A DNA stretch of 64,000 bases from Pelagomonas calceolata (taxonomy: Eukaryota): contig CAKKNE010000002.1 of NCBI GenBank assembly GCA_918797485.1, positions 5,642,001 through 5,706,000 of the forward strand, in the 5' to 3' direction. The translations under genes and the position numbers were made by a program. Shown piece after piece: positions 1-64,000 of the stretch (positions are counted from its first letter, which is position 1; each line of letters opens with the position of its first letter). The notes beneath the pieces were generated by a model. The model made no database searches, was not told the origin of the DNA, and worked only from the letters and a program-made list of their open reading frames with translations.

Positions 1-669
1 GTGACCGCCGAAGCGGCAGACTAGCTGGCGGCGACCATTAGTACCAGGTATGTCGTTGACGAGGCAACCGACCGACGGCGGGGCGTATTCTACACGGCCG
101 TCGCGCGCCACAGACCGCTGCCCTGCCTCATCAACGACGATTACTTCCGCAACCATGGCGTTCGCGAGGCGGTGGACGAGTGCCACGGCCGAGCTGCCGG
201 GCCAGCCGTCGAAGCTTCCAATGCTACCGCCCTTCGAGGCAACGTAGACCTCGTCGAAATCGCCCCGGCTTGTCCACGAGTAGCGCCGCAGGCACTCACG
301 GCCATCAGCGCGCTTCACGATGACGAGAAAGGCATCGCCGACCCACCGGATGCTGCCTCGCATCGTTTCGCCCTTGGCAGGCTCGATGACTAAGTTGCCG
401 AAATTGCCGTAGGAGCTGCCTACCTTGAGCGCGCCATCGATCACTACGGCGAAGTCGCCGTCCTCGAAGAATACTGGTGGACCCGCAACCTTTGCGCGAG
501 ACGCGACGACCAGCGGCGGCTGCGACGGCCGCTGCAGCAGGAGGTCGTCGCCCCAGCCGCGGCGGCGCGCGACCCAGGCGCAGGTCCAGCCCTCGTCGCT
601 GTGCGTCCCAGCGAAGTGCCAGCAGGACTCATCTTTCAATGCCTCGGAGATCGTGAGTGCGGGCGGCAT
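1..669 (-). CDS. Partial hypothetical protein (3' end runs off the window)
   Basis: ATG at 669 (MPPALTISEALKDESCW...). My manual translation stays open to base 1. Divergent from bioF, with a promoter motif between the two genes. Confidence 0.6.
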   Translation of the reverse strand, partial: MPPALTISEALKDESCWHFAGTHSDEGWTCAWVARRRGWGDDLLLQRPSQPPLVVASRAKVAGPPVFFEDGDFAVVIDGALKVGSSYGNFGNLVIEPAKGETMRGSIRWVGDAFLVIVKRADGRECLRRYSWTSRGDFDEVYVASKGGSIGSFDGWPGSSAVALVHRLANAMVAEVIVVDEAGQRSVARDGRVEYAPPSVGCLVNDIPGTNGRRQLVCRFGGH

Positions 670-836
670 CGGTGCAGTAGTGTAGCTTAAGTGTGCAACA
701 AAATCAGTGGCAGAGTTGCACGCAATTAATTTCGCGACGCCGGCCGAGCTGTGCGAGCTAAAAGCGAGTATTACCTACAGCAATGCGCGACCGGTTCGCC
801 TATATGGGCTGTTTTTGTCTGCGCTGCAGGTGTTTG

Positions 837-858
837 CTAGTGTGTTACAGGACGCTAG
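837..858 (-). promoter_or_regulatory. CTAG-bipartite promoter motif
   Basis: Reverse complement CTAGCGTCCTGTAACACACTAG, between divergent genes. Confidence 0.6.
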
Positions 859-1007
859 CTCCCGCCCGGGCGCGGCTCTTGCAAGCACGCACGCGCGGCC
901 AGGTACGCGCGCTACGAAGCATTCGTGCGAAAACGTGCCGTGCTCCCGCTCCCACCCGCTGATTGATGCGTTAACGACTCACAGACTGCACAAAAGACCA
1001 CTGCACA

Positions 1008-2207
1008 ATGCGCCGCCTCGCGCCGCGGCGGCGCTTCTTCGCGGGCCGCTATCAAGCTGCATTAGCGAAGAGGGCCGCGGAAGGCACGCTGCGCAGCACT
1101 ACCGTAAGAACGGAAACTTTAATAGACTTCGCGTCGAACGACTACCTCGGCGTCGCGCGCGATGCCGCCTTCGCCGCGGCCCACTTCGCGGCCGAGGCCA
1201 GGAGAGCGGACGCGGCCGCGGGCTCGACGGGCAGCCGCCTGCTCACGGGCGCATCACGGGAACACGACGCCTTCGAGGCCTTTGCTGCTCAATTTCACGG
1301 GCGAGAGAGCGCGCTGCTCTTCGGGTCGGGCTACGCGGCGAATAGCGCCGTCGCTGCGACGCTGCCCCTGCCTTCTGATGCGGTCCTCTTCGACGAGCGG
1401 AGCCACAACTCGACGCGGTTCGGGTTGGTGCGGAGCCGCGCCTCTGTACAAAGACCCTTCGGCCACAACGATTTGGATGATCTGCGGGTTAAGCTAAGGG
1501 ATCACGAGGGCGCCCTGGTCTTCGTCGAGGGCATTTACTCGATGGACGGCGACGAGGCGCCTCTCCAAGAACTCGCGGAGCTTTGTTTGGAGGATGGTCG
1601 GGCGGGTCTTATCGTAGATGAAGCGCACTCGACGGGCATCTTGGGAGATTGTGGAAGAGGCGCCGTCTCCACGTTGCCTATACCATTGAGGCGGGCCGTC
1701 GTCGCCCAGGTCCACACGTTCGGGAAGGCGTTGGGCGGCCACGGCGCCGTCGTGGTTTGCGACGCGACGACGAGGGAGTACCTGGCGAACTACGCCCAGC
1801 CCTTCGTCTACGCGACGGCGCCGCCCGATTCGCATTCCAGATTGGCGCGGCGGGCGTACGACGCCGTCGCCGCCGCGGACGACGCGCGGCGCCACTTGGC
1901 GCGTCTCATCGACCTCTTCCGGGCCGAGTGCGACGTCGGGTCCTTATTACTACCGTCGCGCACGCCCATCCAGGCGGTCCTGGCGCCGGGCGCCGACGTA
2001 GTGTCGCGTGCTGCGGACCGCGTGCGCCGCGCGGGCTTTGACGTCGGCGCCATCCGTGCCCCCACGGTCCCGGCCGGCGCCGAGCGCCTCCGTCTCGTCC
2101 TGCACGCGTTCAACACGGAGGAAGAGGTATTGGGCGTGGCGCGGGCGGTGCGGGAGGCCGTCGACGCTTCTTCTTCCTCGTCGGAGGAGCGGCTTGTGGT
2201 GGGGTAA
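1008..2207 (+). CDS. bioF: 8-amino-7-oxononanoate synthase (PLP class II aminotransferase fold)
   Basis: Motifs DFASNDYLG, GSTGSRLLTG, EGIYSMDGD, VDEAHSTG, TFGKALG (PLP Lys) and IRAPTVP...RLR. Confidence 0.9.
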   Translation: MRRLAPRRRFFAGRYQAALAKRAAEGTLRSTTVRTETLIDFASNDYLGVARDAAFAAAHFAAEARRADAAAGSTGSRLLTGASREHDAFEAFAAQFHGRESALLFGSGYAANSAVAATLPLPSDAVLFDERSHNSTRFGLVRSRASVQRPFGHNDLDDLRVKLRDHEGALVFVEGIYSMDGDEAPLQELAELCLEDGRAGLIVDEAHSTGILGDCGRGAVSTLPIPLRRAVVAQVHTFGKALGGHGAVVVCDATTREYLANYAQPFVYATAPPDSHSRLARRAYDAVAAADDARRHLARLIDLFRAECDVGSLLLPSRTPIQAVLAPGADVVSRAADRVRRAGFDVGAIRAPTVPAGAERLRLVLHAFNTEEEVLGVARAVREAVDASSSSSEERLVVG

Positions 2208-2232
2208 TGTGTTTTTGATGATTCGTACTTAC

Positions 2233-2628
2233 TCACGCCGAGCACGTAAAGGAGCCCTCCTTCGTGGAGCCCTTCGACGGCTCGAGGATCTCGAAGCTGC
2301 ACTTCGACCATACCTCCCCTAACTTGACGCGTGGATCTTCCTTTGAGGTAGTGTGAGAAAACTTGAGGTCCTCGCCGCGCGTGGGCAGCGTGACGCGGCA
2401 GTCCATGCAGGACTTCTCGTCCGCGCCCAGCTCCACCAGCCGACGCAAGAAGCCCAGCGGGTCCTCCCGGAACCTAAATCTCACGTGGTCGTCGAACACG
2501 CCGCCCTCGCGCGACTCGACGTTGAAAATCGAACCACCTGGCGTCGTGACCTTGAAGTCCGCGTACGTGGCCTTGTTCGAGACCTCGACATAAGTGAGAT
2601 CGACCTCCAGCGAGCCGCCGCAAACATA
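2233..2628 (-). pseudogene. 5'-truncated gene stump, unknown protein
   Basis: Coding-like frame YVCGGSLEVDLTYVEV...FTCSA*, bounded upstream by TGA at 2629-2631, with no ATG near the 5' end. Confidence 0.45.
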
Positions 2629-3021
2629 TCACTGAGCGAAGAATGCGACAAGTTCCTCTACGAAACGAAGGGCAAGGAGAAGAAGATCAAGCTCCTCAAA
2701 CTCACGAGCGTGTCGTCGATCGATCCTAGGAAGCCCAAGGTCCTCAAGTTCGCCACCGAAAGCAAGAGCTACAAGTTCGAGTTCGAGGACGAGAAGGACT
2801 GTGCCGTCTTCGCGGCCGGGCTGCGGGCCCTCGCGCCGGCCGAGGCGACGCGTGGCTCCATCGCTGGGAAGAAAAAGGATTTCTTACGCGTGAAAGTGCC
2901 GACCAAGCCGCTCGGCTTCCTCGCGGCGTCGACGGTCGAGCGCGACCCGGCTCGACCGGAGGCGCACCGCTCCGCCGTCGCCGCCGCCGCGCCGGCGGCG
3001 CCGAAGGACAAGGCCGTCTAG
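2615..3021 (+). pseudogene. 5'-truncated stump, PH-like domain C-terminus
   Basis: ISLSEECDKFLYETKGKEKKIKL...YKFEFEDEKDCAVFAAGLRAL. The ORF contains no ATG and abuts the minus-strand stump. Confidence 0.45.
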
Positions 3022-3065
3022 GCGCACACAATCCCACGACCCCCTACGTGTACACAACTTACAGA

Positions 3066-4409
3066 CTAGAAGGCGTCGAGCGAGTCCTGCTTCCGCTTCT
3101 CCTGCGAGTCCATGAAGGACAGCTCCCAGAAGCCCTCGGGCGTCCCGGGCGGCGGGTGGTAGGCCTTGTGGCGCGAGCACTCGTCCTGGAGCTTCTTGAC
3201 GTCCGCGTCGCTGAGCTGGTCCTTCGTCGCGTCGATGAAGCCCTGGCACTGGTCGCAGAAGTGGCCGGGCATCTTCGCGCGCTCGCACTTCTTGCGCACG
3301 ACGGACTGGTAGGCGAAGCCGCCGGGCTCGCGCATGCTCGGCGCGGGCGCCGGCGCCGGCGCCTCGGCGGGCGTCGGCGGCGGCGCCGCCGGCGCCTCCT
3401 CCTCCTCCTGCGACGGGTCCCAGGACTCGCTGATGGACATGGAGGGCGCCGGCGCCGGGGCCGGGGCCGCCGCGTCGTCCCGGCGCCGGCGCTTCGTTCC
3501 TTCGTCGGAGCGGCGGGCCGCGGGCGCCCGGCCGCGCTGCAGGGCCGCGCGGTCCAGGGCCGGCGCGCCGATGCTGTGCCGCTCCGGCCGGCGCGCCGAG
3601 GCCGGCTTGTCCTCGCGGCGCGACCGGCGCTCGGCCGCGGCGCCGTTCTCGGGCCAGAGCGCCGCGCGCGGCTCGCGGTCGCCGTCGTCGCGGCGCCGCC
3701 GCGAGCGGCTCGACTCGCCGTCGCGGCGCCTGCTGCGGCTCGAATCGTCGCGCCGCCGCCGCGAACTTGTGTCGTCGTCGCGCCGCCGCCGCGAACTCGT
3801 GTCGTCCGCGCGGCGCCGCTTCTTGGTCGTCGCCGCGGCTGGATCAGCAGAAACGACGCGCGGCGTCTTCGGCGGGGGACCGCGCGGCGTCTTCGCGCCC
3901 CGCGCGGCGTTGAGGTGGTCCGCGACGTCCGCCGCGAGCCGCGCCGCGTCGACGCGCGCCGCGGGCTGGTTCGCCAGCGCGGCGTGCAGCGCCGGCGTTA
4001 CCCTTGCGAGGGCTGCTCCGAGCGCGTCGGCCTCGTTTACTTTATCGCGGTACGCGGCCTGGAGCTCGCGCTTCTGGTCCTTGCGCCGCGCGACCTCCGA
4101 GTCCCGCGCCGCGACGTCCGCGCGGAGGCCGTCGTTCTCTCGTCGCAGTTCCGCGTTCTCTCTTTCTAAACGCCGCGCGTCCGAGGGCGACGGCGACCCG
4201 TCGCGCGCGCCGCGGAGCCGCGCGACCTCGCGCTCGAGCCTCGAGGCGCGTTCATTGGCCTCCTCGAGCTCGGCCGCCGTGGGCCGCTCCTCGAGGGCGG
4301 CCTCGGCTCGCTTTCTGCGGCCCTTTTCGCGCTCGAGGCGCTCGTTCCAGCGTCGCTCCTCCGCCTGGAGGTCGGCGCGGGCGCCGTCGAGGATGTCGTC
4401 GACGCCCAT
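3066..4409 (-). CDS. COM1: CtIP/SAE2/COM1-like DNA end-resection factor
   Basis: N-terminal coiled coil. The C-terminal VVRKK.ER..MPG..CDQC...CSRHK...PPGTPEGFW matches the Sae2/CtIP signature. Likely ATG at 4409, because the longer ORF crosses the promoter motif. Confidence 0.8.
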   Translation of the reverse strand: MGVDDILDGARADLQAEERRWNERLEREKGRRKRAEAALEERPTAAELEEANERASRLEREVARLRGARDGSPSPSDARRLERENAELRRENDGLRADVAARDSEVARRKDQKRELQAAYRDKVNEADALGAALARVTPALHAALANQPAARVDAARLAADVADHLNAARGAKTPRGPPPKTPRVVSADPAAATTKKRRRADDTSSRRRRDDDTSSRRRRDDSSRSRRRDGESSRSRRRRDDGDREPRAALWPENGAAAERRSRREDKPASARRPERHSIGAPALDRAALQRGRAPAARRSDEGTKRRRRDDAAAPAPAPAPSMSISESWDPSQEEEEAPAAPPPTPAEAPAPAPAPSMREPGGFAYQSVVRKKCERAKMPGHFCDQCQGFIDATKDQLSDADVKKLQDECSRHKAYHPPPGTPEGFWELSFMDSQEKRKQDSLDAF

Positions 4410-4593
4410 GCTTGGTCTTTTTGGCGTGCGCGGCGGCGCTGCTGATGTGCTGCCTGTTCTCGCCGCGGGACGGCGCTGCGCCCCTGCTCTTTTGCCACGC
4501 GTGCAGAAACGGCTGCGGCGGCGCGTTGCAACGTGTGATTTGGCTAGCGCGCGCGTATACGCGGCAGAGGAGCGTTCGTTGTGAAATGTCCCG

Positions 4594-4613
4594 CTAGTGG
4601 TCTTATACGCTAG
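4594..4613 (-). promoter_or_regulatory. CTAG-bipartite promoter motif
   Basis: Reverse complement CTAGCGTATAAGACCACTAG, between divergent genes. Confidence 0.55.
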
Positions 4614-4878
4614 ATCACGTTTTGCCACGTGATATAAAAACTGCCTCATCCAAGCCCCCTTGCAGTATTTGTTCGATCTGTTACGTTTACGTGCGCTACT
4701 GCTCACTGCAGCACCGCTCCTCAGGCTTTCCTGCCGAAAAGAGCGGTCACAAGCAGCTCTAAGAGCTCAAGGCACCTGTGCTCAAGTCTGCAGGCTCCCG
4801 AGCGACGTGCTAACCGTACGCAGCCGTGGTGCCGCGCACTACGCGGCCGCAGCGGCACAGCTCTTAAAAGTGGACAAA

Positions 4879-5892
4879 ATGCACCGCGTAACGCTCGTGC
4901 TCGTTGTCGCCCAAGCGCTCGACCTCGCGCCTCTATCCAAGCTGCGAGCCGTCTCGCTCGCCCGCCCGCCCGAGAGCCGGCTCATCGCCGGGAAGCTCGA
5001 CGACTCACACGTCGCCATCTGGAAGTGGAAGGAGGCGACGATGGGCGACGGCGCGGGCGCGGCCTGCACCGGTGTGGAACGGGCGCTCGCCGAGCGCGTG
5101 AAAGCGGCCACGGGCGGCGAAGCGATCGTGCTGTCGACGTGCGCGCGCCTCGACGTCTACAGCTACTCTGACGCGGATAAAGACCTCGCGGCCATCGTCG
5201 CAAGTGACATTGGCGGCGCGGCCACGACGTGGCGGGCGGCGCGGCTCTTCGCGCCGAGGTACGCCACACCCGTGGAGCCGACGCTCGCGTCGCGCTGCGG
5301 CGCCGACGCCGCGCGGCACGTTTTCGAGGTCGCGTGCTTCGCGGGCCTGGAACGGTGCGAGTTCGACCCGTTTGATAGTCATCAGGCGCACGTCGTCAAA
5401 CAAATAAAAGCCGCCTTCGACGACGCCGCGCGGGACGGGGGACCCTGCGGTACGCGGCTGTCGGCGCTGCTGCGGCTCGCCCTCGAGACGGGCAAGGCCG
5501 CGCGCGACGGGAAGAGTGTCAGGGCTATCAATACACTTCGGGGGAAGGCCCTCGACGCCGTGGCCCTCGCGACGGCGCGACAGGAAGTGGCGGCCGCCGT
5601 CGAGGAAAGAGTGTTGGAGCCCGCCGTCCTGAAAGCGGCGGAGGCGTACGCGGCGCTGGACGCGGGACCGCGATTGCGGGAACTGAGCGAACTAGCCGAC
5701 GAGGCCGTCGCCGAGGCGATACGATCAGCGCCGAGCGCCGCATCCCGAGAAGCCGACTTGACGCGGGCTGCGCGGAAGGCACTCCACGGCCCACTGATGC
5801 GAGTTCGGGCCGGCGAGGCCGTGCTGGCCGAGGACGCCAGCTCCGACGTCCGCGCGGCCGTCGCGGAAGCGCTGACTGCTGCTGCTGCGTAA
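4879..5892 (+). CDS. Glutamyl-tRNA reductase-like protein lacking the NADPH-binding domain; signal peptide
   Basis: EAIVLSTCARLDVY, AARHVFEVAC, HVVKQIKAAF and the C-terminal KALHGP resemble GluTR. No GxGxxG is present. First ATG at 4879. Confidence 0.6.
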   Translation: MHRVTLVLVVAQALDLAPLSKLRAVSLARPPESRLIAGKLDDSHVAIWKWKEATMGDGAGAACTGVERALAERVKAATGGEAIVLSTCARLDVYSYSDADKDLAAIVASDIGGAATTWRAARLFAPRYATPVEPTLASRCGADAARHVFEVACFAGLERCEFDPFDSHQAHVVKQIKAAFDDAARDGGPCGTRLSALLRLALETGKAARDGKSVRAINTLRGKALDAVALATARQEVAAAVEERVLEPAVLKAAEAYAALDAGPRLRELSELADEAVAEAIRSAPSAASREADLTRAARKALHGPLMRVRAGEAVLAEDASSDVRAAVAEALTAAAA

Positions 5893-5968
5893 TTTTTGTA
5901 ATGTTCGTGAACCACCACCCCCGCGTTACCCGCGGGCCGCGACGAGACGAGTCCGTTTCACAAAATAA

Positions 5969-7117
5969 CTACCAATTACGCCGCAGGGACCCGGCCGCCT
6001 CGGCCGGCGCCGGCTGGAGGCCGTACGTCCTATCTGGAGGCGAGTCCGGCGTCCGCGTCGAGAAGGACGCCACGAGCACGCTTCTACGACCCGCCGTGAT
6101 CAGCATGCCGCCGTGCGTCACGTCGCCGCCGAACACGAGGGCGTCGCCCGCGGACGGCGTCACGACGACGGCGTCGCCGTCGGGGTTCGAGCCGTCGGCG
6201 GAGGCTGATGATGAAGCGGGTCCCCAGAACCCGGTCCCACCACCGGCGAAGGCGCTCGGCGCCGTCAACGGGACCAGCACGGTGAGCGCCATGTGGTCCT
6301 TGTGGGCGCCGAAGAGGCCCGGCGCCTCGTATAAATTCATGGCCGGTTCGCCTTCGGACCACTCCAATTCACCGGCCATATATAAATCGCGCAACGTCGG
6401 ACACCGCTGCGACAACGACTCGTCGGGCCGCGGCCGGTCCATTTGATTTGATCGCGGTCCGGTTGTTGGTTGCCGCGCCACCCAGTCAACACCAGGAGCA
6501 AATAATTGATCATAAATATCCGGCATCTTCGCGTCCAACGCATCTAGGACATTCAAAAACACGGCCTCCGCATTGGAAACCACGTCAAAATCGAAGGCTT
6601 CGCTGTCGGCGACGGCAAACCTCCCTCTCCCATTCGTCGGTGGTCTTCCATGGAAAGCCCGGTATTTTTCAAAGGTCTCCGTGCACTTGCCGTAGAGAAA
6701 GTTGCAATCATCTAAAGTGCACGCGTTCTCCACCCTCAGCACGACCTCGCCCCGTCGGAGTCGCTCGCCGACCGTCGCGCCCTCCGGTTCATCTGTCAAA
6801 GGCACCTCTTCGATGCCGTCCTTCTCGAAGAAGTCGTCGACAGCACGGCAGACGCCGACGAAGCCGTCCACGTCCCTCGAACCGGGGCCCCAGAGCTCCT
6901 CGAGTTCTTCATAGTCAAGGTTGCCGCCCGCGAGCTCCGCGGCGATCTGCTTCGTACTCTTCGCGGCCTCCAAGTCCATCAATCCGTCGGTGGCTTTTGC
7001 CGCGAACTCGGCCTCGAGGACGTGGCGCGGCGCGAGGCGCAGCGCTGTTTCTCGTCGTCGCGCGACGGGTGCGCATTGCAGCGCGGCGGCTGATGCCAGC
7101 AATGCGAGTAGTAGCAT
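5969..7117 (-). CDS. 2OG-Fe(II) oxygenase with signal peptide
   Basis: HKD...GGGTGF...GDALVFGG.VTHGG..ITAGRR.VLV. Confidence 0.75.
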   Translation of the reverse strand: MLLLALLASAAALQCAPVARRRETALRLAPRHVLEAEFAAKATDGLMDLEAAKSTKQIAAELAGGNLDYEELEELWGPGSRDVDGFVGVCRAVDDFFEKDGIEEVPLTDEPEGATVGERLRRGEVVLRVENACTLDDCNFLYGKCTETFEKYRAFHGRPPTNGRGRFAVADSEAFDFDVVSNAEAVFLNVLDALDAKMPDIYDQLFAPGVDWVARQPTTGPRSNQMDRPRPDESLSQRCPTLRDLYMAGELEWSEGEPAMNLYEAPGLFGAHKDHMALTVLVPLTAPSAFAGGGTGFWGPASSSASADGSNPDGDAVVVTPSAGDALVFGGDVTHGGMLITAGRRSVLVASFSTRTPDSPPDRTYGLQPAPAEAAGSLRRNW

Positions 7118-7287
7118 GTTGCGGCGGTGGCGTGCAGAGGCTATGCAGCCTCTGAGACTGGCAGCACAGCAGCGTCCTTTTATACCACTAAAGATTCCTG
7201 CCTCTGCTTTGAGAGTCTTATACCGTTCCCAAAAGTCACGAAACCGTGCAAACTACCCCGTGATGTCCCCGGCCCCGTGCCTGCGCG

Positions 7288-7309
7288 CTAGCGTCCTGTA
7301 AGACACTAG
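7288..7309 (+). promoter_or_regulatory. CTAG-bipartite promoter motif
   Basis: CTAGCGTCCTGTAAGACACTAG, between divergent genes. Confidence 0.65.
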
Positions 7310-7477
7310 CCTACAAGCCAAACCACGGCTGCAGCGCAGTGCTCGCCGAGCTACGGCATCGCAGCGCTGGGCGAGTGCTCGCTACGGCATCGCAGTTCTC
7401 GCATCAACGCCATCGCCGCGCTGGTAAGGCCGGCATTCTTGGTTTGAGCCCTTGCAGGCTGCACAAGGGCTGGCAGC

Positions 7478-8065
7478 ATGGCGCAAAACAAAAAGAAGAG
7501 CAAAGCCAAAGGGAAGGGCAAGCCGCCAGTAAAGAAAGCAGGCAAAGCTGCGAAAAAATCGAGCGCGACCGCGACCGCCGCCGCCGCCGTCGCCGCCGCA
7601 CCGGGAATCGTCGAAGCGGGCGCGCTGGCCGCGCCGGGCGACGTGTTAGGGTCTACTGCGACCCACAAGTGCGGCCCGGGCACCTTCGCGCGGGATGGTA
7701 CAATTGTCGCGTCGCTGGCCGGCACCGTGCAAATCAACGACGACGTTATCGAGACCATTAGGGAAGGCCGCCGCCCCGCCATCGCCGTGGGCGTTGAGGT
7801 GATCGGCGTCGTGACGCGGACGAACCGGACGAACGCGCTGCTGGACCTCGTCGCGGCTGGTGGGGCGGCGCTCGACTTCCCGGCCAGGGCAACATTAAGA
7901 AGGGAGGACGCGCTGCCGCCGGGCCGGGACGCGTCGAACTTGGATCTGACGGCGCAGTTCGCGGGGCGCGACCTCGTTCGGGCGGTCGTGGTGGCCGTCG
8001 ACGACGCCGCGCGGTACCACGTGTCCGTCGCGCCGGAGGGCATGGGGCTCGTGCGGAGTGCGTAA
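7478..8065 (+). CDS. Exosome cap subunit-like protein (CSL4/RRP4 N-domain plus S1-like domain)
   Basis: PGDVLG...GPGTF..DGTIVASLAG followed by VGVEVIGVVT...F..RDLVRAVV. Confidence 0.65.
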   Translation: MAQNKKKSKAKGKGKPPVKKAGKAAKKSSATATAAAAVAAAPGIVEAGALAAPGDVLGSTATHKCGPGTFARDGTIVASLAGTVQINDDVIETIREGRRPAIAVGVEVIGVVTRTNRTNALLDLVAAGGAALDFPARATLRREDALPPGRDASNLDLTAQFAGRDLVRAVVVAVDDAARYHVSVAPEGMGLVRSA

Positions 8066-8121
8066 CCTTAGTGTAGTGTAGTATCCGTTACGGAGGTGTC
8101 GAAAACCGGCGCGGGGCTCGT

Positions 8122-8142
8122 CTAGCGGCCTAAAGACACTAG
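8122..8142 (+). promoter_or_regulatory. CTAG-bipartite promoter motif (orphan)
   Basis: CTAGCGGCCTAAAGACACTAG followed by AAGC repeats. Confidence 0.55.
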
Positions 8143-8169
8143 AAGCAATAGCAAGCAAGCTTCTCTTGT

Positions 8170-8346
8170 CCATACCCGACGGTCGCCGAGGCGATCCAGG
8201 GCTGCGGCATCGGGTACAACCGCACGCAGTGGGCGACGGTCGACACCAGCGGCCGCAAGAAGCTCGAGAAGCTCCTGGGCGCGGCGAAGCCCTACGCTCT
8301 TGGAGTTCTGGGAGGCCTCGCGCTCGCCGCGTTGGCGCGCCGCTGA
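8170..8346 (+). pseudogene. C-terminal remnant of a pyridine nucleotide-disulfide oxidoreductase (mercuric reductase/DLD-like)
   Basis: PYPTVAEAIQGCGIGYNRTQW...LAALARR* resembles the (H)PYPTxAEAI...YNR terminus. In-frame TAG at 8149-8151 and no ATG. Confidence 0.5.
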
Positions 8347-8414
8347 ACTTTCCACACACGCCCTCCTCCCCCGGGGCCTTCGTGAGTATACTAGTACACA
8401 TGCTTAGACAAGAC

Positions 8415-9203
8415 TCAAGCCGGCGCCGGCGCCGACCGGTAGCGCTCCTCGCGCTCCGCGCGTTTGCGCGCCATCTTGATTTTCTTGAAGATGTCCGACG
8501 GCTTGGGCTTGTTCGACGGGCGCGGCGGCGGCGGTGGAGGCTCGTCGCCTTTGAGCTTGAGCGTCGCCGAGGGCCAGAGGCCGAGCCCTTGCAACGTCCG
8601 CTTCAAATCATCCGGCGTGAGCTCGCGCCGCGGGTGGACCAACGTTAGGTCCTCAACGCCGACGTTTCGCTCGGAAGCGGCCCGTAACCACCCCATGACC
8701 TTTTCGAGTACGTCGTCGGCATCGTAGCGTCTGCGCTGCGGCGCCGTCGAGCCGGAGAGCAGCGTCAGGGTCGTGGTCCCCGAGGCTCCCAACGCCGGCT
8801 CGGGTGGCAAGTGGTCGAAGCGCTGGGCGGCGCGGCGCGTCGGCTCCTCGCGCAAAGCGGCCTCGAGGGACGCAGACGCGAGCGCCAGGCGCCGCAGCAC
8901 TACCGGGGTGGTCGCGGTACGGAACTCGTAGCGGCCCGGCAGCCCCTCGAGGGGAGCATAACCTAACGCCGCCATCAGGCTCGTCGCGTCGCCGGCGACG
9001 GCCGCGCGGCGCGACGTAAACAGCTCCGGGTCCTGCACGAGCTTGTCGATCGCTGCGCGCGCATCGGTGATCGTGGCCGAGAATTCAGCAGCGGTGCCCT
9101 TGCCGCGTAGCGCCGTGACGGCGCGCGAGAAGCATTCTTGCTCGCGCGTGCCTTGGGTCTTGAGGCGTTCGAGCGTCTGCTCGTAGGTTGTTGGGCGGCG
9201 CAT
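8415..9203 (-). CDS. PUB-like plus UBX domain protein
   Basis: RRYDADD.LE.V..W...LVHPRREL..DDLKRTLQGLGLWPSATLKL is UBX-like. Confidence 0.65.
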   Translation of the reverse strand: MRRPTTYEQTLERLKTQGTREQECFSRAVTALRGKGTAAEFSATITDARAAIDKLVQDPELFTSRRAAVAGDATSLMAALGYAPLEGLPGRYEFRTATTPVVLRRLALASASLEAALREEPTRRAAQRFDHLPPEPALGASGTTTLTLLSGSTAPQRRRYDADDVLEKVMGWLRAASERNVGVEDLTLVHPRRELTPDDLKRTLQGLGLWPSATLKLKGDEPPPPPPRPSNKPKPSDIFKKIKMARKRAEREERYRSAPAPA

Positions 9204-9414
9204 TGTGGTGGCAGCAGCTGACCCTGATGTGTTTTATGTGGCACAGCGATGGATTTCGACTGTGTTGCGCTAGCAGAAGCAACAGAAGGCCTGAGCGACC
9301 ACGAATGTGGATTTGTGGCAGATATGCTAACCAGTGAGGCGCGTATGCCGTGCCGAGTTCGATGCGACCAGGTACTCTCTTTGCTGGTTCGGGTTCGGGA
9401 GTCGATCGCGATAC

Positions 9415-10518
9415 TTAGGCGCGAGTCCTAGATAGCGCAAATGGAGATTTCGGAGGGGAAACCGGACACGCCGTCGTGAACACGGTGGTCGGGTCCGCCG
9501 GGAGCGCGGGCGGCTCGCTCCCCGGCGCAAGCGTCGCTAGGGGTCGCCCGAGATTCAGCTTCTCCTCGCCGGCACTGATTTCTGCGGAGCCACCGGTCGC
9601 GAGGTAGGCGGTGCCCGGCGCCGCCTCCGCGCCCGCGTCGACGGCGCCGCCCTCCCCATGTGTGCCGTTCGGCGTCGCGGCGAAGGTGACCGACGACGCG
9701 GGGCGCCAGCCGCCCGCCTCGGACCACGCCCACGCGGGGCCGAACCGCGCGCGGCGCTCGTGGTACACGCTCCGGCCGTCGCGCCGGAAGTCCTCGACGA
9801 ACGAGTTGATCTTCGGCCCCAACGTACCATCCTTCGGGCGCACGAGCTTGAACGACGCGAGGTGCGTCCACGCGTCCTCGCCGTCGGGCCAGATCCACGC
9901 GCCGTAGCACGCGCCGCCGTCGTCGCAGCGGCGCATCATCACGCAAAACCGCAGTCGCTGGCCCGCGGTCCAGCCCGCGCCGTAGTCAATGCACTGCAGC
10001 CCGGTGCCCTCCCCGCCGAACCGCCGGACGACGACATGCGCGTTCTCGTACAAAACCGCGGCGCGATCGGCGACGGCCGCGGTCTCACCTTCATTCGCAT
10101 CCCAGACCGAGAACAGCACGCGTCGATGGTCGCCGTGGTCCTGGACACCAAAATACCCGTCCGCGAAGCCGACGGCCATGAAGAAGCTCCCAGGCGCGTG
10201 CTGCTCCACGACGCACTCGTTGTAGAACGCCTGCGCCGCGCCGCCGCCGCCGAAATGAAAATCCAGGTGCACCGACCGCGCGGCCGTGAATCGCGGGGGC
10301 CGGGGCTCGAAGCTCCGCCAATCATTTTCGAGCAATAATGTCGCTGCATGGTCCGTGCTCCCGCCGCCTATCGCGAGCGTGCGGCGGAGCGCCGACGCCG
10401 GTACGTGAGGAAACATGGCCGCGAGCGTGGCGATGGCCGCGTCCGCCGCGGCGTCCCGGTCCAGCATTTCCTCCTCATGGCGCACGGCACCGCGTAACCC
10501 AGGCGCGGCCGGCTGCAT
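9415..10518 (-). CDS. CUE domain plus DUF3472-like protein
   Basis: LAAMFP (CUE). FMAVGF.DGYFGVQ...RRVLFSVWD, RFGGEGTG and SFVEDF resemble DUF3472. Confidence 0.65.
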   Translation of the reverse strand: MQPAAPGLRGAVRHEEEMLDRDAAADAAIATLAAMFPHVPASALRRTLAIGGGSTDHAATLLLENDWRSFEPRPPRFTAARSVHLDFHFGGGGAAQAFYNECVVEQHAPGSFFMAVGFADGYFGVQDHGDHRRVLFSVWDANEGETAAVADRAAVLYENAHVVVRRFGGEGTGLQCIDYGAGWTAGQRLRFCVMMRRCDDGGACYGAWIWPDGEDAWTHLASFKLVRPKDGTLGPKINSFVEDFRRDGRSVYHERRARFGPAWAWSEAGGWRPASSVTFAATPNGTHGEGGAVDAGAEAAPGTAYLATGGSAEISAGEEKLNLGRPLATLAPGSEPPALPADPTTVFTTACPVSPPKSPFALSRTRA

Positions 10519-10679
10519 CAATTATGTGCCACTATCAATAATCAATTGTGTGATTCACGCATGTATTGATTGATGTCGCGGCGTCGGCGGCCAGCGTAGC
10601 TTCAGAGTGACTATCCTTATTGACCTCACGAGAGCACGAGTAGAGCAGAGTAGAGCACGAGTAGAATTAGGTTAGGCAG

Positions 10680-10700
10680 CTAGCGGTAGTAAGACACTAG
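10680..10700 (+). promoter_or_regulatory. CTAG-bipartite promoter motif
   Basis: CTAGCGGTAGTAAGACACTAG, between divergent genes. Confidence 0.65.
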
Positions 10701-10811
10701 CAAGCCAGGAGCAGCGGCTCTTTACGACGGCTGCATGCCCGAATTCATGGCATACACGCGACGACACCGACGCGTCTAACCCCGGGCAGCCTCGACACCA
10801 CCGATCAGGGG

Positions 10812-11996
10812 ATGAGGGCAGCCCTGCTCGTCGCAGCAGCCACAGCGCAGCTCTACGAGCCCGACATCACACCCCAAGAACCACAAAGACGCTTCGTCGT
10901 CACGGCGGGCTGCCCTGCTACACTAAACGCCACGTCCCAGATCCGCCTTTTTGTGGCTGTGCCGTCGGCCGCATCTTATACGCACCGGCGCCAGTGGGCG
11001 CGCGCGTCCTGGTGCCACGAAGCGAGACGATTGAGCATAGCGGTCAAGTTTTTTGTTGGATCGAATTCTGAAATAGACGACCTGCGGTATGGCGACATAG
11101 TAAGGGTACCGAGCTGGGACGGCCAGGACAATGTGACTAGCAAACAATTGCACTCGATGCGCTACTTCGCCAGCCTTTGTGGCGATACGGTGCGCGACTG
11201 GCCTTTGCGTGATGATGTTATAAAACCGACGCACTACATGCGCGTCGAGGACGACGTCTACCCCTTCGTTTCCACTGTGATTGAGGAACTCACTCAAAAA
11301 CACATCCGAGCCGTGCCCCGGCCGTTTGATGTCCAAGAACCCTTCCTCTGGGCTTTGATCATCCAGGGCAAGCCGCCCTACCCCGCCGGCTCGGGATTCG
11401 TGTTATCTGCCGATGTGGTGAGAGCCGTGGCCGCCGCCGATGCCGTTATAGAGTGGGACACGGGCGCGCCCGCGCCGGAACAGACCCAAAAACCGAGCTG
11501 GGGCAAGGGCGGCTGGCGCCACACGCCCTACATGGACGGGAGCTGGTCGACGGACGACGCGTTCGTCGGCTTGCTGGTCGCGCCGTTCCGCGTGCACAAG
11601 TACGACGATCGGCGCTTCCACGAGGCGCCCGGCGCCGGCGCCATCAACGGCTGGCCCGCGTCGGCCAATTCTATTGTGGTTGCGGGGTTGAGGGAGTGGC
11701 TGGACTTCTTCCTGCTTGGACAGAGGGACTTCGACGGCTTTAATCAGAGAAGAGGCACGCCGGGTTTAGATCATCACGCCGACGGGACGTCGTCCTTAAT
11801 GATGGAGGTGAACGGGATTCAGCACCGAATAGACTTCGATTCCTGCGCGGGCATGGGCGAGGCGGCGGCCGCGGCGTGCGTCTCATTCAGTCTCGACGCG
11901 CCGACGTGCGCGTCGCTCACGGCGCACTTCCGCCGGGCCTGCGGCGCGGCCGAGGTCCACAAGGGCGCCGTCCTGTCCGGGCGGTTAGATTTTTAA
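10812..11996 (+). CDS. Glycosyltransferase, GT31/galactosyltransferase-like; signal peptide
   Basis: RRQWARASW, YGDIV, MRVEDDVY, PPYPAGSGFVLS.DVV and DDAFVG. Confidence 0.7.
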   Translation: MRAALLVAAATAQLYEPDITPQEPQRRFVVTAGCPATLNATSQIRLFVAVPSAASYTHRRQWARASWCHEARRLSIAVKFFVGSNSEIDDLRYGDIVRVPSWDGQDNVTSKQLHSMRYFASLCGDTVRDWPLRDDVIKPTHYMRVEDDVYPFVSTVIEELTQKHIRAVPRPFDVQEPFLWALIIQGKPPYPAGSGFVLSADVVRAVAAADAVIEWDTGAPAPEQTQKPSWGKGGWRHTPYMDGSWSTDDAFVGLLVAPFRVHKYDDRRFHEAPGAGAINGWPASANSIVVAGLREWLDFFLLGQRDFDGFNQRRGTPGLDHHADGTSSLMMEVNGIQHRIDFDSCAGMGEAAAAACVSFSLDAPTCASLTAHFRRACGAAEVHKGAVLSGRLDF

Positions 11997-12145
11997 TGTG
12001 AATGTAATCGTAGCATCCGAGGTAGGCTCGTCGCGGCGACGGCGCGGTAGCAGCAAGTGTAGCAGCACGCCGTGTAGCAGCGACTAGCTGGCAGCGGCGC
12101 AGAAACATCTATGTGTAAACGTGAATTTAGGCCCCCACCACAACA

Positions 12146-14872
12146 TCAGGCGGGGTGGACGACCTCGCCGGGCCCGAGCACGTCCGTGTCCGCGTCGTCG
12201 CCGTCCGTGACCTCGTCCTCGTCGTCGTTGTTGAACAGTTCGTCGAAGGTCAGGTAGTCTTCCATCGAGTCCCTCTGGTGCACGGCAATATCACAATGCG
12301 TGGCGTCGGCCAACACCACCGCGTCGGCCTCGTCCGCGACGTGGTCGATAATCTTGGAATTCAAAAAATCGTTGCGCTTGATCTGCAATTCCACGTCGAA
12401 GGGCACGTCATCTATAAGTAGTCTAATAACTAAAACCACACACGCAAAGAAGCCGCAGCAGACCATGAAGACGCAGTCCAGCTGGTGCTTCGTCGGAGAA
12501 TGCTCGGGCCAGCCGCCGCCCCAGCGCTCCGGCCAGTATTTTGGAATGACCCTGGTACGATATATAATCGACAAAAAGGACGACATGACGCCCGTGTAGT
12601 TCATCAGTTCGAAGATCGATTGATACGTACCGATATCTTCCACCCCATACGGCTGTATGCGTCGATACGTACATAAATATTTGTAACCATCAGTACGCAT
12701 CTGGAACATGTTGTTCACAAACGCCATCAAAGGCGCGCCCGGGAACGCCGCCGAAAACAGGGTGATATACCCGTACTGCGTCGCTTCTTGGGTGGTGGCC
12801 TTGATGTTGTCGAGCTGCTCATCGCACTCGACCATCATATAACTATTCTCCGGGACCGACACTTTTTGTTCTTCGCCGTGGGCGTCGATGCCTCCTTCTC
12901 GAGCCATCTTTTTGTATAACTTGAGGTAGGGTAACGCAAACCCGGTCATATTTGTCGATACGATGACTGACGCTAACAGTATAATTAACGACTTCTGTAA
13001 TTTTTCGAACTTATCTTGCTTATGACCCGGCATCTTCATGAAGAAAATGACATAGAACAACGAAAAATAGGAATTGATGAAGTTGAACGCCGTCAGCTTG
13101 GCAATCAACTTATCCGCGTAGACCGTGTCGGTCATCCAGTTCTCCGCGTCCGTGAGTCTTACGGCTATCCTCTCGTACCCCTCCTTAAATAACAAAATAC
13201 CGAAGGAATTCAGCACCGTCGCAATCATGTAGAACTTCTGGTCGAACCCCAAACCTTTGAGGCCGAAATAGAGTTCCGTCCCCTCTTCCGTCTTCATCCA
13301 GACGCAGAGTAGCAGGAACAATAAGTTGACGGCGATGCAGAGGCACGTCACCCAGACGCCGCAGAGCGTCCGCCGTCGCCGCTTGTAGGGCGGGTAGAAG
13401 GCGCCCGGCCGGCCGCTCACGGGGTCGTGCATGTCGTGCAGGCCCTTGAACTGGGGCCGCCGTTGTTCCTTTTCCTCGTAGCCCACCATGCCCCATTCTA
13501 ACGCATAAGTCCTCTCCGTGCGCTTCCAGATCTCCGTATTACAGATCGACCACAAGGCCACGACGGCCGCGTAGATGACGATGGAACCGGAAGCGGTAAT
13601 CTCGTACTTCTCCCGCTCCCCGCTTTTCGCGTGGATGGCCGCCCACCACAACATGACGACAATCCCGAAGACGGCCATCAAGCCATAGCCTTGCGTGATA
13701 TGCGCCTTGAAGGCCATGAGCAGGCCCTGCTTCTCGCCGAAGTATTCTTTGTACGCTTCCAGGGGCATGCGCTGCGGCGGCGTGGCCCACGGGGCTCGAA
13801 CCCAGACGTCAAAAAGGTACTTGCGTTCCGTACGATCATGCATCGCCAACGCGGCTAGCAACGTTTCCCGCGTCGCGCCGTGCTTGCCCTTGGCCACGTG
13901 CTTCTCTATTGGTATATTTGCCCCACCTTTGGATCTATCGTCGTTGAGGCAGCTCCATATTAACTTTAATCTACGCATCGAATTAAATAAAGAGCGCTCG
14001 GACACGCCCCCGTGGTACGCGTGCTCGTGCGTCCTCAAGTAGAGCGGCTCGAGCTCTTCCTTCGTGTCGAACTTGCCGTGGATGTATTCAAAGGCCCGGA
14101 ATCTAGAAAAGGCGTGCGCGCCGTCGGCCGGCGGCGTCCGTTCCGGGATATCCATGGGCGCGATGTGCTGTTCGGGCAATCCTCGTCTGGCCAGTGTTCG
14201 TAACCTAGCTTCATGTAACGGCATCTGGAAGTCGATGTTGTCCGCTTGATTGCGCAACCTTTCGTGCGTCGCGCCCACTCGGACGTAGATCTCGTCCTCC
14301 TGCGTCGATAGGTAGGACGACGTCACGAGCCCGGCGAGTTGGGCCTTCTTCACGAAGACTTCGTGGTTGAAAGGTTTTTTCTTCCGGTGGTGCCGCCAGT
14401 GCGTCTTCCGCGGCGTGAAATCTTTTCTGGGAGGCTCGGCTGCCTCCTCACTTAGTTTCTTTCGATCTTCGTCGGATATGGTCCGAAACACAAAGGTCAT
14501 GTCCCAGTAGATGCGGCAGGGGTCCTCGGCGTCCTTCAAGGCTTCTTCCGCCAAGGATGGGAAGGGTTTGATGTCCGTCGTAGCGACCGTCTTCGGCTTG
14601 GACACGAGGGCCCCCTCCAGTTCGTCGGCGACCTCGTGCAGGCGCTGCGCCAAGCGACTGGGAGACGTATACGTCGGCGACCCGTCCTCGGTCTTCTTCC
14701 ACCACTGCTTCGGACTACCTGAAATGGAGGGCGCGAGCGTCTTGCGCATCTCCTGGTCGAACTCGGCGATGATGTTGTCGATGTCCGCCGGCGACGCCGG
14801 CGTGTGCGTGTAGTCGTAGTCCTCGTCCTCCTCGGACGAGGCGTCCTCGAGGGAGTCGTCGTTGTCGGCCAT
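12146..14872 (-). CDS. Anoctamin/TMEM16 family protein (paralog A)
   Basis: EYFGEK, LTDAENW, FNFINSYFSLFY, QYGYITLFSAAFP and DIG, with multiple TM helices. Likely start MADNDDS at 14872. Confidence 0.9.
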   Translation of the reverse strand: MADNDDSLEDASSEEDEDYDYTHTPASPADIDNIIAEFDQEMRKTLAPSISGSPKQWWKKTEDGSPTYTSPSRLAQRLHEVADELEGALVSKPKTVATTDIKPFPSLAEEALKDAEDPCRIYWDMTFVFRTISDEDRKKLSEEAAEPPRKDFTPRKTHWRHHRKKKPFNHEVFVKKAQLAGLVTSSYLSTQEDEIYVRVGATHERLRNQADNIDFQMPLHEARLRTLARRGLPEQHIAPMDIPERTPPADGAHAFSRFRAFEYIHGKFDTKEELEPLYLRTHEHAYHGGVSERSLFNSMRRLKLIWSCLNDDRSKGGANIPIEKHVAKGKHGATRETLLAALAMHDRTERKYLFDVWVRAPWATPPQRMPLEAYKEYFGEKQGLLMAFKAHITQGYGLMAVFGIVVMLWWAAIHAKSGEREKYEITASGSIVIYAAVVALWSICNTEIWKRTERTYALEWGMVGYEEKEQRRPQFKGLHDMHDPVSGRPGAFYPPYKRRRRTLCGVWVTCLCIAVNLLFLLLCVWMKTEEGTELYFGLKGLGFDQKFYMIATVLNSFGILLFKEGYERIAVRLTDAENWMTDTVYADKLIAKLTAFNFINSYFSLFYVIFFMKMPGHKQDKFEKLQKSLIILLASVIVSTNMTGFALPYLKLYKKMAREGGIDAHGEEQKVSVPENSYMMVECDEQLDNIKATTQEATQYGYITLFSAAFPGAPLMAFVNNMFQMRTDGYKYLCTYRRIQPYGVEDIGTYQSIFELMNYTGVMSSFLSIIYRTRVIPKYWPERWGGGWPEHSPTKHQLDCVFMVCCGFFACVVLVIRLLIDDVPFDVELQIKRNDFLNSKIIDHVADEADAVVLADATHCDIAVHQRDSMEDYLTFDELFNNDDEDEVTDGDDADTDVLGPGEVVHPA

Positions 14873-15351
14873 GGCGGTGAAGCTGTTCCCTACGGTGCTT
14901 GTTAATACGCGGCGCGGGGCAGCCGCGCCCGCGGCGGGTTTCGATCTGTTTGCTGCGGAGGTCGGCCGGCTCCGGCGCGCTGCCCTTTGCAGCACCCGGC
15001 GACGTTCGCTTCTCGGCGGCGCTCCTAGATGTTGCAGCGCCGTGCGGGGCGCTTTTGCGCGAGCGCGGCCTTCCGGTTTGCATGTCCTTTGGCAGATCAT
15101 TAGGAGTCCGGGACCGGGTGGGTCGCCTCCGGGACGTTCCGGGGTGATTTCCTAGCGCGCCGTCGACGCGCGCGCAGGCTGCGAGCTATCTAGACACCGG
15201 GTTTGATCGAATGGAATTAGTCGGTCGGTCGATCGGATCATCGGCGTACGATCATCGCTCGGGGGTGGATACGTGCGTCGGGGCCGTCGACGCGGTGACT
15301 GCGACCGCGACGACCGCGAACGCGACAGCGCCGGCGAGGCGGCGCGAGCGC

Positions 15352-16086
15352 TCACGACGTGGCGCGCCAGTAGTTGAGCACGCGCCACAACACCGGATTG
15401 GGCAGCGTCACGAGCCGGCGAAGACCAGCGTCGCGCGTCTTTGCCCGACCGCGGACGACGAGCGCCCGCAGCACGAACAGGTCGACGTGGGGTCGTCGCA
15501 CGAATGCCTTCCACGACCCCGCGGCCCGGATGCAGTCGAACGTGTCGCGGCAGGCGATCCAATTCTGCTCTTCACAGACCTCGGGCCGGAGCCGCTCGAT
15601 GCGCCACATCCGCATCTCAACGTCCTCCGAGCCGCAGATGCGGTCGACGCGGGCACCGCCCCGAAGCAGGGCCCGGATCACGGCGAGCGCCGGGAACCGC
15701 GAGGGCCGCAGGCTCAGCGCCTCGATGGCGACCATGAGCGGCGTCTTGCTCCCTGCGCCCGCCGCGGTCCGCGCGTTCGGAGCGGCACCACTCGCCAGGA
15801 GCGCCTCGACGAGGTCCAGCGAGAAGGCGCCGCGCGCCCGCGCCGCCGCGTGCAGGGGCGACCCGTATCCGCTAGCCTTTAGCGGATTCGGGTCGGCGCC
15901 CCGCGCGAGGAGTCGTCGCGCCAGCTTTACATGACGTTCGCGGATGAGCGGCGCCGACACCGTTTTGACCAGGAGGCCCGTGAGGAGCTCGCGCCTCTCG
16001 TCGTCGTCGTCTTTCTCATCATGTTCGGCGAGCCAAGCTTCGACGGGAGACAAGGTGAAGACGCGCTCCCTCGGCTGGCGTGACAT
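15352..16086 (-). CDS. Ankyrin-repeat protein
   Basis: LLARGADPN, SPLHAAA, LLASGAAPN, TPLMVA and LLRGGARVD. Confidence 0.75.
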   Translation of the reverse strand: MSRQPRERVFTLSPVEAWLAEHDEKDDDDERRELLTGLLVKTVSAPLIRERHVKLARRLLARGADPNPLKASGYGSPLHAAARARGAFSLDLVEALLASGAAPNARTAAGAGSKTPLMVAIEALSLRPSRFPALAVIRALLRGGARVDRICGSEDVEMRMWRIERLRPEVCEEQNWIACRDTFDCIRAAGSWKAFVRRPHVDLFVLRALVVRGRAKTRDAGLRRLVTLPNPVLWRVLNYWRATS

Positions 16087-16343
16087 CCGCTGGGAGCTCC
16101 CCTCACGGGCGGCGGTTTCGCTGCCAAGATGTTAAGCCCTATCCATTTTGCATCTATGGCGCCCCCGTGGCCGTACCAAAAAGGTTTGCGGCGGCGCGTC
16201 AATGTGTGGGCCCTAAGGCAAGCAACGTAACCTTACACAAGCCCGTGGGCTAGCCGGTAGCGAAGTTGCCTTTTTCGTGGCGATGTTAAGTGGGTCTATC
16301 TCCTAGAGTAAGGCGCCCGGGAGGAAGGAAAGGGAGGCGAGAC

Positions 16344-19064
16344 CTAGGCATCGGCCTTGGGCGAAGCGTCGGGCGGAGCAGCCCGGGGCGAGACGGGCCG
16401 CAAAGGCCGCGGCGAGATTTCTTCGACTTTTCTTACAGCCTCTTCCAATCCTCTTCCAAAGAGCTTGTCGTAGGTCGAGTAGGGCTCCATCGTGTCCCGG
16501 TCTTTCACTTCGACGGCCACCGTCAAAGCCGTCGGCGACAGGGCCGTGTCGGCCTCGTCCGCGACGTGGTCGATGATCTTGGAGTTGAGGAAGTCGTTGC
16601 GCTTGATCTGGAGTTCCACGTCAAACGGCACGTCGTCGATCAGCACCCGCAGCATGAGCATGAACCCGAAGTAGAAGGAGCAGATGACCATGAAGACGAC
16701 GTCCTCCTGGTGCCGCGACGGCTCCGCGCCCCACTTCGCCGGCCAGTAGTTCTTCAGGACGTCCGTGCGGTAGACTATCGCTAGGAACGACGACGCGATG
16801 CCCAGATAGTTCATGAGCTCAAAAATGGACTGGAACGTGCCGATGTCTTCGAACCCGAACGGCTGGATCCTTCGGTACGTACAGAGGTACTTGTAGGCGT
16901 CCATCCTTAATCCGACCAAGTTGTTGATGCACGTCATGAGCGGTGCGAGCGGAAACGCCGCCGAAAATAACGTAACATACCCGTACTGCGTCGCCTCCAT
17001 CGTCGTCGCCTTGATGTTGTCCAGCTGCTCGTCGCATTCGACGAGTAAGTACTCGACGCCGGGCGTCGACATCTCGTTCACGCGCGCGACGCCGTTCTCG
17101 TCCCGCTCCAGGCCGCCCTCCGTCTTCATTTTTACGATGAGCTGGATGTAAGGGACGATAAAATTAGTTATGTTCTGCGCGAAGATCTGGGTAGCTAGCA
17201 AAATCCCCAAATCCTGCTGGAGCTTGCGGAAGGCGCCCATGCGGCACGGGCCCTTGTTTTCTTTCCCCTCATTGCCGAAGGCCCAGCAGTAAAAAAAGAT
17301 CGTAAAAAATAAGGAGAAGTAGCTGTTCACAAAGTTGAAGACTGATAGGCGCGAGATGAGTTTATCCGCATATACAGTGTCGGTCATCCAGTTCTCCGCA
17401 TCGGTTAATTTGACGGCGACTTTTTCATACGCTAATTTGAAGACGATGATGCCGACCGAGTTCACGAGCGCACCGGCGGTCGCGTTCTGCTTCTTGTAGT
17501 AGACGCAGCCGACCAAAAACGCCACGGATAACCCGAGGCAGATTAACGTCACAAGCTTCGCGAACGCGACGCGACACGTCCGTCTATGCGGCGGGAAGAA
17601 CGCGCCCGGCCGTCCGGTCACGGCGTCGTCCATGTCGGGAATGCCCTTGAACTGCGGCCGTCTAGCTTGTTGCGCCTCGAAGCCGACCATGCCCCACTTC
17701 AAAGCTAGTTCGCGCTCCTGCCTTCTCCAGCTCTCCATGCTCAGCACGCTCCACAACCCCACCACGCACGCATAAATGAACACAGACCCATCTCCAGTAA
17801 TGGAACCCGTGTTGGCCCACCACAACATCACGACGATGCCAAACAAAGACATCATGAGGTAGCCCGTCGTGATGTGGGCCTTGAACGCCATGAGCAAGCC
17901 CTGCTTCTCGCCGAAGTATTCCTTGTAGGCCTCGAGCGGCATGCCCTCGAGGTAGCAGTCGCAGCAGAACGGCAGCATGCCCTGCAAATCAATGCGCGAC
18001 GGCAGCGTGAAGATCGACGCGCGGACCCAGTGCTCGTATAAAGCTTTGCGCTCCCGCTGGTTGTGCATCGCCAGGGCGGCTAAGATCTTCTTCTGTTGGA
18101 CGCGCTTCTCGACCGCAACGCCCGCACCTCCCAGCGACGGCTCATCATTAATGCAAGACCACATCAGCTTCAACCGACGCATCGAATTGAACAGCGTCCT
18201 TTCTTGACTGTTGTCTCCCCTAAACCCCGTGTGCTCATGCGTACGTCTATAAAGAGGTGCTAATTCTTCCGACGTGTCGTACTTGCCGTTGATGTGCTGG
18301 TAGGCTCTGAATCTACTAAAAGTCTTCTCGCCGTCCTCGGGAGGCGTCCGTTCGGGAATCTTCATCGGCTCGATTTGATACTGCGGTAATCCGGCCTCGC
18401 AGACTAATCTCAATCGATCCTCATCGAGCGGCGTCGGAAAATTAATGTTGTCCGCCTGGATGCATAACCTCTCGTGCGTCGCCCCGACGCGAACGTAGAT
18501 CTCGTCTTTTTGTATCGATAGATAGGCCGACGTAACGAGCCCGGCCGCCGTGACCTTGCCGATGAAGTCCGTGTGATCAAACTGGTGCTTCTTCTTCTTC
18601 TTCAGTCGTTTTTTGACTGCGGCCTTCATATCGCCCAGTGCTTGTTGGAAGTCGCTCTTCGGCTCCTCAGCGTCGTCCTTCTTCTCCTTCTTCACGGGGA
18701 AGACGAAGGTCATGTCCCAGTAGATGCGGGTGGGGTCCTCGGGGTCCTTCTGTTGCTCTTGCGCTAAGGGCGGGTAGGACGCGCGTTTTGGCGACGGGGG
18801 AATGGACTTGATCTTCTGGGCGTGCTTCGCGAGCTTCCAGAAGTCGGGCTTCGTGCCTCGTACGGACGAGACCGGTTCGACGGGCGGCGGCGGCGGCTCG
18901 TCGGCTTTCTTGCCAAAGGTGACCAAAGCTGCCGCCTTGCGCCAGCGCCACCAGCCCGGCTGTTCATTTTGTGCGGCCTCGAGGGCGTCGGCCGCCGCTT
19001 CCAACTGCGTGTCCTCCTCGGTGGCCTCCTCGAAGGCGTTCTCTCCCGTTTGTTCGTCGGCCAT
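16344..19064 (-). CDS. Anoctamin/TMEM16 family protein (paralog B)
   Basis: Same anoctamin motifs, with long blocks identical to paralog A (MPLEAYKEYFGEKQGLLMAFKAHIT; LIDDVPFDVELQIKRNDFLNSKIIDHVADEAD). Confidence 0.9.
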   Translation of the reverse strand: MADEQTGENAFEEATEEDTQLEAAADALEAAQNEQPGWWRWRKAAALVTFGKKADEPPPPPVEPVSSVRGTKPDFWKLAKHAQKIKSIPPSPKRASYPPLAQEQQKDPEDPTRIYWDMTFVFPVKKEKKDDAEEPKSDFQQALGDMKAAVKKRLKKKKKHQFDHTDFIGKVTAAGLVTSAYLSIQKDEIYVRVGATHERLCIQADNINFPTPLDEDRLRLVCEAGLPQYQIEPMKIPERTPPEDGEKTFSRFRAYQHINGKYDTSEELAPLYRRTHEHTGFRGDNSQERTLFNSMRRLKLMWSCINDEPSLGGAGVAVEKRVQQKKILAALAMHNQRERKALYEHWVRASIFTLPSRIDLQGMLPFCCDCYLEGMPLEAYKEYFGEKQGLLMAFKAHITTGYLMMSLFGIVVMLWWANTGSITGDGSVFIYACVVGLWSVLSMESWRRQERELALKWGMVGFEAQQARRPQFKGIPDMDDAVTGRPGAFFPPHRRTCRVAFAKLVTLICLGLSVAFLVGCVYYKKQNATAGALVNSVGIIVFKLAYEKVAVKLTDAENWMTDTVYADKLISRLSVFNFVNSYFSLFFTIFFYCWAFGNEGKENKGPCRMGAFRKLQQDLGILLATQIFAQNITNFIVPYIQLIVKMKTEGGLERDENGVARVNEMSTPGVEYLLVECDEQLDNIKATTMEATQYGYVTLFSAAFPLAPLMTCINNLVGLRMDAYKYLCTYRRIQPFGFEDIGTFQSIFELMNYLGIASSFLAIVYRTDVLKNYWPAKWGAEPSRHQEDVVFMVICSFYFGFMLMLRVLIDDVPFDVELQIKRNDFLNSKIIDHVADEADTALSPTALTVAVEVKDRDTMEPYSTYDKLFGRGLEEAVRKVEEISPRPLRPVSPRAAPPDASPKADA

Positions 19065-19408
19065 GCTTGCTATGCTAGGCTGCCCTGGCTCGATCTTATT
19101 TGTAGGGGGCTGCCCTTGTCTCGGCTGCCGCGGCTAGCGAGTGCGCGTCGTTGGCGTGATGTCTCGCGGTGCGCTGCGTCCTGTAGCCGTCGGCGACGTG
19201 TGGTAATTGTTGTGGGTGTGCGAGCCAAACTTTGGGAGGACGTGCGGGTTGTAAAATCCAGCGGACGTTTTTTCGGCTCGTTCGTACACCTCTGGACCGA
19301 TCCGGAGACGCCTGGACTGCTAAGCCGAGGCCGCCGTCCGACGTCCGGCCGGCAGGCGTCCTCCAAAATTGGCCGCGCCGCTGCGTTTTGCGCGAGGACA
19401 TCTCAAGG

Positions 19409-20320
19409 ATGGTGAGTAAGGCTGCTCGGCGCGGCTTTAGCGTAGCGGTCGACGAGAGCTTCGGAAAACGAGATGCGTGGTCCACCCGTCGCCTGGGCCT
19501 GCAGACACAATGCTGGCCCTAGCTGGCTTTGGCCGGCGCGACGCGCTGCGCGTGTCTGGAGCGCAGCCATTGCTGAAAGACACTCCTCGCGTCGGCGCGG
19601 CGCCGCCAGAAGCGTAGCGCTTGCCGACACACACACTACCCGCGCCGCCGCCGCGGCGCGGCTTTTCGAGAAAAATTCCACATTTTCACCCGCCGACACA
19701 CCCACCCGCGCGTCGCTGCCTCGCACTCGTTGATTTATTCGCCGCCGCCGCGCGCCCGCCACGCATCGCATCGATCCCTTCCTCACTCGCGCGAGAGTGC
19801 TCACGACCATACATCCGTAGGCGACCGGCATCGGCGTCGCCGACGCCGTGATCCAGAAGTTCGACTCCTTCAAGCTCAAGAAGGCGGGTGATGTGAAGAT
19901 CATCACGCTGAAGATCGACGGCAAGGCTGTAGTGATTGACCAGGAGTACCCGCGGTCGACGACGTGGGAGTCGTTCCATGCGGACCAGTTGGGGGGCGCG
20001 CTTGAGACGGAGCCCCGCTACGTGCTCCTGGACCACGACTACACGACGACGGACGGCCGGCCCGCGGACAAGATCATTTTGATCTCGTGGATCCCCGACA
20101 CGTCGCCGGTGATGAAGAAGATGTTTGTCCGCGGCGTCTACCTTTGCGACGCGACGCGCTGCCTCCCATACGCCATCGACGCGATACCCCGCGCAGGAAG
20201 TACGCCGGCACGAAGGAGGCGGTCAAGAGCGCGCTGCAGGGCATCGCCATCAACCTCAACGCGACGGACATGGCCGAGGCGGCGCTCTCGGAGATCGAGG
20301 CGGCGTGCAAGAAGATCTAG
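19409..20320 (+). CDS. ADF/cofilin; exons 19409-19411, 19821-20122, 20197-20320
   Basis: ATG|GTGAGT...TAG|GCG gives MATGIGVAD. PRYVLLD, DKIILISWIPD and the spliced KKMKYAGTK match cofilin. Confidence 0.85.
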
Positions 20321-20393
20321 GCGCGCGTAGCGCCTTCTTGTAGTAATTCCCGGCTCGTAGTATATCCGTACTATGTCAATCAAAAGTTACTCA

Positions 20394-23300
20394 TCAGTAG
20401 TAGTTGTCCCGGATCACGCGCGACGACCGCGCCCGGAGCCGCGCGACTTCCCGCGCCACCCCGTGCGTGTTGTACAGCGCCTCCAGCGCCGCGACGCGCC
20501 CGGCGTGTAATCTCAAAGGCGCGCCCCTTCTCAAGCCGACGTCCTCCTCGCCGTGGTCGTCGACGTAGATCGACGGCGCGTACGACGCGTGCGGCCCCCG
20601 CACCAAGAGGACCGCGCATTTCAGCACGAGGAAGAAGACGCCGACGCCGTCGCCGTTGATGCGCCGCGCGTGTAACGTGCAATTCCCGGGAGCACCGGGC
20701 CGCTTCGCGCCCGCATGTAACACGCGCCCCGTGAGCAAACAGACCGCGGCGCCGTGGTCGACGTCGTCGCCACCTAACCCGCGCGCGTCCCGGAGTCGCG
20801 CGTACAACTCCGTGAACGACTCCGGCAGCTTGACGAAGCGCGTCGCGCGCCGCGACGGCTGCAGCGTGCGCAGCCCGAGGTGGGACACGTCCCAGGTGGC
20901 ATGTCTTCTACCGGAAGCGTCCGGCGCGGCGTGGCCCGCCAATGAAGCCAATAATGGTGTCGGCGCGTCGCCGACCCCGGACACGCCATCATCATCCCCG
21001 AGAATCGGCGCGTGGAGCAGCTGCTCGTCATCCGTATCGTCGGAGGAGATCTCGCCATCTGAAGCGTCGAAGCAGCGCGCCTGTGAATCGTCGTCGTCGA
21101 GCGTCGAGAGGCAGAGCGCGTCGTCCTCGTCGGACGGCGCCGACGGCGGCTTCAAAGGCGGTCTCGAGGCCCCTTCATATAAAGCGCGAAAGCTCCTACA
21201 CCAACACTCCGCTAATCTAGCGTACGGCGGCGTGCTTAGTAGGGCAAACGAGATGGATAGGGGTTCTTGCGTCGAAGAGCAAGCCTCCAACGCGACGTCG
21301 ATGGCCAAGGCCAACGGCCCGACGGCCTCCTTTACGGCAGATGGCGACGGCACTACTGATCTAGGAGCCAGACCCGCCGCCGAGCGACAGACGCGATCTA
21401 ACACACGCAATCCTTCAATCTCCTCCTCGCTATCCTCATGAGTAGAGGTGGGCGCCTCCGGCTCGAGCAACAGTTGCACGATGCGCGCGAACACGACCGC
21501 GTCCCGCAACCGACACAAGTCGCCGCGCGGCCAGAGCGAGCAGCACCCGCAAAAGAACGCACACAAGTCCCACGCGAGGAGCGGCTGCCTTAAAGCTTCG
21601 TCCGTGCGCTGCGCGTTGCCTTGGGCTTCGCCGCGCCACGTCGCCGCGTCGGCGCCGTCGGGCCGTGCCAACGCGAAGGGCGCGTGGCATAGGCCCAAAG
21701 GTAGCGCCGGCGTCGCCTGGGCGATTTGCTGGCGTAGCATATCATTGATCGCGAGCATGTGGTCCTCGGCAAAAGTTCTACAGAGCCACTTGCTACCGTC
21801 CCAGTGTAAGGCGTCGGCTCTTATGGTTATGACGCTCTCCTCGTCGACGAAGCGCCGTAAACCATACTTCCTCAACAGCAAGCGTTCTGCCGATGACGTG
21901 TGGGTCGTCAACGACTCGCGCTCCCAGGCCTCCTCCGTCGCGCGGAACGGGGGCGGACTCCGCAGTAACACGTCACCGCTCAACAGGTTGGCCAAGCGGG
22001 AAGATAACGTAGAACCCCCCCCGACCATCGCGTAGCCGTCCACGCCGCCGCACCTCAACGCGCGCATGCAGGCCTTCGCGGCTCTTCTAGCACTTTCGTC
22101 GCCGTCGCCGCGCGTCGCGGACAGCAACGAAAAGCCGCAGGCCGCCCACGCGCTTAAGGCCGCCGCCGGCGGCCTTAATGCTGGCGGCGCCGCGCCACCA
22201 TCAGCAGCATCAGATAAAGCATCCACTAACCTTCGAGCCGCGCCATCTAAGGACGTTCTGGGCGCATCGGGCGCCGGAGGGGCGTTATGCCACCTTTCGA
22301 CGACCTCCGGCAAGGATAGTTGGGGAGCCGCGGGCTCGTCCCTAGCTTCCAAGACGGGATCTTCAACACAGGGCACCAGACAGTTCGCCAGGCCCTTGCA
22401 GAGCGGGCATAAAAACTCCCTTCGGGACACGTCGACGCAGAATCTCCCGTCGTACGACGTCTCTCCCGCCAGGTATTTCTGTAACACAGAAGCATAATAC
22501 GCGTCCCAGCACCCATAATGCACTCGATGACCGCAAGAAGCGACATGCACCCTCACCCGGCCCCAGCGCTTCCACGCCGACGGCTGCATCGGAATTAACG
22601 CGTCGTCGACGCCCGCGTGCTGGTCCTGTCGCAGTGACACCCACCCCACAACGTTGGAGGACTGGACCTTCGCCGACGAGCCTCTGACATGAGTCACCCG
22701 CACCTCGTCGCCGCGCTTGAAGCGTAGGACGACGCGACCCGAAGGTCGCCCGTCTTTGAGTAACTGACGGGCTTGGCAGCTTCTATTCGCGACCCAGCGC
22801 CTCCGATCGCCTCGTCGTTCTCGATCGACTTGCCTCGCCAACACACAACTCCGTTGCGCCAACGCCACAAAACCCAGGGGATCATCATCGGTAGCCGCCC
22901 CCCGACACATGATGCACGACGCGTCACATTGCTTCTCAGACTTGGACTCCTCGGCGGCGGCCTCCTCGGCCGCGAGCAAGGCCGCGAACCGGTCTTGCCT
23001 CGCCTTCATACGCGCCATGACGCGCTTCCTCGCCCGTCTCGCGCGTTCTTTGCGATCCTCGTCGGGCGACGTCGGCGTCTCGGCGAGTTGCGGTGCTCGC
23101 TGCCTTAGTAGAGAAGCACATTCATTTGATTGGGTAGCCACATGCTTGATGAGCCATTCTAAGCCATCATCGTACAAGGGCGAACCGAGGCCGCCCCGGT
23201 CCCTCAGATCCAATAACGCAGGGTAAATAACTTTCGACCATTCATCGACACAACCGTCATGTGCTACGAGTGTCGCTAGATGTAACGCGGCGCCCTCCAG

Positions 23301-26300
23301 TTCTCTTTCACCAGCTTCTTGCGATGACGAAGAACCTCGTCTGAAGGCGCCTTCCAGAGCTCGGAACGTCGTCGGGCTTCGTAACAAAGATTGGCGCATG
23401 TCTACGAAAGACGCGTGGCAATTCGACGGCTTCGCTACTAACGGCATGGCCTTCACGCGCAATCTTCTTCTGATAGATGCTATTCTTTCTTGAGCCTTCT
23501 CGTGATCACTTCTCGACAGGCGGGGAAAGCCGGGGTCGTAGCCCCCGTGCAACTCCCGCCTCAGATCCCACAATTCCCCCGTCGCATCGACGCGCACGGC
23601 GACGCGATTCAGCAAAGACTCCATGGGGACCACCGGCGCGTTCCGCGCGGCGCCGCCGCCAGCACTTACAGCCCCCCCAAAAGCTTTTGCTGCGGCCGCG
23701 ACCACCGCGACGACCTCGGAATGGCGCTGGGGCTGCACCGCTAAAGCGTGCACTAATTCTCTCAAACATCGCTCCTCCAAGGCTTCCGCCCCAGGCGGCG
23801 GCGGCGCGTCCGCCGCGAGCCTCCCAATGAGAGACAAACATTCGGCGGCCGCCGGCGCTAAAGCTTCCTTGGGCGGCGGCTGCGCCGGCCGCGCCCTTTG
23901 TGTTGCGGCCGCGACGTCCTCCGGGTCGTCGTCGTCGTTGGGAGGCGTCCGCGCGACGCGAAACGCGCCCCGTCTTGCTCTTTCACCAGGCTGCGCCGCG
24001 TTTCGTCGCGGCGTCGCGGCGCCGGCCACGGCCGCGGCCGCCGCTAAGCGTAAAGCGCGTCTTCTTTCAGGAGTGGGTGGCGGCGTCGTCTGCAGCGGCT
24101 GCGCCGGCGCCTCGGCGACGCCGGCCGGCGCCGGGGCTGTTGCTGGTAGTCTTAGAGCCGAGGCGATGGCGCCGGCGACGACGGCTACGGCCACGGCCTT
24201 GGCCCGCGCCGCCTCCTTTGCCGCACATGCGCCCGCGGAAGTCTTCGCCGCGACGTCGCCATCAGTTTCCGGTTGGAGCAGGTAGCGGTCGACGCAGAAC
24301 CGTTCTAAGCATAATCTAGCGACGGCATCGCCTCCTAGAGCCAGAGCGCCGACTTGCACCGCGCTCACGTCGGCATCTCGCAGCGCGTGGCAGAGCGGCG
24401 GCGACGCATAGGATAAAGCCGCGGATAATGCAGCGTGGCCGTTCCTTCGCCACAATCCGGCGGCGACGTGGGCGCCACACGCTAAAGCTCGTAGTGGGTG
24501 GTCCACTAATGCTCTTCCCAGAGCGTCTCGGACCCGAGACGCTTCTTCGGGCGACGTGCACTGCTGTAGACCCACTCCACATTTGTCATCGGACGACGCT
24601 TTCCCGAACAAATCGGCTAACTCAGTCGACGCCAGCGTCTTGACCGCCTTCCGCTCCGTGTCGTCGTCCTCGTCGTCCGACAAGTCTTCCAATCTCTCCG
24701 CGGCGACGACGACGCGCCGTCGGTCTCGAGGTGCCGCCGACGCTAGAGGTGGGAGTGGATCCAAGCCAACGGCCGCGGCTTTGAGAGCGGCAGCCGCCAC
24801 GAATCTATGTAAAGGTAAGTGTAGAGATACGGGCTGCGAGCAGACATCGTACAGTATAACATCTCCATCACTCTGAACTGTCAATTCTTCAAATTTCGAG
24901 ACGCGTCTCCATTCATGGGTACCGGCCCTAGCTGCCAGCCACTCGAGTAAAGCCGCGGCGCCGCCCCACAGAGCGCCTAGCGCGGCTTCCCGGCCATCGT
25001 CCACTTCGAGAGCTCGAGCGACGAGCAACTCGGTAGCAGACGCCACATTTAACGCGAGGTTAAATGCGGGCACCCATCTTCTGGATTCATATTCTACATG
25101 GGGCTCCGACCCATCCCTTCTCGTGGCCTCATCCACACCTTGCAAGCGCGACAGTAAAGCCAGCCACGCTCGCAAAGGCGCCCGGCCCGGCCCGCCCTCA
25201 TCCACAAACTCGGCCCGTAGCATCTCGTGGGCGACCTTCTCCGTCTGCAGGGCGTACTCGAAATCACGTAAAGCGTGCGCGAACCGTCGATGTTGGACCA
25301 CGGGCTCTTCCAGGAACCGGTCCGGGTCTATTGAAGGAGTTGTGCTACGTCTCCGAGGCGTGGCTCCCGGACTCGAATCTTCTTGGCGCCACCTCTCCAG
25401 GATCTGTTGCCTTCGTTCATCCTCTTCGTCCGACTCGCTTTCGTGCGGCAGGGGCGACGACGGTTCCAAGGCTGGCGGCGCTCTTCGAGAAGGTCTCGCG
25501 TGCCTCCCTTCTCTTCTTCGTTCTCTTGCTGCATCACAACCGGCAGACCCTAAACAGGCCAGTAGAGCTCTGAGGACGACCGCTAAAACACCAGCATGCG
25601 CTAGTTTTGGGTCGTCGCGTCTCGGTGTTAATGCACGTCGTACTAATGAAGGCGTCGTGAAGATCTGCACAGATAAAGCAAATATAGTGTCGTCGGCCGT
25701 GCCCACGCCGCGCGCGAATAGTCGAGACACACTCCCGTAGGCGCCTAGTAGAGCATCGGCGAGCGACGCCCGCGCGACGGCGTCCACTAAAGCCCTCAAC
25801 AGCACGTCGTGGCACGCGGAACGTAGCGGTCTTGGGAGTAGCGCGTCGCAGGCCACCAAAACGCCAAAGGCACTGGAAGCGAAGCCGCTCTCACCTTCGT
25901 CGAGCTGCAGTCGCCTTTCACTCTTCTCTAGTCGCTCAACCAATGAGAAGCGCGACGACTTGAGTAGAGCAGGCGCGCCCGGCGTATTGGGTAAGGGTAG
26001 AGGCGCCGCGAAGGCGTCCGCCACGAGGCGTCGCAGGGCGTCCGCACCTCTCACCAACTCCGAGAGCCACTTCGCGAGTTGCGTGGCTCGCAGTTCTCGT
26101 TCAAGTAGCTCGTCGTCGACCGCCGCACCTAGTAACCCGCGCGCGTGCACGGCTCGTAATGCTGTTTGGGCGTCACCGAGCGGCAACAACGCGTCGCCCT
26201 CGCGGTCTACCCTTCCAGCTAAATCGCGAGCTCGTGCTACTGAGAGACCGAGACCAGCTAAGGCGCCAATGACATCGTCATACGAGTGGACGTCGTCGTC

Positions 26301-27092
26301 GTGCAATCTCACCCTAACACCTTGATCCTCGTCCCTCGATTGCGCTGCTGCGGAAAGTCTATCTAACAAGCCCGTCTCCTCGTTCGGTTCCGTCGTCGAG
26401 AAGGCCGGGTTCGAGTTGAAGGGTTCGTGGGCACCGGCCGCCCGCACAGCGGCTCCCACGACATACCGAGCCGCTTCTCGTACCACAACTTCGCCCGCTT
26501 GCCTTAGACCGGGTGGTAGTGATGCTAGAGGATCCTCCTCGACGACCGAAGACGCTCGGTGCTTCGCGCAGCAGCCCTCGGCGACCCATGCCTCCGGGTC
26601 CCCGCAGTCGCAACAGCCGCCCGGCGCGGCCCGGTGGAAGAAGACCTCGTGGCCCTGGTGATTTGAGGATCTAAAACAAGCGTCACAAAGGACACACGTG
26701 TTGTCTTTTTGGCAGGTTCTGCAATTCCACGCAATATCGCCCGCGGCAAAAACGTGGCCACAAGCTCTTTGATTCGTTTCTGCTAGCTTCGCTAATAACC
26801 CAAACGGTCCGTCATTCTGGGCCACGCGGCAGCACAAGAGATGCGTGGCCCAGCTCCTCAGTTGCTTCGGCGGGGCACTCGCGAAGCACCTTCTCGCGGC
26901 CCTCGCAATAGCCTCGGTGTCGCCGTCGGCATGGGCGGCCGACACACACGCGGCGAACTCATGCGGAGAGAAGCGCTCCGCTAAGGGAGCGTCGCTCGCT
27001 AAAGCCGCCTTGAGGAGCTCCGTCGGGCTCGGCTCGGACGCGTGCACAGGCGTCAGGGCCGGGTCCTCGGGCTCGGGCTGGCTGATGTTCAT
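20394..27092 (-). CDS. UBR1/2/3-type N-recognin E3 ubiquitin ligase
   Basis: UBR box (CGHVF...CRTC..DNTCVLC..CF...HQGH...GGCCDCGD), ClpS-like LHDDDVHSYDDVI, split RING (CIMC...CGH.VH..C...CPLCK) and C-terminal Y.DDHGEED.GLRRG. Confidence 0.9.
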   Translation of the reverse strand: MNISQPEPEDPALTPVHASEPSPTELLKAALASDAPLAERFSPHEFAACVSAAHADGDTEAIARAARRCFASAPPKQLRSWATHLLCCRVAQNDGPFGLLAKLAETNQRACGHVFAAGDIAWNCRTCQKDNTCVLCDACFRSSNHQGHEVFFHRAAPGGCCDCGDPEAWVAEGCCAKHRASSVVEEDPLASLPPGLRQAGEVVVREAARYVVGAAVRAAGAHEPFNSNPAFSTTEPNEETGLLDRLSAAAQSRDEDQGVRVRLHDDDVHSYDDVIGALAGLGLSVARARDLAGRVDREGDALLPLGDAQTALRAVHARGLLGAAVDDELLERELRATQLAKWLSELVRGADALRRLVADAFAAPLPLPNTPGAPALLKSSRFSLVERLEKSERRLQLDEGESGFASSAFGVLVACDALLPRPLRSACHDVLLRALVDAVARASLADALLGAYGSVSRLFARGVGTADDTIFALSVQIFTTPSLVRRALTPRRDDPKLAHAGVLAVVLRALLACLGSAGCDAARERRREGRHARPSRRAPPALEPSSPLPHESESDEEDERRQQILERWRQEDSSPGATPRRRSTTPSIDPDRFLEEPVVQHRRFAHALRDFEYALQTEKVAHEMLRAEFVDEGGPGRAPLRAWLALLSRLQGVDEATRRDGSEPHVEYESRRWVPAFNLALNVASATELLVARALEVDDGREAALGALWGGAAALLEWLAARAGTHEWRRVSKFEELTVQSDGDVILYDVCSQPVSLHLPLHRFVAAAALKAAAVGLDPLPPLASAAPRDRRRVVVAAERLEDLSDDEDDDTERKAVKTLASTELADLFGKASSDDKCGVGLQQCTSPEEASRVRDALGRALVDHPLRALACGAHVAAGLWRRNGHAALSAALSYASPPLCHALRDADVSAVQVGALALGGDAVARLCLERFCVDRYLLQPETDGDVAAKTSAGACAAKEAARAKAVAVAVVAGAIASALRLPATAPAPAGVAEAPAQPLQTTPPPTPERRRALRLAAAAAVAGAATPRRNAAQPGERARRGAFRVARTPPNDDDDPEDVAAATQRARPAQPPPKEALAPAAAECLSLIGRLAADAPPPPGAEALEERCLRELVHALAVQPQRHSEVVAVVAAAAKAFGGAVSAGGGAARNAPVVPMESLLNRVAVRVDATGELWDLRRELHGGYDPGFPRLSRSDHEKAQERIASIRRRLRVKAMPLVAKPSNCHASFVDMRQSLLRSPTTFRALEGAFRRGSSSSQEAGERELEGAALHLATLVAHDGCVDEWSKVIYPALLDLRDRGGLGSPLYDDGLEWLIKHVATQSNECASLLRQRAPQLAETPTSPDEDRKERARRARKRVMARMKARQDRFAALLAAEEAAAEESKSEKQCDASCIMCRGAATDDDPLGFVALAQRSCVLARQVDRERRGDRRRWVANRSCQARQLLKDGRPSGRVVLRFKRGDEVRVTHVRGSSAKVQSSNVVGWVSLRQDQHAGVDDALIPMQPSAWKRWGRVRVHVASCGHRVHYGCWDAYYASVLQKYLAGETSYDGRFCVDVSRREFLCPLCKGLANCLVPCVEDPVLEARDEPAAPQLSLPEVVERWHNAPPAPDAPRTSLDGAARRLVDALSDAADGGAAPPALRPPAAALSAWAACGFSLLSATRGDGDESARRAAKACMRALRCGGVDGYAMVGGGSTLSSRLANLLSGDVLLRSPPPFRATEEAWERESLTTHTSSAERLLLRKYGLRRFVDEESVITIRADALHWDGSKWLCRTFAEDHMLAINDMLRQQIAQATPALPLGLCHAPFALARPDGADAATWRGEAQGNAQRTDEALRQPLLAWDLCAFFCGCCSLWPRGDLCRLRDAVVFARIVQLLLEPEAPTSTHEDSEEEIEGLRVLDRVCRSAAGLAPRSVVPSPSAVKEAVGPLALAIDVALEACSSTQEPLSISFALLSTPPYARLAECWCRSFRALYEGASRPPLKPPSAPSDEDDALCLSTLDDDDSQARCFDASDGEISSDDTDDEQLLHAPILGDDDGVSGVGDAPTPLLASLAGHAAPDASGRRHATWDVSHLGLRTLQPSRRATRFVKLPESFTELYARLRDARGLGGDDVDHGAAVCLLTGRVLHAGAKRPGAPGNCTLHARRINGDGVGVFFLVLKCAVLLVRGPHASYAPSIYVDDHGEEDVGLRRGAPLRLHAGRVAALEALYNTHGVAREVARLRARSSRVIRDNYY

Positions 27093-27123
27093 TCTTGTGT
27101 TTTTGGTGTTCGTCTCTGCTCTT

Positions 27124-27169
27124 GGCCTAGCGCTGCACGGGGCCTAGCGCTGCACGGGGCCTAGCGCTG
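27124..27169. repeat. 17-bp tandem repeat, about 2.7 copies
   Basis: GGCCTAGCGCTGCACGG repeated just upstream of the UBR start. Confidence 0.8.
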
Positions 27170-27350
27170 GATGGGAGCCGAAGTGCTCTTGTCTAGCGCT
27201 GTATGAGTCCGAGGAGTTGGGCGGCCCGTAGGCTCTGATACCTCTCCCAGAGCTCGGGTAGGTTGATGAGGTACTGTTCAACTATCTTGGGCTACCTTTA
27301 GGCTCGTTAAAGCGCCGCGAAGGCTGCTTTTGTCAAGTCCGCTGTGATTC

Positions 27351-27371
27351 CTAGTACTGGTGTAACACTAG
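27351..27371 (+). promoter_or_regulatory. CTAG-bipartite promoter motif (variant)
   Basis: CTAGTACTGGTGTAACACTAG, between divergent genes. Confidence 0.45.
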
Positions 27372-27455
27372 CTCGTTTCTATAACTCGACACAGCAGGGT
27401 CAAGCGCAGTGTTCCAGCCCGCGGCCGTGGAACATAAATACAGACAGCGAAACGC

Positions 27456-27759
27456 ATGCCCGCAGCGGCATCTGTCAGACCCTGCCCCGCCTGCACGTTT
27501 CACAACCTTCCCAGCGCTACGCATTGCGACGTCTGCGACGAGCCTCTCGGCGCTGCAGTAGCGCCGGCCATAATCACTCCCGCGAAGAGCATGGACGGCG
27601 TAAAAGTCAAAACGGAGGGCGTAACCGTCAAGCCGGAGTCCGCCGATGGCGCGGCGCCCGCCGTCGTGAAGACCGAGGTCAAGGCGGAGGTCAAAGACGA
27701 GGACGAGGAGGAGCCCGCCCTCGTCTGCGTGCCGAAGACGGCGCCCAAGAAGAAGCAGG

Positions 27760-27790
<31 letters not shown>

Positions 27791-28730
27791 GCCGCGCGCC
27801 GCGCCGGCACCCGCGCCAGCCGCACAAGCGACGCGGCCCGCGCCCGCCCCGCAAGATGATGATGATGACGACGACGAGGAGCCCGACATCTGCCGGCCGC
27901 GGACGGCCCCCGTCGTAGATGAAGACGAGAAGGTGCCGATGAAGAAGCAGTCCGGGTACCAGTTCCACAACGCGACGCACCGCGCGGCCGTCAAGAAGGA
28001 AATAGAAGAGGCCAATCCGGACATGCCGGCCAAGGAGAAGAACGCGCTGATCACGAAGCGGCTCGGGGACATGTGGGGTAGGTTAGATAAGGCCGCGCAG
28101 CACCGGTACAAGGCCGACGCGCCGTATGTGGTCATAAAACAGAAGGGGCCGCATAAACCGGAGCCGCCGAGACTGGTCGACCTGCCGGCGGGCACGCACG
28201 GCAAGTGCAAGCGGTGCGGCGAAGGCGTGGAAGAGAGAGCTGTGGTTGTAGGTTCTAGAAGGTGGAAGGTCAAGTGCTTCCGGGAGTCGACGTCATTAGA
28301 AGTAGGAGACGGGTCGCACAAGTGCAAGGTCTCCGGTGAGATGATAGAGTCGGGTGCGGTCTGCCTGGCGGTCAAGGTAAAGTCGGCCACTATTTATTTC
28401 GAGGCAAGCAAGGTCGCGCCCTTCCTGCGGGCTTTACTAAAACCGGCGCTGCCCGATGCGTTGTTCGGCGGCTTCGATGCCCTGGGAGGTCCCGAGAAGC
28501 GGGCGTTCTACGCGCTCTTTCCGGACGTGGCGTTGCCGGAGCAGTACAAGAGCAAGGGGCAGAAGGCGCAGGCGAAAACGGCGAAGGAGTTCGACTTCGC
28601 GGCGATGGTGGGGCGCCCGCGCGACACGCGCTACGATATAGATGACGACGACTCCGAGGAGGACGAGGAGCCGGTCGCGCCGGCGCCGAAGAAGCGGCGC
28701 GTCATCGAGGACCTCGAGGACGACGTCTAG
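27456..28730 (+). CDS. RanBP2-type Zn finger plus HMG-box protein
   Basis: CPACTFHN.....CDVC; PMKKQSGYQF...ITKRLGDMWGRL....HRY. Confidence 0.7.
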
Positions 28731-28765
28731 TCCTCTGTGTAAGTGATCATACAAGAACAATGACA

Positions 28766-29983
28766 TTAGGACAGGTCCGCCACGCGGCCCGCATTTATCA
28801 ACGCCTCGAAGCGTCTTTGCGACGGCGCGTAGAGCGCCTCGAGTTTCAATCGCAGCGGCTCGGCGATGGCGAAGGCGCTCTTCCGCGTGCCGCAGTCGTG
28901 CCAGCACGTCTGCTTCCTCGGCGGGTTCACACCGTCGACGCCGAGGAAGCGCGCCACGTTCTGCAGCACGCGCGCCGTCTCCGCGAACAGGGCCTCGGCC
29001 CGGACGGCACCCACACGTGAATAGAGTGAAGCGTACGTGGTCGCGTGGTCCCCATATAACCCCTTGTAGAGGTACCGCTTGCAGGCTGGTCGTATGTTAT
29101 AATTCTTGTTGACCCAGCAGTTCTTGGGCTGGCCGTCGATGAAGTGGGCGCATCGCTCCACGTACTCAACTAATGAATGTCCGGACGACGAGTTCCCACT
29201 CCCACCAATAAATTGCGAGACGGCGGGCGCCAGTACCACGCATCGCCGGAAGACGGGCAATTCCCCTGAAACAGCTTCATTAAACGAACGGTCCTCGCTC
29301 CCCGCCCGCCGGTTCTGGTCCCACGCCGCGTGCGCGCGTTTGATGGGGTCCCGCCAGAGCAGGATGATGTGGGCTTCTGGTAGGAATTTCGACAGGTGGA
29401 CGGCGGCGATAGGATCAGCTAAGTAGTCCGGCGACGCATCTACAATTCCACCTCTCCTACCAAGGCCATTCACGTAGCTTCTGGAGCGGCACGCGTCGAT
29501 GACGTGGTGGCTATCGAAGAAGTGCTGCTCCTTGCGGCCGTTCGGTGCTCGCACGAAATGTGGGGAATTGACGAGAGCGTCATATAGTAGGGTCGTGCCG
29601 CACTTCTGCTCTCCTATGAGCGAGACGAACGGTCGTCCTCGCAAGACAGATAACGGCCCGAAGGCGTCCTCAGAAACGGACCAGGCCGGGCCCTTCACCT
29701 TGAGCGTGGCGACCTTCTTCTCGATTCTTTTAGCGGCGTTCGTGTCCATGTCTGAACACCATGTAAATTCCGTGTCGCAGCGTCGTCGCGCGTTCGCGCA
29801 CTGTAAATCGGAACACGCGAGCTGGCAAGCACAAGGGTCCCGGCCCCTTCGCGGCGTGTTCGGGCAGGCGTGGTCCACTCTACTCGTCGCGAGGCGCGCG
29901 GCGGCGTCGAACAGCTTCGGGTCGAGGTGTTGCTGGGCGGCCGCTATCGAGACGCAGAGCCAGCGCATCATGCTGCCCCGCAT
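28766..29983 (-). CDS. Sulfotransferase (heparan-sulfate OST-like), secretory
   Basis: 5'PSB IGEQKCGTT, KEQHFFD, DASPDY and RDPIKRA. ATG at 29983 or 29971. Confidence 0.8.
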   Translation of the reverse strand: MRGSMMRWLCVSIAAAQQHLDPKLFDAAARLATSRVDHACPNTPRRGRDPCACQLACSDLQCANARRRCDTEFTWCSDMDTNAAKRIEKKVATLKVKGPAWSVSEDAFGPLSVLRGRPFVSLIGEQKCGTTLLYDALVNSPHFVRAPNGRKEQHFFDSHHVIDACRSRSYVNGLGRRGGIVDASPDYLADPIAAVHLSKFLPEAHIILLWRDPIKRAHAAWDQNRRAGSEDRSFNEAVSGELPVFRRCVVLAPAVSQFIGGSGNSSSGHSLVEYVERCAHFIDGQPKNCWVNKNYNIRPACKRYLYKGLYGDHATTYASLYSRVGAVRAEALFAETARVLQNVARFLGVDGVNPPRKQTCWHDCGTRKSAFAIAEPLRLKLEALYAPSQRRFEALINAGRVADLS

Positions 29984-30068
29984 CGATGCGGCTCCCAGCG
30001 ACCCTTCGGTCGCGTTTTCGGGGCAGCGGGCAGCAATTGCGGGCTGCTGGAAAAACAAGCTGTGCTTG

Positions 30069-30090
30069 CTAGTGTGTTACATGCCGCTAG
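30069..30090 (-). promoter_or_regulatory. CTAG-bipartite promoter motif
   Basis: Reverse complement CTAGCGGCATGTAACACACTAG, between divergent genes. Confidence 0.6.
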
Positions 30091-30258
30091 GGCGTGCTGC
30101 CTCCAAAACTACTCGCAGCGTTTTGTGCAGCCTGCCTAGGGCTTTCGACGCAGTTGCATAGCGCAGTAGCCAGCCGAGGACCTCACGCGCCAGCCAGCAT
30201 CACGCCGCCGCCGCTTGAGACGCAGCGGTAGCTCTGCAATTCAAAAGACAGATTTCAA

Positions 30259-31299
30259 ATGGCAGAGACCAACCCGTTTGCCAACGCCGGCGCGGACGCC
30301 GCGAGCCTGCTGGCGCAGACAGCCGAGCAGCCCATGACCTTCGAAACGGCGAAAGCACTCACCAGTAAAGGCGACCACGACGCCGCCATCGACGCCTGGG
30401 CTTCGTTGTTGGAGAAGGCCGTCACGGCCCACGGCGAGACCTCCAAGGAGACGGCGCCGCTGTACTATCGGTATGGCGACGCCCTGCTGAGGAAGTGCGA
30501 GGAGAGCGACCAGTTGTTTGGGGGCGACGACGACAAGGAGAAGGACGAGAACGAGCTGCAGCAGCAGTCGTCGCTGCAGGTCCAGTCCTCGTTGGCCCCC
30601 GTCGAGGACGAGGAAGAGGATTTACAGGACAATAATGCGGAGGCGAAGGAGGCCCTGGCGGAGGACGTGCAGGTCGCGTTTGAAGTCCTAGAAGTTTCGC
30701 GGACGATCTACGAGAAAATCGAGGATAAGGAGGGCTCCGCGGACTGCTGGTTGAGATTAGGTGACTTGGACAAGTTAAATGGACGGTTCGACAGCGCGAT
30801 CACGTCGTATGAATCGTGCCTCAAACTGCGCTTGGAGACGGACGGTCCCCACGCTCGAAGTGTCGCGGACGTGCACTGGTGCTTGGCGTTCGCGCTGGAG
30901 TGCCGCGCCGCTGATAAAGATTGCCCTAACGCGCGGGAGCTGCGAGACCAAGCCCTGGACAACTACGTCAAGTGCGAGGCGGCGCTCAAAGCTGTCGTAT
31001 CTGCAGCAAAGGAGGGCGAGGACATGGCCGCCGTCAAGAGTGTCTTGGATGAACTGTCCGAGACGATCGCCGACGCGAAGGCAAGGCGGGAGCAGGAGCT
31101 CGCCCGTGCGAAAGCTCCGGAGCCGCCCAAGGAGACGACGACGATCGGCTTCGGCACGGCGCCGGCCGCGCCGAGCTCCTCAGTTATGATGTTGCAGCCG
31201 AAGAAGAAGAAGGCTAAGCTCACGCCCGTCGCGCCGCCGGCGCCGCCCTTAGCCGAGAACGGGTCGGCGGGGTCGGCGTCGTCGGGCGCGTCGAACTAA
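30259..31299 (+). CDS. NASP: NASP/Sim3-like SHNi-TPR histone chaperone
   Basis: HGETSKETAPLYYRYGDALL, an acidic insert, EDVQVAFEVLEVSRTIY, LGD...GRF.SA...Y..CL, and a C-terminal TTIGF with basic NLS. Confidence 0.8.
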   Translation: MAETNPFANAGADAASLLAQTAEQPMTFETAKALTSKGDHDAAIDAWASLLEKAVTAHGETSKETAPLYYRYGDALLRKCEESDQLFGGDDDKEKDENELQQQSSLQVQSSLAPVEDEEEDLQDNNAEAKEALAEDVQVAFEVLEVSRTIYEKIEDKEGSADCWLRLGDLDKLNGRFDSAITSYESCLKLRLETDGPHARSVADVHWCLAFALECRAADKDCPNARELRDQALDNYVKCEAALKAVVSAAKEGEDMAAVKSVLDELSETIADAKARREQELARAKAPEPPKETTTIGFGTAPAAPSSSVMMLQPKKKKAKLTPVAPPAPPLAENGSAGSASSGASN

Positions 31300-31340
31300 G
31301 GGGCCTTGGTATTTATTCGGTGGGTAGTGGGGATACTTCC

Positions 31341-31860
31341 TTACGCGCTCCCCGTGGACGCCTCGCGGGCGCGGAGCTCGGCTCGCAGCTTTCGCAGATC
31401 GTCCTCAATGGCCGTTGTGAGCGGATGTGCGCCACCAAGCACGCGCCTGGCGATCCGTTCCGTCTCCCCGTGCATCGTCACGGCCTCGCGGAGGTCGTCG
31501 AGTGTGCCGGCGGGGTCCGCATAGAGAGCCCTAGCGTAATACGCCCTCATCCTGATCGTAGCATCGTCATGATCTCCGAAAACGCGTCGCCCCACGGGCA
31601 TTAACTCGCGCAACAGATCCTTGGCTTTTTCAAAGCGCTCTAGCTCAAAAAGACTTATTGCGCAGTTGAGGGCTGCTACGAGGGTCATCTGATGTTCTTT
31701 TCCATTGAGCTTTAGACGTCCGGAGTATACATCTTCCCGTAGACTTATGGCCTCTTCCACCCGTCCAAGAACTTCATACGCGTTCGCAAGATTGCTCTGC
31801 ACGGCAAGAATTTTGTGTTCTGAATCGCCGAGACCCGGCCCCGCGACTCCGTCATTGACA
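31341..31860 (-). pseudogene. 5'-truncated TPR-like (kinesin-light-chain-like repeat) family fragment
   Basis: QSNLANAY..LGR.EEA...DDLREAVT...ERIARRVLGGAHP. No ATG (the listed start is GTG), and the frame is disrupted upstream. Confidence 0.6.
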
Positions 31861-31885
31861 ACTGGCCCGCGCAGTCAAGTTCAAG

Positions 31886-32746
31886 ATGCAGAAGGCTAGA
31901 GCTCGCGGCGACGGCGAGAAGGTCGCCAAGTACAAGGGCAAGATCGCGCGCTGGCAGCAGCAGCTGAGAGACTCGATGGGCGAGGGCGAGGACGGCCTGC
32001 CGCCGGGCTGGGAGAAGAAGGAGACCGACGACGGCCGCACGTACTACGTCGGTCCCCCAGTGCGGAAATCGACCAGGCTCGGACCAGCGGTCCGCGCCGG
32101 CCGGCAAATTTGGTTTTCCGCGCACAGGTCGACAAGATCGGCGAGAAGGTGTCCTGGGACCTGCCCGGCTGCGAGCCGCCGCCGCCGGCGAGCGTCGAGG
32201 CCTCGGGCAACCGCAAGTCTCTGCTCATCGGCATCAATTATCCCGGTAGCTCGGCTGAGCTCCGCGGCTGCATCAACGACGTCAAGCGCATGAAGGCTTA
32301 TATAACGAGTTGCGGGTTCCCGGACGACTCCGATTCCATGCGCGTTTTAACTGATGATGGATGCAATGATGGTGATCCGACGCACGACGCGATCCTCGAA
32401 GGTCATTGAGCCGGCGTCCCCAAAGGCCCCCGTGGACGCCCTGCACCGCGAGCTCTCGCGCAAGCGCATGAGCCAGAAGCCTCAGCTCTCCTCGAGCCAG
32501 AAGTTCGAGCTCGACGACCGCGCCTTCTCCCTCACGAGCGGCATCGTCGGGAACGCCAACGCGAACCTCGGCCGCCCGCCGCGGCCGCCGGGCTTCAAGA
32601 AACGCCCGAACACGGCCGGCGCGCAACCCATGGGAGGCTTACCGATCGAGGAGTTCCTCGCAGTCATGAACGGCGGCGGAGACTCCGGGGATTTGGTAGG
32701 CAAGCTCATGCAGCTCGGGATTAGCCTCGCCTCGAACGCGGGCTAG
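31886..32746 (+). pseudogene. WW-domain metacaspase with the catalytic core deleted
   Basis: WW domain LPPGWE...GRTYY|VD...SWDLP (intron 32048-32127). RKSLLIGINYPG...LRGCINDV stops at 32409. The C-terminal SQKPQLSSS lies in another frame. No HYSGHG or DxCHSG. Confidence 0.7.
32048..32127 (+). mobile_element. Diverged introner intron, element in reverse orientation
   Basis: GT..AG intron whose removal restores the WW domain. Its ends, CAGTGCGGAAATCGACCAG and AAATTTGGTTTTCCGCGCACAG, match the reverse complement of the element at 35281. Confidence 0.65.
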
Positions 32747-32806
32747 CTCGCGCACGAGACGGCTCAACCCCTCCCACCCTTCCGAGTCGTAACTACGAGT
32801 ACTTAG

Positions 32807-33646
32807 CTAGCGCTGCCCCCCAGACCGGTCCCGGTCCCGGTCGCGGTCGTCGCGCCGGCGGCCCCGGGACCGCGACCGGTCGTCGCGCCGGCGCCCGCGC
32901 GAGCGAGAGCGAGAGCGCCGCCGCCGATCATCAGAACCGCGGTCCCGCCGGTCGCGGTAGTCGTCGCGCGAGTCCCTCGGATAACCGCCGCCGTAGCCGC
33001 CGCGCGGCGGCCCTCCCGGTCCGCCGTACCCTCCCCCGTACCCTCCGCGCCCGCCTCCGTAGCCTCCTTGATACCCTCCGCCGTAGCCACCGCCCGGGCC
33101 GCCGCCACCTCTCGGACCATAGGCCTCCTGCGGATTTAAACCGGTCCCGATCGTCTGGTTCTTCGGGTCGTCGCCGTGACTGAACTTGCACCTAGCACCT
33201 CTAAAACAATCGCCCTTCAGGAAGTCGTTGCACATGTTCACGCCTTTGGAGTCTGTGGCTTGCGTGCCTCGCGTCGGGATGTCCCCATGGCTGAACTTGC
33301 AGTTCGCCCCTCTCGTACAATTGCCCCTCTGGAAGTCGCCGCACATACCATCACCCTTATTCCCGCCACTTTTCAGGTGGCCCATCAAATTCTCCCAGGC
33401 CGCGTACCGCTCGGGCTCCTTCTCTTTGTCAGGCATCGGAATCTGCAGCTTCGACGCATCACCGCCTGTGCCGTCCATCGTGACGCCGACGTTCTGGTTC
33501 GAAGTCGGCGCGGTCCAGGTCGTCTCGCCCGTCTGCGTGTTGTGGTAGAAAGGCCGGCCCGACGCGGGGTCCATCTTGGCCTCCCACGGCGGGTCGGGCC
33601 GCCAGGCGATCTCGGTGAAGCCGCGGAAGCCGGGCGCTCTGTGCAT
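32807..33646 (-). CDS. WW plus two CCCH Zn fingers plus RGG/RS protein (RNA-binding)
   Basis: PPWE..MDP.SGRPFYHN..TGETTW; CGDFQRGNCTRGANCKFSH; CNDFLKGDCFRGARCKFSH. Confidence 0.85.
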   Translation of the reverse strand: MHRAPGFRGFTEIAWRPDPPWEAKMDPASGRPFYHNTQTGETTWTAPTSNQNVGVTMDGTGGDASKLQIPMPDKEKEPERYAAWENLMGHLKSGGNKGDGMCGDFQRGNCTRGANCKFSHGDIPTRGTQATDSKGVNMCNDFLKGDCFRGARCKFSHGDDPKNQTIGTGLNPQEAYGPRGGGGPGGGYGGGYQGGYGGGRGGYGGGYGGPGGPPRGGYGGGYPRDSRDDYRDRRDRGSDDRRRRSRSRSRGRRRDDRSRSRGRRRDDRDRDRDRSGGQR

Positions 33647-34034
33647 GGTTCGCTCTCTGGGTTGGGGAGAGCAGCACTCGTCCCGGTGTTGATTGCTAAC
33701 TTCCTCGTTCGCTGGTCAGCCTGAGGACAGCGCGAATTATGTGTGCTGTGCCTCTCCCCTTGATGCGCTGCACCTCGTTCCCTGGCGCGAGCGAGACAGC
33801 TTTTGCTAATGCTAGGTAAGGGCTCTAGGCCATTTTTCCGTACCCGTGGCCCCCCAGCCCTCCCCGGACCCGTGCCACCGACGCCCCGGGCCGCCGGAAG
33901 ACGCCTCCACTGCACGCGCGGTCGCAGGTTCGACGTTCGACTCGGTTCGAGCACGGTTGGCATGCGACAAGGGCAATAAAACAACGAGCACGACGCCGGG
34001 GCAGCACTTGGACGCGCACGGGACAAACGACACG

Positions 34035-34947
34035 ATGGCCGCCGCCCCGCTCGCACTGGACAAACGCGGCCTGCGCTTACGAGACGCCAACCGCCCCCTC
34101 ACAGCACCCAACAAGCAGCGTGTCGTCGGCCTCGAGGTGACGCCGGACAAGGCACCCACGCTCCGCGGCGCGCGACCCGCGCCGGCCGTCGGGTTCTACG
34201 CCTGGGCCACACCGCACAAGAAGCAGCAGCCACGGACGAGGGCGATCTCGCACCCGGCGCTGCGCGAGCCGATCTCGAAGGCGACGCCGCTGTCGCAGGC
34301 CGTGCGCGCGGCGACGGCGCGGCGCGACGCGTCGATCGGCGACGCGTACCGCGCGAAGCACGCGGCGCTGCGGCGGCAGAACCGCTTGTTCGATCTGCGG
34401 TTCGACGACGCCAAACTGGGCTTTAAGATTTGCCTGGGGAGGCGCTCCGTCGACGCACGACGCCGGTCGACGCGCCGACGCGTTTTAGTGGACGAGACGT
34501 TTCCCTCGTGCCAGGCGTTTGATAGATTGCGCCCCCACGACGAACTCGTCGCGATCTGTGTGGAAGTCAAAATTTTACGGCACGTTCGTCCTGAATCGCC
34601 GCGTCGTGCACCCGACGCACTGGTTGATTTCCACACAGGTCGCAATCAACGGGGCCTTGTTAATTGAGGTTGACGCCGAGGCCTTCGCGTCGCTCGTGGA
34701 ACGCCTCCGGACGCTACCCCGGCCGCTGACCCTGACCTTCGCCGCGGGCGAGGGGCGCGAGCGGGCGTTTGCCTTGCAGCTCCGCCGGCGCGCCGCCGCG
34801 TCGTCGTTGGTGCAGACTGCACCATTACCTGTCGCATCATTGCCATCAACGCCGCCGCCGCGCCGTCGGCGCCAGGCCGCGGACGAAGACGCGGAACGCA
34901 CGCAGTGCGGCCTGACGTGCTTCGGGAGCGCGTATGTGTGTGCCTAA
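34035..34947 (+). CDS. PDZ-like domain protein; intron 34548-34638
   Basis: KLGF... and the spliced DEL|VAING...RPLTLTF. CAAX-like end (YVCA). Confidence 0.65.
34556..34638 (+). mobile_element. Introner element (83 bp, internally deleted)
   Basis: TIRs CTGTGTGGAAGTCAA / TTGATTTCCACACAG. 8-bp TSD GTCGCGAT (34548-55) / GTCGCAAT (34639-46). Confidence 0.85.
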
Positions 34948-34967
34948 GTCATCCCCAAAAGAAATCA

Positions 34968-36112
34968 TTAGGCGACGTCCCCAAGACCCGGATCGTAGCG
35001 CGCCGTTGCAATCGCAGCTTTCCCGGAGACGAAAAGGCCGACGGGCACTCCTAGCAGCGTCGGAACCGGAGCAAAGGCGCCGGCCGCAGCACCGAGCACG
35101 CTCAGGCCGAAGAACACTTTCCCGGAAACTGGCTCCTGCTTCAGCAATGCCTCCCAGCCGTCGGCGGGCTCCGTCTCGTTGTAACGCCGGAAGACGAACT
35201 TCCCCCCGCGCGCGGCGATGCCGCAGCGCACGCGGTCGTCGACGTACGTCGTGCAGAGGTCGACCGGCGGCTGGGCCGACCTTTGTGGAAATCAAAATTT
35301 TACGGCGCGTTCGTGCTGAATCATCGCGTCGTCCGCCACGCCATCGACGCGACACCTGCTCGATGGCGTGGCGATGCCGGTTCCTCACCGCTCGACCGAG
35401 CCAGGACGGCCGCATCATCGCCGAGAAATGACTGCACCGACGCACTGGTTGATTTCCACACAGGCGCCGACGGCCCGGTCACTTCAAAGTTCAGGCGGCC
35501 GCGCCGCCCGAACGACACGCGCGGCGCGTCGAAGACGACGCGCGCCGTCTCGGTCGACAAGGGTACCGTGCCGTTGGACAGCGCCCGCGCGGCGGCGAGC
35601 TCGTCGGCCGTCTCGCGCGCGAACTCGGCCTTCGCCGTCACGGCCGCCGGCACGCCGAAGAAACGAAAGGTGACGTAGTTGACAATTGTTTGCGGCTCGA
35701 GGACGTGCTGGTACGTGCCCGTCGATTTGAGTCCGAGCCTGATCGCCTTGAACGGCAGGAAGAAGATCGCCTTCCGCAGGCGTTTTGCGATCGACGGCTT
35801 CTTGACGGCGTCGTCGCCGCCGTCGCGGCCGCCGTCGACGCTCCGATCAAAGTATTTTATTTCATATTCGCCGAACAGCCGAGGATCGTCGAGCACCTTC
35901 GCGCCGCGGCCCGCCTCGCGTAGCTCCTCGAGGCACGCGTCTATCTTCGAAATCGTCTCGGGCGACTTGTTCCGGCTGCGCGTCGTGCCGCCCTCGTCCA
36001 AGAGCGGCAAGAGCTCGTCGACGACGACGCCGGCCGGACGACTTAGGGGTGCCGCAAAGCTGCTCGCTTGGTGCACGGCGCAGGCCAGGGCGAGCAAGCG
36101 TGCAGCAGCCAT
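34968..36112 (-). CDS. PAP/fibrillin-like plastid protein; intron 35281-35471
   Basis: Signal peptide plus an ASAFAP-like ASSFAAP. The spliced GPSAQPPVDLCTTYVDDRVRCGIAARGGKFVFRR resembles the fibrillin C-terminus. Confidence 0.7.
35281..35463 (+). mobile_element. Introner element (183 bp)
   Basis: TIRs CTTTGTGGAAATCAA / TTGATTTCCACACAG. TSD GGGCCGAC (35273-80) / GCGCCGAC (35464-71). Internal hairpin CACGCCATCGA..TCGATGGCGTG. Confidence 0.85.
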
Positions 36113-36220
36113 GGTTTTGCGTCGCTGAACGCGAGTGATCAATGCGTCAAGAGCCACAATGCGCCAAAGAGCCAATATAGGCCACAGAGCAGCGACAAAA
36201 GCTGCCGATCTTGGAGCTAG

Positions 36221-36242
36221 CTAGCGGCCGATAAGACACTAG
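36221..36242 (+). promoter_or_regulatory. CTAG-bipartite promoter motif
   Basis: CTAGCGGCCGATAAGACACTAG, about 110 bp upstream of the fibrillin ATG. Confidence 0.6.
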
Positions 36243-36335
36243 CAATCAAGTTCAGGGGCTTCGCGTACGTCTAGACTCCGTCATTACCACCGGCGGCGGA
36301 AGCATTTATGCAGAAAAAAATCCTAGATGATAAAG

Positions 36336-37715
36336 TTAGGGAAGCACCTCCGCGGCGCCGCGCCGCGCCAGCACCGCGAGCGCGCCGTCCAGCAGCCGCC
36401 GCTCGACGCTCTTGAGCCGCCTTGCTAAATACGCCGGCGACCCCGGCGGCGCCGGCGGCGCGATTTGGACCACGACTTCATCTTCGCCCTCCCGTAACGC
36501 GAGGACGTCGCGCAGCGGCGCCTCCGCGACGGCGTTGCGCCGCGCCTCCAGGCACAGCCGCGCGATGTCGACGGCGTCGTCGAAGCACTGGGCGTCCAAC
36601 TCTTGACACTTCTCGAGCAGCCGGGGCCAGGGGTCGCGGTCGTCGCCGCCGTGCGTCTCTGCGATCGGCTTCATATCTTCATGCACACCACCATCGACCA
36701 TGGCCGCGGCTAAACAAGCCGCCCACGCGTCCGAGTCCGCATCACCTGAAGGTGGCGAGCGTTTGAGTTTCGGGATGAGTGCGATATGGTTCGCGTTCAA
36801 GGCGAAGCAGCACGCTACCAGTCGTCCTAGACCCTCGCCAGCAACACCGATTTCACAAGTCAAGACATCATCGAGACCGTCGTAGGGCGCCTCGTCACAC
36901 GCGTTCGCCAGCAATAACAGCCGGGCCACCGGTGAGTCTTCGCAGTCGCACGCGCTCATCACATCATTAATGGCAATAGACACGACGTCCTCGGGGAGCA
37001 GCTCATCACTCTCTGGTACAAAACCGTACCGGTATATCAAATCAGTATGAGCCCAGGCGTACGTCTGGAAGAGCTCGCCCGCGTGCGTGTCAAATCTCGC
37101 GCGCCCGATTACTAGATCCTCGTCCTCGTCGAAGGTGATATGGTCCTCCTTCGAATAATTCAATGTACAGTTGAAGGGCGTTAATGACCGCCCGAACCAG
37201 GGGTTCGCGTGGCTTGCCACAATAGCACACGCGTGGGCGTAGGTCCGCCGCGAGACTCTCTCCTTCAAAACCTCCTCCACCAGTCGTCTTTCCGCATCCA
37301 AGCGCGCGACCTTCAGCTGGACGACCGCCTCGAGCTCCGTGCCCTGTAATAAAGCGCGGTCCTTTGCATTCCAGGTCCAGGGGCAGGGCGCCGGTTTCAA
37401 AGTACGTAAAAAAGGCCGCCACTTCGATCGCGACTTCTTCCTCGCTTCCTTTATGAGTTTGGTAGCGGCGCGGCGCTGCGTGTCGCCCCGGTCTTTTCGC
37501 GACACCAAACAAGCAGATCTAGGAGCAACAAACAGCACCTCGCCCTTCGTCAGAGGTTTCGTCGCTATGAGTCCAAAACCGGCAATACAACGAGTGCTGT
37601 ACGTGACCTTCGGCGACCACATCGCGCCTCTCATATGAAGCCACTTTCGTAGAGATTTGAGGTCGCTGCGTTTCGCTCTTTGTTTGTGGATGCGCTGGCG
37701 CAGGAGGCGGCCCAT
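36336..37715 (-). CDS. SET-domain lysine methyltransferase (SETD6/Rubisco-LSMT-like)
   Basis: GFGLIATKPL.KGEVLF..P, S.WRPFL..L, LLQGTEL and GELFQTY...LIYRYGFV. Confidence 0.7.
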   Translation of the reverse strand: MGRLLRQRIHKQRAKRSDLKSLRKWLHMRGAMWSPKVTYSTRCIAGFGLIATKPLTKGEVLFVAPRSACLVSRKDRGDTQRRAATKLIKEARKKSRSKWRPFLRTLKPAPCPWTWNAKDRALLQGTELEAVVQLKVARLDAERRLVEEVLKERVSRRTYAHACAIVASHANPWFGRSLTPFNCTLNYSKEDHITFDEDEDLVIGRARFDTHAGELFQTYAWAHTDLIYRYGFVPESDELLPEDVVSIAINDVMSACDCEDSPVARLLLLANACDEAPYDGLDDVLTCEIGVAGEGLGRLVACCFALNANHIALIPKLKRSPPSGDADSDAWAACLAAAMVDGGVHEDMKPIAETHGGDDRDPWPRLLEKCQELDAQCFDDAVDIARLCLEARRNAVAEAPLRDVLALREGEDEVVVQIAPPAPPGSPAYLARRLKSVERRLLDGALAVLARRGAAEVLP

Positions 37716-38088
37716 CTCTTGTTATACGCGGCGCCTGCAGGCCGCTCTTGTGTTGTGGTGTTGTGCAGCACGGATGCCGCGGCGGTCAAAGTTTTTGGCC
37801 TTTATTGCTCCGTATCGACGTATTGCGTAGAATTCGACGCTTCGTTTGCAGCGGAAGCGCTTGCAAGTAGCGCACGCTTTGAGAGCGAGGCTGGGGCTCT
37901 CGCAGCGGAGGCACACGCATGCATGCATAACGCGGCGACAACGCCTCGCACAAGTACCTAGCGACGAAGAAGAGCTCACGCAGCGCTCACAGACACCATT
38001 TCTGGGCCGTGGACGCGTGCACGTCGCTTGCGGCGCCAAAACCGCTGCGCCTCAGGACCAGATCTAGCCATCCAGCGCGTACGCCGCG

Positions 38089-39258
38089 ATGCGTCGACCA
38101 CTGCTCCCGCTCCTGCTGGCCGCCGCGGCCGGCTGGCAGCCCCCGAGACGCGCGCCGACGCCACACGTCACTGAACCCGTCGGCTGGAGACACGCGCGCC
38201 GCCACCGCACGCGACTCAACCTCCAGCCCCCGACCGAGGCGCCGCCGACGACGGCGCGCGAGGGCTGGTTCGGCTTTGGAGACGACGACGACGGCGCGTT
38301 GCTGAGCAAGGCCGAGAACTGGTTCAAGCCCAAGAACCATTATACGGTCGAGAAGGGCGACACGTCGCACTACGCCGTGCTGGGCGTGGACCGGGACGCC
38401 ACACCACAACAGATCAAACGGGCTTATAGGACACAGTCCAAGACCTGCCACCCCGACGTCGACCCGAGTGACGCGGGGCGCGCGCGTTTTGATGCCGTGA
38501 CGCTCGCCTACGAGACGTTGAAGGATGCGAAGAAGCGCGACGCCTACGACGGCGCGCTCCAGGTCGAGCGCATCGCGGCCGACGCCGAGGCCTGGATCGA
38601 TTCCGTGGCCGTGCCCTTTTTGCGGGACAGCGCCATGCCCACGTTGTCAGATTTCACGAAGAATGTGGAAAAGGCGACGGAGAACGTGACCCTCGCCCAG
38701 GCCGCGGCCGCCGCGGCGGGCTTCGTGGTCGCCGGGCCCGTCGGCGCGGCCGCGGGCGTCGCGGCGCAAAAAGTCTACGCGGAGAATATTGATGACGTGC
38801 CTGTTGTGCCGAAGCCGGCGCCGACGGCGAACGCGACGAACGCGACGAAGACGCCGCCGCGCCGCCGCGGGCCCGCGTCGACGGCCGCGGCCGGCGCCGT
38901 GGGTTTTGTCGTGGCCGGGCCCATCGGCGCGGCGGCCGGCGTCGCCGCGGAGCGCTACTCGCGCCGGACGTCGACGACGACGACGTCGTCTTTATATGAT
39001 GCGCCCGGCGCCGCGGCCCCGCCCGTGGCCGCGCCGGCGCCGGCGCCGGTCCCCGTGCCCGCCGAGAGCGGCAAGCTCCCGCGGCGGCGGCGGGTCCGCG
39101 CGCCTTCATCAGATTCGGACGACCACCTCATCCGCATGACGCGGTCGGAGCTGCGGCGTACCTTGTTGCGGCGCGGCGTCCAGGCGACGGGGTCGAAGGC
39201 CGAGCTCATCGAGCGCATTCGTGCGCTGCCGCCCGAGGAGGAGGGTAATAAGTCGTAG
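38089..39258 (+). CDS. DnaJ-domain plus SAP-domain protein with a plastid-type leader
   Basis: HYAVLGV...IKRAYR...HPD...AYETL.D..KR..YD; C-terminal MT..ELR..L..RG....GSKAELIERI. Confidence 0.8.
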   Translation: MRRPLLPLLLAAAAGWQPPRRAPTPHVTEPVGWRHARRHRTRLNLQPPTEAPPTTAREGWFGFGDDDDGALLSKAENWFKPKNHYTVEKGDTSHYAVLGVDRDATPQQIKRAYRTQSKTCHPDVDPSDAGRARFDAVTLAYETLKDAKKRDAYDGALQVERIAADAEAWIDSVAVPFLRDSAMPTLSDFTKNVEKATENVTLAQAAAAAAGFVVAGPVGAAAGVAAQKVYAENIDDVPVVPKPAPTANATNATKTPPRRRGPASTAAAGAVGFVVAGPIGAAAGVAAERYSRRTSTTTTSSLYDAPGAAAPPVAAPAPAPVPVPAESGKLPRRRRVRAPSSDSDDHLIRMTRSELRRTLLRRGVQATGSKAELIERIRALPPEEEGNKS

Positions 39259-39273
39259 ACTCAAGGTGTTGAG

Positions 39274-42200
39274 TTACGCGCGAGCGCCGCAGGCGCTGCA
39301 GAACTGGCCCTGAACCGGGGCGCCGCAGGCGCTGCAGAAGTTGCGACCGGTCGGCGCCTCAGCAGCCGGCGCCCGCCAGGACGCCAGCCTCGACACCATG
39401 GAGGGGCGCTCCTGAGCCGGCTCTGGCGGCGGCGGCGGCATCAGCGGCGGCGCCGACGGGTCCGGTGCGGCATCTTTGAGCGCGCCCGACTCGACGGCCC
39501 CGGTTATTGTGCCTAGGACCTCCACTTCGGCCATCGGTGCCAAATCCGCGCTGTCCTTGGCGCGGCGCATGTACACGTACGCCCCGACGGCAATCGCGGC
39601 GATCACGGCGACGCCGGCGACCGTGCCCCCAATGAGCCCGGCCGACGCGGCGTCGGCGCCGCCGTTGCCGCCGCCGTCGCTTGGGGTAGCTTGGGAAATT
39701 GGAGCCGGAGTCGGAGTCGCCGTGGGGCCGCACTCCACCGGCAGCGCTGCGACGGCCGAGTCGCGTGTGACGGTGTAGAATATGTATCCTGGTGCGCCAC
39801 CGACTTCATGCATGCACTCGCAGTCGTTCTGGCAGTCGCAGCTGCCGTCGTCCCACCAGTCGATGGCCACGAGGTCGTCGCCGTATCCGTCCGAACACCT
39901 CTCCCAGCAGTCCGCCGGCGAGGCCGTGCAGCCTATTTGGTTGTTGAGATTCGAAAAGCACCACCCGCTCCCCGCTCCGTGGTTCGTTGTGCCGCTTGGA
40001 GAGGAATTGAGGTCGTTGGACGTCTCGATGTCGCATTCGTCGTCGTCGTCGTCGTCGTCCCCGTCGTCGTCCCCGTCGTCGTCGTCGTCGTCCTCCGAGC
40101 AGTCGTCGTACCAGCACTCGTTGAACTCCCCGTCGTCGTCGACGTTGCCGTCGAGGTCTTCGTCGTAGTACCAGGTATTCGTACCCGGCTCGCAGGTGAC
40201 TCGGCCGCCATAGTCGGCCGTTAAGTCGTGTGTCGTCGCGCAGTCGCACGATTGGCATCCAAAGCCCTGCATCACCGTTCCATCCTCTCGGCACTCTATC
40301 ACCTCAAAGCCCGGGGTGCAGTCGTCGTCGTCGTCCTCGTCGCCGTCCTCCTCGTCCTCCGAGCAGTCATCGTACCAGCAGTCGCCGAACTGCCCCTCGT
40401 GATCGACGTTGCCGTCGAGGTCTTCGTCGATATAAAAGGTATTCGTACCCGGATCGCAGGTGTATTGGCCGCCCGAATTGGTCGTTAGGTCGTCCATTTC
40501 GCAGTCGCACGAATCGCATTCGTCGTTGTGCATAAACGTCCCGTCGTCGAGGCACTCTGCCACCCCATAGCCCGGGGTGCAGTCGTCGTCCTCGTCGTCG
40601 TCGTCCTCCGAGCAGTCATCGTACCAGCACTCGCTGAACTCCCACGATTCGTCGGCGTTCCCGTCGAGGTCTTCGTCGTATAAAATGGTATTCGTACCCG
40701 GCTCGCAGGTGTATTGGCCGCTCGTCGCGGCCGTTAAATCTTCCACCGCTTCGCAGTCGCACGAATCGCACCCGCCGTCGCCGTTCGCCACTCTAGGGAA
40801 TCCTCGCATCAGCGTCCCGTCGTCTCGGCACTCTAGCACCCAAAAGCCCGGGGTGCAGTCTTCGTCGTCGTCCTCGTCGTAGTCTGAGCTGTAGCATGCC
40901 GATTTCAAGTCCGCGCAACAAGGATTACTTCCCCCAGCCATATAGTTCATGACGCCAGCCCGCGTGTTACCGTCGTACACTTCAGGATCTGCACATGCGG
41001 CCTGGATGGCCGAGTCGGAGCTCCAATCGATGGCGTTCATCTTTGCTTCGGCTCCAAGGAATCCATCGCATGTGTAGCCCGGGTAATTGGATGGGGCACC
41101 TCCATTGTACTGGCTCGGATTGAGGCAGAACTTGCTTCTATCGTAGCATTCTGCAACTTGTACGACGCCGCACGACGTCGACTGGCACGGCGTGCCGTTG
41201 AACGCGCCGTAGAGGTCCACGTCGTCGTCCGCGCACCAGCCGAGGTCCTGGTCGAAGGCTGAGGCGCCGTAGAACATCCAGAACATAGTCGTGACGCTGT
41301 CGATCGCCCAGTCACCGATGTCTTGATTAAACGCCAAGGCGCCGCCGAACACCCCGTACATCGATATGACGCCGGAGGTGTCCCACGCGCCGATGTCCCT
41401 GTTAAAGGACAAGGCTTCGATGAAAATCCCCTCCATCGTTGTGACCCCAGAGGTGTCCCACGCGCCGATGTCCTCGTTGAAGGACGCCGCGGCCGTGTTG
41501 CAGTAACCATTTCCTGAGTGGTCGGTTGAGGCCCCGCAAAACAAATACGACATGTCCGTCACCCCCCCAGTCGCCCACGTCGAGATATGACCGTACATCG
41601 CCTCGGCAGACGTGGCGTCTGAGAGCCACGCCGCGACGGCCGTTCTAATGTTGCTGTCGGTCATCACGTAGCCCGAGAGCACGCGCCGCTGCTCAAGGCT
41701 TTGGACTGACGAGCTCGGAGACTCGTTGGTCTTGATCTTGGAACTCTTTGTAATGGCGTAGTCGCTGCTGCCGCCCGAGAGCACGCGTCGCTGCTCAAGG
41801 CTTTGGACTGACGAGCTCGGAGACTCATTGGTCTTGATCTTGGAACTCTTCATAATGGTGTAGTCGCTGCCGCGGACCGAAGTCGCTGCCGCCGCCACGA
41901 GGGCGATCTCTGGCGAAATAAGCAGGTAGGCGGCGCCGTACGAGCGCCAGGCCGCGCCCTTCGCCGCGCTACTGCACCGCGGAATAACCCTTCCGAACAC
42001 GAAGAGTCCCAAAACAAGTTCTAGCAAAATCGCAAGAAACTGGAAGAGCCACCAGGAAGCCCGCCCTTCTTCTTCGTCGACGCCGCCCTTGGTCGCGTCC
42101 GGGGCCGCCAACATCAATTCGGCGGACACGTGGTTTTGGTAGAGCTGGAGCCGCGCCATCGTCGCGGCGACGCTCGTCGCCAAGCCCTTGGAGGCAGCGC

Positions 42201-42465
42201 GGTCGAGGCCGTTCTCGCCGGCCGGCGCACTCGTGCTGGCGCTTTTGTCGGACTTGCTGCCGTCGTACATGGTCATGGCCTCGGAGAAGCCAGCGAAATT
42301 CTCCCCGAGCCGGGAGCCGCTCAGGGAGCCGCCCTCGGGGCAGCCCTTCCAAGGTTTCAGGCAGCTGCTCAGAATGGAGCCGCGCGCGGGGGCCCGGAGC
42401 GGCAGCGCGCTGGTCAAGAAGAACAGCCCAAGGGCAGCTCTCACAAGGGCGCGCAGCATTTTCAA
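39274..42465 (-). CDS. DUF285 (BspA-like) repeat surface protein with three Cys/acidic modules, a TM helix and a Zn-ribbon tail
   Basis: YGHISTW.T.GVTDMS.LF and FN.DIG.WDTSGV repeats; three CTPG...CEPGTNT..YDEDLDGN.D...CWYDDCSED modules; TM helix; FCSACGA twice. Confidence 0.75.
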   Translation of the reverse strand: MKMLRALVRAALGLFFLTSALPLRAPARGSILSSCLKPWKGCPEGGSLSGSRLGENFAGFSEAMTMYDGSKSDKSASTSAPAGENGLDRAASKGLATSVAATMARLQLYQNHVSAELMLAAPDATKGGVDEEEGRASWWLFQFLAILLELVLGLFVFGRVIPRCSSAAKGAAWRSYGAAYLLISPEIALVAAAATSVRGSDYTIMKSSKIKTNESPSSSVQSLEQRRVLSGGSSDYAITKSSKIKTNESPSSSVQSLEQRRVLSGYVMTDSNIRTAVAAWLSDATSAEAMYGHISTWATGGVTDMSYLFCGASTDHSGNGYCNTAAASFNEDIGAWDTSGVTTMEGIFIEALSFNRDIGAWDTSGVISMYGVFGGALAFNQDIGDWAIDSVTTMFWMFYGASAFDQDLGWCADDDVDLYGAFNGTPCQSTSCGVVQVAECYDRSKFCLNPSQYNGGAPSNYPGYTCDGFLGAEAKMNAIDWSSDSAIQAACADPEVYDGNTRAGVMNYMAGGSNPCCADLKSACYSSDYDEDDDEDCTPGFWVLECRDDGTLMRGFPRVANGDGGCDSCDCEAVEDLTAATSGQYTCEPGTNTILYDEDLDGNADESWEFSECWYDDCSEDDDDEDDDCTPGYGVAECLDDGTFMHNDECDSCDCEMDDLTTNSGGQYTCDPGTNTFYIDEDLDGNVDHEGQFGDCWYDDCSEDEEDGDEDDDDDCTPGFEVIECREDGTVMQGFGCQSCDCATTHDLTADYGGRVTCEPGTNTWYYDEDLDGNVDDDGEFNECWYDDCSEDDDDDDGDDDGDDDDDDDECDIETSNDLNSSPSGTTNHGAGSGWCFSNLNNQIGCTASPADCWERCSDGYGDDLVAIDWWDDGSCDCQNDCECMHEVGGAPGYIFYTVTRDSAVAALPVECGPTATPTPAPISQATPSDGGGNGGADAASAGLIGGTVAGVAVIAAIAVGAYVYMRRAKDSADLAPMAEVEVLGTITGAVESGALKDAAPDPSAPPLMPPPPPEPAQERPSMVSRLASWRAPAAEAPTGRNFCSACGAPVQGQFCSACGARA
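41671..41870. repeat. 102-bp in-frame tandem duplication
   Basis: SDY.I.KSSKIKTNESPSSSVQSLEQRRVLSG is encoded twice. Confidence 0.9.
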
Positions 42466-42619
42466 TGTCCTCGTCCGTGTCCTTCTTCTTAGTATCCTTG
42501 TGATCCTTGTATTTTGACACTCGCGCTATCTCGAATCCGCAATCGCGGCGCAGCAGTCGTGCGAAGTCGACAGTAGCTTTCTTCTAGATATTATCTTTCT
42601 TCTAGATATTATCCTCAGC

Positions 42620-42641
42620 CTAGTGCCTTACAGGACGCAAG
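42620..42641 (-). promoter_or_regulatory. CTAG-bipartite promoter motif (variant)
   Basis: Reverse complement CTTGCGTCCTGTAAGGCACTAG, between divergent genes. Confidence 0.55.
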
Positions 42642-42805
42642 CTAATCTGGCACGACGGCTCGTCGAGGAGGGAGGGAGGGACGACGGCGTACGCGATAGT
42701 GCTTAGCTCGCGACGCGCCACCCGTGGCAGTTCGCTTTCCGCTGCACGCACCTCTGCGTTGACCACCAGCACACCTGCCGCCCCAGGAGCACGCCCCCAT
42801 CAAGG

Positions 42806-43441
42806 ATGGCCGACGCCTACGCCAAAGTCAAGAGGGGCGGCCTGAAGCTCAAGGGCGGCATGAAGAAGAAGCGCAAGCGCGAGCGCGCGCCGAAGGCACC
42901 GGAGGCCGCCGCGCCCGCCGCAACACCCCAAGAGGACGACGAGGACGATTTTGTCGTCGCGGCGGGCTCGGGCCGCATCTCGTCGTCGGGCACGGCCGTG
43001 CGCGGCCACGACGGCACGCGGTTCATGGCGGAGCTGCGGGCCGGCGACGCCGTCGTCATCACGCACCCGACGACGCTGACCGAGGAAACGCGGATTGTGA
43101 AGATGGTCCTTTCGGACGTGAGCATCGCCATCTCGTCGGCCTTCTCGTCGGATTTGGTGTCGACGACGGCCTTCCGCTACGTCGCGGCGCCGCGCGTCGA
43201 GCAGTCCGCGGCGGATAAGGAGCGGGACGCGGCTCAACGACGCGTGCTCCGCGAGGACGGCGCCGTCGGCGACTACGCGGGCGGCGGCGGCACGACGCTG
43301 GTCTACCGCACGCGCAAGAAGGGCGCCGTCGGCGGGTCCAACGGCTGGAAGATTGTGACCGAGAAGCTCGCCGAACCCAAAACGCGGACGGAGCTGCTCG
43401 AGATGCGCTCCAAGTACAAGAGCGACCGGCACTGCGGCTAA
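42806..43441 (+). CDS. Hypothetical protein, probably nuclear
   Basis: AY..VKRGGLKLKG/KKKRK N-terminus, strong coding codon bias, C-terminal LLEMRSK.KSDRHC. Confidence 0.7.
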   Translation: MADAYAKVKRGGLKLKGGMKKKRKRERAPKAPEAAAPAATPQEDDEDDFVVAAGSGRISSSGTAVRGHDGTRFMAELRAGDAVVITHPTTLTEETRIVKMVLSDVSIAISSAFSSDLVSTTAFRYVAAPRVEQSAADKERDAAQRRVLREDGAVGDYAGGGGTTLVYRTRKKGAVGGSNGWKIVTEKLAEPKTRTELLEMRSKYKSDRHCG

Positions 43442-43527
43442 GTATGTTCTCTCTGTCCTTCCGTTGCTCTATTCCGTTGCGTGTTACAACGGCGACGCGG
43501 GCCGCGGCACGCCCGACCGATGCCGAC

Positions 43528-43725
43528 TCCGAGTGGAAGGCTTAGCTTCTGACAGGCGCAGCGCTCATTACGGCGTGGCGATGGACGCCATCGGGGCGGC
43601 GACTGCTCGACGGCGTCTGGCATGTACGGGCCACCGCTCTCGAGTCCGAGTGGAAGGCTTAGCTTCTGACACGCGCAGCGCTCATTAAGGCGTGGCGATG
43701 GACGCCGTCGGGGCGGCGACCGCTC
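43528..43725. repeat. About 81-bp direct repeat, two copies (period 117), between convergent genes
   Basis: TCCGAGTGGAAGGCTTAGCTTCTGACA...GGCGGCGAC at 43528 and 43645. Confidence 0.85.
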
Positions 43726-43766
43726 TCGAGAGTACTAGTAGCATGAGAGTAGTACTAGAAAATAAG

Positions 43767-45095
43767 TTAGGAGCTCGAGCTCGAGCTCGACGACGACGAC
43801 GGCGACCGGTTGTCCGACCGGCGCCGGCGCGGCGGCGACCGCGACCGCCTCGGCGGCGACCGCGAGCGCCGCGGCGGCGACCGGGACCGCCGCAACGGCG
43901 ACCGCGAGCGGCCGTAGCGCCGCGGCGGCGAGCGCGACCGGCGGCGCGGCGGCGAGCGCGAGCGGTAGCGCCGCGGCGGGGACCGTCGCGGCGGCGACCG
44001 CGAGCGTCGCAGCGGCGACCGGGACCGGCGCGGCGGCGACCGGCGCGGCGGCGACCGCGACCGCGACCGCGACGACGGGCGGCGCCGCGGCGGGCTGTCG
44101 TCGCTGTAGCGGCGCCGCGGCGGCGACCGCGACCGCGACCGCGAACGGCGCGCGTCGCGGCCAAAGGAGTCGCTCCGCCGCGGCGGGTAGTAGCGCGTCG
44201 GCGGCTCCGGCGACCGCGCGCGCGGCATGGGCGGCGGCGAGGGCGCACGTTTGTGTTTCTTGTCCTTCTTTTTGGCGTCCTTCTTCTTCTTTTTTTTCTT
44301 GGACGACTTCTTTTCCTTCTTTTCCTTTTTCTCCTTTTTCTTGCGCTTCTTGGCTGCTTTTTTTTCAGCTAAAGCTAAGTCGCGCGCGTCTCGGTCATTG
44401 CCCGTCTCTTTGACACCACAAGCTTCGATGCGGACGCGCTGCGCCGCCGCCGGCGCGTCTTTCAGATACGTGTCGACCTTTTCAATCGCACGTACCACTT
44501 CCATGCCGCTCTTCACTTCCCCGAAGACGACGTGCTTGCTATCGAGGTGCGGCGCCGGCCCGCAGGTGATGAAGAACTGGCTCCCGTTCGTGTTCGGCCC
44601 GGCGTTCGCCATGCTCAGGAGCCCCGCCCTGGTATGCTTGAAGTGGAAGGCCTCGTCCTCAAACTTGCCCCCATATATAGATTCGCCGCCCGTGCCGTTG
44701 TGCTCGCTGAAGTCGCCTGCGCATGGACCCTCGTGTGATCATGAAGGCGACGTCGAAGTCGTGTCCGTCTGCCCGATGGCGTGGAGACCACCCCCGACGC
44801 CATCGCCGCGACACCCCTCGCGTTGCCCGCGCGTCTCATGAAATGAAGGCGCAATCGCCGCGAGACGCTGCGTCGCACCGCCTTGCACCATGAAGCCCGG
44901 GATCACGCGGTGGAACGTCGAGTGCCGGTAGTGGAGCGGTTTTTTTGTGGTCTTGCCGATGCCCTTCTCGCCGGTGCAGAGCATCAAGAAGTTCTGCGTG
45001 GTGCGCGGCGCCTGGCCGTCGTAGAGCGCGAAGGTGATGCGCCCCTCGGGCCGGCCGCCGATGCTGATATCCATCCAGCAGGTCGAGCGCGCCAT
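43767..45095 (-). CDS. SR-rich cyclophilin (PPIG-like); intron 44717-44878
   Basis: [15 protein letters not shown]...[26 protein letters not shown], then Lys-rich and RSRSPPRR tails. Confidence 0.9.
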
Positions 45096-45357
45096 TGTTT
45101 TTGCTTGCTTGTTATCTTGCTGCCGTTTCGCGCTTTTTTGCTGCGCAAGCGTTCCGAGTTATGCTGCCGTCTCGCGCTGTCCGCGGCGGAAGACGTCGGC
45201 GAGCTGGGGCTGCTTAAACTTTGCAGGCAGTCCTCCGTTTGCAACGCCTCGAAGGGAGACCTTCCTCAGCGATCACAAAAGTTGTTTCAACAGGTCCGGC
45301 GCGCAGGACAAGCACCAGCGCTCGCGATTTTCGACTCGAGCCCGGCTTGCTTGCTTG

Positions 45358-45378
45358 CTAGTGTCTTACCGCCGCTAG
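45358..45378 (-). promoter_or_regulatory. CTAG-bipartite promoter motif
   Basis: Reverse complement CTAGCGGCGGTAAGACACTAG followed by CAAGCAAGC, between divergent genes. Confidence 0.65.
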
Positions 45379-45653
45379 CCCAACGCGGGTTCCTCAGCAG
45401 AAGCCTCGCGATCGCTACGCAGGCGAACCGAACCGTCGGACCGCTGGCAGGAGGCTTCGCCCTCGAGACTTGGGCGCTGCGGCCTCGCATGCGCACAGCG
45501 TTGTCTTTGCGCGGCCGAATAGCTCGCAAAGCCAAGTTACGCGCTCCCAGGGCGGCTCGACACCGCGCCATTTTACGCGTGCGTCAGCGCAAGCGCTGAG
45601 CCGCCGCGAAAACAGCCCCAGCACAATAACCACAACTGCACCAAAATAACAGG

Positions 45654-47388
45654 ATGAGCTCATTCGGCGGTGCGCCGCCGCCTACACGCGCCCACAGCCC
45701 GCCGCGCAACGGCACGACGACGCCCACACCAAGAAGCCCTGCTGCGAAGCGCTACAAGAGCGACGGCGTCGGCGACGGCCCCGCGCCGCCGCGCGTCCGG
45801 ACGCCGACGCGGTCGCCGCGGCGCTCGAGCCAGGGGTCGCCGGCGCCGGGCCGCTCGCCCTCGGACCGCTTCATCCCCAACCGGACGAGCATGGACTTCG
45901 ACGAGGCCAATCATGCATTAAGTGTGGTCGCGTCACCCCAACGAAAGAAGGGCGACGACCCGGCGGCGAACGCCCGGCCCGTCGAGGTGGAGTTTCGGCG
46001 GGCCATGCGGTCCGCGCTGCTGCCGCGGTCGTCCGGCGGCGGTCGCCGGAGCTCCGGCGGCGCCGACTCGCCGCGAAGCCCCCCTCACTCCGCCTCAAAA
46101 ATATTCAGATTCGGCGCCGAGGTGCAGAACCGGCCCGACCGCTTCCGATCCGCGCTGGAAGTCATCGCGGACCCGCGCCAGGAGCCCGGCAACGACGCGC
46201 GGACGGCGGCTCTGGCGCGGCCCGTGCCCACCAAACCCTCTCGTATCCTCGACGCGCCGGACATCGTCGACGACTACTACCTCAATTTGTTGAGCTGGTC
46301 GTCGTCCAACGTGCTGGCCGTGGCCCTCGCGAACAACGTCTACCTTTGGAACGCGGCGACGAACGAAGTGTCGGAATTGTTACAGTTAGAACAGGGCGAC
46401 TGCGTCACGTCCGTGAGCTGGGCGCCGGGCGGGTCCCACCTGTGCGTGGGCACGGACAGCGCGGCGGTCCAGCTCTGGGACGCGTCGCGCATGGCGCTGG
46501 TCCGGTCGATGCGGGGCCACACGGCGCGCGTCGGGAGCCTGGCGTGGAATCCCGTGCGTTTTTGCGGCGTCCCCTTTTTTCCTTGCCCTTCGCGGCGATG
46601 GCGTCGACGCGACGTCGACCGACGCGGCGCCGGCCCCGGGGGCGCGGCTGCCCGAGATTACGCCATCGACGCGCCGCCGACGCGACGTCACACAGGTCTC
46701 GCGCTGCGTCAACAGCGGTTCTAGAGACGCTCTGGTCTTACAGCACGACGCGCGGGCGAGGCAACATCGGACGGCCACCCTAGTCGGCCACCAGCAGGAG
46801 GTCTGCGGCCTGTCGTGGTCCGCCGACGGCGCGACGCTCGCGTCAGGAGGCAACGAGAACTATCTATGTCTGTGGGACGCGGCGCGGTCGGGCCAGGCGC
46901 AGCCGAGCGAGTGCGCGCCGCGGGCCATCATGCGCCAGCACCAGGCCGCCGTCAAGGCGCTGAGCTGGTGCCCCATGCACCGCAACTTACTAGCTTCGGG
47001 CGGCGGGACTGCTGATAGGACGATAAAATTCTGGAACGCGCATACCGGTGCTATGTTACATTCCGTCGACACGGGCTCTCAAGTCTGCGCCTTGTTATGG
47101 AGCCGGCACCACAAGGAAATCGTGTCGTCGCACGGCTTTTCCCAGAATCAATTATGCTTGTGGCGCTACCCGTCGATGACGAAGCTCTGCGAGCTGACCG
47201 GGCATACGGCTAGAGTGTTGCATTTAGCCCAGTCGCCGGACGGCGAGACGGTGGTGTCCGCGGCGGCGGACGAGACGTTGAGATTTTGGTCCATCTTCGG
47301 CGGCGGGCCGACGTCGGCGGCGCGGCGCAAGGGCCGGATGCGGGACATGCGCTTGTCGTCGGTTGGGGGGGAGATGTCGATCCGGTAA
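45654..47388 (+). CDS. CDC20: APC/C activator CDC20/fizzy; intron 46554-46695
   Basis: C-box DRFIPNR, KILR-like KIFRF, RILDAP...DDYYLNLL.W, WD40 repeats and a terminal IR tail. Confidence 0.85.
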
Positions 47389-47479
47389 GATTCGCGTGTA
47401 TTTTTGTTTGTGGGGTCGCTTCAAATGTGTCTGGTGTCTAGCGTTCATAGACTTTTGGACTTTTCCGTTACAACATTAC

Positions 47480-48259
47480 CTAGCAGCTATCGTCGTGGTA
47501 CATCCAGCCCTCCTGCGGCTTGCCCGGCGCGGACGCGGCGTGCACCGCGTTGTCCTGCGGGATGCCCTTCGTCTTCGCGGACGAGAGCATCGAGAGGATG
47601 GATAAGGAGAGCTGCGCCACGGTGATCGTCGGCCGCCAGCCGTTGCCTAGGAGGTTCAGGCAGATGTCACCGTTCGTGTAGACGTGCGGGTGCCGCGGCG
47701 TCGGCTCCAGGAAATAACAACTCGGCGGGCTCGTCGGGTAGTCCGCGGGGAAACTCACGCGCAGCTTGTACTTTTCGCCAGCGAAAATAGTACCTTCCGC
47801 GCCCGTCATCGTCACGATCCAGACGTTCAAGTTCTTGCCGACGCTCACCTTGCAGCCGTCGGGCGGATTTTCGACGAAGTCGGTCAGCTCTCTCGAAATT
47901 CGCTGCGCCTGACGCTGGGCCGGGCTCGCGCGTGCCGGCGAGCGTCGCTTCTTCTTCGCTGCTACCTTTTTCTTCGTTGCAGGCGCGGTGTCCTCGTCTC
48001 CTCCGTCTTTGCCGAAGCCGAGCAGCCGCAACGTCATGCGCACCGTTTTGCGGATCACGCCAAAGAGGCGGGTCGCGAGGCTCCCGCCCCCACCGCCGTC
48101 GAGCAGTCCCGCCTTGGCCTCCGGCGCGAGCGATGTGGCGTTGGCGCCGCCGGAGACGCGTAGCGCCCTCGTGTGCATGGCACGGCGTGCTGGCGCGACG
48201 GCGACGGCGGTAGCCAAGATGGTGGCGAGTAGTGCGCCCGAGTGTCGTATGCGCTGCAT
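47480..48259 (-). CDS. UBE2W-like ubiquitin-conjugating enzyme with an N-terminal signal/transit-like extension
   Basis: HPHVYTNGDICL, SILSMLSS and the terminal W.YHDD.C are typical of UBE2W. First ATG at 48259. Confidence 0.8.
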   Translation of the reverse strand: MQRIRHSGALLATILATAVAVAPARRAMHTRALRVSGGANATSLAPEAKAGLLDGGGGGSLATRLFGVIRKTVRMTLRLLGFGKDGGDEDTAPATKKKVAAKKKRRSPARASPAQRQAQRISRELTDFVENPPDGCKVSVGKNLNVWIVTMTGAEGTIFAGEKYKLRVSFPADYPTSPPSCYFLEPTPRHPHVYTNGDICLNLLGNGWRPTITVAQLSLSILSMLSSAKTKGIPQDNAVHAASAPGKPQEGWMYHDDSC

Positions 48260-48431
48260 TCTGTGTCTGGACCTTGGAGTTGAGAGACACGCGGCCGAGT
48301 TGCAGGCAAGCGATTGGCGCTCAGTGGTGACAGCTCGCGGCGATTTTTTCGGCGATTTGCTGCGCTGAGTCAAGCCGGGCGTCTGACAGGGGATTTGGCA
48401 AGTTGAGGTGAAACTTGGCGTTTTTTGTTGG

Positions 48432-48459
48432 ATTTGACCCGGCGACTCGAGGGTCAAAT
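48432..48459. promoter_or_regulatory. Palindromic element upstream of the permuted tRNA
   Basis: ATTTGACCC-GGCGACTCGA-GGGTCAAAT, a perfect 9-bp inverted repeat. A related element lies at 49217-49239. Confidence 0.35.
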
Positions 48460-48534
48460 AAAAAAAAGAGGGTCATGAAAACGACGAATTCATAACACAA
48501 GCTTCGGCCAGCGGTAGCAGAGATGAACGCAGAA

Positions 48535-48687
48535 ATCGTGACCGGTATTAATTACCGGAGGCCTTGGTCGTGGGTTCGATCCCCAACGTTACGTAACGTG
48601 GATACACATCGGGTGCTTTACTGCCCGGTTACGTTTGCCCAAAAACGACAAACACCATTGCTCAGTCGGTAGAGCGCACGACTCTTA
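48535..48687 (+). tRNA. trnK-CUU: tRNA-Lys(CUU), circularly permuted (break 37/38) with three non-canonical introns
   Basis: Genomic order: nt38-43 at 48535-40; intron 48541-64; nt44-63 at 48565-84; intron 48585-605; nt64-73 at 48606-15; 7-nt linker 48616-22; nt1-9 at 48623-31; intron 48632-59; nt10-37 at 48660-87. Mature sequence GCCCGGTTAGCTCAGTCGGTAGAGCGCACGACTCTTAATCGTGTGGTCGTGGGTTCGATCCCCACATCGGGTG (73 nt) forms all four stems. Confidence 0.88.
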
Positions 48688-48698
48688 CTACGCGTTCA

Positions 48699-48717
48699 TT
48701 TTCTTTTTTTTTTTTTT
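48699..48717 (+). terminator. Pol III oligo-T terminator
   Basis: TTTTC(T)14 directly after the tRNA trailer. Confidence 0.8.
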
Positions 48718-48920
48718 GCCTTTCGTGTATCCTCATATTTTCCACGCTGGCAAATTTTGGGACTCATTGGACAAGGTGGGATCGCGAACGTGACTGTCTC
48801 GTCACGAGGGTGATTTTTTGTTTGGAGTGCTTGAACGGCAAGAGTGCAGCCGAGACGCCTCTCCGAAGCGTAGGAATGGCCCGCTAAACGCACGGTCCCT
48901 AAAAATGCAAACAAGCCCAG

Positions 48921-49200
48921 AAAAAGTGCCGGAACCGACACGGCTGCGAGGTCCGAACGGATTTTCGTAACCGAAGGAACTGAGCTACGAAACCGCCATC
49001 AGAGCTTCGCCCACGGTGTAGTGTGGTCATTAAATGCGCCCAGTGTCCCCAATGCGCAGCACGCGTCGGGAAGGGCTTGAACCGAGGACGGACCGCGGCC
49101 CGCGCCCTCGACAATGCGATCGAAGGTCCGTCTCCCCAGCACCACGGAGAGGTCCAGAGACGCTACAGACGCGTCGCGAGCGCCAAGAAGACTCCGACGG
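48921..49200 (-). ncRNA. Unidentified structured RNA candidate (Pol III-like)
   Basis: Many helices with G-U pairs on the minus strand; B-box GGTTCAAGCCC at 49073-83; GGTTTCGTAGCTCAGTT at 48978-94; terminal hairpin plus T5. Confidence 0.35.
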
Positions 49201-49313
49201 TCGGGTACCATAAAAATTGACAAGCCTCGAGTCTGTCAAAAAGCAGCCTAATTTTGGCAGCACAAATCAAAAGCAGCGCTCGACGAGAAGAGCATTGCTG
49301 CCAGCGAACAAAA

Positions 49314-51544
49314 ATGGACCTCGAGGACGCGCCACAAGAGGACCCCGATGCAGGGCTCAGCGTCGGCACGGTCCACGCCGCATTTATCCTAAGCGCCGCC
49401 GTCGCCGTGGCGCTAACCTTCGGCAAGGACCTCATCAAAGGCAAGCTCAGCACGAATTCTGACGTGGGCGGCCAGACGCCGCAGTTCAAAGCCTTCCAGC
49501 GGACGTACCTGACCGTCTACCTGCTCATGATGGCGGGCGACTGGCTCCAGGGGCCCTACATGTACGCGCTCTACGACGCCTACGGCTTCAAGCACGAGGA
49601 GATCGCGGCGCTGTTTGTTGCTGGTTTTTTTTCCGCGCGGACGTCAAATTTCAATCTCGTACGTGTGGAGTAGTCTCCGTCGAGAGAGTGTCGCGGCGAT
49701 GGCGTGCGGTTGGGGTGCCCCTCGATGACGGTGGCTCACCCGGTCGCATCGCGCGCCGGGAGGAGCAGAAAACTCACAAACGCCAGTTGGCGCCCGCCGG
49801 CGCGGCGTCGCGGCCGGGGCGCGCGGGATGCGCTCGGTTGCCGAAGGACCGCACGCACCGGGGCACGCGCCGGCGGGGCTCCGAGAGAGCGGGCGCGAGG
49901 CGGAGCGCGCCGAGGCGGGCGCGGCGGGCGCGGCACACACACGCAACACAGAGAACGGCGGTGACAACAAATCGCGGCGACGCGGCGCTGCGCGCGCCGG
50001 GCCTCTGCTGAGAGAACAACGAGAGGCCGCGTCGATGATGCGGAGAACACACACGTTGAGTCGCAAAAGCGACACAAAAAACAAGAGAAAAAACAAAACA
50101 CAGGCTTCGGCTCCTCCATGCTCTTCGGCACGGTCGCCGGCTCGCTCGCCGACACGCTCGGCCGCAAGCGCGGCGCGCTCGCCTACGTCGTCGTCTACGC
50201 GGCGTCGTGCGTGACGAAGCACTGGCGCTCCTACGAGGTCCTCATGTTCGGACGAGTCTTAGGCGGCATCGCCACGTCGCTGCTCTTCTCGGTCTTCGAC
50301 TCGTGGCTCGTGGCCGAGCACGCGAGCCGCGGCTTCGAGCCGGCGTGGCTCTCGACGACGTTTGCGAATGCGCAAGCGGGCAATAGTATCGTCGCGATCC
50401 TCTCGGGTGTATTCGGAGAGTGGATCGCGGGCACGACGCCGATGCGCGTGTTGGTGGCGGGAAGTACCGGAGGCGAGGACGCCGCGCCGGACGGCGCGAT
50501 CATGTGGGGCGGCTACTGCTTACCGTTTGACGCCGCCGCCGTCTTTTTGCTCATCGGCGGCTTCGTGATCATGACGACGTGGAACGAGAACTACGGGGAC
50601 ACGAAGCAGAGTTCGGGCGCGGATGGCCTCCGCGAGTCGCTCACCAAAGGACTTTTACTGTTGGCGAGGGACCGCCGCGTGCTACTCGTGGGCCTGGTCT
50701 GCTCGTGCTTCGAGGCGGCCATGTACGCCTTCGTGTTCGAGTGGACGCCGGCGCTGACGGCGGCGAACGCGCCGCGGTGACGCACGCGGCGTCGCGAGAG
50801 TGCCTTCAAAGTCGGCTCGACGGCCAATGGCGGGTCGCGGCGATGGCGTACTCGTGGATTATTGGTACTCGAGGACGCATCCGTGCATCCGTCGAGAGTA
50901 TCGCGGCGATGCCATGCCACGGTGGGGTAGAAGTACTCGCGATGCCATGCCACGCCGCCACCCCGGAACCCAACGACGCGGACGCGGCGCGCCCAGAGAG
51001 GCCATCGCGTCGCACCCCGGGAAAGGAAAAAAAAAAAACTCACAGAAATAACAAACACAGGCCGCCGTACGGCGAGATCTTCGCGGCGATGATGCTCTGC
51101 TGCGCGGCGGGCACGCGCTTATTCGGCTTCCTCGCGGAGAGCCGGGGCCCGGAGGACTTCGCGCGGCCGCTGTTTGTGGTCGCGTCTCTATTTCTACTGG
51201 CGCCCGTCGTCGCGCCGTCGAACTACGTGCTCGCATTAGTAGCCTTCCTGCTCTTCGAGGGCGTCGTGGGCTGCTACTTCCCAGCGCTGGGCACGCTCAA
51301 GTCCAAGATTGTCCCGGACGCGCAGCGGTCGACGATCTACAACATCTTCCGCGTGCCACTGAACGTCCTCGTGCTGCTCGTATTACTGTCGAAGCTGCCG
51401 ACGCAGACCGTGTTTGCGGTGTCGGCGTTACTATTACTGTCGGCGGCCATATTGCAACACATGCTCTTCGCGGCGATGCGCGGCCACGCGGACGTGCTCG
51501 ACGCGCACGGCGTCGACGCCAAGGACCCGCTCGTGTCGGTGTAG
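49314..51544 (+). CDS. MFSD5: MFSD5-like molybdate-anion/MFS transporter; introns 49624-50103 and 50777-51060
   Basis: FQRTYL.VY...GDWLQGPY.YALY..YG, LFVAG|F.SS, GR.LGGIATSLLFS.F.SW, FVFEWTP and IYNIFRVPLN. Confidence 0.85.
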
Positions 51545-51890
51545 GGTTGCGTCGACGGCGTTTCGCTCGTAATCATCAAGGAACATATACCATAAATCTT
51601 ACTGGGGCGGAGGACGCGGAACAGATGCGCGGCCACGCGGACGTGCTCGACGCGCACGGCGTCGATGCCAAGGACCCGCTCGTGTCGGTGTAGGGTTGCG
51701 TCGACGGCGCATCTCGCTCGTAATCATCAAGGAACATACGAAACTTACTGGGGCGGAGGACGCGGAACAGATGCGCGGCCACGCGGACGTGCTCGACGCG
51801 CACGGCGTCGACGCCAAGGACCCGCTCGTGTCGGTGTAGGAGGGGGCTCACGGCGACGGTTTTTTTCGCTCGTAATCATCAAGGAACATA
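51475..51890. repeat. Tandem triplication of the last ~22 codons, stop and 3' UTR of MFSD5
   Basis: Units start at 51475, 51624 and 51770 (periods 149 and 146). Confidence 0.9.
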
Positions 51891-51965
51891 GTACGATATT
51901 TTTTCGTCTCCACCCGTCTCACATCCCGTCTCCGATCGCCTCGCCAGAAGAAACACAGAAAATCA

Positions 51966-52280
51966 TTATTGGGGCGGAGAACGACTGTTCCGCGGCAGCG
52001 AGCTGCGGCGGCAGAGCGCGGCGAGGTTGTTGAAGGTGTCGTTGCGGATCATGTCTCCCAGGTCCCCCGGAGGAGACGCCGCGTCGCCGTCGGCGGGCGC
52101 GACGATCGACCGCCGAGGGCGCTCGGCCGACTCGCGCCGCGTCGCCCTGGCCGTCGAGGCGCGCAGGGATTCGCCGAAGAGCTCTTCGTGCTCCCGCGCG
52201 GCCAGGACCTGGGCGGCGCGGGCCCTATCTCGAGATAACAGCCAGGCCCGACTCCCCTCGCGGCACGCGTGAGCCGAAAC
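51966..52280 (-). pseudogene. 5'-truncated gene stump
   Basis: Coding-like frame ...AWLLSRDRARAAQVLAAREHEELFGESL...DMIRNDTFNNLAALC...PPQ*. A stop lies upstream and there is no 5' ATG. Confidence 0.4.
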
Positions 52281-52699
52281 CTACGGCCCTGCCAAAGATC
52301 TTCAGCGTCATCCGCGCGCTGGGCTTCGTGAGCGAGAGTTCCGTGCGGACGACGAAGCGGTGGGTGCACCCGCTGATGCTCAAGTACCTCGGCGCCGAGG
52401 GCCTCGACGTGACGAACTGCAACGGCGCGCTCGTCGGCGCCGCGCGCTTCCACCGCCACTACGCGGACATCGTCGAGCCGTGGGTCCGGTGCGCGCGCGT
52501 CGAGGCGTGCATCGCGCCGTCGGGCTCGAACCGGCGGAACCACCGCCAGGACCAGGCCGCGCTGACCGTCCTCGCGCACCAGGCCGGCGTCGCCTGCCGC
52601 CGCATGCACCTGTCCGTGCACTACCACCACGACGACCCCTCCGACGAGGGCACGCTCGACGGGCGGCCCAAGTCTTCGCGGCGGCCGGCCGGCGGCTAA
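52271..52699 (+). pseudogene. 5'-truncated stump, DUF1647-like C-terminus
   Basis: WVHP.MLKYLG...NCNGA...PWVRCA....CIAP.GSNR.NHRQDQAALT.L, with no upstream ATG in frame. Confidence 0.55.
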
Positions 52700-52713
52700 T
52701 TATTTATTACTAA

Positions 52714-53601
52714 TTATGAAACCCAGCTCCTAATCGTCCTCAACGCCTCGTCGCGAACCGATGTCCGCGGGACCCCCGCGAGATATGTCAGCAGATATTG
52801 GATTTGAGAATTGTCCAGATGATCTACGTAACGGTCGTACTCGGCTTCGATAGAGTTAATATCTACACCCAGGCGCAGAGAGATCAACTCACCGTCACCA
52901 TCGCTGTCGTGCCGAGTTTCCAGTAACAAGTGAGGCTCAAAATTGAAGCCTGGCACAGCAAACAAAGCCTCTCGACAAGTAAACAAAAACATCTGGTCCG
53001 GGTCGCCATCCCCGTCAGCATGGTCGTAATACGGAAATTTCCCAATCGAGACCATGGCTTGGTCCACATCCCGGATCGCGATCAACGTTATCGTGATACC
53101 CTCTAGAGCAGCCTCATCTTGCGTTGAAGTTGTATTCATCTTTGCTAGAAAATCTATTAACTTCGGGCATGCTCCCGATCGCTTTATGTGCGACGTAACG
53201 TTGGTCAGAGTAAGATCAATGCAGGCGTTGCTGGCCATTTGAAGGTCGCCCTCCCAAATCATCCGTCCACCGTCAGCGATGCGCACGAAGAATGTGAAAT
53301 CCCTGAATTGGCTCGGACGTAACGGCTGCGATGGTTCCGCCAGTGCGTCCGCAAGGAGGCGGCGCAGCGTCTGCGATCGGACGCGCGAGAGTGCGTCGGA
53401 TTCCAATGCTTCTTTCACAGACCGTGGCGCTTGCACACCGGCGAGTAGCGACCAGGCGTTGGCCTCGCGCACGTCCTTGCCGCACGCCTTGCTGCAGCAC
53501 TGGTATTGGCAGAGCGATTTTACGTCCATGAACTCGACGAGTTCTGGGCGCAGCGGTATCCTCGGAGCCTCGGATTGGCGGTGGCGAGTGCTGCGGTCCA
53601 T
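52714..53601 (-). CDS. Hypothetical protein with an F-box-like N-terminus
   Basis: LRPELVEFMDVKSLCQYQCCSK...W; ATG start and an intact frame. Confidence 0.6.
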   Translation of the reverse strand: MDRSTRHRQSEAPRIPLRPELVEFMDVKSLCQYQCCSKACGKDVREANAWSLLAGVQAPRSVKEALESDALSRVRSQTLRRLLADALAEPSQPLRPSQFRDFTFFVRIADGGRMIWEGDLQMASNACIDLTLTNVTSHIKRSGACPKLIDFLAKMNTTSTQDEAALEGITITLIAIRDVDQAMVSIGKFPYYDHADGDGDPDQMFLFTCREALFAVPGFNFEPHLLLETRHDSDGDGELISLRLGVDINSIEAEYDRYVDHLDNSQIQYLLTYLAGVPRTSVRDEALRTIRSWVS

Positions 53602-53764
53602 TGTGAGCTGCTCAGATGGTGAGTCTTGGCTTGGATCACTTGCGCGGCCGAAACGGGGCCAAGCGATGGAAATAAGGGCTATTTAGGTTCAAATCGCTCG
53701 CAGCCAAGCGCGTCGTGCTGTTTGCTGCGCGTATATGAGTAGATGCGGCTACTGCTGTCTCTTC

Positions 53765-53785
53765 CTAGTGTCTTACTTACGCTAG
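53765..53785 (-). promoter_or_regulatory. CTAG-bipartite promoter motif
   Basis: Reverse complement CTAGCGTAAGTAAGACACTAG, between divergent genes. Confidence 0.65.
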
Positions 53786-53893
53786 CGCCGCTGTGTTTTT
53801 GGCTTGGGCTGTACGTTTCACAGACAGCCGGCCGAGCGGCAGACGTACTTTTGTGAAGGCCTGCGCGCACGCGCTGGTGTGGAGAACTCACAA

Positions 53894-55180
53894 ATGCCAG
53901 CAACAAATGGAATAATAGGACCGAGCCTCGCGAACTTCTGCGTGCAGTACAATTTCCAGGTTATAGCTATTGCGTTGGAAGTGGCGGCGCGCGTCACCCA
54001 CCAGCAGAGCTGGGTCGCGACGCAGAACATGTCGGTCATATTCGTAGGGTGCATCCTGGGCCAGTTCACGATGGGTTATGCTGGTGATTTGATCGGGCGG
54101 AGCCGCGCGCTGTCTCTCACACTTTGTATTGCGGCGGCGGGCGCAATTGGTAGTGCGGCGGCCTCGTGGGGCACGCCAGCGGCGATCTACGGCACGATTG
54201 TGGCCTTTAGGTTAGTCATCGGGTATGGCCTGGGCGGCGTGTATCCTCTGAGTGCGACGAAGGCCGCGGAGAGCGACGACGACGATGCAAATTCAATAGG
54301 GAGGACGGCCTGGGCCTTTTTCTGGCAAGGGCCGGGGATGTGCGCACCATATGTAGTAGCTATCATTCTGCGCGCTTGTTTGGCGTCGGACGCGCAAGCT
54401 TTGCAGTGGCGGCTGTTACTGGGCCTGGGCGCCGCGCCGGCGTTGCTGGCGATGGCCTTTTTGCGGGAGGACGCGCAAGAAGATCACGGGAGGGACGCGG
54501 CCGCGGCGGCCGCGGCCGCGAAGGCGCAAATTCAACGCGACGCCAAGACCAAGATTTTTTGGAGGCGCTTCGCGGGCTGCGGCGGGTCCTGGTTTCTGTA
54601 CGACGTGGCCCTGTACGGCACAACTTTATTGGGTCCAACTATCGTCGAGGACTGCTTCCGCGGGAAAAATAGTATACAGGACACGTCCTGGCAGCAGCTC
54701 GTGGGTTTGTCGTTCAACGTCCCCGCCATGCTGTTGAGCGTGGAACTGCTCAACCGCCAACGGATAACAGCTAAAAAACTGCAAATCGCGGGCTTTCTGC
54801 TGATGGCCTTCGCCTACGCGCTGTACGGCGTCCTGGACGCGGTACAGGTCAACGCGTGGGTCCTCTTCGCGGCCTACTGCTTCCTGAATTTTACATTATC
54901 TTTCGGACCCAACGTGACGACGTTCGTCCTCCCGGCGGCGACGTTCTCTGGCGATACAAAGTCGACGATGAACGGCTTGTGTGCGGCCCTCGGCAAGCTG
55001 GGCGCCGTTGTCGGGACGCAGGTGCTGCCTGTGCTCCTTGATCTCGGGCTGAGTTACGTGCTGGGCGCGTGTCTCGTCACGTGCGTCGCGGGCGCGCTGT
55101 TGACCCAAGTCTGCGTCGAGGCGAAGGCGTACGAGACCGTGTTGTTGGAGGCGGACGCGGGCGAGGGCGGCGTGGCATAA
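53894..55180 (+). CDS. MFS inorganic-phosphate transporter (PHO84/PHT1-like)
   Basis: GQ..MGY.GD.IGR, G.GGVYPLSA...AE, WFLYDVALYG, FGPNVTTFVLPA..F and GLCAA.GKLGA. Confidence 0.8.
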   Translation: MPATNGIIGPSLANFCVQYNFQVIAIALEVAARVTHQQSWVATQNMSVIFVGCILGQFTMGYAGDLIGRSRALSLTLCIAAAGAIGSAAASWGTPAAIYGTIVAFRLVIGYGLGGVYPLSATKAAESDDDDANSIGRTAWAFFWQGPGMCAPYVVAIILRACLASDAQALQWRLLLGLGAAPALLAMAFLREDAQEDHGRDAAAAAAAAKAQIQRDAKTKIFWRRFAGCGGSWFLYDVALYGTTLLGPTIVEDCFRGKNSIQDTSWQQLVGLSFNVPAMLLSVELLNRQRITAKKLQIAGFLLMAFAYALYGVLDAVQVNAWVLFAAYCFLNFTLSFGPNVTTFVLPAATFSGDTKSTMNGLCAALGKLGAVVGTQVLPVLLDLGLSYVLGACLVTCVAGALLTQVCVEAKAYETVLLEADAGEGGVA

Positions 55181-55215
55181 ATGTGTGTTCTGTATTAGTC
55201 AGGGGGTTGGGGGTT

Positions 55216-55538
55216 CTACTCCTTCTTCTCGCAGCACTTCGGGTCGAAGCACCCGTTCACGGCTCTTGTGTAGCTGCCGGATCTCGGTCGCTCGTCGCCG
55301 CCGTGGGCGGGGTGGTACAGCTCGCTCCCGATCTTCATCGCGAACGGCAGGAGGGGCACCCACTCGCCCCGCACGACGTCCCAGTTGTTGATAGTCGACC
55401 GCGTTTTATTCTCGTCGCGCACTTCTGCCGCGGCGGGACGAGGTACATCACGATCCGGACGATGCCGCCCAACGCTCGAAAGAGCAGGGCGAGGATGATA
55501 AAGTATATAAACCAGGTGACAATTTTGCTCCACACCAT
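55216..55538 (-). pseudogene. Small membrane-anchored gene, apparently frameshifted or internally deleted
   Basis: ATG at 55538 gives MVWSKIVTWFIYFIILALLF.... The coding-like tail NNWDVVRGEWVPLLPF...CCEKKE* is in another frame. Confidence 0.35.
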
Positions 55539-55716
55539 GATCACGAGGCTGCCTTTTTCTCGACGTCTCCGTCGGCAACGCGCACGTCGGCCGCGGCGTC
55601 GGGCCGCGCAAGGCCCTGGCCAAGGAGAACGCGGCGGCGCTCGCGCTCCGAGCCCTCGCGCGCGGCTCGCACTAGGTCGGCCCGCCCCACTGTTATACAC
55701 ATCTCTCCTTTATAAC

Positions 55717-55738
55717 CTAGCGGCTTGTAAGACACTAG
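55717..55738 (+). promoter_or_regulatory. CTAG-bipartite promoter motif
   Basis: CTAGCGGCTTGTAAGACACTAG followed by CAAGCAAGC. Confidence 0.65.
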
Positions 55739-55897
55739 CAAGCAAGCAGGCTGCGCCGCGAGCTTAAAAATAGCACCAAGGGAAATACAGAATACTGCTC
55801 TCTGATTCACGTATCAAAACGTGCACACGCGCCGCAACCACTGCGATACCTCGCGCCGCAGCACTGCATCCGCAACCACTGCGACAGACAGCACACA

Positions 55898-57364
55898 ATG
55901 CGCGTCCTCGCCTGCATCCTGCTCGGCGCCGCGCGAGCCGACGAGATGACCGGCGCCATCTATGTCTCCAGGCACGGCGTCCGCTCGCCCTACCCGCCGG
56001 GCGGCACGGGCTGGCCGGCGCACGGCCAGAGCTGGGAGGCCTGGACGAGCGCGCCCGTGAAGCGCGCCGCGGAGTTCGGCATGACGGACCACGCGTTCAA
56101 GACGCAGGAGCTCACGGCGCACGGCAAGACCTTGGTGAAGCCCCTCGGCGCGTCCGCGCGCGAGGCCTGGGCCGCCGCCGGGCTCGAGCTCGATTGTGAG
56201 AGAGTCAAAACCTACGCGGACGACTCGACGCGGGACGTGCAGACGGCTAAACTCTGGCTCGAGGGCCTCGGCTGCGCTGAGAATCACGTGGACGTGGCCA
56301 ACGGCAGTTTACCAGAGATGGTCCCGATACTGAGTGATGACTTCGTGCAGCCGAACGGTATCTGTAAGGTGGCGACGGAGGGCCAGGCCCGGGGTAGATT
56401 TGGAGGCGACGTGGATGCGCTGACGGCGGCGCACGCGGTTGGTATTGACGAGGTCCAGGCGGCGCTGGAGATGCCGTCGGACGCGGACGCTTGTATAGAT
56501 CTGCCCGACGACGTCGAGTGCGCTATAGCATCATTTCCTTACCAATACGACGCGATGCCGTGGCACGGCCTGTTTGGGGGGCCCCTCTACTACGCGCAGT
56601 ACTTCGCCGAGAGCTGGATGTTCGAGTACCTTTCAGGTTTAGACGACTTCGCCAATCATAAGCTCACGCCGGAGGAATTGGTGCGGTTATATGGGTTGCA
56701 CGTGGCGATCATGGGCTTCGCGTCGAACTATTTCAACAGCCGCGCTTTGGGGAGCGCGCTGCTCGCCTACGTCGCCGTGTCCGCCCGGGAAATAGTGAGG
56801 GGCCACCCCGAAAACGTGAGGGCGCTCTTTGCCCACGACACGAACATTTTGTACCTGCGGCACTTGTTGGATCTGGACTGGATCGCCACGGGCTGGCCCA
56901 TGCACGCCGCTCCCACGGGCGGCGCTTTGGTGTTTGAGGTGCGCGGCCAGGCCGTGCGCACGGTCTTCCGGGCCCAGTCGCCGCAGTCCCAGCACTCGGG
57001 CGAGGGCACCGTGGACGAGGCCGTGTTGGTTATTCCGGCGTGCGGCGTGGAGCTGTGCCCCGTCGAGGATTTTGTCAGGGTCGTCGCCGAAGCTGTGGAC
57101 GCGGACTGCCTACCCGCGGAGCTGCGCGACGCGCTCATCCGCGGCGTCTCGGTCCGCGAGGACGTGTGCACGGGCATGCGCCCGTGGCTCATGGTCCTCG
57201 GGGCATTCTTATCTGCCGCGGGCGGGGCGTTCATCGCGATAGCCGCGGAGCGGCGCAAGCGGGCGCCGTCCGCGGCGTCGCTCCTCCAAGCGAGTCGGCG
57301 CGCCGACCAGCAGGAGGGCCTCGCGCTCGTCGAGAGCAATCCCCTATCACCAGACGGGGTGTAA
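55898..57364 (+). CDS. Histidine acid phosphatase (AppA/Agp phytase-like) with signal peptide and C-terminal TM
   Basis: RHGVRSP, LT.HG, AD...R...TA, AHDTNI and PTGGALVFE. Confidence 0.85.
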   Translation: MRVLACILLGAARADEMTGAIYVSRHGVRSPYPPGGTGWPAHGQSWEAWTSAPVKRAAEFGMTDHAFKTQELTAHGKTLVKPLGASAREAWAAAGLELDCERVKTYADDSTRDVQTAKLWLEGLGCAENHVDVANGSLPEMVPILSDDFVQPNGICKVATEGQARGRFGGDVDALTAAHAVGIDEVQAALEMPSDADACIDLPDDVECAIASFPYQYDAMPWHGLFGGPLYYAQYFAESWMFEYLSGLDDFANHKLTPEELVRLYGLHVAIMGFASNYFNSRALGSALLAYVAVSAREIVRGHPENVRALFAHDTNILYLRHLLDLDWIATGWPMHAAPTGGALVFEVRGQAVRTVFRAQSPQSQHSGEGTVDEAVLVIPACGVELCPVEDFVRVVAEAVDADCLPAELRDALIRGVSVREDVCTGMRPWLMVLGAFLSAAGGAFIAIAAERRKRAPSAASLLQASRRADQQEGLALVESNPLSPDGV

Positions 57365-57382
57365 ACATGTGTGTGAAACTTC

Positions 57383-57404
57383 CTAGTGCCTTACATTACG
57401 CTAG
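57383..57404 (-). promoter_or_regulatory. CTAG-bipartite promoter motif
   Basis: Reverse complement CTAGCGTAATGTAAGGCACTAG, 140 bp upstream of the ATG at 57544. Confidence 0.6.
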
Positions 57405-57543
57405 CTAACTCTGCCTCTGGGAGCCAGTCGAGCGAGGGAACGCGCTACGGGCCGTAAATAGACGAAAGCTGTTCATTGTGCAGCGCTTCTGATCGATCCG
57501 GACCCAGCCCTACATCGCTGCTTAACGTGTCGGCGCACAGACC

Positions 57544-59892
57544 ATGGACATGCCTCCGCCGCCGCCGCGGGCGCCCCCAGCAGCCAAACCACAACAACCC
57601 GAGGACGACCTCTCCTGGGCGGTCACGCCGCCGCCGCCCTTCCACTCCTTGGAACACTTCAAGGACGGATCATTAGCCGGCACGACGACCCTCGACAAAA
57701 AAGTAATCACCGTAGGCCGCGACGCGGACGCGGACCTGACGATCCTCCACCCGACAGCTAGTAGAAGGCACGCATCTCTGGTAAATGGAGCGGACCGCCA
57801 GCTCTTCCTGGTTGCAAAAGACACGCGCTACGGGACGACGCTCAACGGCCAGACGTGTGCACCCGGTGCAAAGCTCAGACTTGAAAACGGCGCCCAGATC
57901 CGCTTCGCGCTGTCGTCGAGAACGTACGTCGTGCGCCTCGCGACGGCCCGGGATCCCTCACAAACGCCGCTCGCCGAGGCCGCGCTACCGACTTCCTTCG
58001 GCCGCCGCGAGAAGGTCGCACAGCCGAAGCCGGACAACCACCAAAAACGAAAAGCCGACGGCGACGCCGACGCCGCGCGCCAGGCCCTCGCGGAGCGGCG
58101 CGCGAAGCGCAAGGCCGAGATCGACGCGATGACGCGGGACATGGTCTCGTCGACACCATCGTATAATGCGCCCGTCGTCGCCGAAGAGGAACCGGTAGAG
58201 GAGGAGGAACCGGAAGAGGAGGCGACCGACGCCGACGCCGTCGCCGCGCTGACGAAGCGCTGGCAGCTGCCGGTGTCTCACGAGGCGCGGTTGCAGCCCG
58301 CCTCCAAGGCCGTCTCGGCCATCGCGAGCGACCCGGCGGGCGGCCGCGTCATCGTGGGTTCTCTAGACTACAAGGTGCGGTTATATGATTTTGGTGGCAT
58401 GGACCGGAGGCATCGGCCGTTCCGGGAAATAGAGCCGGACGAAGGGCATCCCATCGTGGCATTGTCGTACTCGCCGACGGGCGATCGGTTTCTGTGCTGC
58501 ACCGGGTCGGCGCAACCGAAGATCTTCCAGAGGGACGGCCAGCACCTACTGACGTTCAATAGGGGAGACCCGTACGTGACGGACATGGCGCGGACGACGG
58601 GCCACGTGACGATCGTGACGGGCGGCCAGTGGCACCCGCACGAGAAGATGCAGTGCTTGACTTCTGGGATGGATGGGTCTTTGAGAATATGGGATCTCTG
58701 TGGAAAGACCGGTCTGAGAGATTTCCTGTTATGTGACCATACGATACGAGTGAGAGACAAAGGAGCGAGAAAAGTAGCCGCCACGGCGTGTTGCTATTCG
58801 CCCGACGGCCGAAAAGTCGCGTGCGGCGCCGCCGACGGCTCGGTGCAGATTTGGCAGCTGAAGGGCCGAGCCCACAATTACCTGCGGCCGGACGCGTGTG
58901 CGAGAACAGCACACAGACCGTCGACGGACGCTTCGGGAGCGGTCGTTTCTTGTGTCCAGTTCTCGCCCGACGGTCGTTCAATAGCGTCGAGGGCGGACGA
59001 CGGCTTCATCAGAGTCTGGGACGTGCGCAAATTGTCCAAGTCGCAACCGGTCTGCGAGTTCGCTGGGATAGAGCCGCGCGGGCTGACGGCGAACCTGGCC
59101 TGGCGGCCCGACGGCGCCGTGCTGTGTGCCGGCGCCGCAGGTGCTTCTAAGAACGACCCCGGGCGCCTCAGTTTCTTCTCGGTCGGCGGTGATGCCCACG
59201 AGGTGCATAGAGATGCGGGCGGCTACCGTCCTTTGGTCTCGTTAGGAGGGTGCGCGAAAGGCGCTGACGTTTGTGTATTATGGCACGAGCGCATAAGACA
59301 CGTCTTCGTGGGCGGTTCTGATGGATCTGTGAGAGCATTATATGATCCAGCATTGTCGAAGAACGGCGCCTTACTCAGTGTAAAGCGCGACCACGCGCCG
59401 CGCAAGTTCTTGACGAGCGACACGTCGCACGTCGACGCTTCGTCAATAGTGAATCCCAATGCTTTGCCGATGTACCGCAACGACGACGCGTTTCGATCTA
59501 GAGGCCGCTACGCGAAGACGCGCAACTCGCAGACGCTGTCCAAGAAGCCGGACCCGCCGCTGGCGCAGGGCCAGCAGGGCCGCAACGAGGGCGCGCGCAC
59601 GACGTTCTGCCAGACGTTCCTCGAGAACGAGCTCGCGCAGGGGCCCGGCAACATCCGCAACGAGGACCCGCGCGAGGCGCTGCTCAAGTACGCGAACGAG
59701 GAACCCATATTTAGGACGAATGCGACGTTCTACCGGGATAGTGGAGGCGCGCGGCGCGACCTCGCGCAAGACACGCTCGAGGCGGCCGAATCCAAATTCG
59801 TCGAGGACCAGAAGCAGCTCATGGACCGGAACCCATCTCGTGTGATTCGGGACGCACGGAAGAAGCCTGATGGGAAGCAGGGGGGGAGCTAG
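57544..59892 (+). CDS. WDR70: FHA domain plus WDR70 (GAD-1-like) WD40 protein
   Basis: FHA (VGRD...HPTASRRHA...GT.LNG); LPVSHE, DY.V.LYDFGGMD, GDPYV.DM..T.GH, ALPMYR and EDPREALLKYA. Confidence 0.85.
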   Translation: MDMPPPPPRAPPAAKPQQPEDDLSWAVTPPPPFHSLEHFKDGSLAGTTTLDKKVITVGRDADADLTILHPTASRRHASLVNGADRQLFLVAKDTRYGTTLNGQTCAPGAKLRLENGAQIRFALSSRTYVVRLATARDPSQTPLAEAALPTSFGRREKVAQPKPDNHQKRKADGDADAARQALAERRAKRKAEIDAMTRDMVSSTPSYNAPVVAEEEPVEEEEPEEEATDADAVAALTKRWQLPVSHEARLQPASKAVSAIASDPAGGRVIVGSLDYKVRLYDFGGMDRRHRPFREIEPDEGHPIVALSYSPTGDRFLCCTGSAQPKIFQRDGQHLLTFNRGDPYVTDMARTTGHVTIVTGGQWHPHEKMQCLTSGMDGSLRIWDLCGKTGLRDFLLCDHTIRVRDKGARKVAATACCYSPDGRKVACGAADGSVQIWQLKGRAHNYLRPDACARTAHRPSTDASGAVVSCVQFSPDGRSIASRADDGFIRVWDVRKLSKSQPVCEFAGIEPRGLTANLAWRPDGAVLCAGAAGASKNDPGRLSFFSVGGDAHEVHRDAGGYRPLVSLGGCAKGADVCVLWHERIRHVFVGGSDGSVRALYDPALSKNGALLSVKRDHAPRKFLTSDTSHVDASSIVNPNALPMYRNDDAFRSRGRYAKTRNSQTLSKKPDPPLAQGQQGRNEGARTTFCQTFLENELAQGPGNIRNEDPREALLKYANEEPIFRTNATFYRDSGGARRDLAQDTLEAAESKFVEDQKQLMDRNPSRVIRDARKKPDGKQGGS

Positions 59893-60012
59893 GACTTTCC
59901 TTGTCAATGTCTACTCACACCGGGGCGCGCCCGGCTCTCCGCGTTTAGGAACCCCCGCGCGATAGCTGCGGACACCAAACAATGCTTACAAACTTGAACC
60001 GTGACACGCGCG

Positions 60013-60816
60013 CTATTCACTTCTCTCCTCCTTGACCTCCTCCGCGTCCGCGTCGGGGGCGGCGGGGCCGTCCGCGTCGTAGCGCCGCGAGTACCGCGTG
60101 AACCGGGGGATCCAGGCGAAGATGGGCGACGGCGGCACGTTGCCCGGTGATTTCACGGGCGACGCCCTCCGCTGCAGGAACTCCTGGAAGCGGCCCGCGA
60201 AGCCGCGGCGCGGCGCGGACGCGGGCGGTGTCGCCGCGGGCGGCGTCGCCGCGGCGTCGGCCGCCGCGGCCTCGACCGACGCCGAAAGCACCGGCGCGGC
60301 CGCGGCAGGGTTCGGCGGCGCCTTGCGCACGGGTCGGGGGCGCGTCCGCCGCGCCTTCGGCCGCGCCAGCGGCGCCGGCACCGACGTCGACGTGACGTCG
60401 GCCGTGAACTCGGGCAGAGCATCGCCGCGGGCCGGCTCGGTCCAGCTCGCGGCCGTCCCGCTGCGCCGCGCCGCGGCCCGCCGCAGGAGCGACCGCGGCG
60501 TGTCGACGACGACGCTCCAGACGTTGCGCAGCGCGTCCGCGAGCGGCGACACGGGCGACCGCCGCACTTCGGGTGCGGGCGGCGGCAGCACCGGCTTCTG
60601 AATCGGCGGTGGGCGCACCGGCTTCCCGAGCGGTGCGCGGACGGGCGGCAGGGCGCGCGGCGCGCTCGGCGCGCTTGGCGCGTCGGGCGGCAGCGGCAGC
60701 GCGTCGGCCGGCGGGCGCGGCCGTGTGATCACCGGTTTAAGGTTGGGCTCAGCTTGTTTGTGGTCCGCGAGGTCGTCGCCCGCGTCGATCTTGAGACGCA
60801 CTTTGCGGCTCGCCAT
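60013..60816 (-). CDS. Proline-rich hypothetical protein
   Basis: ATG, coding-like bias, and a position divergent from the hemolysin III gene. Confidence 0.5.
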   Translation of the reverse strand: MASRKVRLKIDAGDDLADHKQAEPNLKPVITRPRPPADALPLPPDAPSAPSAPRALPPVRAPLGKPVRPPPIQKPVLPPPAPEVRRSPVSPLADALRNVWSVVVDTPRSLLRRAAARRSGTAASWTEPARGDALPEFTADVTSTSVPAPLARPKARRTRPRPVRKAPPNPAAAAPVLSASVEAAAADAAATPPAATPPASAPRRGFAGRFQEFLQRRASPVKSPGNVPPSPIFAWIPRFTRYSRRYDADGPAAPDADAEEVKEERSE

Positions 60817-61006
60817 GGTGTCAACGGCCGGGCAGCCCAGCCGCGCTGCCCCACGACCGTCGCGTGAGTGCGTTTTGGTACAGCGCTTTTACAAAACTTT
60901 GGGAGTCTCCAACTGAACTGTGAGTGCAAAAAAAGTCCCTCTTGGCCGGAGGACTCCCATTTGCACTTGGAAACATCTCCTTTGGTGTCCTCGATGAGTC
61001 TGGCTA

Positions 61007-61026
61007 CTAGCGTTTAAGCCCTCTAG
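61007..61026 (+). promoter_or_regulatory. CTAG-bipartite promoter motif (degenerate)
   Basis: CTAGCGTTTAAGCCCTCTAG, between divergent genes. Confidence 0.35.
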
Positions 61027-61145
61027 CTCTCCGAGGCGCGTTCGTCGTCACACGCGCGCTGCCATTCAAGCGGTGATACGCCTCGTAGTTAGCGTATTTA
61101 TACGCATTGCTGCGCATTTCACCGCAGGATTGCAGTCTGCGCTAA

Positions 61146-61274
61146 TACAGCAGAGTAGCTCACATTAGATTAGCTGGCCAGATCAAAGCCGCACAAGGCG
61201 CTTCGCTCAGCGGTACAGCAGAGTAGCTCACATTAGCTGCCAGGATCAAAGCCTGCCGCACAAGGGCGCCTCGC
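61146..61274. repeat. About 68-bp imperfect tandem duplication in the 5' leader
   Basis: TACAGCAGAGTAGCTCACATTAG...GCACAAGG at 61146 and 61214. Confidence 0.8.
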
Positions 61275-61275
61275 A

Positions 61276-62022
61276 ATGAAAAAGAGCGACGAAACGGCTT
61301 CAGCCAGCTACTGGCGCGAACAGATCCCCTGGTACCCGAGCACCGTCTTCGGCCCGTACCGCCTCCGCGGCTACTCGCGGCGCGAGCTGGTTGCTGATGG
61401 AGTTGTGCACGCGGCAGGCTGCGTGCTCGGATTAGCAGCTGCGGCACTCCTCATCCCCCGCGCCATCGCCGTGGCGACGCCCGCGCCGCTCGCGGCCGGC
61501 CTCGGTCTCTACGCGCTCTCGCTCGTTTGTATGCTGTTCTGCAGCGCGACGTTCAACATGATGGTCGCGACCTGGAAGAAGTCGACCTGGGAGCTCCAGC
61601 TGGCCGACCACCTCGGCATCCTCCTTCTCATAGCTGGCACGTACACGCCGTTCATGCTGCACGCTTGCAGCCCGCGCGTCCTCGCCTTCGTCTGGCTCGT
61701 CGGCCTCGTCTCCTTCGCCGCGAAGGCGTCCAAGTCGCCTCTCGACGTCGTCCAGCTCCACGTGCCGTGTTTTCTGGCGATGGGCTGGGCCTGCACGATG
61801 ACGTGGACGGCGGTGTCACAGACGATAACGCCCTGGGCGATTCGGCGCCTGGTCGTCGGCGGCTGCCTCTACACGGGAGGCCTCGTGCCCTGGGCCTGCA
61901 ACGGCCTCGAGTTCCACAACGCCATCTGGCACGTCTGCGTGCTGGCGGCGTCGGCCGTCTTCTACTCAGTCGTCTACCACGAGCTCGCGCTGCCGCCGGC
62001 GGCGTGTGCCGGGCTCCTGTGA
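61276..62022 (+). CDS. Hemolysin III/PAQR family membrane protein
   Basis: E..ADGVVH, DH.GI.LLIAGTYTPF, Y/L.MGW, GG.LYT.G and FHNAIWHV.VL. Confidence 0.85.
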   Translation: MKKSDETASASYWREQIPWYPSTVFGPYRLRGYSRRELVADGVVHAAGCVLGLAAAALLIPRAIAVATPAPLAAGLGLYALSLVCMLFCSATFNMMVATWKKSTWELQLADHLGILLLIAGTYTPFMLHACSPRVLAFVWLVGLVSFAAKASKSPLDVVQLHVPCFLAMGWACTMTWTAVSQTITPWAIRRLVVGGCLYTGGLVPWACNGLEFHNAIWHVCVLAASAVFYSVVYHELALPPAACAGLL

Positions 62023-62095
62023 ACATACGTCGCGTCGTCGTCGTCCGTCTCCTCCGTCCTGTGAACATTGAAGCTGTGTAAATATAACAAGACAA

Positions 62096-63028
62096 TTACG
62101 TAACAACCGCACGAGTGTTCGCCGGCGCGACGGGCAGCGCGCTCGCCTCGGCGACGGCGGCGGCCCAGAGCCGGTCGACCTGGCCGTCGGGGGCGTCGGC
62201 AAGCATCGCGGCGTAAGCCGCGCGGCCTGGTGCCAGCAGCGCCTCGACGCCGCAATCCAGGAGGCCGATGGCGTCGAGCGCGTCCGATAAGTCAGGGGCG
62301 ACGGCGTCGGCGAGGCCCCGAACGCCCTTCGCCCGGTCGCGTGGAGCAGGTGCGGGCGGCGGCTTGGGTGCGGCGGCTTCGAAGAGCACATCGGTCCGCA
62401 AGACCAACTTGGTGCCGGCGACGACAGGAGCACCGCTATGCCATAGGTCGTGCTCGAAGAGCACGACGCGGCCGCGGGCCGGCGCGACGGCGGCGAAGCG
62501 TTTCGCTTCCGTAGTGTCCTCGTAGAGCGTCGCGCCGCCCTCGAAGTTATCCGCATCGTTGAGATAGAGCAACACAGTAACAAGGGACCGGTGACGACCA
62601 CAGTCTGTTGGCACTTCGCGGTCAAAATGACTTTCGAAGCGGTCGCCGGGCCGGTAGCGGAGCAGCCTCAAACGCTCGTTGAGGCCAAAGGGTTCGCCTA
62701 GGCCGCGCGCCGCCGCCCACGCGGCCACCGCCGCGCCGCCGCCGCCGGCGAGCAGCGATTGCCACAGCCGCTCCGCGAAACCGGGATCGCGCCAGGCGGC
62801 CAGTTGGTAGCGGCGCGGGTTCTGTAGTGCCACGGCCGCGCCCGTCTTCGACGCCTCGTTGTCCGCGGCTTGCGTAATGTATTTCAGAGCGGGCGCGCCG
62901 CGCGCCACGAGCGCAGCGCAGTCGGCGGCGTCGACGACGCTATCTACATAGACGCACAAGCATTCATTCGTTGGCCGGCCGTCGCGATGAATGCGTGCTG
63001 GCAGGCTGACACTGTGGGCGGACTGCAT
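62096..63028 (-). CDS. 2OG-Fe(II) oxygenase (prolyl-4-hydroxylase-like)
   Basis: GLNERLRLLRY.PG..F..HFD, TVLLYLN...EGGAT and LFEH..WHSG..V..G.K.VLRTD. Confidence 0.85.
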   Translation of the reverse strand: MQSAHSVSLPARIHRDGRPTNECLCVYVDSVVDAADCAALVARGAPALKYITQAADNEASKTGAAVALQNPRRYQLAAWRDPGFAERLWQSLLAGGGGAAVAAWAAARGLGEPFGLNERLRLLRYRPGDRFESHFDREVPTDCGRHRSLVTVLLYLNDADNFEGGATLYEDTTEAKRFAAVAPARGRVVLFEHDLWHSGAPVVAGTKLVLRTDVLFEAAAPKPPPAPAPRDRAKGVRGLADAVAPDLSDALDAIGLLDCGVEALLAPGRAAYAAMLADAPDGQVDRLWAAAVAEASALPVAPANTRAVVT

Positions 63029-63158
63029 ACTCTGCGATTACGCAAGCAGTGATCTCAGGACTGCGTTCGCGTGATCGCATGCAGAAATGCTACCGCTGCG
63101 ACCTGTTGGCCGCCCTCCAACAGCAAGGTAGGGTGCATACGCAACTCGGCGTCGCTTG

Positions 63159-63178
63159 CTAGTGTGTCTTACCGCTAG
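63159..63178 (-). promoter_or_regulatory. CTAG-bipartite promoter motif
   Basis: Reverse complement CTAGCGGTAAGACACACTAG, 130 bp upstream of the ATG at 63028. Confidence 0.6.
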
Positions 63179-63250
63179 AATCGCTGTGGAAAGATCAGAG
63201 CCGAACTCAATTTATCAGGGGGGAACAGAGGGGAAGGTCGAGCCCTGGCT

Positions 63251-64000
63251 TCAGAGGACCTCTTGGTCGCCCTGATGGATGCGGCACCACTCCGTGAACA
63301 GGCGCAGGTACTCCTGGCGGAGCTGGACCGTTCGGCGGCGGAGCACCATCGGGTGCGAGCGCTGCTGGAGCGCGGCGCGCGCCGCGAGGGCCCGGCGGCG
63401 GCGGCGCTCCGCGGAGCGGCGCAGGCGCTCCGTGCGCGGCAGCCGGCGGTACGGCGTCTCCGGCTGCATGGCGGGCCCGGCGGGCCGTGGCCGCAACGTC
63501 GGCCCCGTCGTGCGCGGCGGCGGCGTCTGCGGAGCTTCCTCTGCGGCCGGTGGCTCGGCGCGCGGGCGGCGGCGCGGCGGCGGCGGCGGCGGTGGCGGTT
63601 CGGTCTCCTCCTCCTCGGGCGGGGCAAAGGGCGGCGGCGCGTCGTCGTCCTCCTCGGGCGGCGCGAACGGGGCCGGCGCCTCCTCCTCTTCGACCGGAGC
63701 GGGCGGCGCCGGCGGCGCCTCGTCTTCTTCGACGGGCGCCGGCCGGCGCGGCGCCTTGCGCTTCGCGCGCTTTCTGGGCGTGGGCGGCGGCGCGGTGTAG
63801 ATCTCCGGCGGCGGGCGGCGCGGCCGCGGCGGAGGTCGCGCCGCGTCTTCGACCGGCTGCGCGCGGGGCCGGCGGCGCGGCGTTTTCGGCGCCGGCGGTG
63901 CCTCCTCTTGAACCGGCGCGGGCGGCCGGCGGCGCGGCGGCGGCGGCGGCGCCTCCTCCTCTTCCACCGGTGGGGCGAAGGGCGGCGCCTCCTCGTCGTC
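63251..64000 (-). CDS. Partial Pro/Glu-rich protein (5' end outside the window)
   Basis: Open frame with PPFAPPEEE repeats, ending in LRQEYLRLFTEWCRIH...*. Confidence 0.55.
   Translation of the reverse strand, partial: DDEEAPPFAPPVEEEEAPPPPPRRRPPAPVQEEAPPAPKTPRRRPRAQPVEDAARPPPRPRRPPPEIYTAPPPTPRKRAKRKAPRRPAPVEEDEAPPAPPAPVEEEEAPAPFAPPEEDDDAPPPFAPPEEEETEPPPPPPPPRRRPRAEPPAAEEAPQTPPPRTTGPTLRPRPAGPAMQPETPYRRLPRTERLRRSAERRRRRALAARAALQQRSHPMVLRRRTVQLRQEYLRLFTEWCRIHQGDQEVL

What the first reader, a model, noticed from the sequence alone, without database searches (positions are those of the whole stretch)
837..63178. A ~21-bp CTAGCG-Nx-TAAGACACTAG element marks most promoters
Seen at 837, 4594, 7288, 8122, 10680, 27351, 30069, 36221, 42620, 45358, 53765, 55717, 57383, 63159 and, degenerate, at 61007. 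It occurs once per intergenic region, in either orientation, roughly 85-300 bp from ATGs, and mostly between divergent pairs. The two CTAGs are 16-18 bp apart and are often followed by CAAGC repeats. I saw none inside accepted CDSs. The only copy between convergent genes (8122) precedes a gene remnant. Inference: this is a lineage-specific bidirectional core-promoter or nucleosome-positioning element, or an origin mark. I do not recognise it as described.
Basis: partly seen in the sequence, partly recalled or inferred. Interest (0 to 1): 0.7.

Follow-up and report, generated by a model that had tools for sequence, protein, structure and literature searches.

The report
Algal palindromic two-way promoter element
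In a tiny open-ocean alga (likely Pelagomonas), a 24-letter near-palindrome sits outside coding sequence near many gene starts, with assembled RNAs reaching to within a few dozen letters of it; it is likely the binding site of an unknown general transcription factor that would start genes in both directions, and I could not find it described.

Summary
The element is real. The window is a pelagophyte alga, probably Pelagomonas calceolata (inferred).

A model trained on outside copies finds 13 strong copies in the window (0.15 expected) and none in 53.7 kb of CDS. Twelve have a gene start within about 275 bp. A metagenome scan gave 126 exact copies in Pelagomonas-like contigs, none in predicted CDS.

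The full consensus is an imperfect 24-bp palindrome, G-CTAGCG-KCCTG-TAAGACACTAG-C, with a flexible centre, flanked by short A-tracts. It sits at the same place in diverged orthologous promoters.

RNA laid on 53-64 kb ends 0-32 nt from the element for four mRNAs. One tandem copy also has a strong antisense RNA starting on its other side.

'Most promoters' and 'mostly divergent' are overstated: strong copies occur in 15 of 34 divergent, 5 of 23 tandem and 1 of 53 convergent gaps. I found no target-site duplication, flank homology or hairpin covariation.

Best reading: the site of a lineage-specific, probably dimeric general factor that opens promoters and starts transcription both ways, like ZNF143, M1BP or Abf1. 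The factor is unknown.

Side find: a circularly permuted, three-intron tRNA-Lys gene at 48535-48687.

The parts
837..858 (-). strong copy (TAACAC variant), divergent gap ORF223/BioF-like
   Evidence: 41.6 bits
4594..4613 (-). strong copy with short spacer, divergent gap CtIP/GlutR-like
   Evidence: 16.9 bits
7288..7309 (+). exact copy, divergent gap ORF382/exosome subunit
   Evidence: 35.1 bits
8122..8142 (+). strong copy in a convergent gap, ahead of an ATG-less coding-like fragment at 8176-8346
   Evidence: 16.6 bits; fragment score
10680..10700 (+). exact copy, divergent gap DUF3472/galactosyltransferase
   Evidence: 37.8 bits
27351..27371 (.). weak copy (CTAG pair 17 apart, no CTAGCG arm), divergent gap UBR/ORF424
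   Evidence: 7.7 bits, chance level
30069..30090 (-). strong copy, divergent gap sulfotransferase/SHNi-TPR
   Evidence: 36.7 bits
   Evidence: 6.6 bits; alignment
36221..36242 (+). exact copy, tandem gap
   Evidence: 37.0 bits
42620..42641 (-). strong copy with left arm CTTGCG, divergent gap DUF285/ORF211
   Evidence: 26.8 bits
45358..45378 (-). exact copy followed by (CAAG)3, divergent gap cyclophilin/CDC20
   Evidence: 38.7 bits
53765..53785 (-). exact copy in a 46-74 nt gap between two divergent RNAs (ORF295 / phosphate transporter)
   Evidence: RNA contig ends 53756/53742 and 53803/53817, raw-read end pile at 53815
55717..55738 (+). exact copy upstream of the histidine phosphatase gene; the antisense RNA ends near it
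57383..57404 (-). strong copy in a tandem gap; FHA-WD40 mRNA to the right, antisense RNA over the phosphatase gene to the left
   Evidence: 35.1 bits; contig starts 57404/57419 and stranded depth
61007..61026 (+). weak copy, divergent gap; RNA contig starts 84-93 nt away
   Evidence: 7.5 bits
63159..63178 (-). strong copy in a tandem gap upstream of the 2OG-Fe(II) oxygenase gene
   Evidence: 24.0 bits; contig ends 63127/63132

Best explanation
The element is a roughly 24-bp imperfect palindrome found outside coding sequence near gene starts, and is likely the binding site of a lineage-specific, probably dimeric general transcription factor that would hold the promoter open and start RNA polymerase II within a few tens of bases on either side. 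Shown: the sequence, its symmetry and flexible centre, exclusion from CDS, enrichment in gaps holding 5' ends, neighbouring A-tracts, persistence at orthologous promoters, and RNA on both sides of two copies. Inferred: that a protein binds it, that the protein is a dimer (from the two half-sites GCTAGYGKCYTR), that the site is nucleosome-depleted (from the A-tracts and analogy with yeast GRFs), and that the RNA contig ends approximate start sites. In tandem gaps the second direction would give antisense RNA, as seen over the phosphatase gene.
For: 13 strong window copies vs 0.15 in shuffles; 0 in 53.7 kb of window CDS and 0 non-seed copies in 162.6 kb of locus CDS; 0 of 126 seeds in predicted CDS. 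Pooled gaps: 15 of 34 divergent, 5 of 23 tandem, 1 of 53 convergent (p=8e-7; per base p=0.0095). Distance to a facing ATG has a similar median on both sides (213 and 180 bp, n=36 and 42), while distances to 3' ends scatter from 40 to 2851 bp. No significant orientation bias in tandem gaps (17 of 27, p=0.25). Spacer positions left free in the search mirror the opposite half: C 62 of 86, T 65 of 86. A-tract 6-mers within 30 nt: 34 observed vs 6.2 expected. No TATA peak within 120 nt. RNA contig ends of four mRNAs lie 9/23, 18/32, 0/15 and 32/27 nt from the element edge, p about 0.003 if ends fell evenly between element and ATG. Antisense depth reaches 316x vs 50x sense left of 57383 and is zero in the bin to its right. 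In three homologous pairs identity is 86-95% over the element vs 35-65% in the 80-column flanks. Restricted distribution: 11 single hits in 11 different prokaryote genomes, 1 and 0 viral hits.
Against: No binding, chromatin or true TSS data. RNA covers only 5 of 16 copies, from 2 raw runs of one sample (about 6% of each read) and 2 contig sets, and the tool warns that contigs cannot show a start. The weak copy at 61007 is 84-93 nt from its RNA end. At 63159 there is almost no RNA in the second direction (0.19x and 0). The antisense 5' end is placed only between 57266 and about 57400. Half or more of the promoters lack a clear copy. Conservation in the homologous pairs is partly built in, since both members were found by the exact pattern; the one unselected pair (window/L107) shows a decayed copy. 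CG phasing from the element is weak (p=0.02, one of 8 tests). Gene calls in the loci come from my own Markov model (24 of 26 window test genes recovered).
Confidence: 0.65

Rival explanations
1. Site of an ordinary regulon-specific transcription factor that switches a large gene set in response to nutrients, light or the cell cycle, not a general promoter factor.
For: Only about 27-50% of gene starts have a clear copy. Three copies flank a phosphate transporter and a phosphatase.
Against: Neighbouring genes are functionally mixed: biotin synthesis-type aminotransferase, CtIP, exosome subunit, cyclophilin, CDC20, histone chaperone. The extrapolated 3,000-6,500 copies is GRF scale. RNA ends hug the element.
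Confidence: 0.13
2. Replication-origin or insulator/boundary mark that sits in promoters because they are the open DNA of a compact genome.
For: Orientation-independent, intergenic, about one per 5-11 kb. Yeast GRFs also act in replication (PMC1802568, abstract start in listing), and M1BP acts at domain borders (PMC8263732, title and passages).
Against: Near absence from convergent gaps even per base and RNA ends within 32 nt tie it to initiation. Not directly testable here.
Confidence: 0.1
3. Relic of a tiny mobile element (MITE, introner or Helitron end) spread through open chromatin.
For: Long, palindromic, thousands of copies. The genome carries introner-like repeats (shared intron sequence at 35280-35478).
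Against: No target-site duplication: best of 378 offset/length tests gave 3 of 145 copies. Flanks are unrelated (mean pairwise identity 0.256). The element stays at the same place in orthologous promoters whose flanks have diverged.
Confidence: 0.07
4. It works as a DNA cruciform or RNA hairpin, not as a duplex binding site.
For: Arms are conserved while the centre varies. The three fixed asymmetries would be G-T pairs on one strand.
Against: No covariation at the four flanking pairs (p=0.30-0.62). By my reading, arm variants are uncompensated. Mean DNA folding energy is only -1.8 and -3.0 kcal/mol. At 53765 and 57383 it falls outside the listed RNA contigs, apart from one base.
Confidence: 0.04

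Closest known systems
Human Staf/ZNF143 binding site (SBS) in bidirectional promoters (PMC3082894, abstract and outline read)
   Same: [quoted passage not shown]
   Different: No sequence relation tested or expected. Here the site is a near-palindrome with a variable centre, the factor is unknown and function is untested.
Drosophila Motif 1 / M1BP (PMC8263732, passages read)
   Same: A non-TATA core-promoter element at thousands of start sites of mostly constitutive genes, bound by a sequence-specific factor. Its consensus ends in CACACTG, superficially like the right half here.
   Different: Motif 1 is short and asymmetric. The likeness is a few letters and probably chance. No homologous factor was sought.
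Yeast general regulatory factor sites: Abf1, Reb1, Rap1, Cbf1 (PMC2897762, passages read)
   Same: Abundant, lineage-specific promoter sites that work alongside poly(dA:dT) to make nucleosome-free regions; the repertoire turns over between clades.
   Different: Nucleosome depletion is not shown here. RNA ends appear closer (0-32 nt) than I recall for yeast GRFs, and yeast GRFs often restrict divergent transcription (listing).
Oomycete promoter motifs (PMC3597505, listing and abstract start only) and SNAPc-bound USE (PMC8287931, passages)
   Same: Promoter elements described in stramenopiles.
   Different: The USEs seen in the passages are 7-9 bp and belong to snRNA genes, and a conserved USE was reported only for Blastocystis and Proteromonas among the stramenopiles analysed. 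The oomycete motif lists were not compared letter by letter.

Membership tests
GRF / bidirectional core-promoter factor site (Abf1/Reb1, ZNF143, M1BP type) | Abundant, confined to promoter DNA, absent from CDS and 3' gaps | tested here: met
GRF / bidirectional core-promoter factor site (Abf1/Reb1, ZNF143, M1BP type) | Fixed short distance to transcription starts, on both sides | tested here: inconclusive
   RNA contig ends 0-32 nt away for 4 mRNAs; RNA on both sides at 53765 and 57383, not at 63159; not TSS data
GRF / bidirectional core-promoter factor site (Abf1/Reb1, ZNF143, M1BP type) | Conserved at orthologous promoters | tested here: met
   partly ascertained, and one copy is decayed
GRF / bidirectional core-promoter factor site (Abf1/Reb1, ZNF143, M1BP type) | Nucleosome depletion and phased arrays | tested here: inconclusive
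   A-tracts enriched; CG period 180-190 bp z=2.9, p=0.02 uncorrected for 8 tests
GRF / bidirectional core-promoter factor site (Abf1/Reb1, ZNF143, M1BP type) | Bound by a sequence-specific protein and needed for expression | not testable with these tools
   no genome or proteome held; needs bench work
MITE / DNA transposon relic | Target-site duplication | tested here: not met
MITE / DNA transposon relic | Shared body beyond the terminal repeats | tested here: not met
   flank identity 0.256
Structured RNA or DNA hairpin | Compensatory base-pair changes and a stable fold | tested here: not met
   no Rfam match in the window
SNAPc USE/PSE of type 3 promoters | Located upstream of snRNA genes | not tested
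   no snRNA gene found in the window or in 20 loci scanned
Replication origin | Coincides with initiation sites or ORC binding | not testable with these tools
   no replication data

The most novel reading that the evidence does not exclude
The palindrome is itself a symmetric, TATA-less core promoter: one dimeric factor of an undescribed kind places two opposite start sites only about 30-75 bp apart, too close for two separate pre-initiation complexes. It would serve a third to a half of all genes in one of the ocean's most abundant eukaryotes and generate regulatory antisense RNA wherever genes lie in tandem.
Probability: 0.22. Interest if true: 0.82.

Novelty: new member of a known kind. 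Interest (0 to 1): 0.58.

Why it matters
I found no described promoter element for any pelagophyte in the papers I could search. A single long element at thousands of promoters would give a ready marker for annotating start sites and antisense RNAs in a globally abundant alga. It would also give a bait to purify a stramenopile general regulatory factor and a roughly 50-bp two-way promoter for genetic tools. Finally, it offers a test of how compact eukaryotic genomes build bidirectional promoters outside animals and yeasts.

Tried and rejected
No whole genome was available, so genome-wide numbers are extrapolated from the window and 257 kb of metagenome loci. RNA evidence for 4000-11200, including the convergent copy at 8122, is missing (one search gave no result).

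Rows dropped before counts: L001 (viral, GC 0.44, match within what reads as coding sequence); L013 (duplicate of L012); L029, L067 and L100 (bacterial, match inside an alphaproteobacterial tmRNA hit). L118, L045 and L099, the second members of homologous pairs, were left out of the profiles but kept in the 126 seeds. The first motif model had a spacing error and only 4 training cores; one search replaced it.

Tests that gave little or nothing: initiator (TCA/YCAY) or TATA peaks near the element, none clear; CG periodicity in long CDS, not clear; phasing from the ATG, not significant; lone half-sites in divergent gaps without a strong copy, 12 of 17 vs 6.8 expected, with no excess in tandem (4 of 18) or convergent (5 of 38) gaps, which is suggestive and partly reflects decayed full copies. 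A minus-strand ORF as the explanation of the RNA over the phosphatase gene was rejected (coding score -3.5 vs +121).

Earlier scan notes held nothing on this motif or genome and no permuted tRNA in a pelagophyte. The 2014 paper on Dnmt5 linker methylation (recalled) could not be read.
Full report
ORGANISM. The window is gene-dense and about 64% GC, with mostly single-exon genes; 30 of 47 candidate ORFs have Pfam hits. The nearest named relatives of one window protein are pelagophytes at 61% identity. Two window proteins lie on a 6.14-Mb NCBI contig and have 80 or more close relatives in metagenome-derived collections. I infer Pelagomonas calceolata (32 Mb, six chromosomes, 16,667 genes; passages of PMC9481584, and 10.1101/2024.10.30.620910). 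No whole genome was held.

OBSERVATION. Six exact matches occur against 0 in 100 shuffles, and CTAG pairs cluster at 16-18 bp. After dropping one duplicate and three bacterial chance hits, 117 loci of GC 0.51-0.74 held 126 exact copies. I built a block model from these loci only (15 non-seed cores plus the seed flanks) and scanned the window: 13 copies score >=14 bits vs 0.15 per shuffle, and 11 score >=20 vs 0. 27351 and 61007, and an extra site at 33806, are at chance level.

ANATOMY. The consensus is (A/T)G CTAGCG KCCTG TAAGACACTAG CAA. The spacer is 5 nt in 73, 4 in 32, 6 in 8 and 3 in 7 of 120 copies, within the 3-6 range searched. Read with one flanking base on each side, the 22-nt form is a 24-bp imperfect palindrome of half-sites GCTAGYGKCYTR. 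In 86 copies, 8 of 12 mirrored positions match in most copies, one is mixed, and three are near-fixed transitions. Two of the matches are at spacer positions the search left free. Flanking pairs do not covary and the fold is weak, which points to a duplex site for two subunits, not a hairpin (inference). There is no target-site duplication and flanks are unrelated. A-tracts are enriched within 30 nt; no TATA or initiator peak was seen.

POSITION. Window genes were curated by hand. Locus genes were called by a Markov model that recovered 24 of 26 window test genes when trained on loci alone. No strong copy lies in 53.7 kb of window CDS, no non-seed copy in 162.6 kb of locus CDS, and 0 of 126 seeds in predicted CDS. 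The element's stop codons close some but not all frames, so this is only partly built in. Strong copies per gap are, in the window, 9 of 16 divergent, 3 of 7 tandem and 1 of 17 convergent; in unselected locus gaps, 6 of 18, 2 of 16 and 0 of 36. Pooled, divergent vs convergent gives p=8e-7, or 0.0095 per base. Among seeds with both neighbours called, 24 are tandem, 14 divergent and 2 convergent of 40; 44 of 51 seeds with context on both sides have an ATG facing away within 400 bp. Median distances to the ATG are 213 and 180 bp on the two sides. Clear copies therefore serve about 27% (14 of 52, loci) to 50% (21 of 42, window) of gene starts, or about 3,000-6,500 copies if extrapolated. Decayed copies and half-sites would raise this.

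CONSERVATION AND RANGE. In homologous pairs L019/L045, L018/L118 and L056/L099 (orthology of the last is uncertain) the element is 86-95% identical against 35-65% in the flanks, but both members were found by the pattern. In the one unselected pair, L107 has an exact copy in the gap where the window has a decayed one. A 19-letter form gives 11 single hits in 11 prokaryote genomes; viral contigs give 1 and 0. Other pelagophyte genera could not be tested.

RNA. laid two stranded poly(A) runs of one sample and two contig sets on 53000-64000, covering 5 of the 16 copies. First mates lie opposite to the known genes, which fixes strand. At 53765-53785 the RNA contigs end 9 and 23 nt to the left and start 18 and 32 nt to the right (raw pile at 30). 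At 57383-57404 the downstream mRNA starts 0 and 15 nt to the right. To its left a minus-strand RNA covers the phosphatase gene at up to 316x against 50x sense, with no such reads in the bin to the right; its 5' end is placed only between 57266 and about 57400. At 63159 the mRNA end is 32 and 27 nt away, with almost nothing in the other direction. At 55717 one contig starts 21 nt away (sense start or antisense end). At the weak copy 61007 the distance is 84-93 nt. Four of four mRNAs with an unambiguous end beside a strong copy fall within 32 nt, p about 0.003 under an even spread to the ATG. Contig ends are not start-site maps, so this is suggestive. RNA for the 8122 region was not obtained.

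CHROMATIN. CG frequency aligned on the element shows a 180-190 bp period (z=2.9, p=0.02 by random shifts, one of 8 tests; none significant when aligned on the ATG). This is inconclusive.

MECHANISM. Most likely (0.65), a sequence-specific, probably dimeric general factor binds the palindrome, opens the promoter together with the A-tracts, and lets polymerase II start close by in either direction. That yields two mRNAs in divergent gaps and an mRNA plus antisense RNA in some tandem gaps. Binding, dimerisation and nucleosome loss are inferred. Rivals: regulon-specific factor (0.13), origin or insulator mark (0.10), transposon relic (0.07), hairpin (0.04).

COMPARISON. It appears to work like the ZNF143 site (PMC3082894, abstract), Drosophila Motif 1/M1BP (PMC8263732, passages) and yeast GRF sites (PMC2897762, passages). 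It is not shown to be a member of any of them: occurrence and conservation tests are met, start-site coupling and nucleosome effects are inconclusive, and binding is untestable here.

NOVELTY. Searches listed no paper on pelagophyte promoter motifs. The two genome papers contain no occurrence of 'motif' or 'promoter' in their main text; their supplements were not read and could bear on this. The literal strings occur in 216 papers; the 25 listed are unrelated by title (not opened). Most subscription papers are not searchable. I rate it a new member of a known kind, interest 0.58. The permuted tRNA-Lys gene at 48535-48687 is independent of the finding and may deserve equal attention.

Noticed in passing
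window 48535-48687 (+): Circularly permuted tRNA-Lys(CUU) gene. [quoted passage not shown] Leader and trailer pair in the predicted fold and a T-run follows. Reordered in silico it gives a complete 73-nt cloverleaf; ARAGORN and Rfam miss it in the raw DNA. Passages of reviews (PMC3978253, PMC13578239, PlantRNA 2.0) name red and green algae, nucleomorphs and an archaeon, no stramenopile; searches listed none. Possibly the first in this lineage and worth its own follow-up. Expression was not tested.
   Followed up: partly
window 55700-57400: A poly(A)-library antisense RNA, several times more abundant than the sense mRNA, covers the histidine phosphatase gene from near the 57383 copy to near the 55717 copy. 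A phosphate transporter lies one gene away. It resembles antisense repression of phosphate genes in yeasts (recalled).
   Followed up: partly
window 27127-27198: The half-site CTAGCG is repeated three times at a 17-bp period, plus a fourth copy, in the 5' region of the UBR gene.
   Followed up: no
window about 34550-34640, 35280-35478, 32060-32127: Introner-like introns. The first two are similar to stretches in L049, L050, L030, L011 and L058; the third shares end motifs by eye.
   Followed up: no
window 12146-14872 and 16344-19064: Two anoctamin paralogues in the same orientation, neither with a strong copy of the element upstream.
   Followed up: no
window 51506-51890; 43517-43720; 42584-42614: Short tandem duplications in 3' or intergenic DNA, seen by eye: about three copies of the MFS gene's 3' end, two copies of a roughly 125-bp unit, and an 18-bp unit beside the 42620 copy.
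   Followed up: no
window 39274-42459, 31341-31874: A DUF285 (Pfam 'Mycoplasma protein') repeat gene and a TPR remnant, both with many relatives among the few metagenome loci: expanded families.
   Followed up: no
L025, L063, L069, L112, L117, L119: A GGATGC/GCATCC-like 6-mer directly follows the CACTAG arm in either orientation in about 6 of 145 copies, possibly a partner site.
   Followed up: no
L029, L067, L100: Chance exact matches in bacterial contigs, inside an alphaproteobacterial tmRNA hit.
   Followed up: yes

What the first reader, a model, noticed from the sequence alone, without database searches (positions are those of the whole stretch)
48523..48717. Circularly permuted tRNA-Lys(CUU) gene split into five exons by three extra introns
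Seen: the T-arm (GTGGG TTCGATC CCC) lies upstream of the D-arm and anticodon (GCTCAGTCGGTAGAGCGCACGACTCTTA). Joining 48623-31 + 48660-87 + 48535-40 + 48565-84 + 48606-15 gives a 73-nt cloverleaf. The stems are acceptor GCCCGGT/ATCGGGT (two G-U), D GCTC/GAGC, anticodon CACGA/TCGTG with loop CT-CTT-AA, and T GTGGG/CCCAC; the variable loop is TGGTC and the discriminator G73. The 3' and 5' halves are joined by a 7-nt linker. Leader ATGAACGC (48523-30) pairs perfectly with trailer GCGTTCAT (48692-99), closing the 37/38 junction, with C32 facing the -3 G as in the eukaryotic anticodon-intron pair. A T-run terminator follows. Established: permuted tRNAs matured through a circular intermediate are known in Cyanidioschyzon merolae, some prasinophytes, a chlorarachniophyte nucleomorph and Thermofilum pendens. 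Inference: I know of no such report in stramenopiles. Permutation combined with introns at 9/10, 43/44 and 63/64 implies a structure-driven tRNA splicing system and possibly a hidden tRNA set that standard scans miss.
Basis: partly seen in the sequence, partly recalled or inferred. Interest (0 to 1): 0.96.

Follow-up and report, generated by a model that had tools for sequence, protein, structure and literature searches.

The report
Scrambled tRNA gene, re-cut in relative
A marine pelagophyte alga encodes a lysine tRNA back to front in five pieces that are likely spliced together through an RNA circle, and a close relative carries the identical pieces at the same spot but opened at a different point, which suggests such genes can be re-rotated over short evolutionary times.

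Summary
Confirmed. The five pieces join into a 73-nt tRNA-Lys(CUU) cloverleaf (ARAGORN). Scans of the raw DNA miss it. Two intact natural tRNA-Lys(CUU) genes match the joined form at 68 and 67 of 73 positions, with no difference at any joint. The three inserts share the bulge-helix-bulge (BHB) layout of tRNA splicing substrates. The host is a pelagophyte stramenopile. New here: a syntenic metagenome contig from a close relative (L004) has all 73 exon letters identical, different introns with the same geometry, and a near-identical 7-nt linker. It is permuted at 9/10 instead, with 37/38 seamless. So one locus exists in two rotations, and 9/10 is not among the five junction types in the 2014 review. 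The 34 permuted genes tabulated there carry at most one intron, and none is from a stramenopile. Not shown: splicing or expression (polyA reads were uninformative), whether an intact copy exists elsewhere in the genome, the direction of the rotation, and a genome-wide hidden tRNA set. The rotation rests on one contig. The scan's earlier notes held nothing on this DNA.

The parts
48506..48534 (+). 5' leader. 48523-30 pairs with the trailer; the last 6 nt give the 37/38 splice motif (C32 pairs with -3 G, U33 with -4 A, 3-nt bulge). The whole 29 nt may be a decayed copy of exon 10-37 (weak).
   Evidence: 17-18 of 30 aligned; shuffle p 0.02 at 28-29 nt, 0.11 at 30, 0.19 at 32
48535..48540 (+). Exon, tRNA positions 38-43 (3' strand of the anticodon stem)
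48541..48564 (+). 24-nt intron at 43/44; 6-bp outer helix, weak central helix (2 of 4 pairs); the relative's 22-nt intron has 4 of 4
48565..48584 (+). Exon, positions 44-63 (variable loop, T-arm, intact B box)
48585..48605 (+). 21-nt intron at 63/64; strict helix-bulge-helix with central helix 4 of 4, also 4 of 4 in L004
48606..48615 (+). Exon, positions 64-73 (end of T-stem, acceptor 3' strand, discriminator G73)
48616..48622 (+). 7-nt intervening linker closing the acceptor stem; 6 of 7 identical in L004; predicted RNase P / tRNase Z cut-out
   Evidence: mechanism from PMC3978253 passages
48623..48631 (+). Exon, positions 1-9 (acceptor 5' strand, U8, A9)
48632..48659 (+). 28-nt intron at 9/10; 5-bp outer helix, central helix 3 of 4. 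In L004 this site is the permutation junction, with the same geometry.
48660..48687 (+). Exon, positions 10-37 (D-arm, anticodon stem 5' strand, anticodon CUU)
48688..48699 (+). 3' trailer; 48692-99 pairs with the leader
48700..48717 (+). T-run, likely RNA polymerase III terminator; L004 also has a T-run directly after its last exon and trailer
47480..48259 (-). Neighbour: ubiquitin-conjugating enzyme gene, divergent; its mRNA coverage ends about 48424-48446. Synteny anchor.
49314..51544 (+). Neighbour: MFS_5 transporter gene (intron-split; end approximate). Second synteny anchor.

Best explanation
This is a circularly permuted nuclear tRNA-Lys(CUU) gene in five exons, likely functional and likely matured by the tRNA splicing endonuclease through a circular RNA, and its orthologue on a relative's contig carries the same exons opened at 9/10 instead of 37/38. 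Predicted route (inferred from C. merolae): RNA polymerase III makes one transcript of roughly 180-210 nt ending at the T-run. The endonuclease cuts the BHB motifs at 63/64, 9/10 and 43/44 and the ligase reseals them. The leader/trailer motif at 37/38 is cut, probably last, and sealed to give an 80-nt circle. RNase P and tRNase Z remove the 7-nt linker and CCA is added. Cutting at three non-37/38 sites means the enzyme must read local BHB shape rather than only measure from the mature domain (inferred). The two rotations most likely arose by tandem duplication of an already permuted gene and loss of the outer copies. I weakly favour the 9/10 form as older (about 55:45). Re-insertion of a reverse-transcribed circle is the alternative.
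For: Shown: cloverleaf and ARAGORN call. Joints match intact genes, 68/73 and 67/73 (56). All five inserts (3 window, 2 L004) have the layout 1 nt + outer helix of 5-7 bp + 4-nt central strand + 2 nt in the register fixed by the exon ends; shuffles reach the observed pairing in 0.00015, 0.00055, 0, 0 and 0 of 20,000 trials each. Isolated folds give the textbook motif for 3 of 5 inserts. L004 is syntenic on both sides (UBC side 95% over 333 nt, MFS side 83% over 386 nt) and has 73/73 exon identity, while its introns align at only 9/25 and 13/22 and the upstream spacer at 52/106 (31, 56). Of the first five outer-helix pairs at the three shared sites, 9 of 15 are changed on both sides and 0 are broken (hand count strings). 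L004's leader and trailer form a 6-bp outer helix and a 3-of-4 central helix at 9/10, with the same unpaired C4 as the window's intron. The intron-free linear precursor and the 80-nt circle both fold close to the cloverleaf. AAG is the major lysine codon, 175 against 66 AAA in 6,231 codons of 7 long ORFs. Window arrangement: three DNA runs hold 96-99% of sampled words of the 6-kb region, two of them flagged as possible sources; reads in run X24 run unbroken over about 48505-48689 at depth 2-4.
Against: No spliced, circular or mature RNA was seen. Four polyA runs of one sample gave no joints, and the few reads on the gene have the orientation of the neighbouring antisense mRNA (18); that library type is not expected to hold tRNA. 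The window's 43/44 central helix is only 2 of 4, and its isolated fold takes another register. Loosely defined BHB-like hairpins are common in this GC-rich DNA (1,337 and 1,339 per strand; 12 clusters of three or more before T-runs), so geometry counts only because the exon ends fix the register. No clear TATA box upstream. An intact Lys-CUU gene elsewhere cannot be excluded. The relative is close (2/150 and 13/114 nt differences in flanking coding DNA), so 73/73 alone is moderate evidence (p 0.02 if exons drifted at 5%, 0.0005 at 10%). The rotation rests on one 1,256-nt metagenome contig. Hints on direction are weak and post hoc (p 0.02-0.19).
Confidence: 0.88

Rival explanations
1. The gene is a non-functional relic or is only partly processed, and an intact tRNA-Lys(CUU) elsewhere supplies translation.
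For: No RNA evidence; weak 43/44 central helix; genome not available to count copies.
Against: 73/73 exon identity while introns and flanks turn over; 9 of 15 outer-helix pairs changed on both sides and none broken; terminator and closing helix intact in both rotations (31, 56).
Confidence: 0.06
2. The window's gene is real, but the 9/10-permuted form in L004 is a metagenome mis-assembly, so there is no re-rotation.
For: One short contig, no read support examined, no second example among the 5 loci from the one metagenome scan (23).
Against: Both flanks are syntenic. The leader and trailer pair across the whole gene in exact BHB register at 9/10, and a T-run follows directly. Exons are at most 34 nt long when joined, and the introns are distinct sequences with their own helices. 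A collapse of repeats would not build these long-range pairings.
Confidence: 0.07
3. The rotation is real but arose through RNA: a circle sealed at 37/38 that still held its introns was reverse-transcribed and recombined into the locus, opening inside the 9/10 intron. The window form would then be the older one.
For: L004's 37/38 is seamless, as a spliced circle would give; linker and two intron sites are retained (31); L004's trailer plus leader weakly resemble the window's 9/10 intron (p 0.02-0.19). This type of model is proposed in PMC3978253 section 10.
Against: In C. merolae 37/38 was the last site processed in 3 of 3 multi-site tRNAs studied (PMC3728597), so a circle keeping three introns should be rare. 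The window's leader aligns weakly to exon 10-37 in register (57), as a duplication from the 9/10 form predicts.
Confidence: 0.35
4. The transcript works unspliced as a tRNA-mimic RNA (Y-RNA-like), not as a tRNA.
For: Intron-less permuted genes L005 and L001 score weakly on Rfam's YrlA model (34 and 24 bits against a cut-off of 69).
Against: The window locus has no Rfam match. The conserved part is exactly the mature tRNA including its anticodon, while the linear order differs between relatives.
Confidence: 0.01

Closest known systems
Permuted, intron-containing tRNA genes of Cyanidioschyzon merolae (tRNA-Gly(CCC): junction 37/38, 7-nt linker, intron 55/56; PMC3728597, PMC3978253 Table 1)
   Same: 3' half before 5' half, type II junction, 7-nt linker, BHB introns outside 37/38, T-run terminator, no encoded CCA.
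   Different: All six intron-bearing permuted genes in that table carry one intron; this has three. C. merolae's three-intron genes are not permuted. Host is a stramenopile, not a red alga. No Lys(CUU) in the table.
Type II permuted tRNAs of Ostreococcus, Micromonas and the Bigelowiella nucleomorph (PMC3978253 Table 1); Auxenochlorella (PMC12633428 passage)
   Same: Junction at 37/38, short linker, compact algal genome.
   Different: Nearly all intron-less (1 of the 21 green-lineage entries has one intron). All are green-lineage genomes. No orthologue pair with different junctions at one locus was seen in the parts read.
Multi-intron archaeal tRNAs and Thermofilum pendens permuted tRNA-iMet / tRNA-Tyr (PMC3978253 Table 1; PMC8450103 passages)
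   Same: BHB motifs at non-canonical positions, up to three introns per gene.
   Different: Archaeal, junction 59/60, CCA encoded, one intron in the permuted genes.
Non-canonical D-loop and T-loop introns of Chondrus crispus and the Guillardia theta nucleomorph (10.1101/2021.12.21.473619; PMC13578239 passages)
   Same: Eukaryotic tRNA introns away from 37/38 with BHB-like folds.
   Different: Chondrus has no permuted genes and fixed sites (20/21, 58/59); here the sites are 9/10, 43/44 and 63/64.

Membership tests
Circularly permuted tRNA genes (Soma 2014, PMC3978253) | 3' half encoded upstream of the 5' half, joined by an intervening sequence of 1-74 nt at the acceptor stem | tested here: met
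   7-nt linker at 48616-22
Circularly permuted tRNA genes | Exons rebuild an ordinary cloverleaf with eukaryotic consensus letters and no encoded CCA | tested here: met
Circularly permuted tRNA genes | Leader and trailer form a BHB or BHB-like motif at the junction | tested here: met
   anticodon stem 5/5, central pairs 3 of 4 including C32 with -3 G, 3-nt bulge, 8-bp closing helix offset from the strict register (relaxed hBH type)
Circularly permuted tRNA genes | T-stretch after the 5' half and none between the halves | tested here: met
Circularly permuted tRNA genes | Upstream TATA-like promoter | tested here: inconclusive
   AT-rich tracts upstream in both rotations, no clear TATA box, judged by eye
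Circularly permuted tRNA genes | Circular intermediate and mature, aminoacylated tRNA detected | not testable with these tools
   only polyA raw reads were available; no joints
BHB-type tRNA introns at non-canonical positions | 4-bp central helix between exon n-5..n-2 and intron -6..-3, 3-nt bulge, outer helix | tested here: met
   63/64 4 of 4; 9/10 3 of 4; 43/44 2 of 4 in the window (relaxed) and 4 of 4 in L004; outer helices 5-7 bp in all
BHB-type tRNA introns at non-canonical positions | Cleavage by the host tRNA splicing endonuclease | not testable with these tools
   enzyme genes not in the window; no genome held
Permuted junction types I-V (20/21, 37/38, 50/51, 59/60, 15/16) | Junction position | tested here: met
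   window is type II; L004's 9/10 fits none of the five listed
Y RNA-like tRNA mimics (Rfam RF02553) | Covariance-model score at the family cut-off | tested here: not met
   no match at the window locus; L005 34 and L001 24 bits against 69

The most novel reading that the evidence does not exclude
Pelagomonas-like picoalgae, among the most abundant open-ocean eukaryotes, run an archaeal-style, shape-reading tRNA splicing system in a stramenopile host nucleus. Their tRNA genes behave as rotatable circles: the same gene is re-opened at different BHB sites (37/38 or a new 9/10 junction) between near-identical lineages, introns and termini interconvert, and much of the nuclear tRNA set is invisible to standard annotation.
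Probability: 0.45. Interest if true: 0.92.

Novelty: new variant of a known kind. Interest (0 to 1): 0.84.

Why it matters
It would extend permuted and ectopic-intron nuclear tRNAs beyond red and green algal genomes (and their nucleomorph remnants) to a stramenopile host nucleus, against the ruler model of eukaryotic tRNA splicing. With three introns plus permutation it needs four splicing events and two end cuts, more than any permuted gene in the 2014 table. The pair of rotations at one locus is a natural experiment on the open question of how permuted genes arise (ancient or recent; tandem duplication or re-insertion of a circle). It shows the rearrangement is recent at least here, and makes the two mechanisms testable with population genomes of a cultured, abundant alga. 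It also warns that tRNA counts for these genomes may be wrong.

Tried and rejected
Whole-genome check for an intact Lys-CUU gene and other hidden tRNAs: no genome held. PolyA raw reads (4 runs, one sample; 254 reads laid in all): no joints, no sense-strand precursor; uninformative rather than negative. A lay of independent DNA runs on the locus was not obtained, so strain-level confirmation rests. Metagenome pattern scan gave 5 loci: L004 orthologous, L001 and L005 permuted genes of another lineage, L002 and L003 dropped as chance or ordinary bacterial matches. The same pattern in viral contigs: 0. The exon 10-37 pattern gave only uninterrupted genes (2 in prokaryote assemblies, 1 viral; 47, 48, 51). 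L001's neighbour points to green algae (best named hit Chlamydomonas eustigma, 70%), so L001 and L005 cannot polarise the rotation; L005 is tied to L001 only by similar upstream sequence. Unanchored searches for decayed exon copies in the flanks: 16 tests; lowest 6 of 200 shuffles (10-nt exon, L004 upstream), the other 15 at 23 of 200 or more, not taken as evidence. Leader-to-leader and trailer-to-trailer homology between the rotations: p 0.11-0.84, rejected. A BHB-cluster scan for further hidden tRNAs in the window was too unspecific (12 clusters). Relaxed ARAGORN gave 35 low-grade calls, treated as noise. Maruyama 2010 (MBE) is not held, so I could not see which stramenopile genomes it screened; supplements of the reviews and of bioRxiv papers were not read and could list further genes.

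Full report
Observation. Joining the five pieces in a script gives 73 nt that ARAGORN draws as tRNA-Lys(ctt). The raw window yields no tRNA by default ARAGORN and no Rfam match at the locus at E<=1. The permuted pattern occurs once in the window and in 0 of 100 shuffles, a lenient control because the pattern came from the locus. The joints are confirmed independently by intact genes: a viral-contig tRNA-Lys(CUU) (L008) matches at 68 of 73 and one in a eukaryote-type tRNA cluster (L007) at 67 of 73, with no difference at any joint; the third intact gene fetched, bacterial L006, matches 59 of 73. L007's acceptor also opens with a G-U pair, so that feature is no objection.

Host and setting. The window is gene-dense eukaryotic DNA of about 63% GC. 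The gene lies between a divergent ubiquitin-conjugating enzyme gene and an MFS_5 transporter gene. The former's best named relatives are Pelagophyceae sp. CCMP2097 and Chrysophaeum taylorii. In a 36-row tree of its core domain (4 short rows dropped; rows were the top 30 hits plus 9 further named hits and the window protein) the window falls with CCMP2097 in a 14-row clade at 99/94 support, inside a 19-row clade with Chrysophaeum at 97/94, apart from other ochrophytes. This is a one-gene tree. The GC content matches the 63% published for Pelagomonas calceolata (PMC9481584 passages; 10.1101/2024.10.30.620910 passages); I do not claim the species. UBC mRNA coverage ends near 48424-48446, so the tRNA gene is intergenic.

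Splice geometry. A BHB motif predicts, for an intron after exon position n, one bulged first base, an outer helix, then four bases pairing with exon n-5..n-2 and two bulged bases. All three window inserts have an outer helix in exactly that register (5, 6 and 7 bp). The central helix is 4 of 4 at 63/64, 3 of 4 at 9/10 and 2 of 4 at 43/44. Shuffled inserts reach these values in 0, 0.00015 and 0.00055 of 20,000 trials. The 37/38 junction is the relaxed eukaryotic type, with C32 opposite the -3 G and an 8-bp closing helix. A caution: loosely defined BHB-like hairpins are common here, so the evidence is the match to exon-fixed registers, not the hairpins as such.

The relative. One scan of metagenome contigs returned 5 loci. 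L004 is syntenic on both sides and close: 2 of 150 and 13 of 114 nucleotide differences in the two flanking coding starts. All five exons are identical, 73 of 73. Its introns at 43/44 and 63/64 are different sequences (9/25 and 13/22 aligned identity) with 4-of-4 central helices; its linker differs by one letter. But the order is rotated: the gene starts at tRNA position 10 (L004 819, minus strand), runs through 37/38 with no break, and ends with positions 1-9 (704-696), a short trailer and a T-run. Its leader and trailer form a 6-bp outer helix and a 3-of-4 central helix at 9/10, the same pattern as the window's 9/10 intron, including the unpaired C4. Across the first five outer-helix pairs at the three shared sites, 9 of 15 are changed on both sides and none is broken (hand count); the 43/44 introns may be independent replacements rather than homologues. 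So what is an intron in one lineage is the gene's ends in the other. This rests on one contig whose reads I could not examine.

Mechanism. [quoted passage not shown] In C. merolae 37/38 was processed last in the three multi-site tRNAs examined. Stepwise folds agree that removing the inserts leaves a near-cloverleaf in both the linear precursor and the 80-nt circle. The A box is split by the 9/10 intron and lies downstream of an intact B box, so normal two-box promotion is unlikely in the window form; L004's rotation keeps most of the A box upstream of the B box (read). All processing steps are inferred. RNA evidence is absent: four polyA runs of one sample laid 254 reads on the 801-nt stretch, nearly all on the UBC transcript, with no joints; the few reads over the gene in X24 are unspliced and have the antisense neighbour's orientation.

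Origin of the two rotations. Tandem duplication of a 9/10-permuted gene and loss of the outer copies would fuse trailer and leader into a 9/10 intron and leave a decayed exon 10-37 as the new leader. The window's 28-29 nt leader does align to that exon at 17-18 of 30 (p 0.02, rising to 0.11-0.19 for longer cuts). Re-insertion of a reverse-transcribed circle from the 37/38 form would explain L004's seamless 37/38, but needs a circle that kept its introns. Both predict the weak likeness between the window's 9/10 intron and L004's termini (p 0.02-0.19). Direction is unresolved.

Literature. The 2014 review tabulates 34 permuted genes from red and green algae, a nucleomorph and Thermofilum; six carry one intron, none more, none is Lys(CUU), and junctions are 15/16, 20/21, 37/38, 50/51 and 59/60. 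A 2026 review (PMC13578239, passages) lists the same lineages and has no occurrence of 'pelagophy' or 'Aureococcus'. Searches: 'permuted tRNA' (74 papers, 40 listed); with 'stramenopile' (4 papers); 'permuted' + 'tRNA' + 'pelagophy' (8 papers); Pelagomonas + tRNA + intron (4 papers); and broader sets. None listed reports a permuted nuclear tRNA in a stramenopile, judged from listings, abstract starts and the passages read. Two pelagophyte genome papers contain no occurrence of 'tRNA' in the main text. Subscription papers, including Maruyama 2010, supplements and tRNA databases were not seen. The scan's own notes held nothing on this genome or sequence; one note concerns a permuted archaeal initiator tRNA.

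Verdict. A real, very probably functional permuted tRNA gene: a new variant of a known kind by host lineage, intron load and, in the relative, a new junction. The pair of rotations makes the origin of permuted genes testable. Interest 0.84.

Noticed in passing
L004:696-819 (minus strand): Orthologous tRNA-Lys(CUU) gene permuted at 9/10 with introns at 43/44 and 63/64; central to the report.
   Followed up: yes
L005:1062-1160 (minus) and L001:1655-1735: Intron-less tRNA-Lys(CUU) genes permuted at 37/38 with 8-nt linkers (L001 cut by the contig end). L001's neighbour best matches Chlamydomonas eustigma (70%), so probably a green alga; Lys(CUU) is not in the 2014 table. About 130 nt upstream look conserved between the two and have no Rfam match.
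   Followed up: partly
window 48978-49003 and 49073-49083, minus strand: tRNA-like fragments facing the Lys gene: a 7-bp acceptor-like hairpin with an 8-nt loop, followed by ten letters matching tRNA positions 8-17, and a B-box-like 11-mer about 70 nt upstream. I could not assemble a cloverleaf and the hairpin is not conserved in L004. Could be a relic of a second permuted gene or chance.
   Followed up: partly
window 48441-48534 and 48720-49059: The spacers flanking the tRNA gene are far more diverged from L004 (about 50% or unalignable) than the adjacent UTRs (83-95%), a sharp zone of rapid change around the gene.
   Followed up: partly
L007:396-2582: A contig in a bacterial MAG holds 12 tightly clustered tRNA genes with eukaryote-type anticodons (AGC, AAG, AGA, AAT, AGG, AAC) and an intron in tRNA-Tyr; likely eukaryotic or giant-virus contamination.
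   Followed up: no
L005:1066-1163, L001:1662-1734: Permuted tRNA genes score on Rfam's bacterial Y-RNA-like model YrlA (E 7e-5 and 0.06); that model may serve as a quick screen for 37/38-permuted tRNAs.
   Followed up: no
window 12146-19133, minus strand: Two tandem anoctamin genes, next to a large UBR-type ubiquitin ligase gene; ordinary.
   Followed up: no

Follow-up and report, generated by a model that had tools for sequence, protein, structure and literature searches.

Circularly permuted tRNA genes were compiled in Table 1 of PMC3978253 (2014), which covers Cyanidioschyzon merolae, four prasinophytes, the Bigelowiella natans nucleomorph and Thermofilum pendens, 34 genes by the paper's own count. 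The intervening sequences in this table span 1–74 nt. Seven of the genes carry an intron, one each; none in the table is a tRNA-Lys(CUU), the only lysine entry being a type IV Lys(TTT), and none comes from a stramenopile. For C. merolae, a red alga, a large share of the tRNA genes is disrupted, no Sen15 was found and removal is ordered, with the 37/38 site processed last (PMC3728597; PMC3978253). Its permuted tRNA-Gly(CCC) has a type II junction at 37/38, a 7-nt intervening sequence and one T-loop intron at 55/56 (PMC3728597; PMC3978253, Table 1).

Three introns in a single eukaryotic tRNA gene have been described for C. merolae tRNA-Ile(UAU) (PMC3728597) and for the Guillardia theta nucleomorph (PMC4090602), and ordered removal is expected for the three-intron genes of both, as for the gene described below. 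In C. merolae such genes are collinear; each of the three introns of tRNA-Ile(UAU) shows an hBHBh′ motif, including an intron at 37/38 (PMC3728597). Type II permuted genes of Ostreococcus, Micromonas, the B. natans nucleomorph and Auxenochlorella combine a 37/38 permutation, an hBH-like junction and a short spacer, and these lineages have almost no ectopic introns, with one at 27/28 in O. lucimarinus tRNA-Ser (PMC3978253; PMC12633428). In Thermoproteales and Asgard archaea, tRNA genes with up to three scattered introns and with HBh′ and relaxed motifs are cut by relaxed (alpha-beta)2-type endonucleases (PMC4090602; PMC4033280; 10.64898/2026.10.13.758758). Ectopic introns in the nuclear tRNA genes of a free-living alga, missed by tRNAscan-SE, are known from Chondrus crispus, where they are fixed at 20/21 or 58/59, number at most two per gene and occur without permutation (PlantRNA 2.0, 10.1101/2021.12.21.473619). 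For such layouts, the available sections of a 2026 review (PMC13578239) name only red and green algae, with nucleomorphs in a figure legend. Among the literature matches listed, no permuted or ectopic-intron nuclear tRNA gene was found for pelagophytes; subscription papers, tRNA databases and the PlantRNA species table lay outside the scope of this search. In two pelagophyte genome texts the word 'tRNA' is absent, in a third it stands only for a tRNAscan-SE count of 123, and neither Sen15 nor Sen54 occurs among the stramenopile literature matches listed.

Here we describe a permuted tRNA gene of the pelagophyte Pelagomonas calceolata, found in a 64-kb stretch of genomic DNA (the whole stretch analysed, called the window). 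The circularly permuted tRNA-Lys(CUU) gene was recognised by reading the sequence at 48535–48687 on the plus strand, where five pieces are arranged in the order 38–43, 44–63, 64–73, a 7-nt spacer, 1–9 and 10–37, followed by runs of four and 14 T. The 3′ half comes first, with positions 38–73 at 48535–48615 and positions 1–37 at 48623–48687, both on the plus strand. Numbering follows the general tRNA convention. The parts of the gene are as follows:

48535–48540, plus strand: exon, tRNA positions 38–43, 3′ side of the anticodon loop and stem (ARAGORN on the joined pieces, homology)
48541–48564, plus strand: intron 43/44, 24 nt; 1 nt + 6-bp hairpin CCGGTA/TACCGG + 6 nt; 'no H' type
48565–48584, plus strand: exon, tRNA positions 44–63, variable loop and T-arm with intact B box (homology; nhmmer E 0.0083)
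48585–48605, plus strand: intron 63/64, 21 nt; 1 nt + 5-bp hairpin ACGTT/AACGT + 6 nt; HBh′
48606–48615, plus strand: exon, tRNA positions 64–73, 3′ end of the T-stem, 3′ strand of the acceptor stem and G73 (positions 61–73 identical to the intact homolog L135)
48616–48622, plus strand: intervening sequence, 7 nt, linking position 73 to position 1
48623–48631, plus strand: exon, tRNA positions 1–9, 5′ strand of the acceptor stem, U8 and A9 (ARAGORN, homology)
48632–48659, plus strand: intron 9/10, 28 nt, interrupting the A box; 1 nt + 5-bp hairpin GTTTG/CAAAC + 6 nt; relaxed
48660–48687, plus strand: exon, tRNA positions 10–37, D-arm, 5′ strand of the anticodon stem and anticodon CTT (blastn with the intact homolog as query, E 1.3e-8; nhmmer E 1.1e-4)

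For the pieces joined in tRNA order, ARAGORN calls a 73-nt tRNA-Lys(ctt) that folds into a normal cloverleaf, also at thresholds raised to 105, 110 and 115%. The acceptor stem is weakened by G1-U72 and G6-U67, and no CCA is encoded after the discriminator G73. Of the positions generally conserved in tRNAs, U8, A14, G18-G19, U33, A37, U54-U55-C56 and A58 are all present; that all of them are kept argues for selection on the mature product. The gene lies in a low-GC gap between a ubiquitin-conjugating enzyme gene on the left (47480–48259, minus strand; Pfam UQ_con) and a plus-strand transporter gene on the right (MFS_5). Codons for AAG outnumber those for AAA by 103 to 31 in the 3,913 codons of eight open reading frames of the window, so a CUU decoder is in demand. 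When the window was scanned with a profile built from 196 tRNAs, a second tRNA-like locus was not found, and only the two pieces of this gene scored at E < 0.3.

A neighbouring protein of 211 aa has 55 matches at E up to 1e-10; among the named ones, Pelagophyceae sp. CCMP2097 and Chrysophaeum taylorii come first, both at 61%, followed by oomycetes and brown algae, which makes a pelagophyte host likely at class level. The window's proteins are present in NCBI and marine metagenome sets, and the stretch itself occurs in marine metatranscriptomes, among others. An open reading frame of 1,061 aa (39274–42459, minus strand) encodes a DUF285 domain and also contains a direct repeat of ~40 residues within the protein, as well as several repeats rich in Cys and Asp.

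Intact homologs were used to fix the junctions. Three public-contig loci (L135, L147 and L146) have a matching D-arm-to-anticodon stretch, and a fourth, L003, was the best among the first 123 loci listed. Their intact tRNA-Lys(CTT) genes are identical to the joined tRNA at 68/73 (L135, a viral contig), 67/73 (L147), 59/73 (L146) and 66/73 (L003) positions. Each intron was slid from −4 to +4 against L135, L147 and L003, which gave a unique optimum at 9/10 and at 43/44. The 63/64 junction ties with the sequence-equivalent 62/63 and 64/65, among which the geometry picks 63/64, and the 37/38 optimum ties with 36/37 because an A repeats there. A 44/45 junction, which would give A44, scored below 43/44 against all three homologs, breaks the spacing and was rejected. 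The initial annotation had placed all three introns at these coordinates and with these motifs, and both stand as written; it makes no mention of the circular permutation. As the 9/10 and 43/44 junctions are fixed without reference to the hairpins, the test of hairpin geometry given below is post hoc yet not circular for these two introns.

The unusual U72 and G73 of the joined tRNA are also found in L135 and L147. In L135 (265–421, minus strand), an AT-rich viral contig, the intact tRNA-Lys(CTT) stands right behind a tRNA-Leu(TAA); the source may be a virus of a related alga. L147 (291–569) is a 3-kb contig in a bacterial metagenome-assembled genome (Oceaniferula sp.) with eukaryote-type tRNA genes for Lys, lacking CCA, for Gly, and for Tyr with a 24-nt intron, and is probably misbinned eukaryotic or giant-virus DNA.

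All three introns had been proposed to share one geometry (1 nt, a hairpin and 6 nt), which is borne out by hairpins of 6, 5 and 5 bp at offset (1,6) in 43/44, 63/64 and 9/10. Bulge-helix-bulge (BHB) spacing consists of a 3-nt bulge, a 4-nt helix strand and a 3-nt bulge around the intron hairpin. Among the 66 offsets tried, (1,6) gives the longest helix in all three introns, and the pair just outside each hairpin is a mismatch in all three. In 200,000 mononucleotide shuffles per intron, at least five Watson-Crick pairs at exactly (1,6) arise with P = 1.2e-3 (43/44), 1.3e-3 (63/64) and 4.1e-4 (9/10); if offsets of ±1 are allowed, P rises to 1.1e-2, 9.4e-3 and 2.7e-3, respectively, with a product of ~3e-7. 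The test is post hoc, though the pattern it looks for is BHB spacing as already known. A rough comparison from outside the gene comes from 50 viral stretches that follow a T-arm and are of about the same length, none of which had four or more pairs at (1,6). A perfect palindrome of 14 nt forms the hairpin of intron 63/64 (48586–48599), and the last 6 nt of intron 43/44 (48559–48564) are palindromic too.

The quality of the splice motifs differs from site to site. We assigned motif classes (hBHBh′, HBh′, relaxed) as encoded in section 4.8 of 10.64898/2026.10.13.758758. Intron 63/64 has a complete central helix (ATCC/GGAT, 4/4 pairs), bulges CC^A and AC^A and an outer helix of one pair, which makes it HBh′. 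Intron 9/10 has three of four central pairs (GGT/ACC), bulge TA^C and no outer pair, and is relaxed. Intron 43/44 has two of four central pairs, one Watson-Crick and one G-U, and no outer pair; it is not BHB-like and falls into the 'no H' type. The intron helix h′, by definition at least two pairs at the 1/6 spacing, is present in all three, with 6, 5 and 5 Watson-Crick pairs. A strict hBHBh′ gene would have a 4-bp central helix at each intron and an outer helix of at least two pairs, and none of the three introns is of this kind. Thus the earlier description of 63/64 as a strict BHB was right about the central helix and the bulges and wrong about 'strict', which is ruled out by an outer helix of a single pair. 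The wider claim of BHB-type signals survives in part: these are tRNA introns with BHB spacing, beyond the reach of a 37/38 ruler; one of the three has all four central pairs, and a strict hBHBh′ motif is seen at none of them.

When the introns were placed at the 57 other boundaries of the mature tRNA model, the observed central pairing was reached at one of them for 63/64, at six for 9/10 and at 30 for 43/44. By this measure, the central helix fits its site at 63/64, is suggestive at 9/10 and does no better than chance at 43/44, where the initial annotation had rightly called it weak. Over the three introns together, Watson-Crick pairs make up eight of the 12 central ones (binomial P = 0.003 at p = 0.25), and the local energy gain from the central helix is −3.1 kcal/mol for 63/64, −1.8 for 9/10 and +3.3 for 43/44. 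In both weak introns, 9/10 and 43/44, the pair beside the 3′ bulge is broken. In the canonical eukaryotic motif, it is the 3′ bulge, together with the pair next to it, that is well formed, and the human tRNA-splicing endonuclease (TSEN) relies on both (10.1101/2022.09.02.506201). The two weak introns are thus a mirror image of that motif.

To see how these motifs relate to the folded RNA, a precursor spanning 48505–48708 was modelled in eight splicing states at 20 and 37 °C. In the precursor fold predicted at 37 °C, the mean pair probability of the hairpins is 1.00 for 43/44, 0.71 for 63/64 and 0.17 for 9/10, and over the splicing states it ranges over 0.99–1.00 for 43/44 and 0.13–0.34 for 9/10. 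The central helices are predicted at 0.00 (43/44), 0.35 (63/64) and 0.00 (9/10) in the precursor. Over the states, that of 63/64 varies between 0.15 and 0.48, that of 43/44 stays at 0.00 in all four states containing the intron, and that of 9/10 reaches at most 0.07 in any state, with the acceptor stem predicted at 0.71–0.95 while intron 9/10 is retained. In this model, the weak motifs at 9/10 and 43/44 are not favoured folds. The precursor has a predicted acceptor stem of 0.90 and a helix between leader and trailer of 0.98. Giving acceptor positions 5–7 to the tail of intron 9/10 costs 2.1 kcal/mol (−11.4 to −9.3).

The splice helices had been suggested to compete with the mature stems, and the model agrees: the T-stem is predicted at 0.01 with intron 63/64 in place and at 0.90 after its removal, which also raises the anticodon stem to 0.81. 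The predictions thus support competition and an order in which 63/64 goes first. The whole precursor is no more stable than its shuffles (z −1.64; 13 of 200 as good), and its stability was dropped as evidence. Leader bases 48506–48511 are, by eye, complementary with one G-U to 48565–48570 (tRNA positions 44–49), directly behind the 3′ cut of intron 43/44, the weakest splice site; this could be chance or an alternative fold at that site.

The flanks of the gene and the permutation junction hold further elements:

48456–48467, plus strand: A/T-rich stretch ~70–80 nt upstream of the first exon; candidate Pol III promoter element (sequence, analogy)
48523–48530, plus strand: leader strand of an 8-bp leader/trailer helix, pairing with 48692–48699 (eight Watson-Crick pairs)
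48529–48534, plus strand: last six leader nucleotides at the permutation junction, with the 3′ cut before A38 (pairing on paper)
48692–48699, plus strand: trailer strand of the leader/trailer helix (eight Watson-Crick pairs)
48704–48717, plus strand: run of 14 T, after the run of four at 48699–48702; likely Pol III terminator

The leader/trailer helix has a predicted mean pair probability of 0.98 in all eight splicing states at both 20 and 37 °C, and would bring the precursor ends together at the 37/38 junction. Possible pairs at this junction are G(−3) with C32, which is the anticodon-intron pair, A(−4) with U33, and G(−6) with U35. On paper, this amounts to three of four central pairs with the 5-bp anticodon stem as the outer helix; the C32 and U33 anticodon-intron pairs themselves are predicted at a probability of 0.00–0.01. 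The leader/trailer helix stands at offsets of 4/4, unlike the 1/6 of the introns. By these possible pairs, the 37/38 junction would follow the canonical eukaryotic type, unlike the two weak introns at 9/10 and 43/44.

Algal permuted tRNA genes have upstream TATA-like or AT-rich elements (PMC3978253, section 5). At the Pelagomonas gene, the B box precedes the A box and an intron splits the A box, from which we infer a Pol III start at an upstream element. The run of 14 T is one of four runs of at least eight T on the plus strand of the window. Reads of the minus-strand ubiquitin-conjugating gene end near 48421–48442, which would put the start of that gene and the presumed upstream element in one divergent gap of ~100 nt.

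RNA and further DNA sources were searched for traces of processing and for orthologs. In four poly(A) raw-read runs of one sample, of which ~6–12% each was read and whose libraries are ill-suited to tRNA, no spliced, partly spliced or circular joint was found. Reads over the gene occur in one of the four runs, unspliced and at a depth of up to 4, and are antisense, as their mate orientation matches the mRNA of the minus-strand neighbour. Such low-level minus-strand reads cross the tRNA gene and the region to its right (48505–49000), where no open reading frame of 120 aa or more overlaps them. The T14 run is an A14 run on the minus strand, which may explain their capture. Spliced joints were likewise absent from three RNA contig sets: one (X6) holds a single unspliced, unstranded contig of 185 nt at 48505–48688, and the other two (X10, X17) do not cover the gene.

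The permuted-Lys pattern had no match in metagenome contigs, and among the matches listed for relatives of the neighbouring ubiquitin-conjugating gene (at least 11), none of 11 loci had a tRNA or tRNA fragment; two of the loci (L131, L132) were also inspected by eye. In viral contigs, the permuted pattern occurs at three loci, none with an insert at 9/10. The 9/10-insert pattern was found at ten loci, all with a collinear tRNA call, and the 63/64-insert pattern at 50 loci, none of which (0/50) has a hairpin of at least four pairs at (1,6). Overall, the scans of metagenome, viral and prokaryote contigs returned no ortholog.

Compared with the described systems, the Pelagomonas gene is most readily set beside the permuted genes of C. 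merolae, tRNA-Gly(CCC) in particular. With these it has in common the 3′ half in front, the 37/38 permutation, a 7-nt spacer (within the span of Table 1 of PMC3978253), BHB-spaced ectopic introns, inverted A and B boxes and a T-stretch, and motif classes from HBh′ to 'no H' occur in both (PMC3728597). It also has a trait of the C. merolae type, more than one intron outside 37/38 in a single nuclear tRNA gene, here at 9/10, 43/44 and 63/64. Unlike the C. merolae permuted genes, it has three introns instead of one, in both halves, and belongs to a stramenopile and not to a red alga; expression has been shown for the C. merolae genes. In contrast to tRNA-Ile(UAU), it has only non-canonical introns without a strict motif among them, and its permutation junction occupies 37/38. 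It resembles the multi-intron archaeal genes in its scattered introns and their motifs, and differs from them in being a eukaryotic nuclear gene with eukaryotic protein-gene flanks and a eukaryote-type tRNA-Lys body. The type II genes of prasinophytes, the B. natans nucleomorph and Auxenochlorella match it in the 37/38 permutation and the short spacer; since those lineages have almost no ectopic introns, a standard ruler enzyme suffices for them, and the three introns here need more. What stands out is the presence of three ectopic introns on top of the permutation.

This bears on the enzyme. The initial annotation had set a ruler-independent endonuclease of this lineage against a typical eukaryotic TSEN that measures to 37/38. 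That contrast was too sharp, as eukaryotic TSEN can cut a universal BHB outside tRNA (10.1101/2022.09.02.506201). Since the remainder of the tRNA is dispensable for this, 63/64 taken by itself calls for nothing unusual in the enzyme, and it is 9/10 and 43/44 that argue for relaxed specificity. For these two introns, a ruler-independent endonuclease is likely; for 63/64 it is not needed. Our best reading of the comparison is a TSEN with relaxed, position-independent cutting, as in C. merolae.

We consider it likely that this is a working permuted gene of five pieces with three hairpin introns, matured by a route of the C. merolae type. The DNA itself shows the order of the pieces, their junctions, the 1 + hairpin + 6 spacing, the T-run and a leader/trailer helix, and each maturation step proposed beyond this layout is modelled on precedent (PMC3728597; PMC3978253). 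One precursor would be transcribed by RNA polymerase III from an upstream element. Judging from the folding model, the first intron to go would probably be 63/64, the one whose central helix is complete, whereupon the T-stem and the anticodon stem could form. Introns 9/10 and 43/44 would follow, as sites of relaxed HBh′ or 'no H' type that are marked chiefly by their hairpins; at 9/10, the tail of the intron would take the place of acceptor positions 66–68 at a predicted cost of ~2 kcal/mol. The ends would be cut and joined at 37/38 through the canonical-looking BHL junction, probably last, to give a circle. As proposed for C. merolae, RNase P and tRNase Z would open this circle at its 7-nt spacer, and the tRNA would receive its CCA. 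Both the pathway and an order of lowest energy first and 37/38 last have a precedent (PMC3728597; PMC3978253, section 7).

The meaning of the shared spacing can be read differently. It may be a fossil of how the introns arrived and not a current recognition rule, a tenable reading to which we give somewhat more than one chance in three. A piece excised from a BHB consists of 1 nt, a hairpin, 4 nt and 2 nt, and would have kept this form on re-insertion; the central helix would match only by chance or later adaptation, and the weak sites would be cut by relaxed activity of the enzyme. This account is compatible with a working gene and differs only in what the geometry means. It would explain why the hairpin is perfect in all three introns while the central helix falls from 4/4 to 3/4 and 2/4 and the outer helix has 1, 0 and 0 pairs, and intron transposition between tRNA genes is known in Thermoproteales (PMC4090602). 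Set against it are the enrichment of central helices at 63/64 and 9/10 (one and six of 57 boundaries), the lack of obvious sequence likeness among the three introns by eye, and their perfect hairpin ends, which in three unrelated sequences suggest continuing selection. The abstract of 10.64898/2026.10.13.758758 also reports no general copying route in Asgard archaea. We find it unlikely that an ordinary four-subunit TSEN of unchanged specificity cuts 63/64, after which refolding or helper proteins present the other sites. The canonical C32:G anticodon-intron pair at the 37/38 junction fits such an enzyme; 43/44 and 9/10, which have neither the pair beside the 3′ bulge nor an outer helix, do not, and in the model no splicing state restores the 43/44 helix (0.00 in all four). 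At a similarly low level of belief, pelagophytes may have independently evolved an endonuclease that places both cuts from the intron hairpin, 1 nt in front of it and 6 nt behind it, without central helix or tRNA body; introns could thereby have spread to any position, and much of the tRNA set of these algae, which are abundant in the sea, would be hidden in scrambled multi-intron genes missed by standard annotation.

The gene might also be dead or dying, once spliced, with a decayed 43/44 motif and no mature tRNA made. The missing sense-strand or spliced RNA in the poly(A) reads and RNA contigs, the chance-level central helix of 43/44 and the two G-U pairs of the acceptor stem would all agree with this. 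Poly(A) libraries, however, do not capture tRNA, C. merolae precursors are invisible even on northern blots, and 'no H' introns are spliced in C. merolae (PMC3728597). As all 73 exon positions give a normal cloverleaf, U72 and G73 are as in L135 and L147, and the three hairpins, the leader/trailer helix and the T-run are intact, we regard decay as quite improbable. A chance arrangement or assembly artefact has a practically negligible probability. In its favour, ARAGORN reports no tRNA gene in the 64-kb window and Rfam has no match at E up to 1 within 46000–51000; both tools, however, expect collinear genes. The permuted-tRNA pattern occurs once in the window and in none of 100 shuffles, and the locus is carried without difference by RNA contig X6 and by a contig of DNA run X5, the one other DNA source compared, which is identical over 48346–48950. 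A working gene processed along the C. merolae route thus remains the preferred reading.

If the gene is expressed, a single 73-nt tRNA needs four cut-and-join events plus the re-opening of a circle, more than any permuted gene in Table 1 of PMC3978253, where each has at most one intron. One short precursor would offer a graded series of splice sites (HBh′, relaxed, 'no H' and canonical BHL) for testing what eukaryotic TSEN reads. That neither ARAGORN nor Rfam picks up this gene is a warning that the tRNAs of these algae may have been undercounted. The gene also bears on the origin of ectopic tRNA introns, for which section 9 of PMC13578239 calls the choice between ancestral, convergent and transferred unresolved. 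If it is expressed, archaea-like splicing of ectopic tRNA introns would reach beyond red algae and nucleomorphs and include a stramenopile alga's nucleus.
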